Shown: positions 1 to 56,669 of the stretch, one piece after another
How positions within the stretch are numbered: the stretch's first letter is position 1
Layout: each line of letters opens with the position of its first letter
Source: a virus
Taxonomy: Duplodnaviria; Caudoviricetes
Length of the DNA stretch: 56,669 nucleotides
Virus record (IMG/VR): IMGVR_UViG_3300008113_000379
Span: 1-56,669 of that record
Direction: 5' to 3' (one strand)
Notes under the pieces: generated by a model
Databases searched by the model: none
What the model was told of the DNA's origin: nothing
Seen by the model: the letters and a program-made list of their open reading frames with translations, nothing else
Position numbers and translations under genes: made by a program

Positions 1-2
1 AC

Positions 3-329
3 AATGTTCCTCAAGCAGAAATGCCAGGTACAATCGTTATCTTCAGCGATATGCAATTTGATTCTGGGGTGTCTCACGATGACTCCGCAATCGAAATGAT
101 TGCACGTAAGTACGAAGGTGCTGGCTACACAATCCCAAAGGTTGTGTTCTGGAACTTGAACGCCGCATACGGTAACAGTCCAGTTAAGTTTAACAAGGCA
201 GGTGTTGCGCTAGTCTCAGGATTTAGCCCAGCAATTGCACAAAGTATTCTAACTGGCAACTTGGATGACTTCTCACCGGAAGCAATCATGTTGAAGACCG
301 TTATGAAGGCACGATACGATTTAGCATAA
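3..329 (+). CDS. DUF2828/vWA-domain protein (TROVE-like architecture), C-terminal part; gene starts before window
   Basis: Frame is open from the window edge; motifs IVIFSDMQFD, VVFWNL and VALVSGFSP match the DUF2828 vWA C-terminus. Confidence 0.75.
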   Translation, partial: NVPQAEMPGTIVIFSDMQFDSGVSHDDSAIEMIARKYEGAGYTIPKVVFWNLNAAYGNSPVKFNKAGVALVSGFSPAIAQSILTGNLDDFSPEAIMLKTVMKARYDLA

Positions 330-342
330 GCTAAATAGTAGT

Positions 343-540
343 AGCAGATGCCTCAGGGCATCTGTTTATATAAGTATACCATATCAGTACCCTGCCCGAT
401 AAGACAGGCTCTACTAAGCAAAAGAGATATTGTGTGCTTATATAAACGCCCTAGACAAACATCGCATTATATAGAGTTTACACACTCAATCGTTCTTTAA
501 TTAATTAGTTTACATTTAGCGCATCTAGGGCGTTTTTATT
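343..540 (+). ncRNA. Candidate structured non-coding RNA with three consecutive stem-loops
   Basis: Hairpin 345-364; 16-bp stem 364-379/432-447 with two G-U pairs and nested helices; perfect 12-bp stem 444-455/524-535 followed by a T-run; TAAATA at 332-337; no ORF in the track. Confidence 0.5.
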
Positions 541-545
541 TGCGC

Positions 546-574
546 TTGACAATAATCCCAAAATCGTTTATAAT
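546..574 (+). promoter_or_regulatory. sigma70-type early promoter
   Basis: TTGACA-17nt-TATAAT, with a GGAG RBS downstream. Confidence 0.8.
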
Positions 575-596
575 AACTCTAATGAAGGAGAATAAC

Positions 597-1091
597 ATGC
601 CGTGGATTCAAAATGTAGCATTGAGTGATATCAAAAAAGGTAGACACTATGATCCAGGACCCAACAACCTGTTGATTCAGATTGTTGATTGTGGTATGGA
701 GTTCCCCGAACCTCATTACAAGTTTAATACTGTTCACCAATTTCAATTCTTAGATTTGGAACGTGATGATAAATGCATTGAACCAGAAATGAAAATTACT
801 GATGACCAAGCAAAGAGTTTGGTTATACTACTAAAGCAAGCATTGCTTAATCGTAGTAATGTGATTGTGCATTGTGTTGCCGGTGTATGTCGTAGTGGTG
901 CAGTCGTAGAGGTTGGTGTAATGATGGGTTTTGATGATACGGAAGATTATCGTAGTCCCAATTTGTTAGTGAAACATAAAATGATGGATGTGTTGGGTTT
1001 GACGTATGATGAGAATGAACCCCATACTATCAATGGGGTAACATTAGACAGTGGATTGATTGTACCCAAGAATTATAAAGGTGATATTTAA
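597..1091 (+). CDS. Cys-dependent (PTP/DSP-like) phosphatase
   Basis: HCVAGVCRS = HCxxGxxRS; ATG 597 follows GGAG. Confidence 0.8.
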   Translation: MPWIQNVALSDIKKGRHYDPGPNNLLIQIVDCGMEFPEPHYKFNTVHQFQFLDLERDDKCIEPEMKITDDQAKSLVILLKQALLNRSNVIVHCVAGVCRSGAVVEVGVMMGFDDTEDYRSPNLLVKHKMMDVLGLTYDENEPHTINGVTLDSGLIVPKNYKGDI

Positions 1092-1319
1092 TTGTTTGTT
1101 GTAGAATGTAATGAGATTGAAAAAGAATTTGCTACACTTGATTTGGCAATGGACTATGCCAAGACATTAGATTCATTTGTTGTAATCAAGGGTAGTGGAT
1201 TTGAAGTCGCAGGTAAGTTTGGTGTTGATAGCGTTGAAAACGGAAAGACACCAGATGGTATCGCATACACATGGAACAAAGCAAGCCGTATTGGTAGAGT
1301 GAAGAGGGAACGGTTATGA
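1092..1319 (+). CDS. hypothetical protein
   Basis: 75 aa ORF tightly packed between neighbours; TTG start. Confidence 0.6.
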   Translation: MFVVECNEIEKEFATLDLAMDYAKTLDSFVVIKGSGFEVAGKFGVDSVENGKTPDGIAYTWNKASRIGRVKRERL

Positions 1320-1783
1320 ACAAGTGCTATCAATTAATTGGCGTACCGGGTGCAGGTAAGAGTACTTGGATTTGGAAGCAAAACTGGCTTGCTGGTATGG
1401 AATATGTTTCCACTGACCATCATGTAGAAGCATACGCCAAAGAACAAGGTAAGACTTATGAAGAAGTGTTTAAGGATTACATGCCCACAGCAGTGTACCT
1501 AATGGCTAAGGAAGTTGTTGCCGCAAGGGAAGCAGGTCGTGATGTAATCTGGGATCAAACTAGTACTACTATTGCTAGTCGTTCTAAAAAGTTTTATATG
1601 TTACCTGACTATTGGCATGTTGCAGTTGTATTTTCAACTCCTACAGTAGCAGTATTGAAGGAACGTTTGGCTAGTAGAGAATCTAGTGGAAAAATAGTCC
1701 CTTGGGATGTTGTGCAAAGAATGATTGATAATTGGGAAGAGCCTACCCTAGAAGAAGGTTTTAAAGAAATTTGGAGAATTTAA
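1316..1783 (+). CDS. P-loop kinase, polynucleotide-kinase-like (AAA_33)
   Basis: GVPGAGKST Walker A, IWDQT, ERLASR lid, PTLEEGF. Confidence 0.8.
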   Translation: MNKCYQLIGVPGAGKSTWIWKQNWLAGMEYVSTDHHVEAYAKEQGKTYEEVFKDYMPTAVYLMAKEVVAAREAGRDVIWDQTSTTIASRSKKFYMLPDYWHVAVVFSTPTVAVLKERLASRESSGKIVPWDVVQRMIDNWEEPTLEEGFKEIWRI

Positions 1784-1784
1784 T

Positions 1785-2387
1785 ATGCCTAGTGTATTTT
1801 TAGTTAGTGACACACACTTTGGACACATGGGTGTATGTAAATTCACACGCAATGATGGTGTAACCAAGTTACGTCCATGGGATAGTCCTGAGGAAATGGA
1901 TGAAGAAATGGTCAAGCGTTGGAACGAAACTGTTCGCCCGAACGATAAAGTTTATCACTTGGGTGATGTTGTTATTAACCGCAAGGCATTAAAGACATTA
2001 CATCGTTTGAACGGTGACAAGGTATTGATTCGTGGTAACCATGATATATTCCGTGACACTGAATACAATGAATATTTTCGTGAATTGCGAGCCTATCATG
2101 TTATGAACGGTATGATATTGAGTCATATCCCGGTACATGAAGAAAGTTTGGGTCGTTTTGGGGTCAACATTCATGGTCATTTGCACGCCAATCGTGTTAA
2201 AAAGCCCCGTGGATATGATGTTAAGACTAGCACTATGTTGTACAGTGATGAAATTGATCCAAGATATCATTGTGTATGCGTAGAACAAACAGACTTTCGT
2301 CCTATATTGTTTGAAGATGTTATAAAACGCATCAAAGACGAAGGTGGGGAAGTAGGATTCAAATCAGGAAACGGTCCTACAATGTAA
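1785..2387 (+). CDS. calcineurin-like metallophosphoesterase
   Basis: DTHFGH, LGD, GNHD, SHIP and HGHLH motifs. Confidence 0.9.
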   Translation: MPSVFLVSDTHFGHMGVCKFTRNDGVTKLRPWDSPEEMDEEMVKRWNETVRPNDKVYHLGDVVINRKALKTLHRLNGDKVLIRGNHDIFRDTEYNEYFRELRAYHVMNGMILSHIPVHEESLGRFGVNIHGHLHANRVKKPRGYDVKTSTMLYSDEIDPRYHCVCVEQTDFRPILFEDVIKRIKDEGGEVGFKSGNGPTM

Positions 2388-2413
2388 ATAGACCCTTCGG
2401 GGTCTATTTTTTT
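2386..2413 (+). terminator. rho-independent terminator
   Basis: AAATAGACCC-TTCG-GGGTCTATTT followed by a T-run. Confidence 0.9.
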
Positions 2414-2426
2414 GGCTAAATACTAT

Positions 2427-2543
2427 ATGAACTATATTGAGTGGATAGAAAATACTTGGTTATATTTATTGCTTATGCTATGGTTCTCCGTCGTAGGATT
2501 CAGTTTAGGCCTATTTATAGGGTTTGCGGTTATCCTATTATAG
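2427..2543 (+). CDS. 38 aa membrane peptide (not in ORF track)
   Basis: MNYIEWIENTWLYLLLMLWFSVVGFSLGLFIGFAVILL; TAAATA 4 nt upstream. Confidence 0.5.
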   Translation: MNYIEWIENTWLYLLLMLWFSVVGFSLGLFIGFAVILL

Positions 2544-2580
2544 TGTTATTCTGATAGCATCCTGCTACAATAAATATTCT

Positions 2581-3393
2581 ATGCGTAAAATTTTAATATC
2601 TTTATTATTCCTACCTTTAGTCTGTTTTGCACATCCTAATAGCGTAGTGTACAATGTAACAAATGATACCGTATTACATGGATCTTTGTACTGTGAAGAA
2701 GTTAGCATTGCTAGTATAAGCAAGTTAATGACTGTATACACAGTATTACAATATAATCAAAACATGGATGAGAAACTTACTGTCACTGGTAACAAGGTTG
2801 TAAATACTAAGTTACGCAAAGGAATGATCCTTGCTCGACAAGAATTGATTAATTTGGCGTTGGTCAGTAGTGACAACTTAGCCGCAATAACTCTGGCAGA
2901 AAATTTTCCAGGGGGAATGAATCATTTCATATATCATATGAATAACAATTCAAAAACTTTAGGTATGCATCAAACTGGATTTGTTGAACCGACTGGACTT
3001 AGCCCAATGAATCATAGCACAGTGGGTGATATAATAAAACTAACCAAAGCAGTAAGCGAATACACTATAGTACAGCACGCCGCACAAACACAACGTGTAG
3101 TATCACCAGTTGAACTATCAAAAAATAACAAAAAAACTAAAAAGAAAAAGAAAAGAAAAGCAGTCAAAGAACCTAAGGCACAAGTTGTTGCTGGTAATTC
3201 CACTAGTCGTTACTTTGGTCATGAAGGATTGATAACTATAAAGACTGGCTTTACAAATGCCGCAGGGTTTTGTATAACTATGCTATTGTATTCTAATAAT
3301 CAATTGTATAACATAACTGTATTAGGTGCACGAACAAAACAAGAACGTGAAAAATTAGTTAAACAAAGTTTAGCTAAAATTTATAACACATAA
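2581..3393 (+). CDS. D-Ala-D-Ala carboxy/endopeptidase, peptidase S11 (PBP5/PBP7-like)
   Basis: Signal peptide; SISK (SxxK), SDN and KTG motifs; Lys-rich insertion. Confidence 0.9.
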   Translation: MRKILISLLFLPLVCFAHPNSVVYNVTNDTVLHGSLYCEEVSIASISKLMTVYTVLQYNQNMDEKLTVTGNKVVNTKLRKGMILARQELINLALVSSDNLAAITLAENFPGGMNHFIYHMNNNSKTLGMHQTGFVEPTGLSPMNHSTVGDIIKLTKAVSEYTIVQHAAQTQRVVSPVELSKNNKKTKKKKKRKAVKEPKAQVVAGNSTSRYFGHEGLITIKTGFTNAAGFCITMLLYSNNQLYNITVLGARTKQEREKLVKQSLAKIYNT

Positions 3394-3428
3394 TATTAGC
3401 ATTTTATGTGTAATGTATAAATACACAT

Positions 3429-3893
3429 ATGCTACATTTTATCAAAGACCTAACAGACAAACTACTAGAGTTCATCAAGGATGACCCTGTACGTCCTGAA
3501 ATACCAACTGACTTTAGAGTAAGTGACGGTAGAATGGTAGCCGCATTGGTTGATGAAGAAAAACCAGATGCAATGGTTTGTGTTAGTTTCCATGATTTTG
3601 TTCCTGAAAATACAAACGATTTAAAGACTACCGCAGTAGTACCTACAACCGCAGTGTTCTACACAATTTGGAGCTACAAGAGTGGCAAAGGACAACAGTT
3701 ATTGATTGAGGCAGTAAAGGGAATCCAGCGTGATTATCCTAGTGTTACTAGATTTGTTACATTAAGCCCTAAGACAGAAGTGGCCAGACGTTTTCATTTG
3801 CGTAATGGTGCAATAGTTTTTCGTGAAAATCTGGACACTATAAATTATGAGTATGTAAAGCCAGAGCAAGAAAATATCGATCCCACTAAATAA
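3429..3893 (+). CDS. conserved phage protein, possible GNAT-like fold
   Basis: DDPVRP, FYTIWSY..GKG and FHLRNGA motifs. Confidence 0.55.
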   Translation: MLHFIKDLTDKLLEFIKDDPVRPEIPTDFRVSDGRMVAALVDEEKPDAMVCVSFHDFVPENTNDLKTTAVVPTTAVFYTIWSYKSGKGQQLLIEAVKGIQRDYPSVTRFVTLSPKTEVARRFHLRNGAIVFRENLDTINYEYVKPEQENIDPTK

Positions 3894-3896
3894 AGT

Positions 3897-4337
3897 GTGG
3901 ACATTAGATACTTTTATCAAACAAATCAACATAGTTACAACCGCGAAGCTATCATAGATTCGTTTGCCAAAGCCATATCAAAAGCAATTGAGTTGCCGGA
4001 AATACTAGAAGTCTGTTTATATGACTTAGGTGAGAGTGTTTACGGTGGTATAGATTTGTATCGCATCAATAGGATTGGCCTACACTATAACATACCTCTC
4101 GACTCACTACCAAAAATATTAGCGCATGAATTAGTACATGTACATCAAAAACACAAAGGTTATTTGAAGATAACACGTGACCACAAATGCTATTGGCATG
4201 GAATTTTCGTAACAAAAAAATTACCGGATGAAATGACGTATGAGGAGTATATGAATTTACCTTGGGAATATGATGCATATACCAGACAAACAAAAGTACT
4301 ACAACAGGCAATGGATATACTAGAACAAGGTATTTGA
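3897..4337 (+). CDS. HExxH zinc metallopeptidase-like protein
   Basis: AHELVHVHQ plus downstream PWEYDAY. Confidence 0.7.
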   Translation: MDIRYFYQTNQHSYNREAIIDSFAKAISKAIELPEILEVCLYDLGESVYGGIDLYRINRIGLHYNIPLDSLPKILAHELVHVHQKHKGYLKITRDHKCYWHGIFVTKKLPDEMTYEEYMNLPWEYDAYTRQTKVLQQAMDILEQGI

Positions 4338-4387
4338 CAATAAATCGGTTTTCCTAACTTGACTAATAATCAGTTTGGGTTTATAAT
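4334..4387 (+). promoter_or_regulatory. truncated early promoter followed by a complete one
   Basis: TTGACAATAAATCGGTTT with no -10, then TTGACT-17nt-TATAAT (4359-4387). Confidence 0.7.
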
Positions 4388-4394
4388 TGTGGTT

Positions 4395-4916
4395 ATGAAA
4401 ACAGTAACAGAACACCTCAAAGAACGTCACCTTAATGTTGACTTACATCTTCCAATGGTCGATGAAGTTGAACGTGTTGCTACTTTTTATTTATACAACC
4501 TTAGCGGTCAATTGGTTGGATATCAACAATACAGACCTGAGGGTGACAAGAAGCCCAACAACAATCCTAAGCTAGGAAAATACTACACATACCGCAAGCA
4601 ACCTACACTAGCGGTTTGGGGTGTGGAAAGTTTGTTTTTAAGCCCCAATGTCGTGTTTGTGTGTGAGGGTCTATTTGATGCGGCCAGACTTACTGAGCGT
4701 GGTTTTAGTGCGTTAGCAGTGCTATCAAACAACCCTAGTCCCGACTTACGCAACTGGCTTACTTGTCTTAATAGAAAAGTAGTAGCCGTTTGTGACAATG
4801 ATGTTGCCGGTCGTAAGTTAGCAAAATTCGGTGATGTAGTACTTTTTACTGAAGAAAAGGATCTTGGTGATAGCAGTGATGAATATGTTACAAAAGTATT
4901 ACAAATGCACTGTTGA
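4395..4916 (+). CDS. small Toprim-domain (primase-like) protein
   Basis: VCEGLFDA, CDND.AG and KDLGD Toprim motifs; no zinc-binding domain. Confidence 0.75.
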   Translation: MKTVTEHLKERHLNVDLHLPMVDEVERVATFYLYNLSGQLVGYQQYRPEGDKKPNNNPKLGKYYTYRKQPTLAVWGVESLFLSPNVVFVCEGLFDAARLTERGFSALAVLSNNPSPDLRNWLTCLNRKVVAVCDNDVAGRKLAKFGDVVLFTEEKDLGDSSDEYVTKVLQMHC

Positions 4917-4941
4917 CAATAAATCAAATTGGGTATACAAT
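4913..4941 (+). promoter_or_regulatory. early promoter (repeat family)
   Basis: TTGACAATAAATCAAATTGGGTATACAAT. Confidence 0.85.
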
Positions 4942-4970
4942 AGCATCTTATTCACTTGAAAGGGCCAATT

Positions 4971-5189
4971 ATGTCTTACGATATTGATATGTTTGTGAAC
5001 ACTAACAAAGCGTACATCACTTTTGAGGACCAGTCTGATGAAGATGAATCTCAATCTCAATTTGAGAAACTTGTTAACTTTGATAAAGTTAATACAGAAG
5101 CATACCCTGTGCTTGTCTACGAAATGAATACTAAAGCAGTAGCTTGGTATGACATAGAAATGTTCATGGGATTTGCAAAAGTAGACTAA
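4971..5189 (+). CDS. hypothetical acidic protein
   Basis: ORF directly after a promoter. Confidence 0.6.
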   Translation: MSYDIDMFVNTNKAYITFEDQSDEDESQSQFEKLVNFDKVNTEAYPVLVYEMNTKAVAWYDIEMFMGFAKVD

Positions 5190-5194
5190 AAGTG

Positions 5195-5237
5195 TTATAT
5201 ACCCAATCTTGACAATAAATCAGATTGGGTATATAAT
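5195..5237 (+). promoter_or_regulatory. early promoter inside a perfect 15-bp inverted repeat
   Basis: TTATATACCCAATCT-tgacaataaatc-AGATTGGGTATATAA; -35 at 5209, -10 at 5232. Confidence 0.85.
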
Positions 5238-5267
5238 GCATTTATCAATTCACTAAAGGAGCAATTC

Positions 5268-5591
5268 ATGTTTGAAAAAGAAACTGAACACAAATCTGCT
5301 GGTAAATTTGCTTGGTTCGCTGAACGTGATGCACGTATGCGTAGTGCAGTAAATAGTTCTCTTTTTTCTGATAGTCAAAAACTTAGGGCCGAGCAAGTCA
5401 AATTGGGCCTCGAACTTGTCTACAATGCTGATAAATTTTATATTGAATTTCGTAAGAAATTTATTAGTGTTAAAGTACAAAAGCCTAGGGTCAAAGATAG
5501 AAAGACATTGGACCTACTTGAACAAGATTACAAGAGTGAAGGTTACACAAAAGTATTAACCAAACAGGGTTTTACATACAGAATTTCTTAA
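5268..5591 (+). CDS. hypothetical protein
   Basis: AAGGAG RBS; follows a promoter. Confidence 0.7.
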   Translation: MFEKETEHKSAGKFAWFAERDARMRSAVNSSLFSDSQKLRAEQVKLGLELVYNADKFYIEFRKKFISVKVQKPRVKDRKTLDLLEQDYKSEGYTKVLTKQGFTYRIS

Positions 5592-5594
5592 TAA

Positions 5595-5673
5595 AAATGA
5601 ATACTTAAGTATTCATTTGTGTGTCAGGTGCTCTAGGACCAATTCTATCGTTGGCCTCAAACTCTGACACACA
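5595..5673. repeat. 24-bp perfect palindrome plus an adjacent nested stem-loop
   Basis: AAATGAATACTTAAGTATTCATTT (5595-5618); TGTGTGTCAG 5618-5627 / CTGACACACA 5664-5673 enclosing AGG-CCAA..TTGG-CCT. Confidence 0.75.
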
Positions 5674-5692
5674 CTCAAAGAAAACAAAAAGG

Positions 5693-5721
5693 TTGACGAT
5701 AAATCACTTTGGGTATATAAT
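5693..5721 (+). promoter_or_regulatory. early promoter (repeat family)
   Basis: TTGACGATAAATCACTTTGGGTATATAAT. Confidence 0.85.
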
Positions 5722-5727
5722 ACTTAC

Positions 5728-6066
5728 ATGAACTCAAAAATCAACCGCAAACGTAGAACAGACCGCAATCAAGTCATCTACTACATTCAAGACACTGTAA
5801 CACTTGAGTACTACATTGGTTTGACTGCTGTTTGTTTTGCAGGTAATGTTCGTAAGACACTTACCCGTCGTATGCAAAAGCATATGCAACGTGCTATGAC
5901 TGAGAACAAAGATTGGGGTTTGTCACGTGCTTTGCGTGAACGAGGTGCAGAGCGTTTTGTATTCGGTGTTGTTGAGGTAGTGAGAGGCAAGCGTCCTGCT
6001 CATAGCCGCGAGACTGAATTGATTAACACATTGCAACCAGCATTAAACACATTTGGAGTAAAATGA
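5728..6066 (+). CDS. GIY-YIG nuclease-like protein
   Basis: VIY..YYIG, R..KH, conserved E and LN. Confidence 0.75.
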   Translation: MNSKINRKRRTDRNQVIYYIQDTVTLEYYIGLTAVCFAGNVRKTLTRRMQKHMQRAMTENKDWGLSRALRERGAERFVFGVVEVVRGKRPAHSRETELINTLQPALNTFGVK

Positions 6067-6290
6067 AATTAAACGATATCCTACAATGGGCCGGCGCAGT
6101 ATTCATTATCGCAGGACACGTGTGCAATGCAATTGGCCCTAGTGTTTATCCCTACAACATTGTAGCATTCACATTAGGTACAATCATGTTTATGACATGG
6201 ACCATTCGTGTTAAGAATCGTCCGCAGTTGGTAGTAAACATTGTGGCAATTGTCACTTGTTTGTTGGGCTTGTTTAACGCATGGAAATAA
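6063..6290 (+). CDS. small membrane protein
   Basis: Three hydrophobic segments; overlaps the upstream stop. Confidence 0.7.
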   Translation: MKLNDILQWAGAVFIIAGHVCNAIGPSVYPYNIVAFTLGTIMFMTWTIRVKNRPQLVVNIVAIVTCLLGLFNAWK

Positions 6291-6302
6291 AAGGAGAATA
6301 TT

Positions 6303-6695
6303 ATGCCCTGCAGAAGTTATGAGGATGATTATCGTTCAGGCGAGCCAACTGATAGTTGGCAATATAAAGAACTTAAAGCAAACAACGACAAACTTGCCCG
6401 CATTGCCTGTAAGGCAATGACTGAGTTGGTCAAAAGCGGCTATGCTGATTTTTTGGTTCTTAAAGATGATGAGGTTCGTGATTGGTGGGAAAAACATCAG
6501 GAAGCGGATCGCAAGGCACGTGAGAAAGAGGAACGCAAAAAACAAGTAGCCAAAACTAGGCGTGAGGCTTTGAAGAAATTGTCCGATGAAGAAAAGATTG
6601 CTTTAGGTCTAACAAAGTTATCCAAAAAAGAACAAACAGAAATGTTAGAAGATGCATTGGAAGAGGTAGCAAAGACTTTAGGAGTTAAAAAATGA
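6303..6695 (+). CDS. hypothetical protein
   Basis: AAGGAG RBS; MPC..., WWEKHQEAD, ALKKLSDEEKIALGL. Confidence 0.7.
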   Translation: MPCRSYEDDYRSGEPTDSWQYKELKANNDKLARIACKAMTELVKSGYADFLVLKDDEVRDWWEKHQEADRKAREKEERKKQVAKTRREALKKLSDEEKIALGLTKLSKKEQTEMLEDALEEVAKTLGVKK

Positions 6696-6982
6696 TGCAA
6701 GATTTTTATTTTGAACAGACCAGAGAATCATTGATTGACGAATGGTCACAAGGTCCTACACTGCCAGAAATAGAACAACGTTTAAATATTGTGCGGGTCA
6801 GTTTTAGAGTATATTATTCTAAAGATAACCTTACTCGCCGACTGTTTGTATTTCGTGCCCACTGTACTCCTATTGAAATTGAAACAATGTTGGATATGGG
6901 CTTTGTGTTTGCACAAGATGGCGATACAGAAAATATTCCTGATAAACCCGTAGCTGATAAACCCGTAGAGGAAGAAGTATGA
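6692..6982 (+). CDS. hypothetical protein
   Basis: Translationally coupled ORF. Confidence 0.6.
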   Translation: MMQDFYFEQTRESLIDEWSQGPTLPEIEQRLNIVRVSFRVYYSKDNLTRRLFVFRAHCTPIEIETMLDMGFVFAQDGDTENIPDKPVADKPVEEEV

Positions 6983-7260
6983 ACTATGAATATATTGGAT
7001 GGTGTAAACAAGAAAACCATGATAAAGTCTGGGGCATTATTCGTTTAGATGGACACAAGTGTGTATCATTCTGGGGACGCCGCGGCGCCAAGTTACAGAC
7101 AAAGATGCTTAGTGCATCAATTTGGGACGCAGAAGATATGTTTCGTAAAAAAGAAAATAAAGGGTATATGAATATTCCTAAATATAGATTGGATGAGGTA
7201 TACCCAGAGTTTGAAACTGATTTGGAAAAAACAGCAATGTGGGCAATGTTGAAACTATGA
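6979..7260 (+). CDS. WGR-domain protein
   Basis: HDKVW..SFWGRRG..KKENKGY. Confidence 0.7.
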   Translation: MNYEYIGWCKQENHDKVWGIIRLDGHKCVSFWGRRGAKLQTKMLSASIWDAEDMFRKKENKGYMNIPKYRLDEVYPEFETDLEKTAMWAMLKL

Positions 7261-7314
7261 TGTACTTTACCAAAAATACTAGGACTTATTTGAGTTATAC
7301 TGTACAATAGTAAC

Positions 7315-7599
7315 ATGATAAATTTTAAATTTTCAATTGAATACCCTTTCACTAGGTTAGCATTCAATCATAGTTTCAATCGTTCTTGGGAAACATTTTT
7401 CAAAAACAAATACTTTGAATTTGAAGTGTTGCGGGATTGTGAATATCTAATTAATTTTAATTTTAATTGGACAACTAGATGCGACCATGCAGGTGTTAGA
7501 CTTGAATTGGGTTTGTTTGGATATGCGCTAATATTTCACTTTTATGATAATAGACATTGGGACTATAAAACAAACGATTGGATGACACATGAGTGTTAG
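7315..7599 (+). CDS. hypothetical protein
   Basis: ORF with DHAG..FYDNRHWD. Confidence 0.65.
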   Translation: MINFKFSIEYPFTRLAFNHSFNRSWETFFKNKYFEFEVLRDCEYLINFNFNWTTRCDHAGVRLELGLFGYALIFHFYDNRHWDYKTNDWMTHEC

Positions 7600-7903
7600 T
7601 ATAAACTCTACAGTAAGTACACCCACCCCATTGTTGGATTATACCTTACGGCATAGACATGAACTTGAATTGCGAAAAGAAGAATTGCGAAAAGAAGTTT
7701 TCAATAAACATTATGACAGGGTAGATGAATATTATGATTGGAAAAGAATCAAGTACACTGAACAAAATAGATTAGAAGAAGAACGTGAATTACGTAAAAA
7801 TTTAGAAGAAATGCACCAATACGAAAATTTAAAAAATCGCACAGACTACAACAATTATAGATATCAATTTTACATTGGTACATTAGTGGATTGCTATATA
7901 TGA
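7589..7903 (+). CDS. hypothetical protein
   Basis: Coupled, charged ORF. Confidence 0.55.
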   Translation: MSVSINSTVSTPTPLLDYTLRHRHELELRKEELRKEVFNKHYDRVDEYYDWKRIKYTEQNRLEEERELRKNLEEMHQYENLKNRTDYNNYRYQFYIGTLVDCYI

Positions 7904-8130
7904 ACAGATTCCCCGGCCCAAATAGATTGCTAAGTTTGTTATATCCGCTATTTCTGATATCGGGTATAGTTTTTGTGCTTGGGTTAGTATATGGATTCAT
8001 TATGCATGACGAATATGACGAGGATGATGAAGTTACCATCACATTCAATTGTTCTCAAGTTTTAGGATCACAAAATAATTATCCTGAATTCGTTATTAAT
8101 CAATGTAAACAATTGAGGAGAGGTCTATGA
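7900..8130 (+). CDS. small membrane protein
   Basis: N-terminal TM segment, two Cys. Confidence 0.6.
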   Translation: MNRFPGPNRLLSLLYPLFLISGIVFVLGLVYGFIMHDEYDEDDEVTITFNCSQVLGSQNNYPEFVINQCKQLRRGL

Positions 8131-8345
8131 AATTGAAAGAACAAATCATACATGACATGTGTATGACCTATAGACATGATTATGGATTGCGTAAAACAGA
8201 TAATGATCCAACTTGGACAAGTGGCATGACTGAGCAGGATGCCAAAATGCTTTACAAAACAATGGAACAGATATATAATAACGACATTGAACCTATTATT
8301 GAACACTACAAAGGACAAGAAAATGCACTTAAGTCAAGTAAATGA
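8127..8345 (+). CDS. hypothetical protein
   Basis: AGAGG RBS; MCMTYRHDYGL. Confidence 0.65.
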   Translation: MKLKEQIIHDMCMTYRHDYGLRKTDNDPTWTSGMTEQDAKMLYKTMEQIYNNDIEPIIEHYKGQENALKSSK

Positions 8346-8871
8346 ATTAACAAATCACCGTATTACTGAAGGTAGTGAGTATGGTTGGAGCTGTTATCCT
8401 GATGCACGTATGTTAAATTATGAGAGTAATTTTGCTTATGTGTCGGTCGTATACAGTACTGAGACACAAGAAATCTATGAAGCCGATGTAAGTATTAAAA
8501 TCCATGCATGGGATGAAGACCAAAGACCATATCGCTGGTTAAATCCTGAATTCAAAGATGCAATGATTGCCGAAGCCAAATCACGTAAAGTTAAATGGAA
8601 AAAAGCATGGGATGAAGTTAAGTGGATTGACCTCGAAACTGAGGAAGATTTCTTAGAAAAAGCAGAGGCAATCTTTAATGGCATTGAAGATTTTGACAAG
8701 CGTGTTCAAGTTCCTATTGATTTGGAAGATGATGTAATGTTACAGTTGTGTATGGAAGCACACAAGCGTGATATCACATTGAACAAAATGGTTGAAGAAA
8801 TTTTACAAACTCTTATTGCTGAACGTAAGCATAAAGAGTTTGTAAACGATTACCCACAGGATCTTGGATGA
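8323..8871 (+). CDS. hypothetical protein with possible C-terminal RHH-like segment
   Basis: EAHKRDITLNKMVEEIL resembles ribbon-helix-helix. Confidence 0.6.
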   Translation: MHLSQVNELTNHRITEGSEYGWSCYPDARMLNYESNFAYVSVVYSTETQEIYEADVSIKIHAWDEDQRPYRWLNPEFKDAMIAEAKSRKVKWKKAWDEVKWIDLETEEDFLEKAEAIFNGIEDFDKRVQVPIDLEDDVMLQLCMEAHKRDITLNKMVEEILQTLIAERKHKEFVNDYPQDLG

Positions 8872-9155
8872 ACAATATATTATATGGAATTTTTGATTGG
8901 ATAAAAAGTGATTACAAAAGTAATAGACTACGTTTTTGTTTTGAGGTTTTGGCTTGGGCTATTTCTATTGGGTGTTCTATCACTATGGCAAGCACCGTAC
9001 CAAACCCCCCATTACTTATTCTCTATCCAATATGGATTTGTGGATGTGCTATATATGCTGGGTGCGCTTATAGTCGGCGTTCCTTTGGTATGCTTGCTAA
9101 TTACATCTTACTTACCACAATCGACACAATCGGACTCATAAGGATGCTAACATGA
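8868..9155 (+). CDS. membrane protein
   Basis: Three hydrophobic segments. Confidence 0.65.
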   Translation: MNNILYGIFDWIKSDYKSNRLRFCFEVLAWAISIGCSITMASTVPNPPLLILYPIWICGCAIYAGCAYSRRSFGMLANYILLTTIDTIGLIRMLT

Positions 9156-9601
9156 ACAGAAAAACTTGGACACTAGAAGTCAAAGAGGATCCAGAAAATG
9201 GTGACGCAATACTTGAATTTCCTGATGACCTTATGCTAGAGGCAGGCTGGAAAGAGGGTGATGAACTAGATTGGATTGACAATAAAAACGGTTCTTATAC
9301 TTTGAAAAAGAAAGAACCCACCGAATGGGTGCTTGTTGAATGTGTCAGTACTTTCCGTGAACGATATATGGTTGAAGTACCTAAGGGTAAGGCTGAGTGG
9401 GCATTGGATACAGTTACAATGAATGAAGCCAAAGAGTTTAGCCAAGAACATATTGGTGAGCAAATTATTAGCCATCGTGTTGTGTCTAAAGAAGAGGCAT
9501 TGACATTGTGTGATAAGGATAATGACTATGGTAGTTCTTGGGATGAAGAATTAAAAGTAAAGAATTTTTTCACAACTTGGAAAGAACAGGAAACAAAATG
9601 A
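9152..9601 (+). CDS. protein with N-terminal AbrB/MazE-like domain
   Basis: ILEFPDDLMLEAGWKEGDELDW. Confidence 0.6.
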   Translation: MNRKTWTLEVKEDPENGDAILEFPDDLMLEAGWKEGDELDWIDNKNGSYTLKKKEPTEWVLVECVSTFRERYMVEVPKGKAEWALDTVTMNEAKEFSQEHIGEQIISHRVVSKEEALTLCDKDNDYGSSWDEELKVKNFFTTWKEQETK

Positions 9602-9912
9602 ATGTCTCTACTGAATGGACAGATAAAGATTGGAATAAACTTGACAAATGGTTGCGTGGTGTTCTAAAAACAGAAACGGTCACCGTAACCTTTACTAAAA
9701 AGGATGGCACGGAACGTGTAATGAATTGCACAACCAATCCTGCTATTGTACCTAAAGTAGAAGTTAAAGAAGATGCAAAACCACGCAAAGTGTCAGAGAC
9801 TACAATGCGTGTATTTGATACTGATATTAAAGAGTGGCGCAGTTTTACTACTAAATCCATTAAACACTTGAGCGTTACATTTGACTTTGGAGAGGATCAT
9901 GATACGGTATGA
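9598..9912 (+). CDS. Sm-like/WYL_2-type phage protein
   Basis: VTFTKKDGTERVMNCT..VFD..WRSF. Confidence 0.7.
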   Translation: MNVSTEWTDKDWNKLDKWLRGVLKTETVTVTFTKKDGTERVMNCTTNPAIVPKVEVKEDAKPRKVSETTMRVFDTDIKEWRSFTTKSIKHLSVTFDFGEDHDTV

Positions 9913-10129
9913 TGACAAAACAAAAGTCACTTGTGTAGATAATGGACAAACTGTAGATGCAGAGGTATTAGAATTCAAGCCTCAACTATTGCTAAGTGTA
10001 AGCCTTAATAAAAGTATCAAAATGGTACTTAAATATTCGGCAAAGAGTGACGAATACCAAGGTGATTTATACGGTAGAACTTTTATTTCAAAAGGCCCAA
10101 AAGGCACTCACTACAGCACAGGTCGTTAA
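9899..10129 (+). CDS. hypothetical protein
   Basis: GAGG RBS; coupled ORF. Confidence 0.6.
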   Translation: MIRYDDKTKVTCVDNGQTVDAEVLEFKPQLLLSVSLNKSIKMVLKYSAKSDEYQGDLYGRTFISKGPKGTHYSTGR

Positions 10130-10131
10130 GG

Positions 10132-10160
10132 TTGACAATAAATAAGGGTTCTGTTATACT
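10132..10160 (+). promoter_or_regulatory. early promoter
   Basis: TTGACA-17nt-TATACT. Confidence 0.75.
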
Positions 10161-10167
10161 AACGGGT

Positions 10168-10320
10168 ATGAAAAAAGAACTCTTATCTTTCAAAATTGAA
10201 CAGCCCAAACACAGGGCTCACCGTGTGTTGTTTCAAAACAACACACCGTTCAAACCCAAAGTCGTGCAAAATAAACTTGCATACCGTCGTAAACCCAAAC
10301 ATAATGTAAGCGAGTACTAA
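10168..10320 (+). CDS. small basic protein with ArfA-like C-terminus
   Basis: PFKPKVVQNKLAYRRKPKH resembles ArfA LFRQRVEKNKKGKGSYxRKGKH. Confidence 0.45.
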   Translation: MKKELLSFKIEQPKHRAHRVLFQNNTPFKPKVVQNKLAYRRKPKHNVSEY

Positions 10321-10321
10321 C

Positions 10322-10585
10322 ATGGAAAAAATCCTTTGTAAGGATTGTAAGAATTCTAAAACTAGTTTTTTTAATAAAATTGTTAAAAATCCGTATGGAT
10401 ATCGGTGCATGTTGCCCGAGGCATTCTATACACCCCCGCCCGACAAGACGCTAGGCCTGGACAGGCCTGGATATTTTGAATCTTGCAATGTAGCAAGAGC
10501 AGACCCCAAAATTTGCGGTCCTCACGCTATAAACTGGGTTCCCCGCGATACTGCAAAAGTATTCACTTTCCTCAAACGAATTTAA
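10322..10585 (+). CDS. Cys-rich hypothetical protein
   Basis: CKDC..C..C..CGP. Confidence 0.6.
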   Translation: MEKILCKDCKNSKTSFFNKIVKNPYGYRCMLPEAFYTPPPDKTLGLDRPGYFESCNVARADPKICGPHAINWVPRDTAKVFTFLKRI

Positions 10586-10594
10586 GGAGTTATT

Positions 10595-10828
10595 ATGACA
10601 AAAGGTATATGTCCTGTTTGTAACGGAACTGGAAAAAGTGAGGACGGTCGTGGATGTAGGAATTGTGGTGGACAAGAAATGTATGGTCGAGGTACGGGTC
10701 AAGTCAATTTAAGACACGACGGTACTCCTTGTAAACATGAATACACAAGTACTACAATTGGTCGTTGCCTAACTAGATACAAATGTACTCATTGTTCTTA
10801 TCAATTTGACATTGATTCAGGTGACTAA
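10595..10828 (+). CDS. CxxCxGxG zinc-finger protein
   Basis: CPVCNGTG, CRNCGG, CTHC; AAGGAG RBS. Confidence 0.7.
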   Translation: MTKGICPVCNGTGKSEDGRGCRNCGGQEMYGRGTGQVNLRHDGTPCKHEYTSTTIGRCLTRYKCTHCSYQFDIDSGD

Positions 10829-10832
10829 AAGG

Positions 10833-10861
10833 TTGACAATAAATCACTTTGGGTATATAAT
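10833..10861 (+). promoter_or_regulatory. early promoter (repeat family)
   Basis: TTGACAATAAATCACTTTGGGTATATAAT. Confidence 0.9.
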
Positions 10862-10893
10862 ATATCTTGTTCAGTTGATTAAAGGAGTAAACA

Positions 10894-11196
10894 ATGGAAC
10901 GTCTTTCACAGATTCAACAAGTCAATTCTGCTATCATGTTTGGCAATTTCACTAATGACGAACTGAATAGCATCAACGATGCCGTTAAGTTTGCCCGTGC
11001 TAGTATTGCAAAACAAAACAAACGTGAAATGGGTGTTGGCACTGTTGTCAAATTCAAAAATAGCCGCACCGGTATGACTGTGACTGGTACTGTTAAAAAG
11101 GTAAACAGAAAGTTTATCCTTGTGAATGAGCAAAAAGCAGGTAGCTTGTTTGGTTCAACCTGGAGAGTTCCAGCTAGCATGTTAGAAGTTGCGTAA
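10894..11196 (+). CDS. hypothetical protein with SH3/KOW-like C-terminus
   Basis: VGTVVKF..GTVKKVNRK..WRVPASML; strong RBS. Confidence 0.7.
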   Translation: MERLSQIQQVNSAIMFGNFTNDELNSINDAVKFARASIAKQNKREMGVGTVVKFKNSRTGMTVTGTVKKVNRKFILVNEQKAGSLFGSTWRVPASMLEVA

Positions 11197-11203
11197 AAAC
11201 AAC

Positions 11204-11242
11204 ATACCCAAACTTGACAATAAATCGGTTTGGGTATATAAT
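11204..11242 (+). promoter_or_regulatory. early promoter with 10-bp inverted repeat
   Basis: ATACCCAAAC..GTTTGGGTAT flanking TTGACA (11214); TATAAT at 11237. Confidence 0.85.
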
Positions 11243-11274
11243 AACATCTTAGACAGTAAAGAAAAGGAAACGAA

Positions 11275-11559
11275 ATGACTACACTGACAATTGATATCTC
11301 TTATGGCATGTTCTCTGACGAAGGTAACATGGCTGTTCACGGTATTGTTATAGCTGCCAAAAGTCAAAATCTGTCATGGGAACAGACTTTTAAGGCGTTG
11401 CGTGAATTGGCTGATTCTAACCCTGACAGTTTTGGTGAGGCAATGGACACAATGGTTCGTGAATGTGTCTACGATGCAATTGGCGCTGAATTTCAATATC
11501 ACCTGCCTGCCGGCGGACCTGCCCGAGTTCATCGAGGTCGCTCAGGAGAGCCTGCGTAA
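11275..11559 (+). CDS. hypothetical protein whose C-terminus is altered by a GC-rich insert
   Basis: Composition switches after ...YDAIGA; a probable native tail DIERGECFYI* lies at 11577-11609 in another frame. Confidence 0.6.
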   Translation: MTTLTIDISYGMFSDEGNMAVHGIVIAAKSQNLSWEQTFKALRELADSNPDSFGEAMDTMVRECVYDAIGAEFQYHLPAGGPARVHRGRSGEPA

Positions 11560-11576
11560 TGGGGTGGGTGGTCTAT
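11490..11576 (+). other. GC-rich foreign insert containing an rplY (L25/Ctc)-like fragment
   Basis: 47/70 GC at 11501-11570; 11495-11539 reads NITCLPADLPEFIEV with GC-ending codons. Confidence 0.65.
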
Positions 11577-11618
11577 GATATCGAGCGTGGTGAGTGTTTT
11601 TACATCTAAGGAACAAAC

Positions 11619-11885
11619 ATGACTAAGAAAATCTCCATCAAAATTTTTGCAGATCCTGGTCATGCTTGGGCACGTGTTGCTAAGTCCAAGTTGGTGACAC
11701 TTGGTATTGCCGACAAAATCTCTGCATATAGTTATCAAAAGGGTGAGAATGCTTTCCTGGAAGAGGACTGTGATTTGACAGTACTAGTCAACGCATTACG
11801 TGAGCGTGGCTATGAGGTAAAATTCAACGAAAGCCACACTAACCGTCAAAGCAAAATCCGTAGTTATTCTACATACAAGGCTTGA
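11619..11885 (+). CDS. hypothetical protein
   Basis: DPGHAW..FLEEDCD motif; AGGA RBS. Confidence 0.7.
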   Translation: MTKKISIKIFADPGHAWARVAKSKLVTLGIADKISAYSYQKGENAFLEEDCDLTVLVNALRERGYEVKFNESHTNRQSKIRSYSTYKA

Positions 11886-11910
11886 CAATAAATCAATTTG
11901 GGTCTATAAT
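11882..11910 (+). promoter_or_regulatory. early promoter (repeat family)
   Basis: TTGACAATAAATCAATTTGGGTCTATAAT. Confidence 0.9.
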
Positions 11911-11942
11911 ATAATCTTAAACAGTCGAAACAAGGAAGCAAA

Positions 11943-12209
11943 ATGAAAGCACTTAACGCATACATCACTAAGCAAAACAGTTGGAATGCAATTTTCAAAG
12001 GTCCTCAATTTGAAGTTAAAACTAGTGAGGGTCGCAAACGTGTTGCACAAAATATTGATGCCGCACTGAGCCCTGAGAACTTGACCTGTGACGGTGAACT
12101 ACCCCGTAGTCAAGTGCAAGCCCGTTATCGTGAATTGACTAATGCGGCAAAGGACCTCATCAAACTGGATCCTAGTGTTGCACAATACATGTACGAATTT
12201 TCGGAGTAA
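11943..12209 (+). CDS. hypothetical protein
   Basis: LSPENLTCDGE motif; RBS. Confidence 0.7.
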   Translation: MKALNAYITKQNSWNAIFKGPQFEVKTSEGRKRVAQNIDAALSPENLTCDGELPRSQVQARYRELTNAAKDLIKLDPSVAQYMYEFSE

Positions 12210-12214
12210 TAATC

Positions 12215-12430
12215 ATGGAAAAAATTGTTGTTATGGTTGGGGCAATTGTCATTGCTATTGCAGGACTATTGTTACTTAGTTTCTTACTAAGTTGGCCGGT
12301 GTACATGCTTTGGAATGGTTGTTTAGTTGGAGCCGTTGCAGGAGTTAGTGAAGTGTCCTGGCTACAGGCTTGGGGCATCACTGTGTTGTTTGGATTTTTG
12401 TTTAAAACTACAGTGAGTAATTCAAAATGA
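12215..12430 (+). CDS. small membrane protein
   Basis: Hydrophobic; GGAG RBS. Confidence 0.7.
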   Translation: MEKIVVMVGAIVIAIAGLLLLSFLLSWPVYMLWNGCLVGAVAGVSEVSWLQAWGITVLFGFLFKTTVSNSK

Positions 12431-12597
12431 CCAGTGCTGAAAAAATGAAATTGGCCATTGAGAGACTAGAAGAAGCCAAAGAACTAATGATTGAGGCATT
12501 AGGTGAAATGGAATTTGTAATGGACCATGTAGTCAACATAGAAACTATGATTGATGAATTGGAATACTATCGGCAAGAGGAATTAGAAAATGAGTAA
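12427..12597 (+). CDS. 56 aa acidic protein (not in ORF track)
   Basis: MTSAEKMKLAIERLEEAKELM...; ATGA overlap with upstream gene. Confidence 0.6.
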   Translation: MTSAEKMKLAIERLEEAKELMIEALGEMEFVMDHVVNIETMIDELEYYRQEELENE

Positions 12598-12763
12598 AAT
12601 GTCTGACTTGAGTTTGGAAATTGAATTGATGATTGAACAGGGTACGCATCCGGTGACAATTGCCAAAAGACTTGATATACCATTGAGTTGGGTGTATGAT
12701 ACACTTGAACAGATGGAGCCGAGTGAAGAAGAACTAAGTCCATTTGCAACATTAAATTCCTGA
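12590..12763 (+). CDS. 57 aa HTH-like protein (not in ORF track)
   Basis: MIEQGTHPVTIAKRLDIPLSWVY. Confidence 0.55.
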   Translation: MSKMSDLSLEIELMIEQGTHPVTIAKRLDIPLSWVYDTLEQMEPSEEELSPFATLNS

Positions 12764-12900
12764 TGATTTTACTTAACATAGTTTTTCTGTTGCTTGCAAT
12801 AAATTGGATTGTAGAATCTGAGAAATATTCCATCCAATGGTTTATTGGTGGAATATGTTTTGTGATGAATTTGTTCCCGATACTGAATTATATTTTTTGA
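12763..12900 (+). CDS. 45 aa membrane peptide (not in ORF track)
   Basis: TGATG overlap; two hydrophobic segments. Confidence 0.45.
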   Translation: MILLNIVFLLLAINWIVESEKYSIQWFIGGICFVMNLFPILNYIF

Positions 12901-12909
12901 GGAAATAAA

Positions 12910-13977
12910 ATGAGTTATTTTTTGAAGTCAGGCAATACGTATCGTGTTGCAAGCGATGAGGCAATGGACATTCATCGCAAACTTCCTGCAGGTAACTATG
13001 TCATTAAACTAAATGAAATGACAGGTGAATTGTACTTGGAAGGCATTGATGATTTTACTATTCCGAGTAAAATCTATGGCAATTGTCTAAAACACACTGA
13101 CAAGATTATCCGAACCTTTACGGATCGTGATAACGCAACCGGTGTAATGATGACCGGCGAAAAAGGTAGTGGTAAAACATTGCTTACCAAGAATGTTTCT
13201 ATCCAGTTGGCCAAGCAGGGTATCCCTACAATTGTTATTAATGCCCCTTGGAATGGTGATAAGTTTAACACCTTCATTCAGAACATTGAACAGCCGTGTG
13301 CTATTCTGTTTGATGAATTTGAAAAGACCTATAATGAACGTGATGAACAGGAAGCTATTCTAACATTGTTGGATGGTGTGTTCCCGACTAAGAAGTTGTT
13401 CATGTTGACTTGTAATGACAAGTGGCGTATCGACCAGCACATGCGTAATCGGCCCGGTCGTATTTACTATATGTTAGATTTCAAAGGGTTAGATGAAACA
13501 TTTATCCGTGAATACTGTTATGACAATCTTAAGGATGCAAGCCTAAAGAATATTGACAGCATGGTAAATATTGGTAGTTTGTTCGCTGAATTCAATTTTG
13601 ACATGTTGAAGGCAATTGTTGAAGAAATGAATCGCTATAACGAATCTCCGCAAGAGGCACTTGAAATGCTTAACGCTAAACCTGAGTTTGATACTGGTAC
13701 CGAATACAATATCAAGATTGTACACAACGGTAAGGAAATCGAAAAAGCCCGCCAAGACAAATTTTTAGGCAATCCCTTGCAACCAAAAGGTGTTGAAATT
13801 GAATTTGACAGTGATCCTGATGATGAGGATAGCGAGTACATTTGGAAGACTTTCAAACCTGATGCATTGATTCATGTTGATGGTCGTAAGGGTGAGTTCA
13901 CTTTCAAAGACAACGGAACCACTGTTACACTAACAAAAATTGAAAAGAAAACTTACCATCTATACGATGCTTTTTGA
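12910..13977 (+). CDS. AAA+ ATPase
   Basis: GEKGSGKT Walker A, ILFDEFEK Walker B, NRPGR arginine finger. Confidence 0.9.
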   Translation: MSYFLKSGNTYRVASDEAMDIHRKLPAGNYVIKLNEMTGELYLEGIDDFTIPSKIYGNCLKHTDKIIRTFTDRDNATGVMMTGEKGSGKTLLTKNVSIQLAKQGIPTIVINAPWNGDKFNTFIQNIEQPCAILFDEFEKTYNERDEQEAILTLLDGVFPTKKLFMLTCNDKWRIDQHMRNRPGRIYYMLDFKGLDETFIREYCYDNLKDASLKNIDSMVNIGSLFAEFNFDMLKAIVEEMNRYNESPQEALEMLNAKPEFDTGTEYNIKIVHNGKEIEKARQDKFLGNPLQPKGVEIEFDSDPDDEDSEYIWKTFKPDALIHVDGRKGEFTFKDNGTTVTLTKIEKKTYHLYDAF

Positions 13978-13997
13978 AACTAAAAGTATACACTTTT

Positions 13998-14024
13998 AAA
14001 AGAGTACGAAAGTACTCTTTTTTT
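13998..14024 (+). terminator. rho-independent terminator
   Basis: AAAAGAGTAC-GAAA-GTACTCTTTT followed by TTT. Confidence 0.9.
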
Positions 14025-14036
14025 AGGCTAAAAAGG

Positions 14037-14065
14037 TTGACAATAAATGGATTTGGGTATATAAT
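14037..14065 (+). promoter_or_regulatory. early promoter (repeat family)
   Basis: TTGACAATAAATGGATTTGGGTATATAAT. Confidence 0.9.
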
Positions 14066-14094
14066 ACATGTATTGATTGATTAAAGGGACAAAC

Positions 14095-14265
14095 ATGCGT
14101 GTTATTACTGTAAACTACAATGAACGAAAAGATGAAACCACTGTAGTACTTACTGATGCGTTTAAGGATTCTTGCGGAGTTATTCAATTGGATGTGTTGC
14201 AAGATGTAATAGGATCACTGACCCGGGAATATGAGGCATTGTTGGCCCCGTTCAATAAAACTTGA
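14095..14265 (+). CDS. hypothetical protein
   Basis: ORF between two promoters. Confidence 0.6.
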   Translation: MRVITVNYNERKDETTVVLTDAFKDSCGVIQLDVLQDVIGSLTREYEALLAPFNKT

Positions 14266-14290
14266 CAATAAATCACTTTGGGTATATAAT
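14262..14290 (+). promoter_or_regulatory. early promoter (repeat family)
   Basis: TTGACAATAAATCACTTTGGGTATATAAT. Confidence 0.9.
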
Positions 14291-14323
14291 AGAATCTTAA
14301 ACAGTCGAAACAAGGAGTTACAA

Positions 14324-14734
14324 ATGGCTTACATGTCTCAGGAAAAGAAAGCAAAAATTGCCCCAGTCGTTAAATCCATTCTTAAGAAGTATGGCATCAA
14401 GGGTTCACTGAGTGTCCGGCATCACTCAAGTTTGGTACTGACTCTCAAGTCAGGCAAGATTGACTTCATCGCCAACAGTAATCGTGTATGTGGTAATGAT
14501 TTTTATCAGGTTGCAAAAGGTTTCAAACCTAACACAAATGGTTACGATTCTATCAACCCTTACTGGTTCAAGGATCACTATGACGGTGATGCTAAGGCAT
14601 TTCTGACCGAAGTGATGACCGCAATGAACGACGGTAATTGGGACAAGAGTGATATCCAATCCGACTACTTCAATGTAGGTTGGTATGTGGATCTGCACAT
14701 CGGTAAATGGAATGCCCCTTATATTGTGGGTTAA
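14324..14734 (+). CDS. conserved hypothetical phage protein
   Basis: MAYMSQE..D.SDIQSDYFNVGWY; AAGGAG RBS. Confidence 0.75.
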   Translation: MAYMSQEKKAKIAPVVKSILKKYGIKGSLSVRHHSSLVLTLKSGKIDFIANSNRVCGNDFYQVAKGFKPNTNGYDSINPYWFKDHYDGDAKAFLTEVMTAMNDGNWDKSDIQSDYFNVGWYVDLHIGKWNAPYIVG

Positions 14735-14761
14735 TCAACAAGATTTTGGTAACACAAGTGG

Positions 14762-14790
14762 TTGACAATAATGACCCTTTGTGTTATCAT
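14762..14790 (+). promoter_or_regulatory. early promoter
   Basis: TTGACA-17nt-TATCAT. Confidence 0.65.
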
Positions 14791-14848
14791 TATAACTGTG
14801 CTGAAAAGCATATTTTATCAACTAGCTATATTTTTTAAAGGAATCAAA

Positions 14849-15226
14849 ATGGCTAATCAAACTTTCAAAGTCGCAGGTATCACTGTTCACAATGGTAACC
14901 CTAAAGTTCGTTTCACTGATGACATGGTCCGTCGTGTTAAGCAGTTCAGTAAAGGTGGTGCCTCTCGCATTGACCTCGTTGAATTGCCTAGCGAGATGAC
15001 TAAGTTGGAAGCACTTGCATATTTGCAAGCACATACAGACTTCCAAAGTGCTGAGGATCAGGCAACTATTAGTGATGCTATTATCGACCGTGCTAAGGTT
15101 AAAAGCGAAGTTACAGTTCGCACAAGCAAAAAGTCTAAGCCAAGTATTGCTAATATCAAAGCACGTGCGAAAAAGCAAGTTACTGCCGAGCAAGTATTGG
15201 CAGAAGTCGGTGTCGCAACCGTTTAA
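14849..15226 (+). CDS. hypothetical protein with basic C-terminus
   Basis: AAGGA RBS. Confidence 0.7.
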   Translation: MANQTFKVAGITVHNGNPKVRFTDDMVRRVKQFSKGGASRIDLVELPSEMTKLEALAYLQAHTDFQSAEDQATISDAIIDRAKVKSEVTVRTSKKSKPSIANIKARAKKQVTAEQVLAEVGVATV

Positions 15227-15274
15227 TTATCATAGGCGCCGAGGCGCCTATATCCATTTATAAAAAGGAAATGT

Positions 15275-15463
15275 ATGAAGTTATCTGATAAACTAGTAAA
15301 ATGTAATGACAGTCTGACTGTTAATATGTACGACAATGGTTTCATGGTTGAAGTTGGTGGTCGTGATAGTAATGATGATTGGAAAAACGCAAAAGTAATG
15401 TGCAATACATTAGAAGAAGTTTTTTCTGTTATCACCGAAGCTAGCAACATGGAACGTGATTAA
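15275..15463 (+). CDS. hypothetical protein
   Basis: RBS; YDNGFMVEV motif. Confidence 0.65.
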   Translation: MKLSDKLVKCNDSLTVNMYDNGFMVEVGGRDSNDDWKNAKVMCNTLEEVFSVITEASNMERD

Positions 15464-15684
15464 TGAATCTTCAAACCTGGTCATTGTTGAATGACTATGC
15501 TAACAGGCGTAGAAGATTTGATCCGAACAATCGTGAGGATTTAAAAGAGTTAGGGTATTTTAGAAAACACGGAAGTTGGAAATCTAGTTGTCCGTTCTAT
15601 TTAGAATGGCCCTACAAAGACATTGTGTCTATGTGCCAAGCCAAGTATACAGATTTCATGCTAATGAAATTAGCTAAGAAATAA
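15463..15684 (+). CDS. hypothetical protein
   Basis: TAATG overlap; CPFYLEWPY. Confidence 0.65.
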   Translation: MNLQTWSLLNDYANRRRRFDPNNREDLKELGYFRKHGSWKSSCPFYLEWPYKDIVSMCQAKYTDFMLMKLAKK

Positions 15685-15709
15685 AAAAGCCCCTTAAGTG
15701 GGGCTTTTT
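15684..15709. terminator. bidirectional terminator between convergent blocks
   Basis: AAAAAGCCCC-TTAAGT-GGGGCTTTTT. Confidence 0.85.
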
Positions 15710-15730
15710 AATGGATACTCATAATTTATT

Positions 15731-16474
15731 TTAGAATGGTACAGTAGAAGTTTGCGCTACTGAGTTGTTGTTTGTGACAGTTTGCGTACCTGATGTATCT
15801 GTAGTTACAGCCGCACCCAGCATCAAATACTGAGTGTTAGCCAGACTAGTTAATGGTGCTGAAGGTGCTATGACTGTGCTACTGGTACTGTTATACACAG
15901 CCGACCCAACAGTGATTCTAAGGTTAGTTATAAAGCCAGGCCAATATCCTCCATAAAATCTTCCTATCCAGTTACAAGGACCTGAGTAATCAAGATTGTT
16001 AACCTGTGTTCCACCACTGACACTAGAACCGCCTGCGGCACTGGTAGCACGATTACAAGTCACATAAGCACTGGTATTGACAAAAGTGCCTACCCACATT
16101 GTTTCTACTTGGGTACCGGCATTACGATTTAGTATGATATACTGCCACTGGTTGACTTGCAAGGTGTTACTAGGAAAAGTATAAGTTCTAGCACCGCCGC
16201 CACCGTATCTGTCTAGGGTAAATGACTGTGCATCATTGTTGAATAAACTTAGAGCATTAAACTGGTCTGTGGCAACCAATCCTCTTTGAGCAGTATAATC
16301 CACGTTGTTATAGAACCAACCTTCTATGGTATAAGCACTGGTACCTAATGTAGTGCCCGGACTTAAACTGAGATATCTTGCACCGGCTGGATCAAACTGT
16401 AGGCTACCGGCAAGAGGTGTATAAACAACACTACTTGCCACATTATTCATCATAGCCATCATTGCGCCAGCCAT
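15731..16474 (-). CDS. LamG/ConA-like lectin-domain virion protein (putative adhesin)
   Basis: YTIEGWFY, QWQYIILNR, GFITNLRIT. Confidence 0.7.
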   Translation of the reverse strand: MAGAMMAMMNNVASSVVYTPLAGSLQFDPAGARYLSLSPGTTLGTSAYTIEGWFYNNVDYTAQRGLVATDQFNALSLFNNDAQSFTLDRYGGGGARTYTFPSNTLQVNQWQYIILNRNAGTQVETMWVGTFVNTSAYVTCNRATSAAGGSSVSGGTQVNNLDYSGPCNWIGRFYGGYWPGFITNLRITVGSAVYNSTSSTVIAPSAPLTSLANTQYLMLGAAVTTDTSGTQTVTNNNSVAQTSTVPF

Positions 16475-18690
16475 TACGATACTCCTGTACCGTTAATGAA
16501 CCAAGTATCACTTGCTACTTTCATTAGTGTTGCCATACCATAAGTACCAACTACACGATTAGCCGCTGATGAGTTACCTCCCATGTACAGTGTTACACCG
16601 CTAGCCGCATTGACTAAAATGTTACCTGCTGCCTGAACCACGATACTAATTGCTGTACCGGTAGCAAATGCCACGTTAGCGTTATCAGGAATTATTAATG
16701 TTAGGTTGCCCGCAGTAGTTGAGTAGTAATGCTTACCTGCATCAGTTAGTGCGAGTGTAGCATTAGCCGCCGAAACTTGTGGAATGTTCAAGTAACCGAT
16801 TGCAAAACCGTTTGTGTTGCCACTGATATTACCTGCAGTTGAAATGTTGCCGCCAGTAATATTACCAGGACTTGTGAATGAGCCGTCTTGTGCAAATGTC
16901 CAAGTATTAGCAGTAGTACCACCTGTACCAACTTGCACGGTAACGTTACCAGCACGATTCTGTACCAAATCAGTCTGAGCAGTGCCCAATACAAGTTGTG
17001 AACCATCTAAATCGCCACCATAAATTGTTTTGGCACCACTTAATCTTACTTGGCCGCCTGGTAAAAATTGTGTAGCATTACCGCCTGTGTTTGCTTCAAT
17101 AATACCTGCCGCACTATTTAATGAAATTCTAGTATCATATGTACTAGCGTTCTGAACAATATTCGGAGAGAACACAATATTTGCAAATGCGTTACCAAAA
17201 TAACGTGCGGTGTTACCTAAATCCATTGTTGCATTAGCACTAGGTACTAATGCATTGTTAGCATGTGCATAGCGGAACTTTTCATTTGCTGTTAAGAACC
17301 CACCTGTAGCAAATACAATATCACGATATCCAGTTTTACCTACATTACCGGTTGCTATGACTAGATTACCACCTATGAATCCTGTGTTGTCTTGACCACC
17401 CTGAACAAATAAATATCCATCATTTTTATCAGTTATTGTATAGTTGGCATCGTTAAATCCACCACTGGTGAATCCTAAGTCTGCCCATGCCTCAGATTCA
17501 GTACCATTGTCACCATATGCTACATAGTCACTACTACCTGTATTAGAACTGTTAATTAAAGCTATTTGAAGATATTGATTACCAATATTTTTGCCTACTA
17601 TAACAGGATTAGTTAAACTGGTATTTGCCGCACCGTTGCCTGCAAAAAGTATTGATTGTGCATACATATTACCTGTAGAATGAAATCCTTTAGCATGTAC
17701 ATTGGAATTACTACCAATGCCACCTTCAACTCTTATTGCACCTGATGTGGGGTTAGTACTATCTGTTGTGTTACCTACAACAAGTTGACTGTTGAGATTC
17801 ATGGTGATACCACCATTAGATGTAATTGTACCAGTAACAGTTAAACTACTTAATGTACCAACACTTGTAATATTAGCTTGACTTGCACCAGTAACTGTAG
17901 TTGCATAGTTAGCTAGGTTTGATGTACCTACTGCACCTGTTACGTTGCCACCACTTACACTATATGCGGTACCTGAATAAGTAGCATAGTTTGCATTTGC
18001 TACAGTACCAGAAATATTGGCTGCATTTAAGTTATTAAGATTAGCGCCTGATCCAAGAAACAATGATGCAGAAATGTTACCGCTAGATTCTAAACTTACT
18101 AGATTACCAACACTTGTTATGTTTGGTTGCGCGGCATTGATAACATTACCTGCAGTAGTTGCAGTACCTGCACTTGTTGCATATGTTGCATTTGCTACCG
18201 TACCAGTTACGTTAGCACCGGGCACTGCTGTGACTCCAGCCGCGTTACCAAACAAACGTGTACCAGTTATATTGTTACCTGTTATATTTCCAGTAAATGT
18301 AGGCAGATAATTTGCTACGTTGCTGTTACTGTACGTACCTGGAAAGACCCACGGCGATCCGTTAGAATATTTTAAATTGTCTGTCTTTACGTTTCCTACG
18401 ATAGCATTACCTGTTATAACATTGCCGTCAACTGTTAAAGTATCTGTTGCTAAGTCATAAGTAAATCCTATGTCTCCAACTAGTCTATCACCTATGTTGA
18501 ATTGAACTTCTGTGCTATCTCCACCGGCAACATCTTGATTAATGATGTTGGTAGTAAATTCTGTTTTGTTGGTTATGTATATGCTTGCATTACCTACTAA
18601 TGGTATCTGTTGTGCATTTTCTGGATAAATGGTTGCCAACGATGAATCGGCTCCAGTATTAATAAGTGTTTGGGCTGGCGTCTGCGGCAT
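16474..18690 (-). CDS. tail-fibre-like structural protein
   Basis: G/N/T/A-rich repeats (AQPNITSVG); C-terminal AIGYLNIPQ..TWFINGTG domain; late promoter. Confidence 0.75.
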   Translation of the reverse strand: MPQTPAQTLINTGADSSLATIYPENAQQIPLVGNASIYITNKTEFTTNIINQDVAGGDSTEVQFNIGDRLVGDIGFTYDLATDTLTVDGNVITGNAIVGNVKTDNLKYSNGSPWVFPGTYSNSNVANYLPTFTGNITGNNITGTRLFGNAAGVTAVPGANVTGTVANATYATSAGTATTAGNVINAAQPNITSVGNLVSLESSGNISASLFLGSGANLNNLNAANISGTVANANYATYSGTAYSVSGGNVTGAVGTSNLANYATTVTGASQANITSVGTLSSLTVTGTITSNGGITMNLNSQLVVGNTTDSTNPTSGAIRVEGGIGSNSNVHAKGFHSTGNMYAQSILFAGNGAANTSLTNPVIVGKNIGNQYLQIALINSSNTGSSDYVAYGDNGTESEAWADLGFTSGGFNDANYTITDKNDGYLFVQGGQDNTGFIGGNLVIATGNVGKTGYRDIVFATGGFLTANEKFRYAHANNALVPSANATMDLGNTARYFGNAFANIVFSPNIVQNASTYDTRISLNSAAGIIEANTGGNATQFLPGGQVRLSGAKTIYGGDLDGSQLVLGTAQTDLVQNRAGNVTVQVGTGGTTANTWTFAQDGSFTSPGNITGGNISTAGNISGNTNGFAIGYLNIPQVSAANATLALTDAGKHYYSTTAGNLTLIIPDNANVAFATGTAISIVVQAAGNILVNAASGVTLYMGGNSSAANRVVGTYGMATLMKVASDTWFINGTGVS

Positions 18691-18735
18691 TTTTTACTCC
18701 TCTATAGAGTATTTATCAAAAATACCGTTAATTTA

Positions 18736-19482
18736 TTATGGCCAAGTAGCTATGCCAACACGTGTCCAAGTATTGGCAGCAATACATACGTAAAGATAAC
18801 TGCTATCAAATGCTATCTGACCAGCCTGACCAGTAGCACTATTAGATGCGGGAGCACTACTACTTACTGTAGTAGCCCATTGCATATTACCTGCGCCGTC
18901 ACTAGTTATGAATTGTCCTACATTTCCACCTGTATTAGGTAATGCCCATGCTAGATATGTTGTAGGATTTGCAATATTAGCAGGTGCCGCTAAAGCTACA
19001 AATTTATTAGCATTATCTGTAGTTAACATTATGTTGAATGCACCTTGTGTTAACGTTACTGAATTGGCAGCAAAAACATCATTGACGTTTGCATCACCTG
19101 TACCAAGTGACAATGAATTTCCAGTAATAACATTTAGTGTAGTAGTGCCGGTGATAGTAGCATTACCTGTCAATGACAGATTGGCAGTAGAATAATTAAA
19201 GGTTAAATTAGCATTAGAACCAAATGAACTAGCATTATTAAATTGTATTTCTCTATTGCTTCCGCCAGGTGTACTAGCGTCATTAGTCCAACTTAATACT
19301 CCAGATCCGTTAGTTTTTAATATCTGCCCGTTTGTTCCGCCGGTGATGGTAATGTTACCTACTGCGCCTAAGTTAGCAGTATTTGAGACACTTAGGTTAT
19401 CAATTACTACAGTGTCTGATGATGAAATTTCTTCTATAACTAAACTTGTTGAATTAGCTACTAATGGGTATCTATTTGCCAT
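18736..19482 (-). CDS. fibre-like structural protein
   Basis: GQILKTNGSGVLSW, IQFN; C-terminal GQAGQIAFDSSYLYVC.AANTW.R module. Confidence 0.7.
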   Translation of the reverse strand: MANRYPLVANSTSLVIEEISSSDTVVIDNLSVSNTANLGAVGNITITGGTNGQILKTNGSGVLSWTNDASTPGGSNREIQFNNASSFGSNANLTFNYSTANLSLTGNATITGTTTLNVITGNSLSLGTGDANVNDVFAANSVTLTQGAFNIMLTTDNANKFVALAAPANIANPTTYLAWALPNTGGNVGQFITSDGAGNMQWATTVSSSAPASNSATGQAGQIAFDSSYLYVCIAANTWTRVGIATWP

Positions 19483-19505
19483 TTCTTAATCCTTTACTAT
19501 ATTTA

Positions 19506-20723
19506 TCAAGATAGGTTTAGATTTAAAATTCCGGTTCTAGTATTCAACGGGAAGGATCTAAGCACTGGGTAAAAAGGAGCTTCAAAACTCCCGCTTGGTC
19601 TTAAATTTACTGTTACATATTGAACTGGTATTGTTTTCCAACCTAAAGTTTGTGGTGTTCCGGAAGCTGTTATTCCTAAAACTTGATGCACCGTTCCACT
19701 TGCTTCCGGTACATAATATGAACTATCTGTTATACTGCTAGGTGTCACAAATGATACCGTATTTCCAGAAGTATTCATGAAGGTGATAGTAGTATCATCT
19801 CCATCTAGTGTTACAGTATTAGCAGTAATAGTGTCAGCGGTAACCACGTTTGCAGTAATTTCACCAGTAGATGTTAAATCTAGTGTATCTACTGTTGTAT
19901 TTGCTACCAATGTATCTGCTGTAATCGTACCAGATACAGAGAATGTACTAGGAATATCTACTGTTATGTTTCCGGTAGTTGTTACTGGACCGCCAGTAAC
20001 AGTTAATGTTGTACTGGTAATGTCGATTAAAGTGACAGTACCTTGATTTAAATTAATAGATGAAATTGTAATTTCACCTGTCGTACCACTCAAATCAATA
20101 CCAGTACCAGCATTCAATCTTGTGACACCAGTGTTTGTTATTTCTATGATACCGCTACTCGTTACGGGACTGTTGCTTACTAATAATCCGTCACCTACTG
20201 CTTGTATACCTACGCTAGTGACAGTACCTACACTAACTCCGTTTGCAATTGCAGTCACTCTGCCATAATTATCAACTGTCATTGTAGGAGCAATATATTC
20301 TCCTGCCGCATAGTTTCCACTTACCATTAATGGTAAGTCTACATTGATATTTCCTGCACTAACGATAGGTGTATTTGTTATTGATAATGTACTATTAGCA
20401 GATGATAACCCTACGCTAGTAACTCCTAAGTTACCGTTTCCAGATGCAGAAATTGTAATGTTTCCTGAAGTAGCAGATAGTGTAATCCCTGTACCAGCTG
20501 CCAAATTTAGCACACCTGTGTTGGTTATAGTAACTGCACCTGATGTACTATTTCCATAAGCACTAATCCCTACGCCTGAAGTGAATGTATTGTATGGACT
20601 GGAAAGACTGAACAATTGTGTGAAATTGTTCTGAACCTTGTTGAAAGCATCATACAGGCTATCACTCCCGGCCTGTTGATTCTGTGCCCCGATATTTATT
20701 GTCTGTTGTCCTGCTATAGCCAT
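19506..20723 (-). CDS. fibre/baseplate-associated structural protein
   Basis: N-terminal INIG...GSDSLYDAFNKVQNNF (T4 gp9/gp10-like start); GVTS/GTVTS repeats. Confidence 0.7.
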   Translation of the reverse strand: MAIAGQQTINIGAQNQQAGSDSLYDAFNKVQNNFTQLFSLSSPYNTFTSGVGISAYGNSTSGAVTITNTGVLNLAAGTGITLSATSGNITISASGNGNLGVTSVGLSSANSTLSITNTPIVSAGNINVDLPLMVSGNYAAGEYIAPTMTVDNYGRVTAIANGVSVGTVTSVGIQAVGDGLLVSNSPVTSSGIIEITNTGVTRLNAGTGIDLSGTTGEITISSINLNQGTVTLIDITSTTLTVTGGPVTTTGNITVDIPSTFSVSGTITADTLVANTTVDTLDLTSTGEITANVVTADTITANTVTLDGDDTTITFMNTSGNTVSFVTPSSITDSSYYVPEASGTVHQVLGITASGTPQTLGWKTIPVQYVTVNLRPSGSFEAPFYPVLRSFPLNTRTGILNLNLS

Positions 20724-20748
20724 TATTATTTCCTATTATGTATTTATC

Positions 20749-21039
20749 TCAAACAGCAAACGAACTCCCGCACCCGCAGGTACTAGTTGCTGAGGGGTTC
20801 TTTATTTTGAATTCTGCCCCCTGTAGATATTGAGCCGACATTGCGTCAACCAGGACACTTGCGGCACCTGCATCAAATTCAAAATCGTCCTCGTTTTTCA
20901 TCTCGTCTAATGTGAATCCATAGCTGAATCCTGAGCATCCGCCACCTTGAACAAACATACGTAATTTCATGTTGGGGTTGTTCTCTTCCGCTATAATATC
21001 TGCTATTTTGACACTTGCTGATTCTGTAATAGTTATCAT
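20749..21039 (-). CDS. erpA: A-type Fe-S carrier, ErpA-like, with an apparent ~11 aa internal deletion
   Basis: [17 protein letters not shown] and TCGCGSSF; lacks the usual xDY..L.G segment after YLQGA. Confidence 0.8.
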
Positions 21040-21359
21040 ACTCTAAAACTTTCTCCGCATCCACAGCGGTCACGTTCATTCGGGTTACCAAATTCAAACC
21101 CTTCATTCAGTCCATTACGGACATAATCTACTGTCATTCCCTTTAAATATATATCATGTTTCTTATCCACTAATACACAAAAGTTAGGTTGAGCATAGTT
21201 AATAGTGGAAAAATCTGAGGTATACTCTTTGACGTATTCTAAAACATAAGCTAGTCCACTACACCCTGTAGTTTTTACCCCTATCTTTATACCAACATGA
21301 CTGGTAGAGTTCAACAGTTTTTCTATCTTCTCTGTGGCTTTGTTAGTGAATGTTATCAT
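21036..21359 (-). CDS. iscA: A-type Fe-S carrier IscA
   Basis: [31 protein letters not shown]. Confidence 0.9.
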
Positions 21360-21726
21360 GTTTCTTTTTATAGTCAGCTACCGCGGCCTTGATGGCGTCT
21401 TCGGCGAGGATGGAACAATGAATTTTGACTGGTGGGAGAGCAAGTTCTTCAGCAATTTTGCTATTTCGTATGGATCCTGCTTCTTCAAGTGTTCTACCTT
21501 TGATCCATTCCGTAATGAGGCTAGAACTTGCGATTGCTGATCCACAGCCGTATGTTTTGAATTTTGCATCTATGATTACTCCATCCTCAACTTTAATTTG
21601 TAATTTCATTACATCACCGCATGCCGGTGCACCCACCATTCCTGTACCAATAGTATCGTCTATTTCAAATTTACCTACATTGCGTGGATTTTCATAATGG
21701 TCTATAACTTTATCTGAATATGCCAT
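21343..21726 (-). CDS. iscU: Fe-S cluster scaffold IscU
   Basis: MAYSDKVIDHYENPRNVG, APACGD, GCGSAIASSS, LPPVKIHC. Confidence 0.95.
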   Translation of the reverse strand: MAYSDKVIDHYENPRNVGKFEIDDTIGTGMVGAPACGDVMKLQIKVEDGVIIDAKFKTYGCGSAIASSSLITEWIKGRTLEEAGSIRNSKIAEELALPPVKIHCSILAEDAIKAAVADYKKKHDNIH

Positions 21727-21729
21727 ATA

Positions 21730-22074
21730 TTAACTCTCTTCCCAAACACGAACATCTTCACCGCGATGTTTATTCCAGAAGCCTGCACCTGCATCAGTTT
21801 GGTCCCAGCTTCTAACAATAGTATAGCCAAGTTTTTTGACGTAATCGTACATGACCTTAGCAATACCTTGCCTTTGATATTTCTCATTGACCCATAAATC
21901 TTGTGGGTCTAGTTCCTTGTCATCCCCTATATAGAATGTAACGTGACCTAGTACGTTATTTCCCCAGTCATCAAGGGCATCAACCATTAACTCATAGTTG
22001 TTTTTGCTTACTTTTAAAGTTAGACCCTGATAATCAACGGTCTTGGCTTCAATGATAAATTCGCTAGCCCTCAT
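21730..22074 (-). CDS. GNAT acetyltransferase-like protein with CTS-like N-terminus
   Basis: V..KYQRQGIAKVMY (Q/RxxGxA acetyl-CoA motif); N-terminus MRASEFIIEA. Confidence 0.7.
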   Translation of the reverse strand: MRASEFIIEAKTVDYQGLTLKVSKNNYELMVDALDDWGNNVLGHVTFYIGDDKELDPQDLWVNEKYQRQGIAKVMYDYVKKLGYTIVRSWDQTDAGAGFWNKHRGEDVRVWEES

Positions 22075-22250
22075 GATTTTGATTTTTCAACTGATTGCAC
22101 ATTATCTTTGCCAAACATTTTCCCCAATAACATTTTTGCATGACTTGGAGAATCAGCATGAATTATTGTTTTTACTGTTGAACCCTCAACTTTTACAGTG
22201 GCGTTATATTTGTTAAGAGAAGATTCTGTTATAAATTCTCCGGCTCTCAT
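22071..22250 (-). CDS. 59 aa protein with CTS-like N-terminus (not in ORF track)
   Basis: MRAGEFITESSLNKYNATVK...; overlaps both neighbours by ATGA. Confidence 0.7.
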   Translation of the reverse strand: MRAGEFITESSLNKYNATVKVEGSTVKTIIHADSPSHAKMLLGKMFGKDNVQSVEKSKS

Positions 22251-22798
22251 AGATTCTTCCCCCAGCGTGTGTTAATATGACCCCAGTTCATTATCTTCCA
22301 AATATTTTCTAGGTATTGTTTCTTGTTTGCTTGATAGTCTAATGCCCAAGCATGTTCCCACCAGTCAATTAATATCAATATATCATCACGAACCTCGTGG
22401 TTCACGATAGTTTTAATTTCCCCGTTGTATGACATGTAAACCCAACCACTACCTTGTATCTTCATGGCTTCTAGTTTGAATTGTTCTTTAAAATCTTTCC
22501 ACCACCCATATCTACGTTTGATTAAATTTAGTACAGGGCCGTTGGGTGTGTTATTATCTCTAGGTTCACGGAACTGACTGAAATATATGTTATGCAGTAT
22601 TGCCCCTGCATAATTAAAATCTGTATCACCTTCATCGTTATTGTATCGTCTAGCATAACCATGGGCTAAATCACCATAGTGATACTCCATAGTCGCTTTG
22701 CTTAATACTGGATTGAGGTTGGAAAGGTCATAGGATAGTTTATCTATCTCTATGTTCCTAGTATTTGCTTCGGTAATTCTCTCTATAATATCATACAT
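22247..22798 (-). CDS. sod: Fe/Mn superoxide dismutase (compact, divergent)
   Basis: EYHYG...Y, LHNIYF, GSGW and DWWEHA retain all four metal ligands. Confidence 0.85.
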   Translation of the reverse strand: MYDIIERITEANTRNIEIDKLSYDLSNLNPVLSKATMEYHYGDLAHGYARRYNNDEGDTDFNYAGAILHNIYFSQFREPRDNNTPNGPVLNLIKRRYGWWKDFKEQFKLEAMKIQGSGWVYMSYNGEIKTIVNHEVRDDILILIDWWEHAWALDYQANKKQYLENIWKIMNWGHINTRWGKNL

Positions 22799-22805
22799 TA
22801 TAGAG

Positions 22806-22811
22806 TATTTA
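22806..22811 (-). promoter_or_regulatory. T4-like late promoter TAAATA (representative of about 20 sites)
   Basis: Also at + 332, 2417, 2571, 3418, 3887, 26640, 29389, 29830, 34476, 42800, 44531 and - 18710, 19500, 20741, 24418, 26602, 29354, 44494, 53142, nearly all just upstream of a gene start. Confidence 0.75.
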
Positions 22812-22823
22812 TCGTAATGTAAG

Positions 22824-23543
22824 TTAGCTCCAATACTTAGATGAATCTAAACTATCCCAGTATTGTTTATTGTTGCGATTAACAAAGTTTTTAACAAGAT
22901 ATGTAGCCATCCCAAAGTATCCCATCTTTTTGAATCTGCGACTATCTTGACCAAAGTAATGTTTTATAATTCTAAACTTTCTGGGGCTATACTTTCTGGA
23001 TAGGAAGTAGTCTTCGGAAGTTGACATTTTTTCAGGGAATCCGCCAAATTCTTCAAATCTATCTCTGCGTGTTAACATGAAGGCCCCAACAGCAAATGGA
23101 CTAAAGTGTTTAAGAATGCGATTGATACCATTAAATACGGCGAATCCAACAGTAGCCCTCTTGTCATTGTCATAACATTTAATGTTTAATCCTATTAAAT
23201 CTAAGTTCTTTGATTCAATTTCATTAACTGCATCACGGATAACTGTATCTTTAAAGAAACGAACATCTGCATCAATGAATAATATGTAGGGAGTAGTGAC
23301 TAATCTTGCTCCGTTATTCTTAGCAATACTCACAGGACCGCCATCAATGATTTCTACATTCAACTTGCCTTTTGTTGCTTGAATAACTTCACGGGTATTG
23401 TCAGTAGAACAATCTGCAATAATGATTCTAGTACTACCTATCAGTTGATTACGTAGGTGCATTAATAGATATGCTATGTAATTTTCTTCATTCTTGCATG
23501 GCACAACGATTGTAATTTTCTCACTTAATATTGTTTCTGACAT
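22824..23543 (-). CDS. glycosyltransferase family 2
   Basis: IVVPCKNEE, D.STD.T, FIDAD, GGF..ED. Confidence 0.9.
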   Translation of the reverse strand: MSETILSEKITIVVPCKNEENYIAYLLMHLRNQLIGSTRIIIADCSTDNTREVIQATKGKLNVEIIDGGPVSIAKNNGARLVTTPYILFIDADVRFFKDTVIRDAVNEIESKNLDLIGLNIKCYDNDKRATVGFAVFNGINRILKHFSPFAVGAFMLTRRDRFEEFGGFPEKMSTSEDYFLSRKYSPRKFRIIKHYFGQDSRRFKKMGYFGMATYLVKNFVNRNNKQYWDSLDSSKYWS

Positions 23544-23698
23544 TTTCCTTCTACCTTGAAATTTTTAAATTTTAATTCATACTTCATTGTTGACAACGCT
23601 TGTTCGCAACTCTTTTGGTCGTTGAACGTCAGTTCTATTCTTCCTGGTTGATCCTGCGGGTTGTTCATGTGTACCGCTATCAATATCATTATCCACAT
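23525..23698 (-). CDS. 57 aa protein overlapping the 3' end of the LpxH-like gene (not in ORF track)
   Basis: MWIMILIAVHM...CEQAL...GKC; GGAG upstream. Confidence 0.5.
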   Translation of the reverse strand: MWIMILIAVHMNNPQDQPGRIELTFNDQKSCEQALSTMKYELKFKNFKVEGKCQKQY

Positions 23699-24410
23699 TG
23701 TCACTCTCCTTAATCCAAGTAACTATTTCCCAACGTCCATTGTGATGTTCTACTAGTGCTGTGCATGATTCAACCCAGTCGCCATCATTCTGTATGTGTC
23801 CACAAATGATACCATCAAAGCCACGCTTTTTACAATAGTTGGCTAAATTTTCTTCAAACTTAAAAATAAAATCTACTGCTTTTTTAACTCTGTGCTTAAG
23901 ATACTTGCTAAGGCTAAAGTACCCAAAACCCATACGGCGACGAATCCAATTAAATTTATTGTTGAGGCTAAGTATGAAATCATATGCTTTATCTCCTAAA
24001 AATGATAACCAGGGTGCTAATCTTGTAATGCCATCAAACATGTCACCATGTACAACTAGATAGTGTTTACCATCAGCACCTATATGCTCTGTTTGATTGT
24101 GTATTTCTATTAGACCAAAACTGAAACCATATGGTATCATTGGTCTTAAGAATTCATCGTGATTGCCTGCAATGAATATTACTTTAGTGCCACGCTTGGC
24201 ATGACCTAACACTCTGCGTACTACGTTAGTGTGCGATTGTTTCCAACGCCATTTGTTTTGTTGTATTTTCCATGCATCAATTATATCGCCGACTAGATAT
24301 AATGTATCGCATGAATTGTGCTTGAGGAAGTTGTTTAACTTCTCTGCCTGACAATCTTTTGTACCTAAGTGTACATCACTAATGAAAATACTGCGGTAAG
24401 TTTTTTGCAT
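23577..24410 (-). CDS. UDP-2,3-diacylglucosamine hydrolase-like metallophosphoesterase with apparent internal deletion
   Basis: SDVHLG, GDIID, GNHD, HGD..D; CGHI is joined directly to QNDGDWVES, so the second His of GHxH is missing. Confidence 0.8.
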   Translation of the reverse strand: MQKTYRSIFISDVHLGTKDCQAEKLNNFLKHNSCDTLYLVGDIIDAWKIQQNKWRWKQSHTNVVRRVLGHAKRGTKVIFIAGNHDEFLRPMIPYGFSFGLIEIHNQTEHIGADGKHYLVVHGDMFDGITRLAPWLSFLGDKAYDFILSLNNKFNWIRRRMGFGYFSLSKYLKHRVKKAVDFIFKFEENLANYCKKRGFDGIICGHIQNDGDWVESCTALVEHHNGRWEIVTWIKESDNVDNDIDSGTHEQPAGSTRKNRTDVQRPKELRTSVVNNEV

Positions 24411-24453
24411 ATACCCGTATTTATTGGGATATATGTGACAATACTGTTACAAC

Positions 24454-24669
24454 TTATCGTCTGCGGGTGATTCTACCTTTAGTTAGGTCATAGGGGCTGA
24501 ATTCTACTTCAACAGTATCGCCCAATAAAATTTTAATATCATGTTTACGCATACGGCCTGATATATAGCCTATAACAGTTGGACCTGCTTGCATTGCTAC
24601 TTTAAACATAGCATTGGGTAATACGTCTATTACCTTACCGTCCATCTTTATACCTTCTTCTTTTGCCAT
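24454..24669 (-). CDS. infA: translation initiation factor IF-1
   Basis: MAKEE..G.V...[31 protein letters not shown]. Confidence 0.95.
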
Positions 24670-24687
24670 TTTAGTTTCACTACTCCT

Positions 24688-24972
24688 TTAATTATAGTGT
24701 GCCAATGTTTTGGCTTTTAACTTAGCCCACATAAATTTCTTCATTTCTTCCTCATTTTTAGTGATGTATCCGTATACACCAACTACATTTTCTCTGTCTT
24801 TAATTATCTTTACACCGCCTCGGGAACCTTGTACCCATACTCTGTCGCTATATGAGATACACCTTTTGATTTTTGTCATATATTCATGTTTATATGGTAT
24901 AGCAATTACGCCTTTGGGAAATTCTGGAGTAAAGTTTCCGCGGACTTGGCAGTAATATGTAGGTCTACCCAC
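24688..24972 (-). CDS. hypothetical protein
   Basis: Coupled ORF. Confidence 0.6.
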   Translation of the reverse strand: MGRPTYYCQVRGNFTPEFPKGVIAIPYKHEYMTKIKRCISYSDRVWVQGSRGGVKIIKDRENVVGVYGYITKNEEEMKKFMWAKLKAKTLAHYN

Positions 24973-25354
24973 GGCGCATCCTAGAAATATCTACTGCTTG
25001 TTCCTCGCTAAATACCGGAACAGCGTTGGATTTATGCATCGTTGCAATGCCTATGATTTTATCACCTGTGTATACTTTATGAATTGGGGCAGTGGAGCCA
25101 CCTTCAGTTACTCGGCTGGGTATATGTTTGGTTGAACGACCGGGAGGTGAAGATAACGAATATGTTAGTGTAGGAGCCTTTAAGGCTCTGTTGCGTTTCT
25201 TTTCTTCCGCCTCAACACCCCACTTTTTCTGCAACTCTTTCCAAGATGCATCAAGTTCACGGGCTTTGCGAGCCTCGTCGGCATTTTTGAATTTAACTTT
25301 ACCTTTACGTTTGCCGCCCATTGTTAGAGCAGGATGTGCGAGGTGCATAGTCAT
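24965..25354 (-). CDS. conserved T4-like phage hypothetical protein
   Basis: YTG..IIGIATMHKSNAVPVF..A.DISRMRR. Confidence 0.7.
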   Translation of the reverse strand: MTMHLAHPALTMGGKRKGKVKFKNADEARKARELDASWKELQKKWGVEAEEKKRNRALKAPTLTYSLSSPPGRSTKHIPSRVTEGGSTAPIHKVYTGDKIIGIATMHKSNAVPVFSEEQAVDISRMRRG

Positions 25355-25383
25355 AGTACTTGATTCATAGTTGATTATAGTCA

Positions 25384-25412
25384 ATTATAGTCGATTATAG
25401 AGTTTTTGTCAA
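25384..25412 (-). promoter_or_regulatory. sigma70-type promoter
   Basis: TTGACA-17nt-TATAAT on the minus strand. Confidence 0.65.
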
Positions 25413-25415
25413 GTA

Positions 25416-25841
25416 CTACTTTTTTAGTACATCCCACATCTTTTCTTTCTCTATGATTTCGGCTTCAAGTTCCATGTACATCTTACGCAAGCCTCGTAAG
25501 TTTTCCCACTTTTCTTCTAATTCTTCATTCGGGCGTAATATAGCCAACCGTTCTTCAATGGCTAATAGTGACTCTTTGATTGATTTACCTTTAATAGCAA
25601 TATCACCTTGAAAAGTAACATCACCCTCAAAATCCGCATTACCTTTAACATGTAATGTATTACCTTTAAGGTTGGGGTCAGTTGTAAGAGTATAACCGGA
25701 ACCATTAGTGATTCCCCAATTTATGTTACCGGTATTTGGGGTGTTAACAATCCAAGGATTACTAATTCCATTAGTTGTGTATATATTAGGAGTAGTAACT
25801 GTAGTAACTGCGGGGCCTTTAGGATTAACAATGTATGTCAT
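25416..25841 (-). CDS. hypothetical protein
   Basis: IEERLAIL.PN.ELE.KW..L motif. Confidence 0.65.
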   Translation of the reverse strand: MTYIVNPKGPAVTTVTTPNIYTTNGISNPWIVNTPNTGNINWGITNGSGYTLTTDPNLKGNTLHVKGNADFEGDVTFQGDIAIKGKSIKESLLAIEERLAILRPNEELEEKWENLRGLRKMYMELEAEIIEKEKMWDVLKK

Positions 25842-26017
25842 TTTGTAGACTTTCTAAGAACATAGTTCCCCTTATCATCAAGATTGATATCTATCTCATC
25901 TCCCTCTTTCCAATCCAATGCTTTTAACAACATGGGTGGAATAGGAATCAATAAATCTTCATCCTCTTTTTGAGTTATAACCTCATATGATGTATAACTT
26001 GAACTATGTTTTTTCAT
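25838..26017 (-). CDS. 59 aa AbrB/MazE-like protein (not in ORF track)
   Basis: LLIPIPPMLLKALDWKEGDEI. Confidence 0.6.
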   Translation of the reverse strand: MKKHSSSYTSYEVITQKEDEDLLIPIPPMLLKALDWKEGDEIDINLDDKGNYVLRKSTK

Positions 26018-26047
26018 TGTAATACTTTTTTATTAGTCTGTCAATAC

Positions 26048-26596
26048 TTATTTGCCCAAATAGGGTTCATAAATTTTTGTCAATTGTTTGATAGTGTGGT
26101 CTGTGCTTGCATCACTATGCTTGACCGCTATACCACCTGCTTCTGCCCAACTGTTCAAATAGTAATTATAATCATCTACCAACACATTGGCTTTACCGTT
26201 AATAGTAGCATATTTAAACTTGCGTTTAGTAAAGATAGCATCGTTGCTAGTACCTGGATTGTACTGGTCTAACCAATCACGTTTACCTTGTTTGCTGGCT
26301 TCCTGCTCATTACGTAGTGGGGCACTAAGTACAGTGAATGGTATCTTATTGTCATGCAACCATTTGATAATAATTTGTCCACCGGGTAGTGGATTAAGAT
26401 TACGAAACAGGTCGTAAACAGAATCATATCCTTTTAAACTTAGTCTAGTTATAGCTTCATCTTGATTCGGGATATTGTCCCAGTGTTCTACATTTTCTAA
26501 TTCTGCTACCCTATGAAACAGGTCTGCTTGTACTCCGTCCATATCTAAGTATAGGTGTGGCATTGGATTATTTATATCCATCTCTTTAATTTTCAT
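26048..26596 (-). CDS. HAD-family 5'(3')-deoxyribonucleotidase
   Basis: YLDMDGV.AD, LSAP, K..WL, LVDD. Confidence 0.85.
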   Translation of the reverse strand: MKIKEMDINNPMPHLYLDMDGVQADLFHRVAELENVEHWDNIPNQDEAITRLSLKGYDSVYDLFRNLNPLPGGQIIIKWLHDNKIPFTVLSAPLRNEQEASKQGKRDWLDQYNPGTSNDAIFTKRKFKYATINGKANVLVDDYNYYLNSWAEAGGIAVKHSDASTDHTIKQLTKIYEPYLGK

Positions 26597-26677
26597 ATTA
26601 ATATTTATCAACTCGTAGTCATTGCGATATGATTTTAAATAAATATGAGTATAATTACAACTATAAAGGAGTTAGAC

Positions 26678-27229
26678 ATGGCAGAAGTAAAAGCAGAGGC
26701 AAAACCTCTATCTCGCTCAGAACGAGAGGCACTTATCAAGGATAAGGCTGGTTGGGTAATCGTTGTATTTGCGGCCCTACTAGCAATCAACACATATATG
26801 GGCGGTAGCAACAGTAGTAAAGTATTAAACAATACCATTGAAGCTAATAACACCTGGAGCTTCTATCAAGCTAAAAGTATCAAAGGTACACTAGCAGAGA
26901 TGGCACGTGATGATGCCTCCGCAAAAGGCGACAGAGAAAAAGTTGCAAGACTACAGGCTAAAATTGACCGCTATGAATCTGATCCAGCATCAGGTGAAGG
27001 TAAGAAAGAGTTAATGGCTAAAGCACGTAAATTAGAAGATGACCGTGCAGTTGCTAAACAACGTAGTCCGTGGTATACATTTGGTGGCAGTTTATTCCAA
27101 ATTGCAATTGTATTATTATCAGCAAGTATCTTAGCAGTTAATAACTCACTATATAAAGGAAGTCTTTATGTAGGTGGTTTAGCTATCATACTTATGAGCC
27201 AAGCAATTTGGCTTTGGTTACCTATCTAA
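26678..27229 (+). CDS. DUF4337-like membrane protein
   Basis: TM + WSFYQAKSIK + coiled coil + LFQIAIVL.S; GGAG before ATG 26678 (alternative start 26645). Confidence 0.7.
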   Translation: MAEVKAEAKPLSRSEREALIKDKAGWVIVVFAALLAINTYMGGSNSSKVLNNTIEANNTWSFYQAKSIKGTLAEMARDDASAKGDREKVARLQAKIDRYESDPASGEGKKELMAKARKLEDDRAVAKQRSPWYTFGGSLFQIAIVLLSASILAVNNSLYKGSLYVGGLAIILMSQAIWLWLPI

Positions 27230-27230
27230 T

Positions 27231-27253
27231 GTGATACGGCTATGCCGTATCAC
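27231..27253 (+). promoter_or_regulatory. 10-bp intergenic hairpin just upstream of an RBS
   Basis: GTGATACGGC-TAT-GCCGTATCAC; no T-tract. Confidence 0.5.
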
Positions 27254-27267
27254 CCAAAGGAGTTAGT

Positions 27268-27888
27268 GTGGATCCGATAACCATTGGTCTGGCATTTGCG
27301 GCCGCACAGTCTGCGGTTGGGCATATAAAACAAGCCATATCCTTAGGTAAAGATATCAGCAGCCTCTATGGACAATTCAATAAATTTTTTGAATCTTCAG
27401 ATGCGATACATCGTGAACGAAGTAAAATAAAAGTCAAGGGTAGTCGTTTAGGAAAAACCGATGCAGAGTTAGGTCGTGAAGCTCTACAAATTGCCATGCA
27501 TAGTGATGCTTTGAGACAAGCAGAGCGTGACCTTAAAGATATGATTCTTTGGCAATTAGGAAAACCTGAATTGTGGGAACACATGATTAAGGAACGAACT
27601 AGACTGTTTAAGGAACGTGCAGAAGCCGAACGTGAAGAAGAAAAACGACAATTAGCACATAAAAAAAAGATGGCTAATGTGTTTATGACTGCTATGTATT
27701 TTCTAGCAGGGTCTGTCGTGGTGTTTGCACTTGCTATGGTTGGCATTGGCGTTTATGGCCAAATGGAAGAGAAAAGAATATATGAAGAAAAGGTTGCCAA
27801 GAGACTTCTAGTTATGCAACGCCAAGCCAAAGAACGTGCAGACAAAGAACAGAAAGAAAGAGAAACTTATGCTAAAGGATCTAATTAA
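27268..27888 (+). CDS. helical membrane-anchored protein (MDP-start family), paralog 1
   Basis: Amphipathic N-terminus MDPITIGLAFAAAQSAV, coiled coil, C-terminal TM. Confidence 0.7.
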   Translation: MDPITIGLAFAAAQSAVGHIKQAISLGKDISSLYGQFNKFFESSDAIHRERSKIKVKGSRLGKTDAELGREALQIAMHSDALRQAERDLKDMILWQLGKPELWEHMIKERTRLFKERAEAEREEEKRQLAHKKKMANVFMTAMYFLAGSVVVFALAMVGIGVYGQMEEKRIYEEKVAKRLLVMQRQAKERADKEQKERETYAKGSN

Positions 27889-28059
27889 ATGTTTGAATGG
27901 ATTATAGCATTAACTCTTGCTCAAGAACCTGCTAAAAAGTCACCTGAACGGGAATGTGTTCGATGGTCATGGACAGGAGATGTATATAATCGTAAAGTCG
28001 TTTGTATACAGTGGAGAAAGAAGGAGAACAAATGGATCCGTTCACCCTCTTTGCCTTAG
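27889..28059 (+). CDS. 56 aa protein with a Cys pair (not in ORF track)
   Basis: MFEWIIALTLA..CVRWSWTGDVYNRKVVCIQW. Confidence 0.55.
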   Translation: MFEWIIALTLAQEPAKKSPERECVRWSWTGDVYNRKVVCIQWRKKENKWIRSPSLP

Positions 28060-28889
28060 CTAACGGCGCGGTTGCAGCCGTAAAAAAGGGTTGCCAACTT
28101 TATAAGGATATCAAAAGTGCTGCCGGCGATGTAAAGGGAGTACTTAAAGACCTTGACGAACAATTTAGTAAGCTACACCCACCTGATAAACCTGCAACAG
28201 CAGAACAAAGAAATAACTTTGTTAAGAAAAAGAATGAAGTAATTGAATTAAACAAGAAGGCTAACTCAGGTGAGCATACAGGTGTATACCAAGAGATAGG
28301 AGAATTTTTAGGACAGTACTATGATAACTTTTATAAATGCATGGCTCTTTTTGATGAGGAAGAAAAACGTGCAAAAACAGAAGTATACACAGGTGATGCA
28401 AGTATAGGAAAACGTGCGTTACAACGTGTGTTAATGCGTAAGCAATTACAACAAATGGAAGTTGAGTTGCGTGAATTAATGGTGTATCAAAGTCCACCGG
28501 AATTAGGAGCACTCTACACCGAAGTAGAGGAGATGATGAAAGAAATAGGCAAAGAACAAAAAGTTCTTATTGCCAAAAAAGCAGAACAAGATGCTATCAA
28601 AGCATCCTATCGTAAAAAGAGAATGCAGAAATACTACTTTGAAATTGTATTCGGAATAAGTGTAGTTTTGTTAATATTAGTATTTAGTGGATTAATGATG
28701 TGGGTTGCACATGATGCACAAAAAAGATGGGGAGATTATCTCAATAGACCAAATAATTTTAGAGAACAATTAGAAGCTAAACGTAAACAAGAATGGTTTG
28801 AAAGACAGAAAAAATTAAAAGACTATGAAGATTTCTTAGAGGACAGGAGATTAAAGAAAGAAGCAGAAAAAAATGAATCCAGTAACTAA
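28032..28889 (+). CDS. helical membrane-anchored protein (MDP-start family), paralog 2
   Basis: MDPFTLFALANGAV; GGAG RBS; shares DA..G..ALQ..L.Q.E..L..M..Q..PE with paralog 1. Confidence 0.7.
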   Translation: MDPFTLFALANGAVAAVKKGCQLYKDIKSAAGDVKGVLKDLDEQFSKLHPPDKPATAEQRNNFVKKKNEVIELNKKANSGEHTGVYQEIGEFLGQYYDNFYKCMALFDEEEKRAKTEVYTGDASIGKRALQRVLMRKQLQQMEVELRELMVYQSPPELGALYTEVEEMMKEIGKEQKVLIAKKAEQDAIKASYRKKRMQKYYFEIVFGISVVLLILVFSGLMMWVAHDAQKRWGDYLNRPNNFREQLEAKRKQEWFERQKKLKDYEDFLEDRRLKKEAEKNESSN

Positions 28890-29208
28890 AACAATATTGA
28901 TAGTGGTTGGGTCTATGACTGGATTATTTTTATTTCCTATAATATTAGTATTGTTACATGATTATATTTACGCTATGATTGCGGTAACAACATCTGTCCT
29001 GTGTGTTTTGTTATTTGGTTATTATGCTTATAAAGACCTTCTTGTAGTAGTTATACGAAATAAACTAGAAGAAGATGAAATTGTGGCTCGTTTTAACGGT
29101 GATCCGGAAAAGATACGTTTTTACAAGGCATTTAAAAAATATTTTGATGGGGATGTAGATTTAGAAGGTTTAAAAAGATGGTTAATGAATCATCCAGTAA
29201 AACATTAA
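28873..29208 (+). CDS. membrane protein
   Basis: Two N-terminal TM segments. Confidence 0.6.
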   Translation: MNPVTKTILIVVGSMTGLFLFPIILVLLHDYIYAMIAVTTSVLCVLLFGYYAYKDLLVVVIRNKLEEDEIVARFNGDPEKIRFYKAFKKYFDGDVDLEGLKRWLMNHPVKH

Positions 29209-29348
29209 TGTCGTGTATATAAATACACCCCGTATAATGTACCACCTGCAATTACACCTATGAATAACAATAATACTAGGATGAATAGCCATACATTTTC
29301 AATGTCTTCCAATTGCTCTCTTAACTCATCAAGTATATGTCTGGGCAT
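29205..29348 (-). CDS. 47 aa membrane peptide (not in ORF track)
   Basis: MPRHILDELREQLEDIENVWLFILVLLLF...; TAAATA 5 nt upstream. Confidence 0.5.
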   Translation of the reverse strand: MPRHILDELREQLEDIENVWLFILVLLLFIGVIAGGTLYGVYLYTRH

Positions 29349-29410
29349 ATTAATATTTAGAATAAATACTATAGCCAATATAACATCATAAATATTATGT
29401 AGGAGATTAT

Positions 29411-29614
29411 ATGAGTACAGTAATAAACAATATCATTGATAGAATGAAAAATTTGAGAGAATTTGAAATTGAAGTTGAGATTCCAGAAGGCAAATCATTA
29501 CGTGGAGTAGTACCATTTGATACTACTATTAACAAGAATAAAGGTAAATTTAAAGTGTATGCTATCAGTAAAGAAGAGGCTGAGCAGAAAGTTAAAGAAT
29601 TTTTAGAGAGATAA
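29411..29614 (+). CDS. hypothetical protein
   Basis: TAAATA plus AGGAG upstream; terminator downstream. Confidence 0.7.
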   Translation: MSTVINNIIDRMKNLREFEIEVEIPEGKSLRGVVPFDTTINKNKGKFKVYAISKEEAEQKVKEFLER

Positions 29615-29618
29615 CATT

Positions 29619-29641
29619 AGCCCCGAAAGGGGCTTTTTTTT
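29619..29641 (+). terminator. rho-independent terminator
   Basis: AGCCCC-GAAA-GGGGCT followed by a T-run. Confidence 0.9.
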
Positions 29642-29652
29642 AGGAGAATAAT

Positions 29653-29832
29653 ATGAGTTGGTTTAAACACAGTCCCCCAAAATATCCCCCATCACAAAAA
29701 CATCTACCACATCATAGGCATAGTGCGGCCTCAGACAAATTCATGGAAGAAGCAAAAGAAGTGAGTAGACCTATAGGTTATAAAAAATCAAAGATTAAGG
29801 ACAAATTGCAACCAAAAACGCCCGGCACATAA
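29653..29832 (+). CDS. 59 aa basic protein (not in ORF track)
   Basis: AGGAG RBS; MSWFKHSPPKYPP... Confidence 0.5.
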   Translation: MSWFKHSPPKYPPSQKHLPHHRHSAASDKFMEEAKEVSRPIGYKKSKIKDKLQPKTPGT

Positions 29833-29841
29833 ATAACATAT

Positions 29842-32800
29842 ATGCCAAATCAATTAGAGTTTGATAACGTCAGTTTCGGTCGCGGCCTGGAGATACGAAT
29901 AACCAAAGTTCCTGACCCTCCTACAATTGGCGTGGCCACAAAGGATAATCGCAAGGCTACTATAGCGTTTACTGCGCCTGCAAGTGACGGCGGAGAAGTA
30001 ATAACAAGTTATACTGCTGTTTCAACACCGGGTAGTATAACATCAACAATAACTCAATCTGGGTCTGGATCAATAACACTTGTTGGGTTAACTAACGGAA
30101 CAGAATATACATTTCAAGTTTATGCAACTAATATTAACGGTAATAGTGAACTAAGTGATGCTAGTAATGCTGTAACTCCTAGCACAGTACCAAATCCACC
30201 TATTATAGGTAGTGTAACAAAAATAAGTAGTACAAGTGCTGTCGTAGCATTTACCGCACCGGCAGACAATGGTGGAAATACAATCGTATCTTATTCAGCA
30301 TTTAGTGCGCCACCTAGCACAGTTACCACAGTAAGTCAATCAGGTTCCGGTACTATTACAGTCACCGGATTAACTGGTGGACTTAGACAGTATCAAGTAT
30401 ATGCAACTAATAGTAATGGTAATAGTGGACCTAGTGATTTATCACAAGCAATAGTACCCGGTGATGCACCTGGCGCCCCAACTATAGGAGCCGCAACAGC
30501 AACTAGCGGAACTACTGCAACGGTTGCGTTTACTGCTCCTGCTAGTAGTGGTGGACAACCTATTACTAGTTATACAGCAACATCTTCACCTGAAGGTAAA
30601 ACAGGTACTTTAAGTCAAGCAGGATCAGGTACTATTACAGTAACAGGCTTAACTCCCGGCTCAGCCTATACTTTTACTGTGTCCGCTACATCATTAGCAG
30701 GTACAGGTACTAGTAGTTCAGCAAGCAATTCAGTTACGATGCCGGTAGGTCCCGGTGCACCTACAATTGGTACTGCAACTTTTGTAGTTGGGAGTAGAGC
30801 TACTGTCTCATACACTGCTCCTGCCAGTGACGGCGGATCTGCAATCACTAGTTATACTGCTGTATCAACACCGGGTAATATTACAGGAACAGTAAGCCAA
30901 ATAGGTTCAGGTACAATTACAGTTAATGGATTGGTACCGGGCACCACATATACCTTTGTAGTATACGCAACCAGTATTGCCGGTAATGGAGCCGTTAGTG
31001 AATCAAGTAATAGCATATTCATATTAGGCCCGCCGTCTCAACAAGATTTCCTTACTTCCGGAACATATACATGGGTATGTCCTGCAGGTGTTGATACTAT
31101 CTCAGTAGTAGCGATAGGAGGTGGTCAAACTGGAGAGGGAGGATCTTCTAATGGTGCTTTTGGTGGTGCAGGTGGTGCCTTAGCGTATAGAAACAATTAT
31201 GGAGTAACATCCGGATATTCATATACTGTTATAGTGGGTGCAGGAGGTATTGGTAGTGCAACCCTAGCTAGGCAATCTGGTAGTAATACTTCGATATCAC
31301 TTAGCGGAACTACAATTTGTCTAGCATCCGGCGGCGGCCAAACTAGTCCAGCAATAGCAGAACAAGTTTTCTATGCAGGTGGTGTAACAGGAACTAAGGG
31401 TTCAGGTGTTACTACAAACAATCCTGGTGGCGGCGGCGCTGGCGGATATGCAGGCGCCGGTGGCAACGGTGGCTATCTTGGAAGTGCCGCACAAAATGGC
31501 ACAGGTGGCAGTGGTGCAGGTGGACCTATAGGAACAAATTTTGGTGGCGCCGGCGGTGGCGGTGTTGGGGTTTTAGGACAGGGGTCAAATGGTGTCGCAC
31601 CATCAGGGGGAGGCAGCGGAGGTACTAGTGGTACTAATTCTTCTGTTAATTCGTATACAGGAGGTAGTGGTGGCAACTATGGCGCTGGTGGCGGTGGCGG
31701 TGGTTATAATCAATCTACATCTACACCAGGCAACAGTGGTAGTGGAGGAAACGGGGCATTACGTATAATATGGCCAGGATCTACTAGAACGTTTCCTAGT
31801 ACTGGTACAACGACTTTTACTGTACCAGGAGCTCCTACTATAGGGTCTGCTACATCTACTGGTACGACTACTGCTACAGTGGCATTTACACAACCTGCTA
31901 GTAACGGCGGGTCTACTATAGTTAGTTATACTGCTGTGTCTACACCTGGAAGTATAACAAGTACTTTAAGTCAAGCAGGATCAGGTACTATTACAGTAAC
32001 AGGATTAAGTCCAGGTACATCATATACATTTGTAGTATATGCTAGTAGTGCAGTGGGAGACGGTAGTAATAGTGCAGCCAGTAATAGTATAACTACTACT
32101 GCATTGATACCTAATGCACCAACAATTGGAAGTGCAGTAGCAACAGGAGCTACAACAGCATATGTTACATATACTGCACCTACATATAATGGTGGTGCAA
32201 CTATCACTAGTTATACCGCTGTGTCTACGCCCGGAAGTATAACAGGTACTTTAAGTCAAGCAGGCAGTGGATCTATAAATATAACCGGATTATCAAATAA
32301 CACTTCTTATACATTTGTAGTTTATGCTACTAATAGTGCAGGTAATAGTAGTAATAGTTCTGCAAGTAATAGTATAACTACTAATTTGCCTAATCCACCT
32401 ACTATAGGTTTAGCAACTCAAACAGGAGCTACAACTGCAACAGTAACATTTACTGCACCTATTCTTAATGGTGGCTCTACTATAATTAGTTATACTGCTG
32501 TATCAACACCAGGTAATATAACAGCCACATTAGTTCAAGCAGGTTCAGGTACTATTTCAGTAACTGGATTAACTAGTGCTACTGCTTATACATTTGTAGT
32601 GTATGCTACTAATGCAAATGGTAATAGTGTGAACAGTAGTGCAAGTAATTCTGTCACACCAACTACAACTCTCGGGCAACTAATAGCCTCCGGAGAATGG
32701 AATACATATGTAATTGATTATTTAGGTGTTATATATGGATGGGGGTTAAATAACCAAGGTGCAGGTGACCAATGGGGAGCAGTCGGAGACGGAACAACTA

Positions 32801-34470
32801 TTACTCGTTCAACACCCACACTAGTCGGTGGAAGTTTTACAACTATGTCTGGGGGTAATCAATTCGCACATGCTATTAAAACTGACGGTACACTATGGGG
32901 TTGGGGACAAAATAATTCAGGACAATTAGGTGACGGGACAACATCAAGGCGTAGTAGTCCAGTACAGATAGGTGCTAATAGTAACTGGGTTAGACTTGCA
33001 AATAGTGCAATATATATAGCAACTATGGGTGGCGCTATTAATAACTTAAGTCAATTGTTTGTTTGGGGATATACTGACTATGGAACATTTGGTAATAATG
33101 TCAATGTTCAGGCAAGAAGTAGTCCAGTTCAAGTACCAGGAAGTTGGACTCAAGCAATTTTGGGTTATGATATAGCTATAGGACTTAAGACTGATGGCAC
33201 AGTGTGGACCTGGGGCGCCGGCGGCGCAGGCCAGTTGGGTGACAATACAACAATTAACCGTAGTAGTCCTGTACAAATTATGTCAGGATCAAGTTTTACT
33301 GCGGTTGCAGCCAGAGGAGCCGGCTATGGTGCTATGGCCATTAGAACAGATGGAACTCTTTGGTCGTGGGGTTCTGGTACAGGTGGCAGTGTTGGCGATG
33401 GTACAACTATAAGTCGCAGTCAACCAGTACAAGTTGCAGGTAGTTGGACTACAATAGCCGCCGGCCAAGGCCTTAGTTTTGGAATTAAAACTGATGGTAC
33501 ATTGTGGGGATGGGGATTTAACAGTGGATATGGTATGTTAGGTGATGGAACAACAATTAATCGTAGTGCTCCTGTACAAATTGGATCTAACACTAATTGG
33601 CAATATGTCTCTGTTGCTAACAGTAACGGTGCCGCGGCAAGGACCAGTACTGGATTATTATATGTTTGGGGTAGAAGTGATGCTGGAACATACAATAGTT
33701 ATAGAATAGGTGACGGAGCCGGTGTTGCAAGAAGTAGCCCTGTACAAATTGGTTCTAGTTGGAATTCACCAGTGGTCAGTGTTTGGTCTGCTGATTTTAC
33801 TTCCCTAACCGGAAGTATATCCGTTGGTAGTAATGCGGCGCTGGCATTGACTTCAACATCTACGATTGAATTTTGGATTAGAATAGTTCCTGGAGCACAT
33901 GCTAACATCTATTCAGTATTAAGTGCTGGTAATGCATTTAATCCCTTTCAGTTTATATCAATATTAACCAATAATGCAATAGGGGTTGGCCCAGGATTTA
34001 CTCCAGTTGGTAGCGGCCTTACTTGTCAGACTACTTCCACATTGGTTGCAGATACATGGTATCATGTTGCATGTGTAATCAATGGTGGCACACTATCAAT
34101 TTATAGAAATGGTGTAGCACAAGGCTTAAGCGGAACAACTACTGGGTGGCAGGCTTCGCCAGTAACAACATCCATGAGTATAGGCAATTACGTAGGTGGT
34201 GGAAGTTTCCGTGTAAATGGTTATATAAGTAATTTACGAATCTTAAGCGGCACTGCATTGTATACAGGAACCTTTACTCCTAGCACTACTACATTGACAA
34301 TTTCTACCCCAGGATCAACTGGGGCTGGTGTAACAGGGACAGTCAGTAGTAGCACCGTAAAATTATTAGCCTTCACAACAAATACCGTAACAACTGATGG
34401 TTCTACTAATAGTTTAACCCTAACAACTGCAGGCACAGTTACTGCTACAAGTAGTGTAGTTCCTTTCTAA
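29842..34470 (+). CDS. large virion surface protein: 4xFN3 - Gly-rich - 3xFN3 - 7xRCC1 - LamG
   Basis: Seven P..PTIG..F/YTAP..GG..I.SY..YTF.V.A repeats; seven W.WG...G.GDG.....SPVQ repeats; IEFWI..TWYHVA..GYISNLRI. Confidence 0.85.
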   Translation: MPNQLEFDNVSFGRGLEIRITKVPDPPTIGVATKDNRKATIAFTAPASDGGEVITSYTAVSTPGSITSTITQSGSGSITLVGLTNGTEYTFQVYATNINGNSELSDASNAVTPSTVPNPPIIGSVTKISSTSAVVAFTAPADNGGNTIVSYSAFSAPPSTVTTVSQSGSGTITVTGLTGGLRQYQVYATNSNGNSGPSDLSQAIVPGDAPGAPTIGAATATSGTTATVAFTAPASSGGQPITSYTATSSPEGKTGTLSQAGSGTITVTGLTPGSAYTFTVSATSLAGTGTSSSASNSVTMPVGPGAPTIGTATFVVGSRATVSYTAPASDGGSAITSYTAVSTPGNITGTVSQIGSGTITVNGLVPGTTYTFVVYATSIAGNGAVSESSNSIFILGPPSQQDFLTSGTYTWVCPAGVDTISVVAIGGGQTGEGGSSNGAFGGAGGALAYRNNYGVTSGYSYTVIVGAGGIGSATLARQSGSNTSISLSGTTICLASGGGQTSPAIAEQVFYAGGVTGTKGSGVTTNNPGGGGAGGYAGAGGNGGYLGSAAQNGTGGSGAGGPIGTNFGGAGGGGVGVLGQGSNGVAPSGGGSGGTSGTNSSVNSYTGGSGGNYGAGGGGGGYNQSTSTPGNSGSGGNGALRIIWPGSTRTFPSTGTTTFTVPGAPTIGSATSTGTTTATVAFTQPASNGGSTIVSYTAVSTPGSITSTLSQAGSGTITVTGLSPGTSYTFVVYASSAVGDGSNSAASNSITTTALIPNAPTIGSAVATGATTAYVTYTAPTYNGGATITSYTAVSTPGSITGTLSQAGSGSINITGLSNNTSYTFVVYATNSAGNSSNSSASNSITTNLPNPPTIGLATQTGATTATVTFTAPILNGGSTIISYTAVSTPGNITATLVQAGSGTISVTGLTSATAYTFVVYATNANGNSVNSSASNSVTPTTTLGQLIASGEWNTYVIDYLGVIYGWGLNNQGAGDQWGAVGDGTTITRSTPTLVGGSFTTMSGGNQFAHAIKTDGTLWGWGQNNSGQLGDGTTSRRSSPVQIGANSNWVRLANSAIYIATMGGAINNLSQLFVWGYTDYGTFGNNVNVQARSSPVQVPGSWTQAILGYDIAIGLKTDGTVWTWGAGGAGQLGDNTTINRSSPVQIMSGSSFTAVAARGAGYGAMAIRTDGTLWSWGSGTGGSVGDGTTISRSQPVQVAGSWTTIAAGQGLSFGIKTDGTLWGWGFNSGYGMLGDGTTINRSAPVQIGSNTNWQYVSVANSNGAAARTSTGLLYVWGRSDAGTYNSYRIGDGAGVARSSPVQIGSSWNSPVVSVWSADFTSLTGSISVGSNAALALTSTSTIEFWIRIVPGAHANIYSVLSAGNAFNPFQFISILTNNAIGVGPGFTPVGSGLTCQTTSTLVADTWYHVACVINGGTLSIYRNGVAQGLSGTTTGWQASPVTTSMSIGNYVGGGSFRVNGYISNLRILSGTALYTGTFTPSTTTLTISTPGSTGAGVTGTVSSSTVKLLAFTTNTVTTDGSTNSLTLTTAGTVTATSSVVPF

Positions 34471-34488
34471 TGGATTAAATATTATACT

Positions 34489-34791
34489 ATGAATAATTAC
34501 CTATATATCTTGGTTTTAATACCAACATTAGCTTTTGCTGATCCACAAATTCTTACTTTTGATAGTTACTGTGATAAAACTGAAAACATTTTTAAAGCAT
34601 TGAGAGAGAGATTTAATGAAATGCCATATGTAACTGGCACAGCGGAAGACATGGCAAATAGTACCATGAGTATGTGGGTCAACCCAACAACCGGTACTTG
34701 GTCTATATTATCTACAAAAAATGCATTAACTTGTGTTATAGGAACAGGTGGAAAATTTAAACTGTTCCCTTATGATAAGTCTAACACTTAA
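34489..34791 (+). CDS. secreted hypothetical protein
   Basis: Signal peptide; N.TTGTWSI..CVIG.G. Confidence 0.65.
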   Translation: MNNYLYILVLIPTLAFADPQILTFDSYCDKTENIFKALRERFNEMPYVTGTAEDMANSTMSMWVNPTTGTWSILSTKNALTCVIGTGGKFKLFPYDKSNT

Positions 34792-35045
34792 CTTATTATT
34801 TTTCTACCCTTTGGTGTATAGTCAACGTCAATGACTGGAGAATAGTCATTACATATTTCATTACGCATTTCATCACCGTACTTTAGTGTGATGTAACTAG
34901 CAATTTTATCGACAAGATTTTCTTGTATGCCAATTCTTAGATAGTTGCCCCAAGAAACATGTTCATCAATAAATTTTTTAAGATTAATATCTTTTAAGAT
35001 ATCATCGAATTTGTTTGATTCACGGTAAAAAGTATAGTATTTCAT
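34788..35045 (-). CDS. hypothetical protein
   Basis: Coupled ORF. Confidence 0.6.
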   Translation of the reverse strand: MKYYTFYRESNKFDDILKDINLKKFIDEHVSWGNYLRIGIQENLVDKIASYITLKYGDEMRNEICNDYSPVIDVDYTPKGRKIIS

Positions 35046-35242
35046 TTTTTCCAAAGTATAAAGTTGATATAGTCTTTTTCTGATTCAAAGTAAAACGTAT
35101 ATTTGCCTGGATGAAATCCTGCCATATCTTTTAAATCATAACCCCAATCAGCAACACATTGAGTTTGACACCAATGCATGATGGGTGCAAGCTGGCCAAA
35201 CTTAATATCAATTTCAGTTTTGTACTGTGTATTGGGTGACAT
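35042..35242 (-). CDS. hypothetical protein
   Basis: WC..W..F.FESEKD..F.L motif. Confidence 0.6.
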   Translation of the reverse strand: MSPNTQYKTEIDIKFGQLAPIMHWCQTQCVADWGYDLKDMAGFHPGKYTFYFESEKDYINFILWKK

Positions 35243-35732
35243 TGACTCCACTCTTGTTTAAGAAATTTATACCATTATCGCTACGATAAGTGTTACGGTA
35301 TAGAACGTTGTTAATACCACTTTGGTATATAAGTTTGGCACAATCCAAACATGGAGCATGGGTAATAAACAAAGTAGCACCCACACCAGACTCGTTAGAC
35401 TTAGCAAGTTTCGCAATCGCATTTGTTTCAGCATGTAACACCTCTGGTTTAGTTTTTAACCCGTAACGGACGTTACGGTCTGCTTCTTTGTGCCACGATT
35501 CATAAGGATACATAGCATTAAATTCTTCGGGGTCTAGCCAGCCGCCTGCACCGGGATCCCAAACTCTATCTTCACAACTGTTATCCCAACCACTGGGCAT
35601 ACCATTGTATCCTATACTCATGATCCTGTCATCCTTTACAATGATAGCACCCACTTTCAATCGTATAGCATAACTTAATTGACTTGTGCGTTCAGCTACA
35701 TCCATGAAGTAATCAATAAATTTCTGTTTCAT
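35214..35732 (-). CDS. dCMP deaminase
   Basis: VGAIIVKD..IGYNG, HAE.NAI, PCLDC. Confidence 0.92.
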   Translation of the reverse strand: MKQKFIDYFMDVAERTSQLSYAIRLKVGAIIVKDDRIMSIGYNGMPSGWDNSCEDRVWDPGAGGWLDPEEFNAMYPYESWHKEADRNVRYGLKTKPEVLHAETNAIAKLAKSNESGVGATLFITHAPCLDCAKLIYQSGINNVLYRNTYRSDNGINFLNKSGVNVTQYTVQN

Positions 35733-35974
35733 TTAACGTATTTACAATATTCAATGTGTGTCATACAAACTGATTGTTCACTAAACATACTTAGTACTCT
35801 ATCTTTTATACCAAATCTTTTTTGAAAAGCCACTCCAAAACTTACACCTTTTAACTTTTCAAAAATGTACTCTTTACAGAATATCTCATATTCATCTTTA
35901 CTGATGTGTGTAAAATTATTATCTTTAAACGCATCGCTAGATAACGTAGTCACCATATGTCCAAATGCATTCAT
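35729..35974 (-). CDS. hypothetical protein
   Basis: Coupled ORF; start reassigned to ATG 35974. Confidence 0.55.
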   Translation of the reverse strand: MNAFGHMVTTLSSDAFKDNNFTHISKDEYEIFCKEYIFEKLKGVSFGVAFQKRFGIKDRVLSMFSEQSVCMTHIEYCKYVK

Positions 35975-35975
35975 A

Positions 35976-36515
35976 TCAATCCCAAAGATTACGAAAATAT
36001 TTACCAAACAAATCAAGACCTTCTTGGATACGTTCTTCGTGCAATTTATGACCAACATGGTCATACCAATGTTCATCTGGATTCTTGTCAACCATTTGAT
36101 ATGTTGCTTCTACCTTGCCTGTAATTGGATTTGGAAATGTTTTATCAGTCTTGACCCAATCATATTCACCTCTACCGTGATGATATTTTTCATCATAATC
36201 ACCTTTGGCAACTTGTTCAAAACTCCAAATCATTTTATCAAGTATTTCGTCCCAGCGTTCTGCACCCTTTTTCCATGCATCATCGTGTGTTTCTTTGTAA
36301 AAGTCAAAACTACCCTGCTGTGCATAGTCCTCGCCACCCACGTCATTTACTAAATCGCCGGGTACTCCGTGTTTTGTTGCTTTTAGTTGCACTAAACATG
36401 GATATATAATTTGTGCAAGGGTATTGTCTAAGTTCCAGCTATCCCATGGATCAATTTGTATATTGATTTTTCTACGATAACCTTTCTTAGGCCAGTTTTT
36501 TATATTTACTTTCAT
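35976..36515 (-). CDS. conserved hypothetical phage protein
   Basis: D.WDSW.LD.TLA.II.P.L..LK..KHG.P; GL.LFGKYF.NLWD. Confidence 0.75.
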   Translation of the reverse strand: MKVNIKNWPKKGYRRKINIQIDPWDSWNLDNTLAQIIYPCLVQLKATKHGVPGDLVNDVGGEDYAQQGSFDFYKETHDDAWKKGAERWDEILDKMIWSFEQVAKGDYDEKYHHGRGEYDWVKTDKTFPNPITGKVEATYQMVDKNPDEHWYDHVGHKLHEERIQEGLDLFGKYFRNLWD

Positions 36516-36880
36516 GCCAAGACTTCTTTAATCTTCCCATCAATTATCATAAAAACTTTTTTATCGTGTATTACAGCCGCAAACTGTATGTTTGTTTCTT
36601 TTTGAAATTTCTCTACCAGTTCATCAAGTGTATTACCTTGACATATAAATTTTTTGGTCTCATGTTCATACATAAACAATGAATTATCAATTGATTCTAT
36701 ATGTAACTTAGTTATATGATTGCTAATTTCTTTAGCTTTTAAATTGACAATTTCTTTCTCTAAATCAATCTCATGTGATTCTGCTAATTTTTGCAATAGT
36801 TTGGACACTCTGAAGATGGCAAATATCTCGCCTAGAAACCAACCAAAACCAAAGACTAAAATTAAAATTACAATTTCCAT
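36512..36880 (-). CDS. membrane-anchored hypothetical protein
   Basis: N-terminal TM; FICQG.TLDEL. Confidence 0.65.
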   Translation of the reverse strand: MEIVILILVFGFGWFLGEIFAIFRVSKLLQKLAESHEIDLEKEIVNLKAKEISNHITKLHIESIDNSLFMYEHETKKFICQGNTLDELVEKFQKETNIQFAAVIHDKKVFMIIDGKIKEVLA

Positions 36881-36884
36881 AGTT

Positions 36885-37166
36885 TTATTTATTAATAGTT
36901 AACGCAGACCAGACCTTGAGTTTTTCAAATTTATTCTTTTTTGCTTCGGCGATGCCCTCAGGAGTAACTCCAACATTCAAATCAGTAAGTAATTCCACCA
37001 TAGCAAACAAGTCACCAATTTCTTCTTCAAGCATATTGATATTAGTTCTTTCTTTACCCGGTTTCATTTGGTCAGGACCAAATCTAAAGCATTTACTAAC
37101 CGCTTGTGTAACTTCTGCACACTCCTCTTGTAGGATTAAAAGTACTTCTCTTGTATCATCATTCAT
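36885..37166 (-). CDS. MazG-like NTP pyrophosphohydrolase
   Basis: QEECAEV.QA.SK..RFG; LEEEIGDL. Confidence 0.8.
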   Translation of the reverse strand: MNDDTREVLLILQEECAEVTQAVSKCFRFGPDQMKPGKERTNINMLEEEIGDLFAMVELLTDLNVGVTPEGIAEAKKNKFEKLKVWSALTINK

Positions 37167-37167
37167 A

Positions 37168-37692
37168 TTAATCTTTCTTTTTATTCATTGCAATTTTAGG
37201 TTCAATATATCTCTTATGATAGTCTTTATAATTATCTAAGTAATATTGATGTTGTATCCAACGTTGTTTTGTACTAGTACGTTCTACTAAGAATCCCCAA
37301 TCACGTAACTGAGGTCCCATAAAGAACAATGTAGTAGCAGGACCTTTTTCTTCGTCAAGTTCAAGCCAATGAAATTCTTTTGCACTACGAATAATTATAC
37401 TACCGGGCCCACGCCATACTTGAAATTCTGCAAATTTATTTCCATCGTTGTCAAAGACTGGTGTATGTTCCCAGTAACCACCTTTCAACACAATAGTCAT
37501 GTAGGGCCAGGGATGGTCGTGAAAGATTGGGTCATCGCTCTTTACAATTTTATGTAGTGTGACATTGAAGGGAAACCATTTGCGGTCTTTGAGAAATAGA
37601 TAGTAGCGGTGCATATAATCTTCACCGGTACGTCTGTCAGGTATTAAACGATAACGACCTAGCTTATCCATTATCTTGTGAAACAAACCCAT
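37168..37692 (-). CDS. cupin-fold hypothetical protein
   Basis: HDHPW..LKGGYWE..H.LEL..TLF.MGP..WGF. Confidence 0.7.
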   Translation of the reverse strand: MGLFHKIMDKLGRYRLIPDRRTGEDYMHRYYLFLKDRKWFPFNVTLHKIVKSDDPIFHDHPWPYMTIVLKGGYWEHTPVFDNDGNKFAEFQVWRGPGSIIIRSAKEFHWLELDEEKGPATTLFFMGPQLRDWGFLVERTSTKQRWIQHQYYLDNYKDYHKRYIEPKIAMNKKKD

Positions 37693-37710
37693 TGAATACT
37701 CCTTTTGTGT

Positions 37711-37739
37711 ATTATAGCACAAAATTTATTAATTGTAAA
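37711..37739 (-). promoter_or_regulatory. sigma70-type promoter
   Basis: TTTACA-17nt-TATAAT. Confidence 0.6.
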
Positions 37740-37741
37740 CT

Positions 37742-37768
37742 AAAAAAGGGTGACGAATCACCCTTTTT
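37742..37768 (-). terminator. rho-independent terminator
   Basis: 11-bp stem with a UUCG loop on the minus strand, followed by a T-run. Confidence 0.85.
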
Positions 37769-37785
37769 GTACTAGCTAAATTTAA

Positions 37786-38040
37786 TTAGGCTAGTGACTG
37801 CAATGCACGATAGCCTGCGGCAACTACTGCACGGCTAGGTGTACCCAAACGATACTTAGTGTAAGTACCACCGAGTTTGTTTGTACGCTTGTTAGCGTAG
37901 ATTGCCAAACCAGCACGTAGGCGCAAATCGCTTACAGTAGCAGTTGGGTTAGCAAAACCAAAACGTTGGGTAATTTGCTTTGCAGTTAGTTCTGCGCCTT
38001 TTTCAAATGCCTCAATAAGGCGTTCACTTTTTCTCATCAT
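37786..38040 (-). CDS. winged-HTH-like DNA-binding protein
   Basis: LTAKQI..RFG.ANP.ATVS.LR..YRLGTPSR. Confidence 0.65.
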   Translation of the reverse strand: MMRKSERLIEAFEKGAELTAKQITQRFGFANPTATVSDLRLRAGLAIYANKRTNKLGGTYTKYRLGTPSRAVVAAGYRALQSLA

Positions 38041-38151
38041 TTTTAGATTTCCTTCTAGTTAAATCGTTGTTCTCACAACGTATATAGATTGTATATGAAC
38101 CTCGTCTGATAAGCAAGATATAAGGGCACTTAGGTACCCAAAACATCTTGC

Positions 38152-38994
38152 TCATATTTCCAAATACTTCAACTGAAATACATCAGCATTTTCATCGTGA
38201 CCGGCATAACCACGAGGGTTACACACAATCCGTGTAGTGCCAATCATATAGTCAAAAGGTTCATGTGTGTGACCATGAGTCCAAAGCACAATCTCCGGGT
38301 GATCCAAAATGAATTCGCTCAAATCAGTGTGATAACCACCATTCATCAAATGGTCACCTCTATATCTGTCATGGATACTTTGATGACTTGGTGTATGATG
38401 ACCGACAAACACTACCTTTTTGTCCTTCATATCAGGCAATACAGCCTTTAAGTATGACATAGTTTGATGGTGACGATACATTGAATGTGCAGGACGTAAC
38501 TTAGTAAATCCTTTATCATCATTGCGAATGATACGATAATCATTCATCATATCAGTTAGTGCATGTAATGTTAATGGATCACCCTTATTACAATCAGTCC
38601 ACAATGTGGCACCAATAAAGGACACTTCATTGATAACCTTAATATCGTTTTCCAAAAAGTAAACATTGGGAAACCTAGCACATTCATCACGCAGGTGTTG
38701 TAAACTAGCTACCCAACGACCATGATAAAATTCATGGTTACCTGCAATGTAAATTACATGCGGGAATTGAAAACTACAACGACTAAGAAAGTCACGGAAT
38801 CGTAGTGCAGTCTCTTGTCTGCGCCCTAAGTTAGGGATGTTAACTGGATCATTTGGATGCACAGGCGGATGATTATGTAGATCCTCTGCAATCATAATAT
38901 CACCGCTGAGGATCAGGACCTCTGCACCCTCTTCATTCTTGAGGATGATGTCCTGAAACTCTAAATGCAAATCACTGCATAGTGCTATTTTCAT
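38152..38994 (-). CDS. calcineurin-like metallophosphoesterase
   Basis: SDLHLEF, SGDI, GNHE, HH.P, HGHTH, NPRGY. Confidence 0.9.
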   Translation of the reverse strand: MKIALCSDLHLEFQDIILKNEEGAEVLILSGDIMIAEDLHNHPPVHPNDPVNIPNLGRRQETALRFRDFLSRCSFQFPHVIYIAGNHEFYHGRWVASLQHLRDECARFPNVYFLENDIKVINEVSFIGATLWTDCNKGDPLTLHALTDMMNDYRIIRNDDKGFTKLRPAHSMYRHHQTMSYLKAVLPDMKDKKVVFVGHHTPSHQSIHDRYRGDHLMNGGYHTDLSEFILDHPEIVLWTHGHTHEPFDYMIGTTRIVCNPRGYAGHDENADVFQLKYLEI

Positions 38995-38996
38995 AT

Positions 38997-39134
38997 TTAT
39001 CCAAACAATTTATGTGCTAGTATCATACCCAAATAAATGAATGTAACTGCAAAGGGTAGCCCAGTCACAACTAGTGCCGCTACTACCATCGGGAATGTTA
39101 CCCAATCATATTTATTAAGTTTAAATTTACTCAT
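38997..39134 (-). CDS. 45 aa membrane peptide (not in ORF track)
   Basis: MSKFKLNKYDWVTFPMVVAALVV...; GGAG RBS. Confidence 0.5.
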   Translation of the reverse strand: MSKFKLNKYDWVTFPMVVAALVVTGLPFAVTFIYLGMILAHKLFG

Positions 39135-39500
39135 ACTAACTCCGTTATGTGTTTACAAGAACCGCGATACATATAGCCTGGGCACGTACATGTTTTATCT
39201 TGTGTGTCAATACTATATATATTACCTTTGCTACCAGTGACTTTAATCACAGTAGATTTTTCTTTAACCTTTTTGAATGGGTTAACTTTCAACGACTGAT
39301 TCTTTAACCTTTTTGAATGGGTTAACTTTCAACGACTGAAATTTACGGCCACGCTTATCGATAGTGATTGGGTTTTTGAAGTAGAATGGAGTAGTAGAAC
39401 CAACCTTGATGTACGCAAGCATTTTGGTACCGTCAAGAAGGTATGTATGATTAGCATTGTTGCTATCACTCCACACTGTTGTTTCTACTACTGCTTCCAT
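39131..39500 (-). pseudogene. SWIM zinc-finger protein disrupted by a 40-bp tandem duplication
   Basis: Removing one copy gives a 109 aa ORF ending GSKGNIY..CTCPGYMYRGSCKH. Confidence 0.75.
39260..39339. repeat. exact 40-bp tandem duplication
   Basis: TTCTTTAACCTTTTTGAATGGGTTAACTTTCAACGACTGA x2. Confidence 0.95.
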
Positions 39501-39931
39501 TAAACTTCCTCAGTTACTTTAGCCAATTCTTCTGACAACAAACGCAATTCAGTATTGCTTTGGTCAAACATATACCAAACACCGTCTTTCATTATGTAGC
39601 AAAACTCACACCAAGAATCATTGAATGATTCAACTAGTGATTTTTTGCTGGTGTATGTTTTAAACTCTTGACCTTTTTCTTCACGGTCACGACCATAGAA
39701 GGTGCACATGTTTCCGTATTGATTACTGTATTCATCACTGGTCATTGTGCATTCAAACTGACTGAAGGGATGCTTTTCACCGAGTTCAGGCCTAAGACTA
39801 GAAAGATTGCCTAATGCAACAAGATGGTTAGCTTTTGCACTATCATAGTGTTCTTGCAAAATACGACCATTGTGTGACAGATAGCCATCCCAATGACAAT
39901 ACACTGCTTTACAGTTATCACCATGCATCAT
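39500..39931 (-). CDS. conserved hypothetical phage protein, probably N-terminally truncated
   Basis: YCHWDGY..G..L..HY motif; start fused directly to a promoter -35 remnant. Confidence 0.7.
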
Positions 39932-39945
39932 TTATTGTCAACCTT

Positions 39946-40113
39946 TTACTCAAAAGTATTTGTAACACTTTCTTTAATAACCTTAAAGGCTTCTATTGTC
40001 TTTTGGGGCTGTGCTAACGGATTTTTTGCAATGAATTGCATCATTGCAAAGGGAGTCAATCCTAAAAATTTACCTTCTTTTTCAATTACATTGATAGCGG
40101 TTTCTAATTTCAT
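39946..40113 (-). CDS. hypothetical protein
   Basis: GGAG RBS before ATG 40113. Confidence 0.6.
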   Translation of the reverse strand: MKLETAINVIEKEGKFLGLTPFAMMQFIAKNPLAQPQKTIEAFKVIKESVTNTFE

Positions 40114-40123
40114 TTTTGTCTCC

Positions 40124-40396
40124 TCAGACCAAATCAACTTGAATTTGCTTGTTACGAATTGTAGTACCGAGACCGGTGGGGATAGGCTTGCGAGTTGCCT
40201 CTGCCATACGGCGCTCATAAGACAACTGAATCAATGCCTCCCAACACAATACTCGGGCATTGACTGTAGCAAATTGTTCGGTCATTTGCTTGATGGTCAT
40301 ATACATACCGATATCGTTTTCAGAGCCATCGCCCTTAAAAATCACACGGAATTTTTGTGAATTTTTTAGACCTTCGATAACTGTTTTTGTACGCAT
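40124..40396 (-). CDS. hypothetical protein
   Basis: Promoter plus AAGGAG upstream. Confidence 0.7.
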   Translation of the reverse strand: MRTKTVIEGLKNSQKFRVIFKGDGSENDIGMYMTIKQMTEQFATVNARVLCWEALIQLSYERRMAEATRKPIPTGLGTTIRNKQIQVDLV

Positions 40397-40401
40397 TTTT
40401 T

Positions 40402-40460
40402 AGCTCCTTTAATCAATCAATACAAGTATTATATACCCAAACCGATTTATTGTCAACCTT
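40402..40460 (-). promoter_or_regulatory. promoter-leader-RBS repeat unit, copy A
   Basis: 57/59 identical to 40839-40897; TTGACA-17nt-TATAAT and AAGGAG. Confidence 0.9.
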
Positions 40461-40833
40461 AGGCCGCTTTCCTAAAATAACTATAGGGCAAACCCTGAGT
40501 AAAACAAAAGTACTCAAAATCGCCGTTAGCACCTTCAGCGTCCATCAACCACGCAATCACACGCTCACGGTTAGTTCCGGTGTGCATCAGGTTTGTAACA
40601 CAATCTTCAAACTTGGCAATAGCCTGAGCCTCAGCAGTCTTGCGTTGGATTTCAGCCTGCTCAATAGCCTCACCAAGTGAAGCAAACTCTGCTTCAAACT
40701 GTTCCAGGGTCCACTTAGTGGTGTCAATAAAGCGAGGGCGAACACCATACGCATCCTTGTACATATCCCAATATGTACATTGGGCCTGCTCTAACTCTGA
40801 CATTTCTTCCCAAGATTTGAATTCGTTTGACAT
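40459..40833 (-). CDS. conserved hypothetical phage protein
   Basis: YWDMYKDAYGVRPR; GLPYSYF. Confidence 0.75.
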   Translation of the reverse strand: MSNEFKSWEEMSELEQAQCTYWDMYKDAYGVRPRFIDTTKWTLEQFEAEFASLGEAIEQAEIQRKTAEAQAIAKFEDCVTNLMHTGTNRERVIAWLMDAEGANGDFEYFCFTQGLPYSYFRKAA

Positions 40834-40838
40834 TTACA

Positions 40839-40904
40839 AGCTCCTTTAATCAATCAATACAAGTATTATATACCCAAAGTGATTTATTGTCAACCTTTGG
40901 GTAT
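40839..40904 (-). promoter_or_regulatory. promoter-leader-RBS repeat unit, copy B, with 10-bp inverted repeat
   Basis: Same unit as copy A; ATACCCAAAG 40870-40879 / CTTTGGGTAT 40895-40904. Confidence 0.9.
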
Positions 40905-40917
40905 GTAACATAAAGTA

Positions 40918-41163
40918 TTACTTTTTATCACAGTATTCAAAGAGGATCCACTTAGCACGATTCAGTGCTTGGCGAACATCTTCAATGACCATGAAATCGT
41001 AAGAACCGCCGTTGTCGTAAGCAATCATTTCCTGACAATCACTCATAAGACTAGCTGCCATCATAGCAGGACCACTATGACGAAACGTAAGACTTTGTTC
41101 TACAGCCTCACGCATTTGTGCTTCGGTGCAACCATACATACGGATTTCACGTTTTTGTTGCAT
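40918..41163 (-). CDS. hypothetical protein, start uncertain
   Basis: MYGC..MSD.QE..RQ.LNRAKW; no clear RBS. Confidence 0.6.
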   Translation of the reverse strand: MQQKREIRMYGCTEAQMREAVEQSLTFRHSGPAMMAASLMSDCQEMIAYDNGGSYDFMVIEDVRQALNRAKWILFEYCDKK

Positions 41164-41195
41164 ATCTTTGCCGACTGCTACACGAATGTCAAAAT

Positions 41196-41930
41196 CTACG
41201 ATCCTTCAGGCATGCTTGTTTGCATATCCAACTCATTGTCCATCATTTCGGCTTCTTCATTGGTAACTAACACGATAGCCAAATTATTTTTAATCATTTG
41301 TGCAACCTCTGTAATGCTACACTTTTCCATAGTCATGGTAACTGCTTGATTGAAAATCAATATACAAGGAACAATGTGTTCTCGGTATGTATTTTCTTTA
41401 GTGCGATTTACTGACTCACCAATTGTAATCAAATGGTCAATGCTATCACCTTCAAGCAATGCCCGTGTATTTTCTAAACCAAACCCATCTTCACTTTCAA
41501 TAAAATATTTGAATCGTTTGGCAATCTTCTCAAAAATATTACGTTCGCTTACTTCACGTGGAATCGGCTTAATTGCTTGCCCACGGGTTTTTCTTACAAT
41601 AGTCTCAATTGATTCAATAATGCCAACAAGTATCCAAAAGTTTTCAAGTGTGTCACCATCAAAATGGATATTGATAAAGTCTTTGGCATCTTTGCGTTTT
41701 TCAGCACGTTTGCCTTTTTTCTCCTCAAAACCTTGCTCAAGGAATTTTTGTCGCATTACTGCAACATCTTCTGGCTTTGCTAACCAGCCTATTGTATAGT
41801 GGTTCTTCTTAATTTCGCACTTGATACCGTTGTTAGAATACAACACGAATACATTGCGGTCCTCAAATATACGTTCCGTGTAGCCACGCTCATTACAAGA
41901 TTCTTTGAAGGCGGAGAAGGATATAGACAT
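41196..41930 (-). CDS. hypothetical protein with HNH-like segment, C-terminus possibly truncated
   Basis: YREHIVP..IVLVT.EE..MD..MPEG then an abrupt stop. Confidence 0.6.
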   Translation of the reverse strand: MSISFSAFKESCNERGYTERIFEDRNVFVLYSNNGIKCEIKKNHYTIGWLAKPEDVAVMRQKFLEQGFEEKKGKRAEKRKDAKDFINIHFDGDTLENFWILVGIIESIETIVRKTRGQAIKPIPREVSERNIFEKIAKRFKYFIESEDGFGLENTRALLEGDSIDHLITIGESVNRTKENTYREHIVPCILIFNQAVTMTMEKCSITEVAQMIKNNLAIVLVTNEEAEMMDNELDMQTSMPEGS

Positions 41931-41931
41931 A

Positions 41932-42132
41932 TTATTTTTTCAAGACCTCAAAGATGGAATTTTGCAGAAGGGCGACCTCGTCACGGTCAACATAAAAGTC
42001 GGTACGAGGATCGTAGTACTCACCTTGTTTAGGATCGTAATACAGAACCTGACCGTTAGGATAGTGAAACGGACCCTCAAGACCTTTGCGAGGACCATAT
42101 TCTTTGTTGTGCTTGAAAACGATGTAAGACAT
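41932..42132 (-). CDS. hypothetical protein
   Basis: GLEGPF..G.VLYYDPK.GEYYD..TDFY; GGAG RBS. Confidence 0.7.
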   Translation of the reverse strand: MSYIVFKHNKEYGPRKGLEGPFHYPNGQVLYYDPKQGEYYDPRTDFYVDRDEVALLQNSIFEVLKK

Positions 42133-42161
42133 AAAGACTCCTTTTCACTAGAGAAGTCTCT

Positions 42162-42190
42162 ATTATATACCCAAAACTATTTATTGTCAA
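42162..42190 (-). promoter_or_regulatory. early promoter (repeat family)
   Basis: TTGACAATAAATAGTTTTGGGTATATAAT. Confidence 0.85.
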
Positions 42191-42774
42191 CCGCGTTTTG
42201 TAACTATTTCGTCTACAAGGCCATAGTCAAGTGCTTGTTGGGCACTCATAAAATTGTCACGTTCCATGTCGGCCTGTAGTACATCAAAAGTTTTACCTTT
42301 TGAATTGTGCTTGACATAGATTTCTGTGAGGTTTTTCTTCATAGCCATGATTTCGTTGACCTGAATAAGCATATCAGTTGCTTGACCTCTTGCACCACCT
42401 GAGGGCTGATGAATCATGTGGCGTGCGTTTGGTAGCATAAAACGCTTACCGGGCGCACCTGCTTGTGCTAATAGACTACCCATGCTACATGCCTGTCCCA
42501 TAACAATCGTATGAATATCTGGCTTTACAAACTGCATACAATCATAGATTGCCATACCAGCAGTTACACTACCACCGGGGCTATTGATATAAATGCTGAT
42601 ATCCTTATCAGCCTCAGATTCTAAAAACAATAATTGTGCTACAATCAAGTTTGCCATGCTATCATGGACTTCTCCCTCAAGCAAAATCACGCGGTCCCTA
42701 AGCAAACGACTATAAATATCATAGCTACGCTCACCCTTCGCTGTTTGCTCTAAAACAATTGGCACTAAACTCAT
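42187..42774 (-). CDS. clpP: ATP-dependent Clp protease proteolytic subunit
   Basis: [19 protein letters not shown]; triad ACSMG, IHQP, RDNF. Confidence 0.95.
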
Positions 42775-42854
42775 ATACATCCTTATAATAAATTTGCGAT
42801 AAATACTTAATGGTGATACAATTATCACTTCATTAACTCTTTGAGATATTTTAC

Positions 42855-43997
42855 ATGAGATACACTGAATTTGCAAGACCTTTGGAAGAAGATGGGGAAA
42901 CTCCCATTTCTAGGGATGATGTCGTTTCTGCATTGCAGGACTTGGGCCACGAGGATCCTAAAATCAATGGTAACAAAATCAATATTTTGGTACAGATTCC
43001 GGACGGTGAAAAGAAGAATGACTTTAGAAAGCAAGTTCTTAACGATGTTCTTATTGCACTAAAAAGAAAACTACCAAAAGTAGGTGCAACATATACCCCT
43101 GATAAAAGTATAAGCAGTTTGGGTGGAATCATATTCAACAATAGTCCAGTTTCAGTTGCAGTAAAAGATTCTGGAAGTCAAGGAGAAAATAGTGCTGGTG
43201 TAGCAAACGAAATTGAACTAGCAAGTATTATCCAAAGTGTCGTAGAAAAATACGGGTCAGCAAATGTAACATTTGTAGATCCTAGAGGTAAAAAATTAAC
43301 TATTAAAAACTGCATCTCAGTTGATGTTGCAGGACGTGATACTACAGAACGTAAAAAGGCTGATGTTGTATTACGTAGTGAACGTGGGAATTTACCTATC
43401 AGTATTAAAGAACTTAATGCTGATATGTGGGAAAGTGCTGATAGTTTGTTTGGTGAGAAGGCTAAACAAATAATTAAAAAACTAATAGATGACGGAACTA
43501 TAGAATTAGAGACTATCGGCGAAAAGAGAAACAAACGTACAGGAGAATCTATTCCTGTCTATAAACTAAGCAAAGAAATTGTAGTAGAACCTACGCCGGA
43601 AGAAGCATTAAATGCAATATTCGGTAGTGACATTAGTCCTAAAGGTGGTGTAGTTATACAAACATTCAAGCCGCAACATTTCACACAAGATGGTGATAAT
43701 ATCAAAGTCGATGCACATGCTATTATTGCCAAGAAGGAAGATATCCCGGAGAGCCATTTAATGGTTTGGTTGATTCGTAATGATAGCACTAGAAATAATC
43801 CATTACCCGGTTTACGTACACTTGGTGTAACGTTAACACGCGGTATAGGCAAGAAGGGTAACAAGGATGTTATTCTCGTTGATGTGAATGGTAATGTAAT
43901 TGACAATCCTAACAAATCAGTTGCTAAATCTCCTAAGAAAGAGAAAAAACCTGAATTAGAACCGGGTAGTGAAGAAGCTACACGCACTAAGCGTTAA
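42855..43997 (+). CDS. PD-(D/E)xK nuclease-like protein with CTS-like N-terminus
   Basis: G..NE, KKADVVL..PISIK; MRYTEF start; TAAATA at 42800. Confidence 0.5.
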
Positions 43998-44488
43998 CAC
44001 TTACTAAAATTTTGATGTTTAAACCAACGGCGCTGTCCATGCGCCGTTTTTAATGAGATATTGAATTCTGCTAATTTATCTCTGAATCTAAAAAATGTAG
44101 GGCCATGACTCATTAAGCAATCTTGTCCGTTATCATTGCGTAATGGACCGTCTATATCCCATTGATGTTGATGGCACATTTCATGTGCTAGTGTAGTTAC
44201 AAACCACTGTGGACAAAACCATTTATCCATTAGTTGTATCTCACAGTAACTTCCCGTACGAAACATTGTGGTTTCTCCCATACACATTCCCCAATATTTC
44301 CTACATCTAGCTGCCAAATATATATTTGGCATTTTGAGTTCATTATTAAACACATTACAGTTCAATAACTCATACACATGTCTAGCTTCATTTTTGGATG
44401 GTCTGTACACTAACCGTTTTTGCTCAGTTATCGTGGGAAGAGGAATTTCCATCATTTCCTCAAGTGAATAGATAGACACTAAACTCAT
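43994..44488 (-). CDS. SprT-like zinc metalloprotease
   Basis: LN..VFNNEL, TLAHEMCH..Q, HG..F. Confidence 0.85.
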   Translation of the reverse strand: MSLVSIYSLEEMMEIPLPTITEQKRLVYRPSKNEARHVYELLNCNVFNNELKMPNIYLAARCRKYWGMCMGETTMFRTGSYCEIQLMDKWFCPQWFVTTLAHEMCHQHQWDIDGPLRNDNGQDCLMSHGPTFFRFRDKLAEFNISLKTAHGQRRWFKHQNFSKC

Positions 44489-44555
44489 ACATATATTTAT
44501 CAGAAAAATATCCATTTGGTGATTCCAATCTAAATAAATCGTTAAGGAGAAAAAC

Positions 44556-44837
44556 ATGTTAAACTTTTTGAAAAAATTATTCTCGGTAAGTAAACCTGAA
44601 GATAAGCCCCATCCCCTAGATGGTGCAACTCGTAAGGCCCAAGAAATAGCACAGCCAGTAGAGGTTGTAAAACCCGTAGCTGAACCAGTCGCTATTAAGC
44701 CCGAAGTAGAACCCGTTGTAGTTGCTAAGCCGAAACGTACTGCTAGACCAAAAGTAGCCGCAAACGCACCAGCAAAGCCAAAAACTACAGCTACAACTGC
44801 ACCTAAGAAGCCTAGGGCTAAAAAGCCAGCCCAATAA
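44556..44837 (+). CDS. Pro/Ala/Lys-rich small protein
   Basis: TAAATA plus AAGGAG upstream; low-complexity basic tail. Confidence 0.7.
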   Translation: MLNFLKKLFSVSKPEDKPHPLDGATRKAQEIAQPVEVVKPVAEPVAIKPEVEPVVVAKPKRTARPKVAANAPAKPKTTATTAPKKPRAKKPAQ

Positions 44838-44863
44838 GAATAGGGCGAAAGCCCTATTCTTAT
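44834..44863 (+). terminator. stem-loop, probable terminator
   Basis: ATAAGAATAGGGC-GAAA-GCCCTATTCTTAT. Confidence 0.7.
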
Positions 44864-44870
44864 ACTTTAT

Positions 44871-45566
44871 ATGATATTTGCATTTGACGTTATTAGTGAC
44901 TTGTATTTAGGTCCGGACGATGAATTTGATTGGACCGGAAAACCAACAAGTTTATTTTGTATAGTCGCCGGTAATATATCTAGCGACATACATGTATTAA
45001 GTAGGGTTATGAAAAATCTAAGCGGCCTATATCAGGGCGTATTTTTCATAGACGGATCACTAGAAAACAATGATGTAAATATTAGACAAGATAGAATTAG
45101 AGATATACACAAAATATGCTCTAATTTCAGAAATGTTATATACTTACATAATCACGTAGTAGTAGTTGACGGGATTGCAGTTGTGGGTATTAACGGTTGG
45201 TACAAGAATTATCAAAACAATGATATTATTGATGATTTCCAAGCAAAGTGTTTTAGATATGAAGATATCAGTTATTTAGAAAACACTATAGAAAAACTAC
45301 AATTACACAATGACGTAAAACTTATCATTTTAGTTAGCAATTGTGTACCCTTTAAAGACTTGTATTTTGGGGAATGTGATACTATGGATGATGACATTTA
45401 TCCAGGTTATGTACTATACAAAGACACCGAACATAAAATCAAAAAATGGATTTACGGGACTTATGATAAAATAGTTGACACCAACATTAATGGAATCAAC
45501 TATATTAACAATGCTAAGTTTGACAAAGATCCTTATTATGCAAAACGCATAGAAATACTACGTTAA
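44871..45566 (+). CDS. degenerate metallophosphoesterase-fold protein
   Basis: Colinear with 38152-38994 but DLYL/AGNI/GSLE/NCVP/YGTYD replace the metal-binding motifs. Confidence 0.65.
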   Translation: MIFAFDVISDLYLGPDDEFDWTGKPTSLFCIVAGNISSDIHVLSRVMKNLSGLYQGVFFIDGSLENNDVNIRQDRIRDIHKICSNFRNVIYLHNHVVVVDGIAVVGINGWYKNYQNNDIIDDFQAKCFRYEDISYLENTIEKLQLHNDVKLIILVSNCVPFKDLYFGECDTMDDDIYPGYVLYKDTEHKIKKWIYGTYDKIVDTNINGINYINNAKFDKDPYYAKRIEILR

Positions 45567-45871
45567 CCCTCAGCTTCAATTTTAACTTGCAATGGGAAGC
45601 CCTCATTTCTAGCTTCCAAAGTTACTTCGATTCCTTTTTGTTCAGCAATCTCAAATGGTAGCACTGCTACTACTGCACTTCCGGCTTCGTGTATTCCGGT
45701 AGTAATTACTTCTGCGGTATCAACCGTGTAGCTAAAATGGTCTATAAGACTTCTAACTACGAATTGCATGGATGTGTGATTATCATTCATATAGATAACT
45801 TTGAACATCGGGGGTTCAGGCAATTTAAAGTCTGGTTTAATTTTTGTTCTGGAATCAGTTTTTGTTGACAT
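45563..45871 (-). CDS. clpS: Clp protease adaptor ClpS
   Basis: PP.FKVI..ND.HT.M.FV, IH..G.AV, E.AE.K, FPL. Confidence 0.9.
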   Translation of the reverse strand: MSTKTDSRTKIKPDFKLPEPPMFKVIYMNDNHTSMQFVVRSLIDHFSYTVDTAEVITTGIHEAGSAVVAVLPFEIAEQKGIEVTLEARNEGFPLQVKIEAEG

Positions 45872-45891
45872 GGTTTTTACCTTTTTATAAA

Positions 45892-45915
45892 AGTGTGCAG
45901 AGGATTCTGCACACT
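45892..45915 (-). terminator. stem-loop between hsp20 and clpS
   Basis: AGTGTGCAGA-GGAT-TCTGCACACT; T-run on the minus strand. Confidence 0.6.
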
Positions 45916-45931
45916 CGTTAGCTATATTATA

Positions 45932-46375
45932 TTATTTATTGTATTTTATATCAATCTTCTTGGGTAGTTTATCCTCAGGGATTTTTCTCTCTAAAAAGAC
46001 TGTTAGAATACCGTTTTTAATATTTGCTTCAATTACCTTAACATGTTCGTTAAGAGAAAACTTTTGTGTAAAGTTTCTACGGCTTAAACCTCGATGGTAG
46101 TATTCATAGTTAACAGGATCAGACTTTTCTTGTATTCCAGAAATGACTAATATTTGATTCTCTACAGTAACACTAATTTCACCTTCATCAAAGCCGGCTA
46201 CTGCTACCTCAATAGTAACAGTATTATCACCGGTCTTGATTACATTATGAGGGGGATAGTTCCCGTGTTGGCTTGCACTCAAGCGCATGATTTCATCAAA
46301 CATATTTTCAAACCCTATACCAAATTTATGTATGGTGGGTATGTCTATTGAACGTAATGTAATTTCTCTTGTCAT
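45932..46375 (-). CDS. small heat-shock protein Hsp20 (IbpA-like)
   Basis: IGFE.MF, YPP.NV, EVAVAGF, HRGLS.RNF, NGILTV.LER.IPE..P.KI.I. Confidence 0.93.
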   Translation of the reverse strand: MTREITLRSIDIPTIHKFGIGFENMFDEIMRLSASQHGNYPPHNVIKTGDNTVTIEVAVAGFDEGEISVTVENQILVISGIQEKSDPVNYEYYHRGLSRRNFTQKFSLNEHVKVIEANIKNGILTVFLERKIPEDKLPKKIDIKYNK

Positions 46376-46380
46376 TTTAT

Positions 46381-46436
46381 ATCTCCTTTAATAAGCAAGA
46401 TTCTTAAATCGGGCCCGCCCCATGCGGCACCCGATT
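46381..46436 (-). promoter_or_regulatory. ROSE-like RNA thermometer in the hsp20 leader
   Basis: 5' GC-rich hairpin, then UCUUGCU-6nt-AGGAGA pairing the SD with a bulged G. Confidence 0.7.
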
Positions 46437-46442
46437 GTGAAG

Positions 46443-48320
46443 TTAGGCTGTTTCTTTAACTTCGGCATCAACCACAGTATCATCTTTGTTCTGTGATTTC
46501 TGTTCTTCTTCAAGTTTAACTTTAGTAATAGGACCTATCACATCGTATAGTTCCTTAACACCAGTTTCAATCTTTTCTTTATCGTCACCTACGATAGCGG
46601 TATCAAGATTTGTGATAGCGGCTTCAATCTTTTCTTTTTCTTCGTCAGTGATTTTGTCACTATACTTGGTAAAGTCATTGCGGAACCCGTTAAGAGTGGA
46701 TTCTGCCACATTACGTGTTTGAATCAATTCAACTATTTTCTTATCTGCCTCAGCATTTTCTTCTGCCTCACTAACCATCTTTTGAATTTCTGCTTCTGTC
46801 AATCCACTATCTGATTTGATGGTAATCTTATTCTCTTTTCCAGTACCTTTGTCTTTAGCACTGATATGCATAATACCATTTGCGTCAATATCAAATGTAA
46901 CTTCAACTTGAGGCATACCTCTTGGCGCTGGTGCAATACCTTCTAAGTTAAACTCGCCTAAATGTTTATTGTGTGTAAACAACTCACGCTCACCTTGACC
47001 AACTTTAATAGTAACTGCCGGTTGATTGTCTTGTGCAGTACTAAATGTTTGACTAGCCTTAGTTGGAATAGTTGTATTCTTTTGGATAACTTTAGTGAAT
47101 ACACCACCTAGTGTTTCAATACCTAAACTTAATGGTGTAACATCAAGTAACAATACATCTGTTCTATCACCTGCTAACACAGCACCTTGTACTGCGGCAC
47201 CAACTGCAACTGCTTCATCTGGATTTACATCCTTACGAGGTGCTTTACCAAACAATTTTTCAACTGCTTCTTGTACTTTAGGCATGCGTGTCATGCCACC
47301 AACTAGAATAACTTCGTCAATATCACTACTTGTAACTCCAGCATCACGCATGGCGATTTCGCAAGGTTTAATACTGCGCTGGATTAGTTCATCAACTAGG
47401 CTTTCTAGCTTGGCACGACTCAGTTTGATGTTCATGTGCTTAGGACCATTTGCATCTGCTGTAATATAAGGCAAATTAACATCGGTCTGGCTACTACTAC
47501 TCAATTCTATTTTAGCTTTTTCACTAGATTCTTTTAATCGTTGTAATGCTAATACATCTTTGGTTAAATCAACACCAGTATCCTTTTTGAATTCTTCTAC
47601 TAAGAAATCCATGATTCGTTGGTCAAAATCTTCACCACCTAGGAATGTATCACCATTTGTAGATAATACTTCGATTTGCTTATCACCATCAACGTCTGCT
47701 AACTCAATGATTGATACGTCAAACGTACCACCGCCTAGGTCATATACAGCAATTTTACGGTCACGCTTTTCCTGTTTATCTACACCATACGCCAGTGCGG
47801 CTGCTGTAGGTTCGTTAATGATACGCAACACTTCTAGTCCAGCGATACGGCCGGCATCTTTGGTCGCCTGTCTTTGACTATCATTAAAATAAGCGGGAAC
47901 AGTAATAACTGCTTGTGTAACTTCATGACCTAGATAATCTTCCGCAGTCTTTTTCATTTTGCGTAAGACTTCTGCTGACACTTGCGGTGGTGCCAATTTT
48001 TTATCTTGTGCTTGAATCCAAGCATCACCATTTTCATTTTCAATGATACTATATGGCATCAAATCAATATCTTTTTGCACAGCCTGTTCATTGAACTTAC
48101 GTCCAATTAAACGTTTGCTTGCATAAATTGTGTTCTTTGGATTTGTAACTGCTTGGCGTTTGGCGCTTGCACCAACCAAGATTTCATCGTTTGCGTAGGC
48201 AACGATTGAGGGTGTTGTTCTAGCACCTTCTGAATTTTCAATTACTTTGGGATTGCCATTCTCAATAATGGCTACGCATGAATTTGTGGTACCCAAGTCG
48301 ATACCTATGACTTTGCTCAT
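46443..48320 (-). CDS. dnaK: chaperone DnaK (Hsp70)
   Basis: [38 protein letters not shown]; full length. Confidence 0.98.
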
Positions 48321-48326
48321 TTTGTT

Positions 48327-48374
48327 TCTCCTTTAAAAAGCAAGACTTAACTGTAGACCTTTACAGCATCTACA
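48327..48374 (-). promoter_or_regulatory. ROSE-like RNA thermometer in the dnaK leader
   Basis: 5' hairpin UGUAGA..UCUACA, then UCUUGCU-6nt-AGGAGA. Confidence 0.65.
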
Positions 48375-48425
48375 TGTATATATCTATTTTAGATGATTGC
48401 GTAAAATATTTGTATATTATTCGGG

Positions 48426-48647
48426 TTAATACATTTTTGGGGGAAGTTGCTGGTCACGCAAATACTTTTTCCAACGGCGCTTAGCCTGACCATGGGCTAA
48501 TTTTCTTTTTACTGTGGGTTTTACAAATTCTTGACGGTCACGGACCTCTTGAAGAAGGCCAGTCTCACTTACCTTTTTCTTTAGTTTACGCAATGCTTTT
48601 TCAACGTTTCCGTCATGCACTTGAATTTTTCTTCCTTTTGGCATCAT
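48426..48647 (-). CDS. rpsU: ribosomal protein bS21
   Basis: V..GNVEKALRKLKKKV...GLL.EVR.R.EF.KPT.KRK...A.RR. Confidence 0.9.
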   Translation of the reverse strand: MMPKGRKIQVHDGNVEKALRKLKKKVSETGLLQEVRDRQEFVKPTVKRKLAHGQAKRRWKKYLRDQQLPPKMY

Positions 48648-49843
48648 ATGATAGGTTTAGGGTTAATTACTTGTTCCCTATCTATATTTAGTAGTTTCAC
48701 CTTGTTCTTGCGGTATTTTTTAGTATGATACATATGACACATCAATACACGTTCAATCTCAGTGTGTAATCCACGTGCGCCTGTTTTTAACGTTAATGTG
48801 TTCTCAGCAATTTGATCCAGTGCTTCTGTAGTGAATGTTAGTTCAATTTCGTCTAATTTTAACAAATATTTGTACTGACTGACGTAATTGTTCTTAACGT
48901 CTGTTAAAATTTTGATTAGTTGTTCTTTGTTTAATTCTTGGATACTGACTGTAGTAGTAAATCTACCTATAAATTCAGGAATCATTCCATATTTGGTCAG
49001 GTCATCTGGACTTACTTTAGTTAAATCACCTTCAACTTTGTTATCCTTGATATCGGCACCGAATCCAATGCTGGTTCCATTAGTACGTTTTGCGATAACA
49101 TCTTTGAGACCCACGAATGCACCACCGGCAATGAATAGAATGTTTTTTGTATCAATTTCATTCATGTCATTACCAGGATGTTTTCTTCCGCCCTGACTAG
49201 AAATTCTACATATAGTACCTTCAACTAACTTGAGTAACGCTTGTTGTACACCTTCACCTGATACATCACGTGTGATACTGGTGCTCTCACCTTTACGTGC
49301 AATTTTATCAATTTCATCAATAAAAATTATTCCACGTTCCGCAAGTTGTTTGTCACCATTGGCAGCATTTACTAGCATATTAATCATTGATTCAACGTCA
49401 TCACCAACATACCCTGCCTCAGTTAAACTTGTGGCATCAGCAACAATAAAGGGCACTTTGAGATACTTAGCCGCAGTCTTAGCAAGCAATGTTTTACCAC
49501 TACCTGTGGGGCCTACAATAAGTACGTTGCCCTTTTGAATCTCTAAGTCTTTGGGAGGATTGTTGATCCTTTTATAGTGATTGGCAATCGCCACACTAAG
49601 AACCATTTTAGCATCATCTTGACCAATTACATGCTGGTCAAGATAATCTTTAATTGATTCAGGATCAAACTCGGGTTGAATGTCATCATTATGTTCTGAT
49701 ATTTCATCAATAATTAAGTCTTGGCATAACTCTACGCAATCACTGCATATAGCTACTGTTCCTCCTACGACTAATTTTTTGACGCCATCTTTGTGTGCCC
49801 CACAAAAACTGCAATGATTGATTTGTTTAGTTTCTTCGGTCAT
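48644..49843 (-). CDS. clpX: ATP-dependent Clp protease ATP-binding subunit ClpX
   Basis: CSFC/C.DC zinc finger, [33 protein letters not shown] loop. Confidence 0.97.
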
Positions 49844-49868
49844 TAATATACTTATTCTTGTTCGTAGT

Positions 49869-50873
49869 TTAGCTAAAATTATAGCACGAACCTGTAGTAT
49901 ATGTCAACTCGACTTTTCTTGCTTTTCCTAGTTTGGTATAATTAGGATTAGTGGGATGAACTTTTATCATAACTTGACCCTCAAAACCCTCGTTACCTCG
50001 GATGATAAGCGGATCTACTTTGTTGAGAGGCATCATATATAATGGTTCTGAACATGAACTAAACAACATTTTACCGTTATCGTCATACACACTGGACATG
50101 ATATAGATTGAACCTCTGATTTTGCTCTTAATCAAGTCTGCACGTATACCATCATTGAAATAGTATCTATCAGTTTGACCTATGAGCCATGCCTTAGGAT
50201 CTTTACTTTGAATGAATACTCTTTCTTGGTAGATAGAGTTTGACTTTGAATCTTCTAATTTCTTGAGAATTTCATTCAATGCAACAAGATAGTTATAGTT
50301 CCAAAAGATACTATAGTCAGCCATGATAATAGCATTTCTATCCTTGTCAGTTAAAAACTTTACATCACCTTTTGTAAGTGTAAAACCTTTACTAGACAGG
50401 TCATTCAATACACTAGCCAAAACATTGTCACCACTTTCTCTTTCCTTATTATAGGTCTGAAATTGTGCTGTCATCTTAGAACCATTTAATGGTTCTTGGT
50501 CTTTGAATTTACCTAATACACGTTCATGTATCTTACTGCTTTTGACATTAATGTCCATTACCAGTGATACACCAAAGTCTGTAGTAGCATTGCTGATAAT
50601 TTTATAATCATCAATATAACCTGCACTATGCTTTGCAATCTCGTCACGAATAAGTTGATTACTTTTTACTTCGGCATCACTGATAACAATCGAACCTACA
50701 ATAATTTCAATTGCAGTACGAAAACCATTTGTTTTTGCATCTTCAAAATTTTTACCTGTACCGATTACACGAACATATCCTGGCTCAGTTAAGCCAGAAA
50801 AACTCTTACCGGTAGGCTTATCAGATGCACATGCTGATAATGCCAGCATGAGCATAGGTAATAAGTATCTCAT
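49869..50873 (-). CDS. lipoprotein
   Basis: Lipobox LSAC; G.G.N..DAK..A..AIE..G. Confidence 0.7.
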   Translation of the reverse strand: MRYLLPMLMLALSACASDKPTGKSFSGLTEPGYVRVIGTGKNFEDAKTNGFRTAIEIIVGSIVISDAEVKSNQLIRDEIAKHSAGYIDDYKIISNATTDFGVSLVMDINVKSSKIHERVLGKFKDQEPLNGSKMTAQFQTYNKERESGDNVLASVLNDLSSKGFTLTKGDVKFLTDKDRNAIIMADYSIFWNYNYLVALNEILKKLEDSKSNSIYQERVFIQSKDPKAWLIGQTDRYYFNDGIRADLIKSKIRGSIYIMSSVYDDNGKMLFSSCSEPLYMMPLNKVDPLIIRGNEGFEGQVMIKVHPTNPNYTKLGKARKVELTYTTGSCYNFS

Positions 50874-51496
50874 TTCATTTTTCTAGCAAGTTGATTACGT
50901 GCATCTTCGCTGTCTAAATCCCAGCGAATAGTTACCGCAACTTCTTGCACACCAACTACTTCTTCTTTCACTTTAATAAATCCTTTAAGAATGGATCGTG
51001 AAGATGTTTGAATAGATTCGGTCAATTGAACAACCGTATCGTTGGTGTTTTCTCTGAGACTAACTTTGCTAGCCTCTTTATCAGTCATTTCAACTGCCTT
51101 GTCATCAGCCTTACCTGCATTAACTTTGTCAGTGGCTTTCTCAATGTTTTTAGCAATAGTGTTATTCACACGATTGGTAGTAATTTCTTTGTTTAAGAAT
51201 TCACTTATATTAGCGTTGGCTCGCATTTCGGCTCTAGTCAATGCATTACGCATGTTATTAGTAGTGTTACCAAAACTTGGTGCTGTGCCAGTAGCTTCAA
51301 TTGCAACAATTTTGCAATCACGACTAAAACTGAACCAAGCACATTTAGTTTCAATCTTAATATTCTCACTTACAAAAGAAGTGGAAAGTTTTTGATTAGC
51401 AATTGGCTCGTTACTATTAGTACCGTTGCCCATTTTCATACTAGAACATGCGCCTAGTGTGAATGCTACTGCTAGAAAAGTGAGTGTGTGTTTCAT
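50870..51496 (-). CDS. LPP20-like lipoprotein
   Basis: Lipobox LGAC; ATG.A..A..RAE.RA...I.EF. Confidence 0.7.
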   Translation of the reverse strand: MKHTLTFLAVAFTLGACSSMKMGNGTNSNEPIANQKLSTSFVSENIKIETKCAWFSFSRDCKIVAIEATGTAPSFGNTTNNMRNALTRAEMRANANISEFLNKEITTNRVNNTIAKNIEKATDKVNAGKADDKAVEMTDKEASKVSLRENTNDTVVQLTESIQTSSRSILKGFIKVKEEVVGVQEVAVTIRWDLDSEDARNQLARKMK

Positions 51497-51529
51497 AAGT
51501 TTCCCTATAAGTTGTTGAACAATGAAGAT

Positions 51530-51558
51530 AGTATAACAGAATATGGATTATTCTGCAA
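51530..51558 (-). promoter_or_regulatory. sigma70-type promoter
   Basis: TTGCAG-17nt-TATACT. Confidence 0.5.
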
Positions 51559-51567
51559 TTATTTTGG

Positions 51568-53136
51568 TTAACTATTTTGAGATTTTATGAATTTTTCCAC
51601 TGCATCTTGCTCATTTATAGTAAGCAATTCCGGGTCATATTCGCCCGTAGCGATTCGGTCAACTAAAAATTGTAAGTATTCTGAATTTAAATGGGTGTCC
51701 GTAATTTCTTTATTGGTTTTTATCCATCTTGCCCCATTATGCTTATACACTTGATTTGGAATCACATCCACCCTCACAAAGGTGTCACCTACGTGAGGAT
51801 TAGAAGGAAATTCTGTTCCAAAATTGGTTCTATTTTTTCTAATACTATCTTCTTCAAGAAAGAATTCTGGGTGTATGTCTCTTAGTACACGAATATGCAT
51901 ACTCTTACCCTCAAACTCTACATAGTCCCCGTCTCCCTTTTTATAAGGTAATTTTTTTGATTTTTGGTTTGGTTCTTCTGCAAACTCAGGACCCGTTTGT
52001 AGCCATGTGCCGTCTGCAAGTTTGATTCCTTCAAAATTAGGCGAATCTCCCTTCACTGGTTCTGGATCTACTGTATCTGCCATTTGTTCTTCAATTGTGG
52101 GCTGAGACTTCTTTTCTAATTCTTTAAAGACTTCTTCCTCTTCTTTAGTAACTTCAACAACTTCTACTGGTTTTATATCGCTAAACTTATTGGCTACGTA
52201 AGGCTCAAATTCTTCCGGTGGTTTAGCAGAAGGGAAGGGCCAGGATGCAATAGGTTCACTATCTAATGCTTGTATTTCTTCTTCGGTGAATGGTCTTGTA
52301 TCTTCTTCTTTAGGTGGGATGATAGCCATAGCATTTTTATCATCTTCAATTGGTTGTTCTTTATCCCAATCTTTACTTTGGTTAGCCGCAATTACTAGCA
52401 TAATAGCAAGTGGATCAAAAACAATAACAAGTAATATAATTACCCAACGTACTGCACGTTCTAATAAATTAGCATCCGGATCATCACCGTAGATGAATGC
52501 CGCAATGTATTTAATAGGTCCTACTTCGGCTTCCACCTTGCGTAATTCACTAGCAATAGGCGCTCGTTCTTCATTTAATTTAGCAATAATATTTTGTGCT
52601 TTGGCTATATCATTTTGTAATGCAGTTCGTTCTTTTTGTTGTTGTCTGCGGATTTGAACAGCACGTTCTGCACCCCTATCACTATCAGTACGACCCAACA
52701 TTTGGTCTACTTGTGCATCCATTTGTGTTAGTGCTTTTCTACTTGTCTCTATATTATCTCGCTCAGTCTTTATCTTCTCGTCAAGTAAAGCAACTTTAGC
52801 CGCAACATCACCAGTAGGTACACCTTGATCCAAATGAGCCTTACTTAAGAATCCAAAGATACCCATACTTGTTAGTAGTGCAAGTGCAACAACTGCAGGT
52901 ACTAGGTACATTTTCATTATCCAACCACACCGATCCCAGTACTTGCGTAACCAAACTGTAGTTGTAATTTTTGCTAACTCCAATGCACCGCCCATAATGA
53001 TAATGGGGATAACCGCTCCTGCAAAGATAGCGGTTAGACCAATGATACTATACCAAGCGGCTATTGAACTTAGGGTTAATGCTACTAGTAATGTAGCATT
53101 GCTAAATGTGAATATTGATAAAAATCGTGAGAACAT
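51568..53136 (-). CDS. multi-TM coiled-coil membrane protein
   Basis: Three N-terminal TMs, coiled coil, EVGPIKYIA, IVFDPLA TM, acidic tail. Confidence 0.75.
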   Translation of the reverse strand: MFSRFLSIFTFSNATLLVALTLSSIAAWYSIIGLTAIFAGAVIPIIIMGGALELAKITTTVWLRKYWDRCGWIMKMYLVPAVVALALLTSMGIFGFLSKAHLDQGVPTGDVAAKVALLDEKIKTERDNIETSRKALTQMDAQVDQMLGRTDSDRGAERAVQIRRQQQKERTALQNDIAKAQNIIAKLNEERAPIASELRKVEAEVGPIKYIAAFIYGDDPDANLLERAVRWVIILLVIVFDPLAIMLVIAANQSKDWDKEQPIEDDKNAMAIIPPKEEDTRPFTEEEIQALDSEPIASWPFPSAKPPEEFEPYVANKFSDIKPVEVVEVTKEEEEVFKELEKKSQPTIEEQMADTVDPEPVKGDSPNFEGIKLADGTWLQTGPEFAEEPNQKSKKLPYKKGDGDYVEFEGKSMHIRVLRDIHPEFFLEEDSIRKNRTNFGTEFPSNPHVGDTFVRVDVIPNQVYKHNGARWIKTNKEITDTHLNSEYLQFLVDRIATGEYDPELLTINEQDAVEKFIKSQNS

Positions 53137-53169
53137 TTGAATATTTAGTGTGGTTACGTGGTCAATGTA

Positions 53170-53394
53170 TTATAACACTTTACCTAAACCACACCAAATT
53201 AATTGGTCTAATTCATATTGATAGTCTTTGCCCATTCGGCGCCTTTCATAAATGGCTTCAAGTATTTCTTTAGTGTCTCCATAATCACCTATAGTCTCAC
53301 CGCGCCTTGCTAATTCGTCAAGCAAATCATCAGTATCAAAATCATCAATGTCAACATCAACTTCAACCTCTTTATAAATTGTTTTATAAGGCAT
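53170..53394 (-). CDS. acidic hypothetical protein
   Basis: AGGAG RBS; VDVDIDDFDTDDL. Confidence 0.65.
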   Translation of the reverse strand: MPYKTIYKEVEVDVDIDDFDTDDLLDELARRGETIGDYGDTKEILEAIYERRRMGKDYQYELDQLIWCGLGKVL

Positions 53395-53605
53395 TATCTT
53401 CTCCTTCTTCGAATAAATGTCCGTATGTATCTCTGAATTCTTGCTCTCGCATTACTAACTTACGAGGTAAACTATTACCATTACTAACAGTAAATGTAAC
53501 AAATGGCTCTACTGACTCGTCATAGTCTCTATTTTTTATTTGTATAACTTGAATAACACTACCGTCATCAAATACAAATTTTCTACCTACTAAATCATTA
53601 TTCAT
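53384..53605 (-). CDS. hypothetical protein
   Basis: Coupled ORF. Confidence 0.6.
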   Translation of the reverse strand: MNNDLVGRKFVFDDGSVIQVIQIKNRDYDESVEPFVTFTVSNGNSLPRKLVMREQEFRDTYGHLFEEGEDNAL

Positions 53606-54350
53606 TGGCTCTCTCAATTTCTTCTACAGGTGCGGCACACCTTGGACACACATCTTCTTCATCATCATTGTTAGCAGTTTCAGTCCAATCGCCAATCCAA
53701 TCACACTCGGTGCATTTCATAGGAACTACGTCACTGGTTGCTGACAGTTTATCAAACTCACGTTTCAATTCTTCTAATGCCTTTTCCAACTCTGCTTGTG
53801 TTGCGGCATCATCTTCTTCAACTTCATCATTTTCCCCATCATCCTTTAAATGACTCAGTGCATTAGTCTTTCGCTCTAGTTCTTTTTGTTCTTCTTGGAC
53901 ACCAATTTCAGTTAGTTCGGTGTCACTTTCACACATTGGACAAACTTTTTTGGCTTCACGCTCACCAGTTTCATCATCTTCTGGCCATATCCAATCAGTA
54001 TCAAACTTAGAACCTTCCCACTTACACTTAGTACACTTGTGTGTTACAGGAGATACATAATCTTCACGCACTTCCCAATCTTCAACACTATATGTGATAT
54101 CATACCCACCTTTACGGTCAGTCCACCAATCATCATCGTTGAGATAGTCCCAATCTAAGTCAACATCATTTTCCCAAGCATCATTAATAACTTCGTCAAT
54201 ATCTTCGTCACCGGATTCTAATCCATTTAATTTTGCTTGGATTTCATCTTCATCTAGGTCAGGATAAATCTCACTAAGGGTATCAGCATCTATTTCAATG
54301 CCATATCGTTTTTCAACCTGATGCCACTCACTCTTTACTACTGTTACCAT
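53598..54350 (-). CDS. acidic protein with two zinc-ribbon repeats
   Basis: CTKCKWEG..VCPMC and CTECDWIG..VCPRC. Confidence 0.7.
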   Translation of the reverse strand: MVTVVKSEWHQVEKRYGIEIDADTLSEIYPDLDEDEIQAKLNGLESGDEDIDEVINDAWENDVDLDWDYLNDDDWWTDRKGGYDITYSVEDWEVREDYVSPVTHKCTKCKWEGSKFDTDWIWPEDDETGEREAKKVCPMCESDTELTEIGVQEEQKELERKTNALSHLKDDGENDEVEEDDAATQAELEKALEELKREFDKLSATSDVVPMKCTECDWIGDWTETANNDDEEDVCPRCAAPVEEIERANE

Positions 54351-54525
54351 TTTTCATCCCTTCACTAGTTAGTTGTTCCATGTAATATATATACTGTGGA
54401 TATTGTTTTGCCAATTGAGAAATCACAGAGTGCATATCACGTTTTATAATTTCTATATCATCTGTTCTTCCAACAAATTCAGCTAATTTTTTATTGAGTA
54501 AAATTTTAAAATTAGACTTATTCAT
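54328..54525 (-). CDS. hypothetical protein
   Basis: Coupled ORF. Confidence 0.5.
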   Translation of the reverse strand: MNKSNFKILLNKKLAEFVGRTDDIEIIKRDMHSVISQLAKQYPQYIYYMEQLTSEGMKNGNSSKE

Positions 54526-54770
54526 TTTATTTCTTTAAGAGGCTTAACGTCTTTGTGTTTTACAATTATAAAGTGTTTATACTCTTTGTCAATCTTAATT
54601 GGTAAATCTAGATGTATAGTAATCTCCGGGCCGATAATTTCACTTATCAACCTATCATTACCCACCGTACCCATAAATGGAATTTTATTGTACTTACCAA
54701 ATACTCTATCACCGATAAAGTATTTTGGCTTATAACCTTTTTCTTGGAAATAATCTGTTTGTGTTCCCAT
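54522..54770 (-). CDS. SH3/KOW-like hypothetical protein
   Basis: IGDRV.G...PF.GTV. Confidence 0.6.
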   Translation of the reverse strand: MGTQTDYFQEKGYKPKYFIGDRVFGKYNKIPFMGTVGNDRLISEIIGPEITIHLDLPIKIDKEYKHFIIVKHKDVKPLKEIK

Positions 54771-55303
54771 TATAATTTCTCCAATACTAGAATAGGTTTA
54801 CCTTGTCTTTTGCCTTTAGATTCTACACCCCAACTACCACATAACACAGTATGTGGTCTTGCATGTAATAGTTCTTCGGTAAAGAAAGGAGCATAATATT
54901 GTGTTTTTTGTATCACCCAATCATTCTTTGTAAGATGAGTAATAGCTACAAAAAATTCAGTTGATTCTCTATTACGTGCAAACAAAAGATAATCACTAGA
55001 CCTATTTGATAATCCACCACCACGCCATCGACAGCCTTTCCCGCCCATTGCGACCTTCACTTCTAATGGTATATCACCTGTAGGAAATTTAAATAAACAA
55101 TCAGGGTCAACATCATGATTTCCCGGTATGACCGGGATGTTTAGTTTGGAGGTAAAATGATTTGCTGTTATTTTTTCAACTAACTTAGAACATAACTCAG
55201 AAATTACTTTCTGCCCTACATCATATTTGTTTGATGGTAGATTGTAACGCATTTCGGTGAGAATTGAATGTATATCAGATTGTGCTATGATGAGTTCTAA
55301 CAT
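54770..55303 (-). CDS. PD-(D/E)xK restriction-endonuclease-like protein
   Basis: G...SE, DPDCL, PLEVKV. Confidence 0.55.
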   Translation of the reverse strand: MLELIIAQSDIHSILTEMRYNLPSNKYDVGQKVISELCSKLVEKITANHFTSKLNIPVIPGNHDVDPDCLFKFPTGDIPLEVKVAMGGKGCRWRGGGLSNRSSDYLLFARNRESTEFFVAITHLTKNDWVIQKTQYYAPFFTEELLHARPHTVLCGSWGVESKGKRQGKPILVLEKL

Positions 55304-55479
55304 TACACATCTCCGAAAATATAAGCTGCCATTTTGCGCTTAGTAGTTTCTTCATCCTTCATAGCACAGTCAAAACAAACTTCTTCGTTATTAGGACCAT
55401 AAGGACGACATTCATCAATCACCCCGCACATTTGACATGCTTGGGGTAATTCTTCCTGTATGATACCTAAGCCACTCAT
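55303..55479 (-). CDS. 58 aa Cys-rich protein (not in ORF track)
   Basis: CQMCG..ECRPYGP..VCFDC; overlaps both neighbours. Confidence 0.65.
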   Translation of the reverse strand: MSGLGIIQEELPQACQMCGVIDECRPYGPNNEEVCFDCAMKDEETTKRKMAAYIFGDV

Positions 55480-56270
55480 TTAGGCATCATTAATGCATTG
55501 AAGTTGCTAGGAACAACAATGGTCTGCACTTGACCGTTCTTGATACCTTCACTGATGTTCAACATAGCCTGTGCCTGCATGAACGCAATACTTGCACCTG
55601 AGTTATTAGCCAATGCTGCCATTCTGCGACTTTCTGCTTCGGCAGTCTTAACTTCAACTTCCTTTTGCTTTAATTCGTTTTTACTGCGAACCAGTGCATT
55701 AGCTGATTCAACAACTGAGTCAGCTGGAACAACATTACGGATCAACACTTGGCTAATCATAATAGTACCGTCCAGTTTTTCTTCAGCCAAGTTACGAACG
55801 ATTTCGTCCTGAATAAACTTTTCCATTTCACCTCGATTGTCTGCCATGTCCAATGCTTCATACTTACGTGCTGCCTTGTAGATAGCATTACGAGCATTTT
55901 GAACAATGTAGTTGTACATCACATAAGTGTCACCCTTAAAGTCAGCGTGGAAAGCCTTGTTCTTTGTAGCGTACAGTTCTGACACTTGTTGTGGGTTGAT
56001 GTTGTAAACAACCACAGCATCCAAGTCTTTCATGGTGCTATTGTCTTTAGCTACAGGAGTCATATTCTCCAAAACCACATTAACATCTTTGATAGGGAAT
56101 GTCAAAACATCACCAATTAGGACCTGATTGAACGAGCCCGGAAGCAATTCACCAGGTTGTACTTGTTTGTCAAAGCCAACACGAACACCAACTTCACCAG
56201 TTTCGATACGGGTACAACCTGTAGCAAGAACTGCGGCGGCAAGAATAGAGAGGGTAAAAATACGTTTCAT
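55476..56270 (-). CDS. SPFH/Band 7/prohibitin-family lipoprotein
   Basis: LATGC signal, I.TGEVGV, Y.INP, coiled-coil AEAE tail. Confidence 0.85.
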   Translation of the reverse strand: MKRIFTLSILAAAVLATGCTRIETGEVGVRVGFDKQVQPGELLPGSFNQVLIGDVLTFPIKDVNVVLENMTPVAKDNSTMKDLDAVVVYNINPQQVSELYATKNKAFHADFKGDTYVMYNYIVQNARNAIYKAARKYEALDMADNRGEMEKFIQDEIVRNLAEEKLDGTIMISQVLIRNVVPADSVVESANALVRSKNELKQKEVEVKTAEAESRRMAALANNSGASIAFMQAQAMLNISEGIKNGQVQTIVVPSNFNALMMPK

Positions 56271-56366
56271 TTTAGATAATACCTTTTACAAAAAGAAAGA
56301 AACAAAATACAAAGCCCAAAACAAAATACAGTGGGCGGAGCCAAAAGTCATTAATCATATGATTCC

Positions 56367-56543
56367 TTAAAATAAAATGACAATCAACATCAACAGCACT
56401 ATTGCTGTTAATGCACATAGTATACTATAACCTAGTAATTTTGTCAATGACCATTTGTCCTTTCCTGACAAATCTCTGTACCCTTTAATCCCAAAATAAC
56501 ATATACTGAATACAAACAAAAATGCCAATATAATTTTAATCAT
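56367..56543 (-). CDS. 58 aa membrane protein (not in ORF track)
   Basis: Two hydrophobic segments; GGAG upstream. Confidence 0.55.
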   Translation of the reverse strand: MIKIILAFLFVFSICYFGIKGYRDLSGKDKWSLTKLLGYSILCALTAIVLLMLIVILF

Positions 56544-56669
56544 TCTTCAACTCCGAAAATGTTCTTTAATCATTTCTTTAGCATCAAACATACCGTCTTC
56601 CCAACCCACTTGATAATCAGTGCTTTTGTCCCGACGCAATTCCTGAGTGTTAAGAACGGTATATCTCAA

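Follow-up and report, generated by a model that had tools for sequence, protein, structure and literature searches.

A late-promoter box in two placements in a giant freshwater phage, one of which probably yields leaderless mRNA

Genes that start next to a TAAATA box

The window analysed here, a stretch of 56,669 nucleotides, is a fragment of the genome of an uncultured freshwater giant phage. Among public sequencing runs, none of RNA was listed as containing this DNA. The parent phage is T4-related, with a genome of roughly 300-365 kb, and its host is probably a betaproteobacterium. Genes in the window are arranged in long co-directional blocks, and the early genes use strong SDs. Five large relatives (G001-G005; 171-365 kb), of which G001 is a complete genome, were used for comparison. 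Clade counts comprise the window and these five, and because the six genomes are related, the pooled P values overstate their independence.

An earlier note on this DNA had listed twelve start codons preceded at 4-7 nt by the hexamer TAAATA, and all twelve pairs were found. On the plus strand, the box at 2417-2422 lies 4 nt before ATG 2427 (2417..2429) of a 38-codon hydrophobic mini-protein ORF; a terminator-like hairpin and a T-run precede this box. The box at 2571-2576 has a gap of 4 to ATG 2581 of an S11 D-Ala-D-Ala carboxypeptidase with an N-terminal signal peptide and no SD (2571..3393), and the same gap is retained in G001 and G005. A 154-aa protein, also without an SD and with no orthologue in the five relatives, starts at ATG 3429, 5 nt past the box at 3418-3423 (gtATAAATAc; 3418..3893). 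The next site (box 3887-3892, gap 4, GTG 3897; 3887..3899) is a doubtful member because of its GTG start and because the box overlaps the upstream TAA stop codon. Further along, a 1542-aa fn3/RCC1/laminin-G fibre-like protein (29830..34470) starts at ATG 29842, 6 nt past the box at 29830-29835, and a 100-aa protein (34476..34791) at ATG 34489, 7 nt past the box at 34476-34481; the G003 homologue of the latter has a gap of 4.

On the minus strand, the box at 22806-22811 lies 7 nt before ATG 22798 of an SD-less Fe/Mn superoxide dismutase gene (22247..22811), whose box-adjacent start is kept in three of the four relatives with a match (gaps 7, 7 and 6; not in G002). The SD-less metallophosphoesterase gene (23577..24423; box 24418-24423, gap 7, ATG 24410) likewise keeps this start in three of four relatives (gaps 7, 7 and 5; not in G003). 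An NT5C-type 5'-nucleotidase (26048..26607; box 26602-26607, gap 5, ATG 26596) keeps it in two of three, with the gap of 5 retained in G001 and G003. A 47-codon hydrophobic membrane mini-protein (29205..29359) follows the box at 29354-29359 (tcTAAATA) with a gap of 5 to ATG 29348. The SprT-like gene (43994..44499; box 44494-44499, gap 5, ATG 44488) has two further in-frame ATGs, which precede the listed one by 27 and 69 nt; the start at 44488 is backed by two relatives, with gaps of 5 (G001) and 4 (G005). The best conserved start is ATG 53136 of a 522-aa membrane coiled-coil protein, orf522 (51568..53175; box 53142-53147, gap 5), kept in all five relatives (gaps 5, 5, 4, 7 and 6). Among 28 distinct IMG/VR upstream regions of its homologues, 19 have the box at gap 4-7 and nine do not. 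Upstream of the orf522 box, at a distance of ~22 nt, there is also an extended -10 (gtgtTATAAT), which ends 34 nt before the ATG, and orf522 is therefore predicted to have dual promoters.

Two minus-strand sites were absent from the earlier list. A 122-aa protein (36512..36891) starts at ATG 36880, 5 nt past the box at 36886-36891, with the same gap in G001 and G005. The dCMP deaminase gene (35214..35744) starts at ATG 35732, 6 nt past the box at 35739-35744 (TGTAAATA); this box occurs in the window and in none of the five relatives, and is possibly a chance or window-specific site.

Conservation of the protein N-terminus in the box-adjacent genes begins at the ATG and is accompanied by synonymous changes, and no SD-led in-frame start was found within about 30 codons downstream of these ATGs. 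Several of the genes encode enzymes (superoxide dismutase, phosphoesterase, nucleotidase, S11 peptidase), which are not classical late functions.

SD-led late genes, host-type promoters and ribosomal genes

TAAATA boxes also precede genes that have an SD. On the minus strand these encode a 738-aa fibre-like protein (16474..18715; box 18710-18715, a 19-nt gap with AGGAG, ATG 18690) and the products of the genes starting at ATG 19482 (18736..19505; box 19500-19505, a 17-nt gap with AAGGA) and ATG 20723 (19506..20746; box 20741-20746, a 17-nt gap with AGGA), the last with gaps of 17, 16 and 17 in three relatives. On the plus strand, the box at 29389-29394 precedes ATG 29411 by 16 nt containing AGGAG (29389..29614), and the SD-led ATG 26678 of a DUF4337 protein follows two overlapping boxes, at 26636 and 26640, at a distance of 32-36 nt (26636..27229). 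ATG 26645, at gap 3, was rejected as the start of that gene because the relatives start at ATG 26678. Altogether, about 11-13 boxes in the window adjoin a start and about 6-7 sit 16-36 nt before an SD-led start.

Host-type promoters were also present. The minus-strand clpX gene (48644..49907) has a sigma70-type TTGACA-N18-TATAAT from 49907, with 34 nt and no SD between the -10 box and ATG 49843, and the TAAGTA variant noted before clpX is indeed there, 5 nt from the ATG. The host-type promoters of orf522 and clpX would give leadered SD-less mRNA, so these genes are evidently translatable without an SD even when leadered. Three sigma70-type promoters with an ATG 6-7 nt past the -10 box were as previously described, at 4395 (primase-like) and 5728 (GIY-YIG; 4359..5730, plus strand) and at 10168; a fourth candidate lies at 7315.

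The window encodes both bS21 (48426..48647, minus strand; PF01165, 59.2 bits) and IF-1 (24454..24669, minus strand; PF01176, 77.8 bits), in agreement with the earlier note. The bS21 start overlaps the clpX stop (ATGA), and the two genes are therefore translationally coupled. Upstream of the IF-1 gene lie TATAAT and AAGGAG, which makes it an SD-led gene.

TAAATA is specifically enriched before start codons

Of the 65 TAAATA sites in the window, 11 ended 3-7 nt upstream of a long ORF's first ATG, where a background of 0.79% predicts 0.5 (binomial P 4.5e-12). When all 4096 hexamers were scanned without gene calls, only the SD hexamer AAGGAG ranked higher before ATG. Fourteen permutations of the same composition gave 0-5 matches each, including those that contain TAA (TAATAA 1/62, ATAATA 2/71, TATAAA 2/69), and TAAATA as a whole was rarer than in shuffled sequence (65 vs 90 +/- 9). 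All five relatives repeated the pattern; across the clade, 118 of 1534 TAAATA sites were box-adjacent, 17.9 times background, which made it the top hexamer. Seventeen of the 18 single-substitution variants lay at 0.2-2.1 times background in the clade, and TAAGTA was the sole enriched variant (19/1220, 3.6 times). In T4, 1 of 225 TAAATA sites was box-adjacent (rank 463). The pairing is thus real and far above chance.

Boxes fall into two spacing classes with different start signatures

Box-to-ATG gaps were bimodal, either 4-7 nt without an SD or 16-25 nt with one, and gaps of 8-12 nt were nearly empty (pooled clade counts: 118 at 4-7, 11 at 8-12 and 120 at 16-21). The modal gap of the box-adjacent class was 5, and an SD-like 4-mer was found at one of its 118 starts. 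This class makes up about half of the late promoters (118 vs about 120 in the clade). Orthologues at 50-90% protein identity held the gap while the spacer sequence varied.

Box-adjacent starts have T at -1 and A at +1. T at -1 was found at 79 of 118 box-adjacent and 235 of 803 SD-led starts in the clade (odds ratio 4.9), in the same direction in all six genomes, whereas A at -1 was found at 50% of SD-led and 11% of box-adjacent starts. Since RNA polymerase is reported to prefer a pyrimidine at -1 and a purine at +1 (PMC5730371), this signature fits transcription beginning on the A of the ATG. The position of the box points the same way. The T4 late box is described as lying at the -10 position, about one helical turn upstream of the start, with its first base at -13 (PMC2988020); by our own reading of this numbering, the sixth base past the box is +1. 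In the SD-led class, TA steps peaked with A at positions 5 and 7 past the box (0.28 and 0.27 vs about 0.10), and the box-to-start distance used here was taken over from T4 and from this indirect signal. With the box 4-7 nt from the ATG and no SD, transcription of the box-adjacent genes probably begins right at the start codon, and their mRNAs would be leaderless.

The earlier note had described the late genes as appearing systematically leaderless. The geometry is indeed of the leaderless type, but it applies to about half of the late promoters only, and several of the genes encode enzymes. Its two translation regimes stand at the sequence level as two kinds of start region, told apart by the SD, T(-1), gap conservation and the empty 8-12 interval.

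The box resembles a T4-type late promoter

The extended context of the box is (G/A)ATAAATA(C/T). A immediately before the box was found at 63% of box-adjacent (n=117) and 69% of SD-led (n=122) sites, compared to 17% of the other 1173 TAAATA sites, which lack the extended context. G/A two positions before the box and a G-poor stretch past it were also common to both classes. In G001 the box precedes genes for the portal (gap 7), large terminase (5), baseplate wedge (17 and 18), tail tube (18), head-tail adaptor (18) and several virion proteins. A gp55-like match was found in four of the five relatives, and the G001 protein matches phrog_12791, 'sigma factor for late transcription' (E 1e-70). 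No late sigma gene was found within the window, itself a genome fragment. Searches of the five relatives gave no clear T4-type gp33 or gp45; phrog_254 was matched in one of the five (E 0.0013) and phrog_223 in one (E 5.9e-4). Judged from its sequence, the TAAATA box is a T4-type late promoter.

We infer box firing, the position of the transcription start and the mode of translation of the mRNA from these features, as follows. Late genes would be read from a gp55-type promoter of which the (G/A)ATAAATA(C/T) box is the only element. With the box 16-25 nt before the ATG, the transcript would carry a leader of roughly 10-20 nt holding the SD. With the box 4-7 nt before the ATG, polymerase would start on the A of the ATG, leaving a leader that is absent or 1-2 nt at most, and the mRNA would then be initiated via direct recognition of its 5'-terminal AUG. 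In E. coli, such recognition is the work of 70S ribosomes. We consider this gp55-type late promoter in two placements, one giving leaderless mRNA, to be the probable arrangement.

Alternative explanations

The box-adjacent genes may instead be translated mainly from longer, upstream-started transcripts, with SD-less loading of ribosomes on an A/U-rich unstructured region and with TAAATA at the ATG as a weak or silent promoter or as the loading site. The long co-directional blocks make read-through transcripts likely, and orf522 and clpX have TGnTATAAT or TTGACA-N18-TATAAT with the -10 ending 34 nt before the ATG and an SD-less leader. SD-less initiation also seems common in this phage, as 32 of the 103 genes called with a heuristic choice of start in the window lack both an SD-like 4-mer and a box. 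However, A/U-rich loading would not depend on the complete hexamer, yet 17 of the 18 variants are unenriched; nor would it require the context shared with SD-led late promoters or T at -1, where SD-led starts favour A, or leave gaps of 8-12 nt empty. We therefore regard this explanation as unlikely.

The earlier note had also suggested that phage bS21 and IF-1 retune host ribosomes toward the leaderless late class over SD-led messages. Both genes occur in the window and in all five relatives, all with the class, and the five panel phages outside the clade have neither IF-1 nor a strong box-adjacent class; this co-occurrence is confined to a single lineage. The IF-1 gene, SD-led behind TATAAT, could be expressed before the late class, IF1 is reported to stimulate leaderless translation in vitro (PMC9031893), which is compatible with retuning, and bS21 has been proposed to favour late transcripts of Bacteroidetes phages (PMC9723584). 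In contrast, Vibrio phage 2.275.O, which has bS21 and IF-3, lacks the class (1/198 sites), Melnitz (bS21+) has 3/113, and P-SSM2, with neither bS21 nor IF-1, has a small class (7/243), as many as Mosig (bS21+; 6/241). The phage bS21 is divergent yet ordinary, scoring about 28-34 bits against solved bacterial chains, and it does not particularly resemble the Flavobacterium type that sequesters the anti-SD. In E. coli, bS21 is described as propping the anti-SD in the exit path, and ribosomes without uS2 and bS21 translate lambda cI leaderless mRNA better (PMC10491246), which points against retuning by bS21. The co-occurrence check thus gave retuning no support; a role of phage bS21/IF-1 in the box-adjacent regime is unsupported, and we consider it improbable.

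Chance, with an AT-rich, TAA-containing hexamer falling before mis-called starts in a compact AT-rich genome, was rejected as very improbable by the permutations, by equally AT-rich T4, by gap conservation in orthologues and by a scan independent of gene calls, although boxes 3887, 29830 and 36886 overlap upstream stop codons and three listed starts are weak, namely GTG 3897 and those of two small ORFs (2427, 29348).

Comparison with known systems

The proposal of translational selectivity for phage bS21 likewise concerns large freshwater phages, those of Bacteroidetes, and the words leaderless, UTR and promoter do not occur in that paper (PMC9723584). Unlike in that case, bS21 here follows a host-type promoter and is coupled to clpX, and our panel shows no clean link between bS21 and box-adjacent starts. 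AR9 and phiKZ are giant phages as well and likewise run late transcription programmes of their own; they rely on non-canonical phage RNA polymerases, not on a gp55-type sigma. Their promoters have been mapped (PMC5312081, PMC8244752); the 5' UTRs reported for AR9 span 26-491 nt (PMC5312081), and in phiKZ leaderless transcripts were not detected at the early stage studied (PMC8244752).

T4 late promoters carry the box TATAAATA, read by gp55 with gp33 and the gp45 clamp (PMC2988020), and the form NATAAATA was already known from T4-like cyanophages (PMC2984593). As in T4, the core TAAATA is at the -10 position with AT-rich DNA directly downstream, both strands carry late promoters, virion genes follow the box (in G001) and relatives encode a gp55-family sigma. 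Unlike in T4, boxes here do not retain the initial T; their context is (G/A)ATAAATA(C/T), and the relatives yielded no clear homologues of gp33 or gp45. About half of the gene-proximal boxes here adjoin an ATG, whereas the 22 T4 TATAAATA sites within 60 nt of an ATG have gaps of 13 to 52.

Mycobacteria have leaderless-rich transcriptomes, and lambda cI is expressed from PRM as a leaderless mRNA (PMC9031893, PMC10491246). The box-adjacent genes share with these a -10-type box fixed a few bases before an AUG without an SD, and a start on the A of the AUG, which is predicted here. In contrast to both, the promoter here would be a phage late promoter rather than a sigma70/SigA promoter, serving dozens of phage genes, with portal and terminase among them in a relative, in a likely betaproteobacterial host and in a phage whose early genes carry strong SDs.

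Genomic context and likely host of the phage

The window has a GC content of 38%, and Pfam and PHROG scans of its 104 ORFs revealed that this phage fragment is rich in host-like auxiliary genes. Beside bS21 and IF-1, it encodes ClpX, ClpP, ClpS, DnaK and Hsp20, an Fe/Mn superoxide dismutase (SOD), IscU and two IscA proteins, a family-2 glycosyltransferase, two metallophosphoesterases, an NT5C nucleotidase, dCMP deaminase, MazG and an S11 D-Ala-D-Ala carboxypeptidase, as well as several fibre-like proteins, one of 1542 aa. The iron-sulphur assembly set (IscU and two IscA-like genes; 20749-21726, minus strand) adjoins a GNAT acetyltransferase gene and the SOD gene. Capsid, terminase and sigma genes were not detected in the 56.7-kb window by the same scans.

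Relatives of orf522, a 522-aa membrane coiled-coil protein, were found at 59 IMG/VR loci, five of them on contigs of 171-365 kb (G001-G005). Two of these five relatives are rated 100% complete (G001, 359,563 bp; G002, 364,554 bp), which identifies the window as a fragment of a giant phage genome. In the window, orf522 is a single intact ORF (51568-53136, minus strand) with only two short A-runs, A7 and A6; at about 25 of the 59 loci the best tblastn segment ends near residue 260-330. A megablast of positions 29000-35000 against the phage collection gave no match, and a tblastn with DnaK against the same collection yielded mainly host-like records or contaminants, leaving the phage unplaced. 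The window DnaK is 65-81% identical, over the best aligned segment, to that encoded by the 80 best-matching GTDB species genomes, nearly all titled Burkholderiales or Betaproteobacteria (e.g. Limnohabitans, Polynucleobacter, Rhodoferax). The host is likely to be a freshwater betaproteobacterium.

A TAAATA box is enriched immediately before start codons

An earlier note had listed twelve starts with TAAATA only 4-7 nt upstream, and all twelve pairs were found. The box ends 4-7 nt before the starts at 2427, 2581, 3429, 3897, 29842 and 34489 on the plus strand and at 22798, 24410, 26596, 29348, 44488 and 53136 (orf522) on the minus strand. Three of these are weak candidates: at 3897 the start is a GTG and the box overlaps the stop codon of the upstream gene, and the ORFs at 2427 and 29348 span just 38 and 47 codons, each nevertheless encoding a hydrophobic mini-protein. 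Two further sites of this close class (box 4-7 nt before the ATG, no Shine-Dalgarno sequence, SD) lie at 36880 (gap between box and ATG of 5 nt) and 35732 (gap 6). The dCMP deaminase box at 35739 is conserved in none of the five relatives. The ATG at 26645 was rejected as a leaderless start, as the relatives begin at the SD-led ATG at 26678.

To quantify the spacing, all 4096 hexamers were scanned on both strands for occurrences with their end 3-7 nt upstream of an ORF's first ATG, counting all ORFs of 50 codons or more and using ATG starts only and no gene calls. In the window, 11 of 65 TAAATA sites fell in this class against 0.5 expected (background 0.79%; binomial P 4.5e-12), placing TAAATA second only to the SD hexamer AAGGAG (14/23). 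The 14 other arrangements of the same letters gave 0-5 each, those at 4-5 being shifted readings of the same site, and these same-composition permutations rule out a stop-codon artefact. The proposed enrichment over background was thus borne out, in a window where TAAATA is depleted overall (65 sites vs 90 +/- 9 in shuffles). TAAATA also ranked first in G001 (35/449), second in G003 (22/335), third in G005 (19/178), fourth in G002 (22/281) and eighth in G004 (10/226); in T4 it ranked 463rd (1/225).

Pooled over the window and its five relatives (the clade), the exact box was the top hexamer, with 118 of 1534 sites at gaps 4-7 (17.9x background), although pooled P values overstate independence because the six genomes are related. 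Seventeen of the 18 single-base variants were not enriched (0.2-2.1x); the only one raised was TAAGTA (19/1220, 3.6x), the variant that had been noted before clpX. This specificity at each position of the box points to an element read by a protein rather than to AT-richness.

The statement that late genes are "systematically" leaderless proved too strong. About 11-13 boxes of the window directly adjoin a start, and about 6-7 sit 16-36 nt before an SD-led start (18690, 19482, 20723, 29411, 44556 and 26678); across the clade, the close and SD-led late classes are about equal in number. Close-class genes in the window encode mostly enzymes and membrane proteins, and one giant fibre.

Orthologues keep the box-gap arrangement while the spacer sequence varies. 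The gaps before orf522 are 5, 5, 5, 4, 7 and 6 in the window and all five relatives. Gaps of 7, 7, 7 and 6 were found for SOD (none in G002), 7, 7, 7 and 5 for a phosphoesterase (none in G003), 5, 5 and 5 for the nucleotidase (none in G005), 4, 4 and 4 for the S11 peptidase, 5, 5 and 5 for orf122, and 5, 5 and 4 for a SprT-like protein. Upstream regions were surveyed at 57 of the 59 orf522 loci, leaving out two C-terminus-only matches; four of the loci had no in-frame ATG. Among 28 distinct upstream sequences, the box was present at gap 4-7 in 19 and absent there in nine. The N-terminal residues are conserved from the ATG on, with synonymous changes (e.g. MFSR/MFSK, MYD).

The box has the features of a T4-type late promoter

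Both gene-proximal classes, i.e. the close class (n=117) and the boxes 15-26 nt before SD-led starts (n=122), share an extended context, (G/A)A-TAAATA-(C/T). An A directly precedes the box in 63% of the close class and 69% of the SD-led class, compared with 17% of the other 1173 TAAATA sites. Both classes also have G/A one base farther up, C/T right after the box and a G-poor stretch of about 7 nt downstream, and none of this context was seen at the 1173 non-gene sites. At positions 1-7 after the box, the G frequency of the SD-led class is 0.02-0.16 and its C frequency does not exceed 0.18 beyond position 1, where it is 0.36; the non-gene sites have G at 0.11-0.18 and C at 0.17-0.24. An AT-rich segment thus lies right downstream of the box, and a TATAAATA-like box at the -10 position is the only promoter element, as in T4-type late promoters. 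T4 late promoters are described as having an 8-bp TATA box placed roughly one helical turn before the start site and followed by AT-rich DNA, with an A at -13 in some of them (PMC2988020), and the context of the clade box agrees with that description. The first T of the T4 octamer TATAAATA is not kept in the clade box; the NATAAATA form described for T4-like cyanophages (PMC2984593) likewise lacks a conserved first T and is matched by the clade box.

In G001 the box lies before the genes for the portal (gap 7) and the large terminase (gap 5), two genes of the baseplate wedge (17 and 18), those for the tail tube and head-tail adaptor (18 each) and several for virion structural proteins; in the window it precedes fibre-like genes. 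T4 gp55 matches four of the five relatives (E 1.7e-6 to 1.6e-5), and a G001 ORF matches phrog_12791, "sigma factor for late transcription", at E 1e-70 and phrog_234 at E 2.8e-20. Clear matches to the gp33 co-activator and the gp45 sliding clamp were lacking: the T4 gp45 protein matched none of the five relatives and phrog_223 one (E 5.9e-4), and gp33 matched one through phrog_254 (E 0.0013), in searches that small, fast-evolving proteins may escape. From these features we infer that the box is a late promoter of T4 type.

We also considered a split by abundance, with the close class encoding low-copy and the SD-led class abundant proteins. In G001 the portal and terminase are close-class and the tail tube is SD-led, yet SD-led starts are also found for the baseplate genes, whose products are low-copy, and this blurs the split; the major capsid gene was not located.

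Close-class late mRNAs are predicted to be leaderless

Five lines of sequence evidence agree that the close class would be leaderless, and we consider this probable. If the box occupies -13 to -6 as in T4, the sixth base after it would be +1, and at the modal gap of 5 the A of the ATG would be at +1. The pooled counts for gaps of 0 to 12 nt are 3, 5, 6, 1, 39, 49, 11, 19, 3, 0, 3, 3 and 2, and the distribution is bimodal, with 118 sites at 4-7, 11 at 8-12 and 120 at 16-21. A leader longer than a few bases yet too short for an SD thus appears to be avoided. In the SD-led class, TA steps peak with A at positions 5 (0.28) and 7 (0.27) after the box, compared with ~0.10 at other TAAATA sites, and the T4 box-to-start distance therefore fits within the clade.

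The base before the start codon also differs between the classes. T is found at -1 of 79/118 close-class starts vs 235/803 SD-led starts (odds ratio 4.9), where A is preferred (50%). All six genomes taken singly show the excess of T, as does every gap class, with T at 56% (gap 4), 65% (5), 91% (6) and 79% (7). RNA polymerase is described as preferring a purine at +1 and a pyrimidine at -1 of the non-template strand (PMC5730371). SD-like 4-mers (GGAG, AGGA or GAGG at -17 to -4) precede none of 10 close-class starts of the window and just 1 of 118 across the clade. The fifth line is the conservation of the gap among orthologues described above.

All listed close-class starts except 3897 (GTG) are ATG. 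A test for avoidance of GTG and TTG had no power because the clade hardly uses these codons even behind SDs: they follow the box at 16 and 9 of 1534 sites and SDs at 26 and 20 of 2167, noise level in both cases. A search for RNA runs containing positions 20700-30000 listed none, and three metatranscriptome runs contain almost no sequence words of this region.

Host-type promoters point to leadered, SD-less initiation as a rival

Part of the expression may instead come from SD-independent initiation on leadered RNA, a real rival to the leaderless reading. orf522 (53136) and clpX (ATG 49843, minus strand) also have a host-type promoter, ~22 nt upstream of the box, which would yield a leadered SD-less mRNA. 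In addition, 32 of 103 called ORFs have neither an SD-like 4-mer nor a box, with start choice being heuristic. The clpX region (48644-49907, minus strand), with bS21 coupled behind, carries a full TTGACA-N18-TATAAT promoter, and no SD lies in the 34 nt between its -10 box and the ATG, so at least one early-type message is leadered yet SD-less.

Host-type promoters abutting the ATGs at 4395, 5728 and 10168 were as described earlier, and 7315 has the same arrangement. The early promoter TTGACAATAAATCAnTTTGGGTATATAAT, followed by a ~20-nt leader with AAGGAG, is strongly conserved: the copies at 4913, 5209, 5693, 10833, 11214, 11882, 14037 and 14262 (plus strand) and at 40456, 40893 and 42190 (minus strand) are near-identical over 29 nt. 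This near-identity includes the spacer and goes far beyond what a sigma70 promoter needs; within the spacer, ATAAATC resembles the late box except for the last base.

Another conserved box, TCTTGCTT, is found 4-5 nt before the AAGGAG in front of both dnaK and hsp20 (46376-46420 and 48321-48365, minus strand). Among the homologues found in the five relatives, all four dnaK and four of five hsp20 genes retain it. TCTTGCTT could be a shared regulatory element of the phage chaperone genes, either part of a promoter or an RNA element.

No clean link between phage bS21 or IF-1 and the close class

Both initiation-related genes are genuine, as the earlier note had claimed, each scoring above its Pfam cut-off: bS21 (48426-48647, minus strand; PF01165, 59.2 bits, cut-off 27) and IF-1 (24454-24669, minus strand; PF01176, 77.8 bits, cut-off 30.2). 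Both are present in all five relatives. The bS21 protein is divergent, scoring ~28-34 bits to solved bacterial bS21 chains, and comparison with solved ribosomes gave no telling likeness to any one type. Its start overlaps the clpX stop (ATGA), so bS21 rides on the clpX message. Residues 1-70 of IF-1 align end to end with solved bacterial IF-1 (E 8.7e-22), and its gene is SD-led behind a TATAAT box.

The note had also proposed that these proteins retune host ribosomes for the leaderless class, with co-occurrence across phages as a check. We examined nine cultured T4-related or giant phages for bS21 (PF01165) and for TAAATA sites in the close class. Among those with bS21, Mosig had 6/241 (all gap 5), Melnitz 3/113 and Vibrio phage 2.275.O, which also encodes IF-3, 1/198. 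Among those without it, P-SSM2 had 7/243, S-PM2 1/170, Syn9 0/132, phiM12 0/65, 44RR2.8t 0/62 and T4 1/225. IF-1 (PF01176) was found in none of the five panel phages searched (Melnitz, Mosig, 2.275.O, Syn9 and P-SSM2). The panel thus lends no support to the retuning proposal: having bS21 does not suffice for the class, and P-SSM2 shows a small class while lacking both genes. A strong class, bS21 and IF-1 coincide in this one lineage only. These data argue against a simple dependency of the class on bS21, and retuning of host ribosomes by the phage bS21 and IF-1 seems improbable.

In Vibrio phage 2.275.O (349 kb), the IF-3, bS21 (RpsU3) and ClpS-like genes lie side by side (MG592671, 31702-32933). 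As a cultured phage without the box-adjacent late class, it is a useful contrast.

Published data on bS21, IF-1 and leaderless initiation do not agree on a direction. Ribosomes of E. coli without uS2 and bS21 are reported to favour the leaderless lambda cI mRNA (PMC10491246). In vitro, leaderless translation is described as stimulated by IF1 and IF2, inhibited by high levels of IF3, and strongly enhanced by extra initiator tRNA (PMC9031893). For Bacteroidetes phages, phage bS21 has been proposed to favour late phage transcripts, in an account that mentions neither leaders nor promoters (PMC9723584).

A candidate initiator tRNA is present in the two closest relatives, G001 (353974-354048, minus strand) and G005 (8952-9026). 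Its anticodon is CAT and it shows a C1:A72 mismatch, but the three G:C pairs of the anticodon stem are missing. The C1:A72 mismatch is a hallmark of bacterial initiator tRNA. G001 has 34 tRNAs and a tmRNA; the window has no tRNA.

A dedicated late translation regime of the clade can be envisaged, and we regard it as a long shot. A gp55-type box fused to the AUG would make about half of the late mRNAs leaderless, extra IF-1 might push host ribosomes toward 5'-AUG (70S-type) initiation, with a possible contribution from the initiator-like tRNA of the two closest relatives, and the divergent bS21 might alter the way in which the anti-SD is held. Under such a regime, SD-led messages of the host and of the early phage genes would lose out to the late phage messages.

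Comparison with known systems

The sequence pattern is settled by the present data, and the RNA 5' ends are a prediction from it. If they map as predicted, giant lake phages related to T4 express dozens of their genes from leaderless mRNAs, including portal and terminase in the relatives, in a likely host group that otherwise relies on Shine-Dalgarno initiation. Gene starts and promoters of uncultured phages could then be called by a simple rule (box, 4-7 nt, ATG), and the clade would offer a concrete, testable setting for why phages carry the translation-initiation genes IF-1 and bS21.

Full-text searches of open-access main texts found no report of T4-type late promoters fused to start codons. 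The TSS map of the giant phage AR9 gives 5' UTRs of 26-491 nt (PMC5312081), and that of the giant phage phiKZ, covering an early stage, describes no leaderless transcript (PMC8244752). In T4, the gaps between TATAAATA and an ATG within 60 nt (22 sites) are 13 to 52. Late promoters set 4-7 nt from the ATG and yielding leaderless mRNAs would, if confirmed, represent a new expression style for the best-studied phage late-transcription system.
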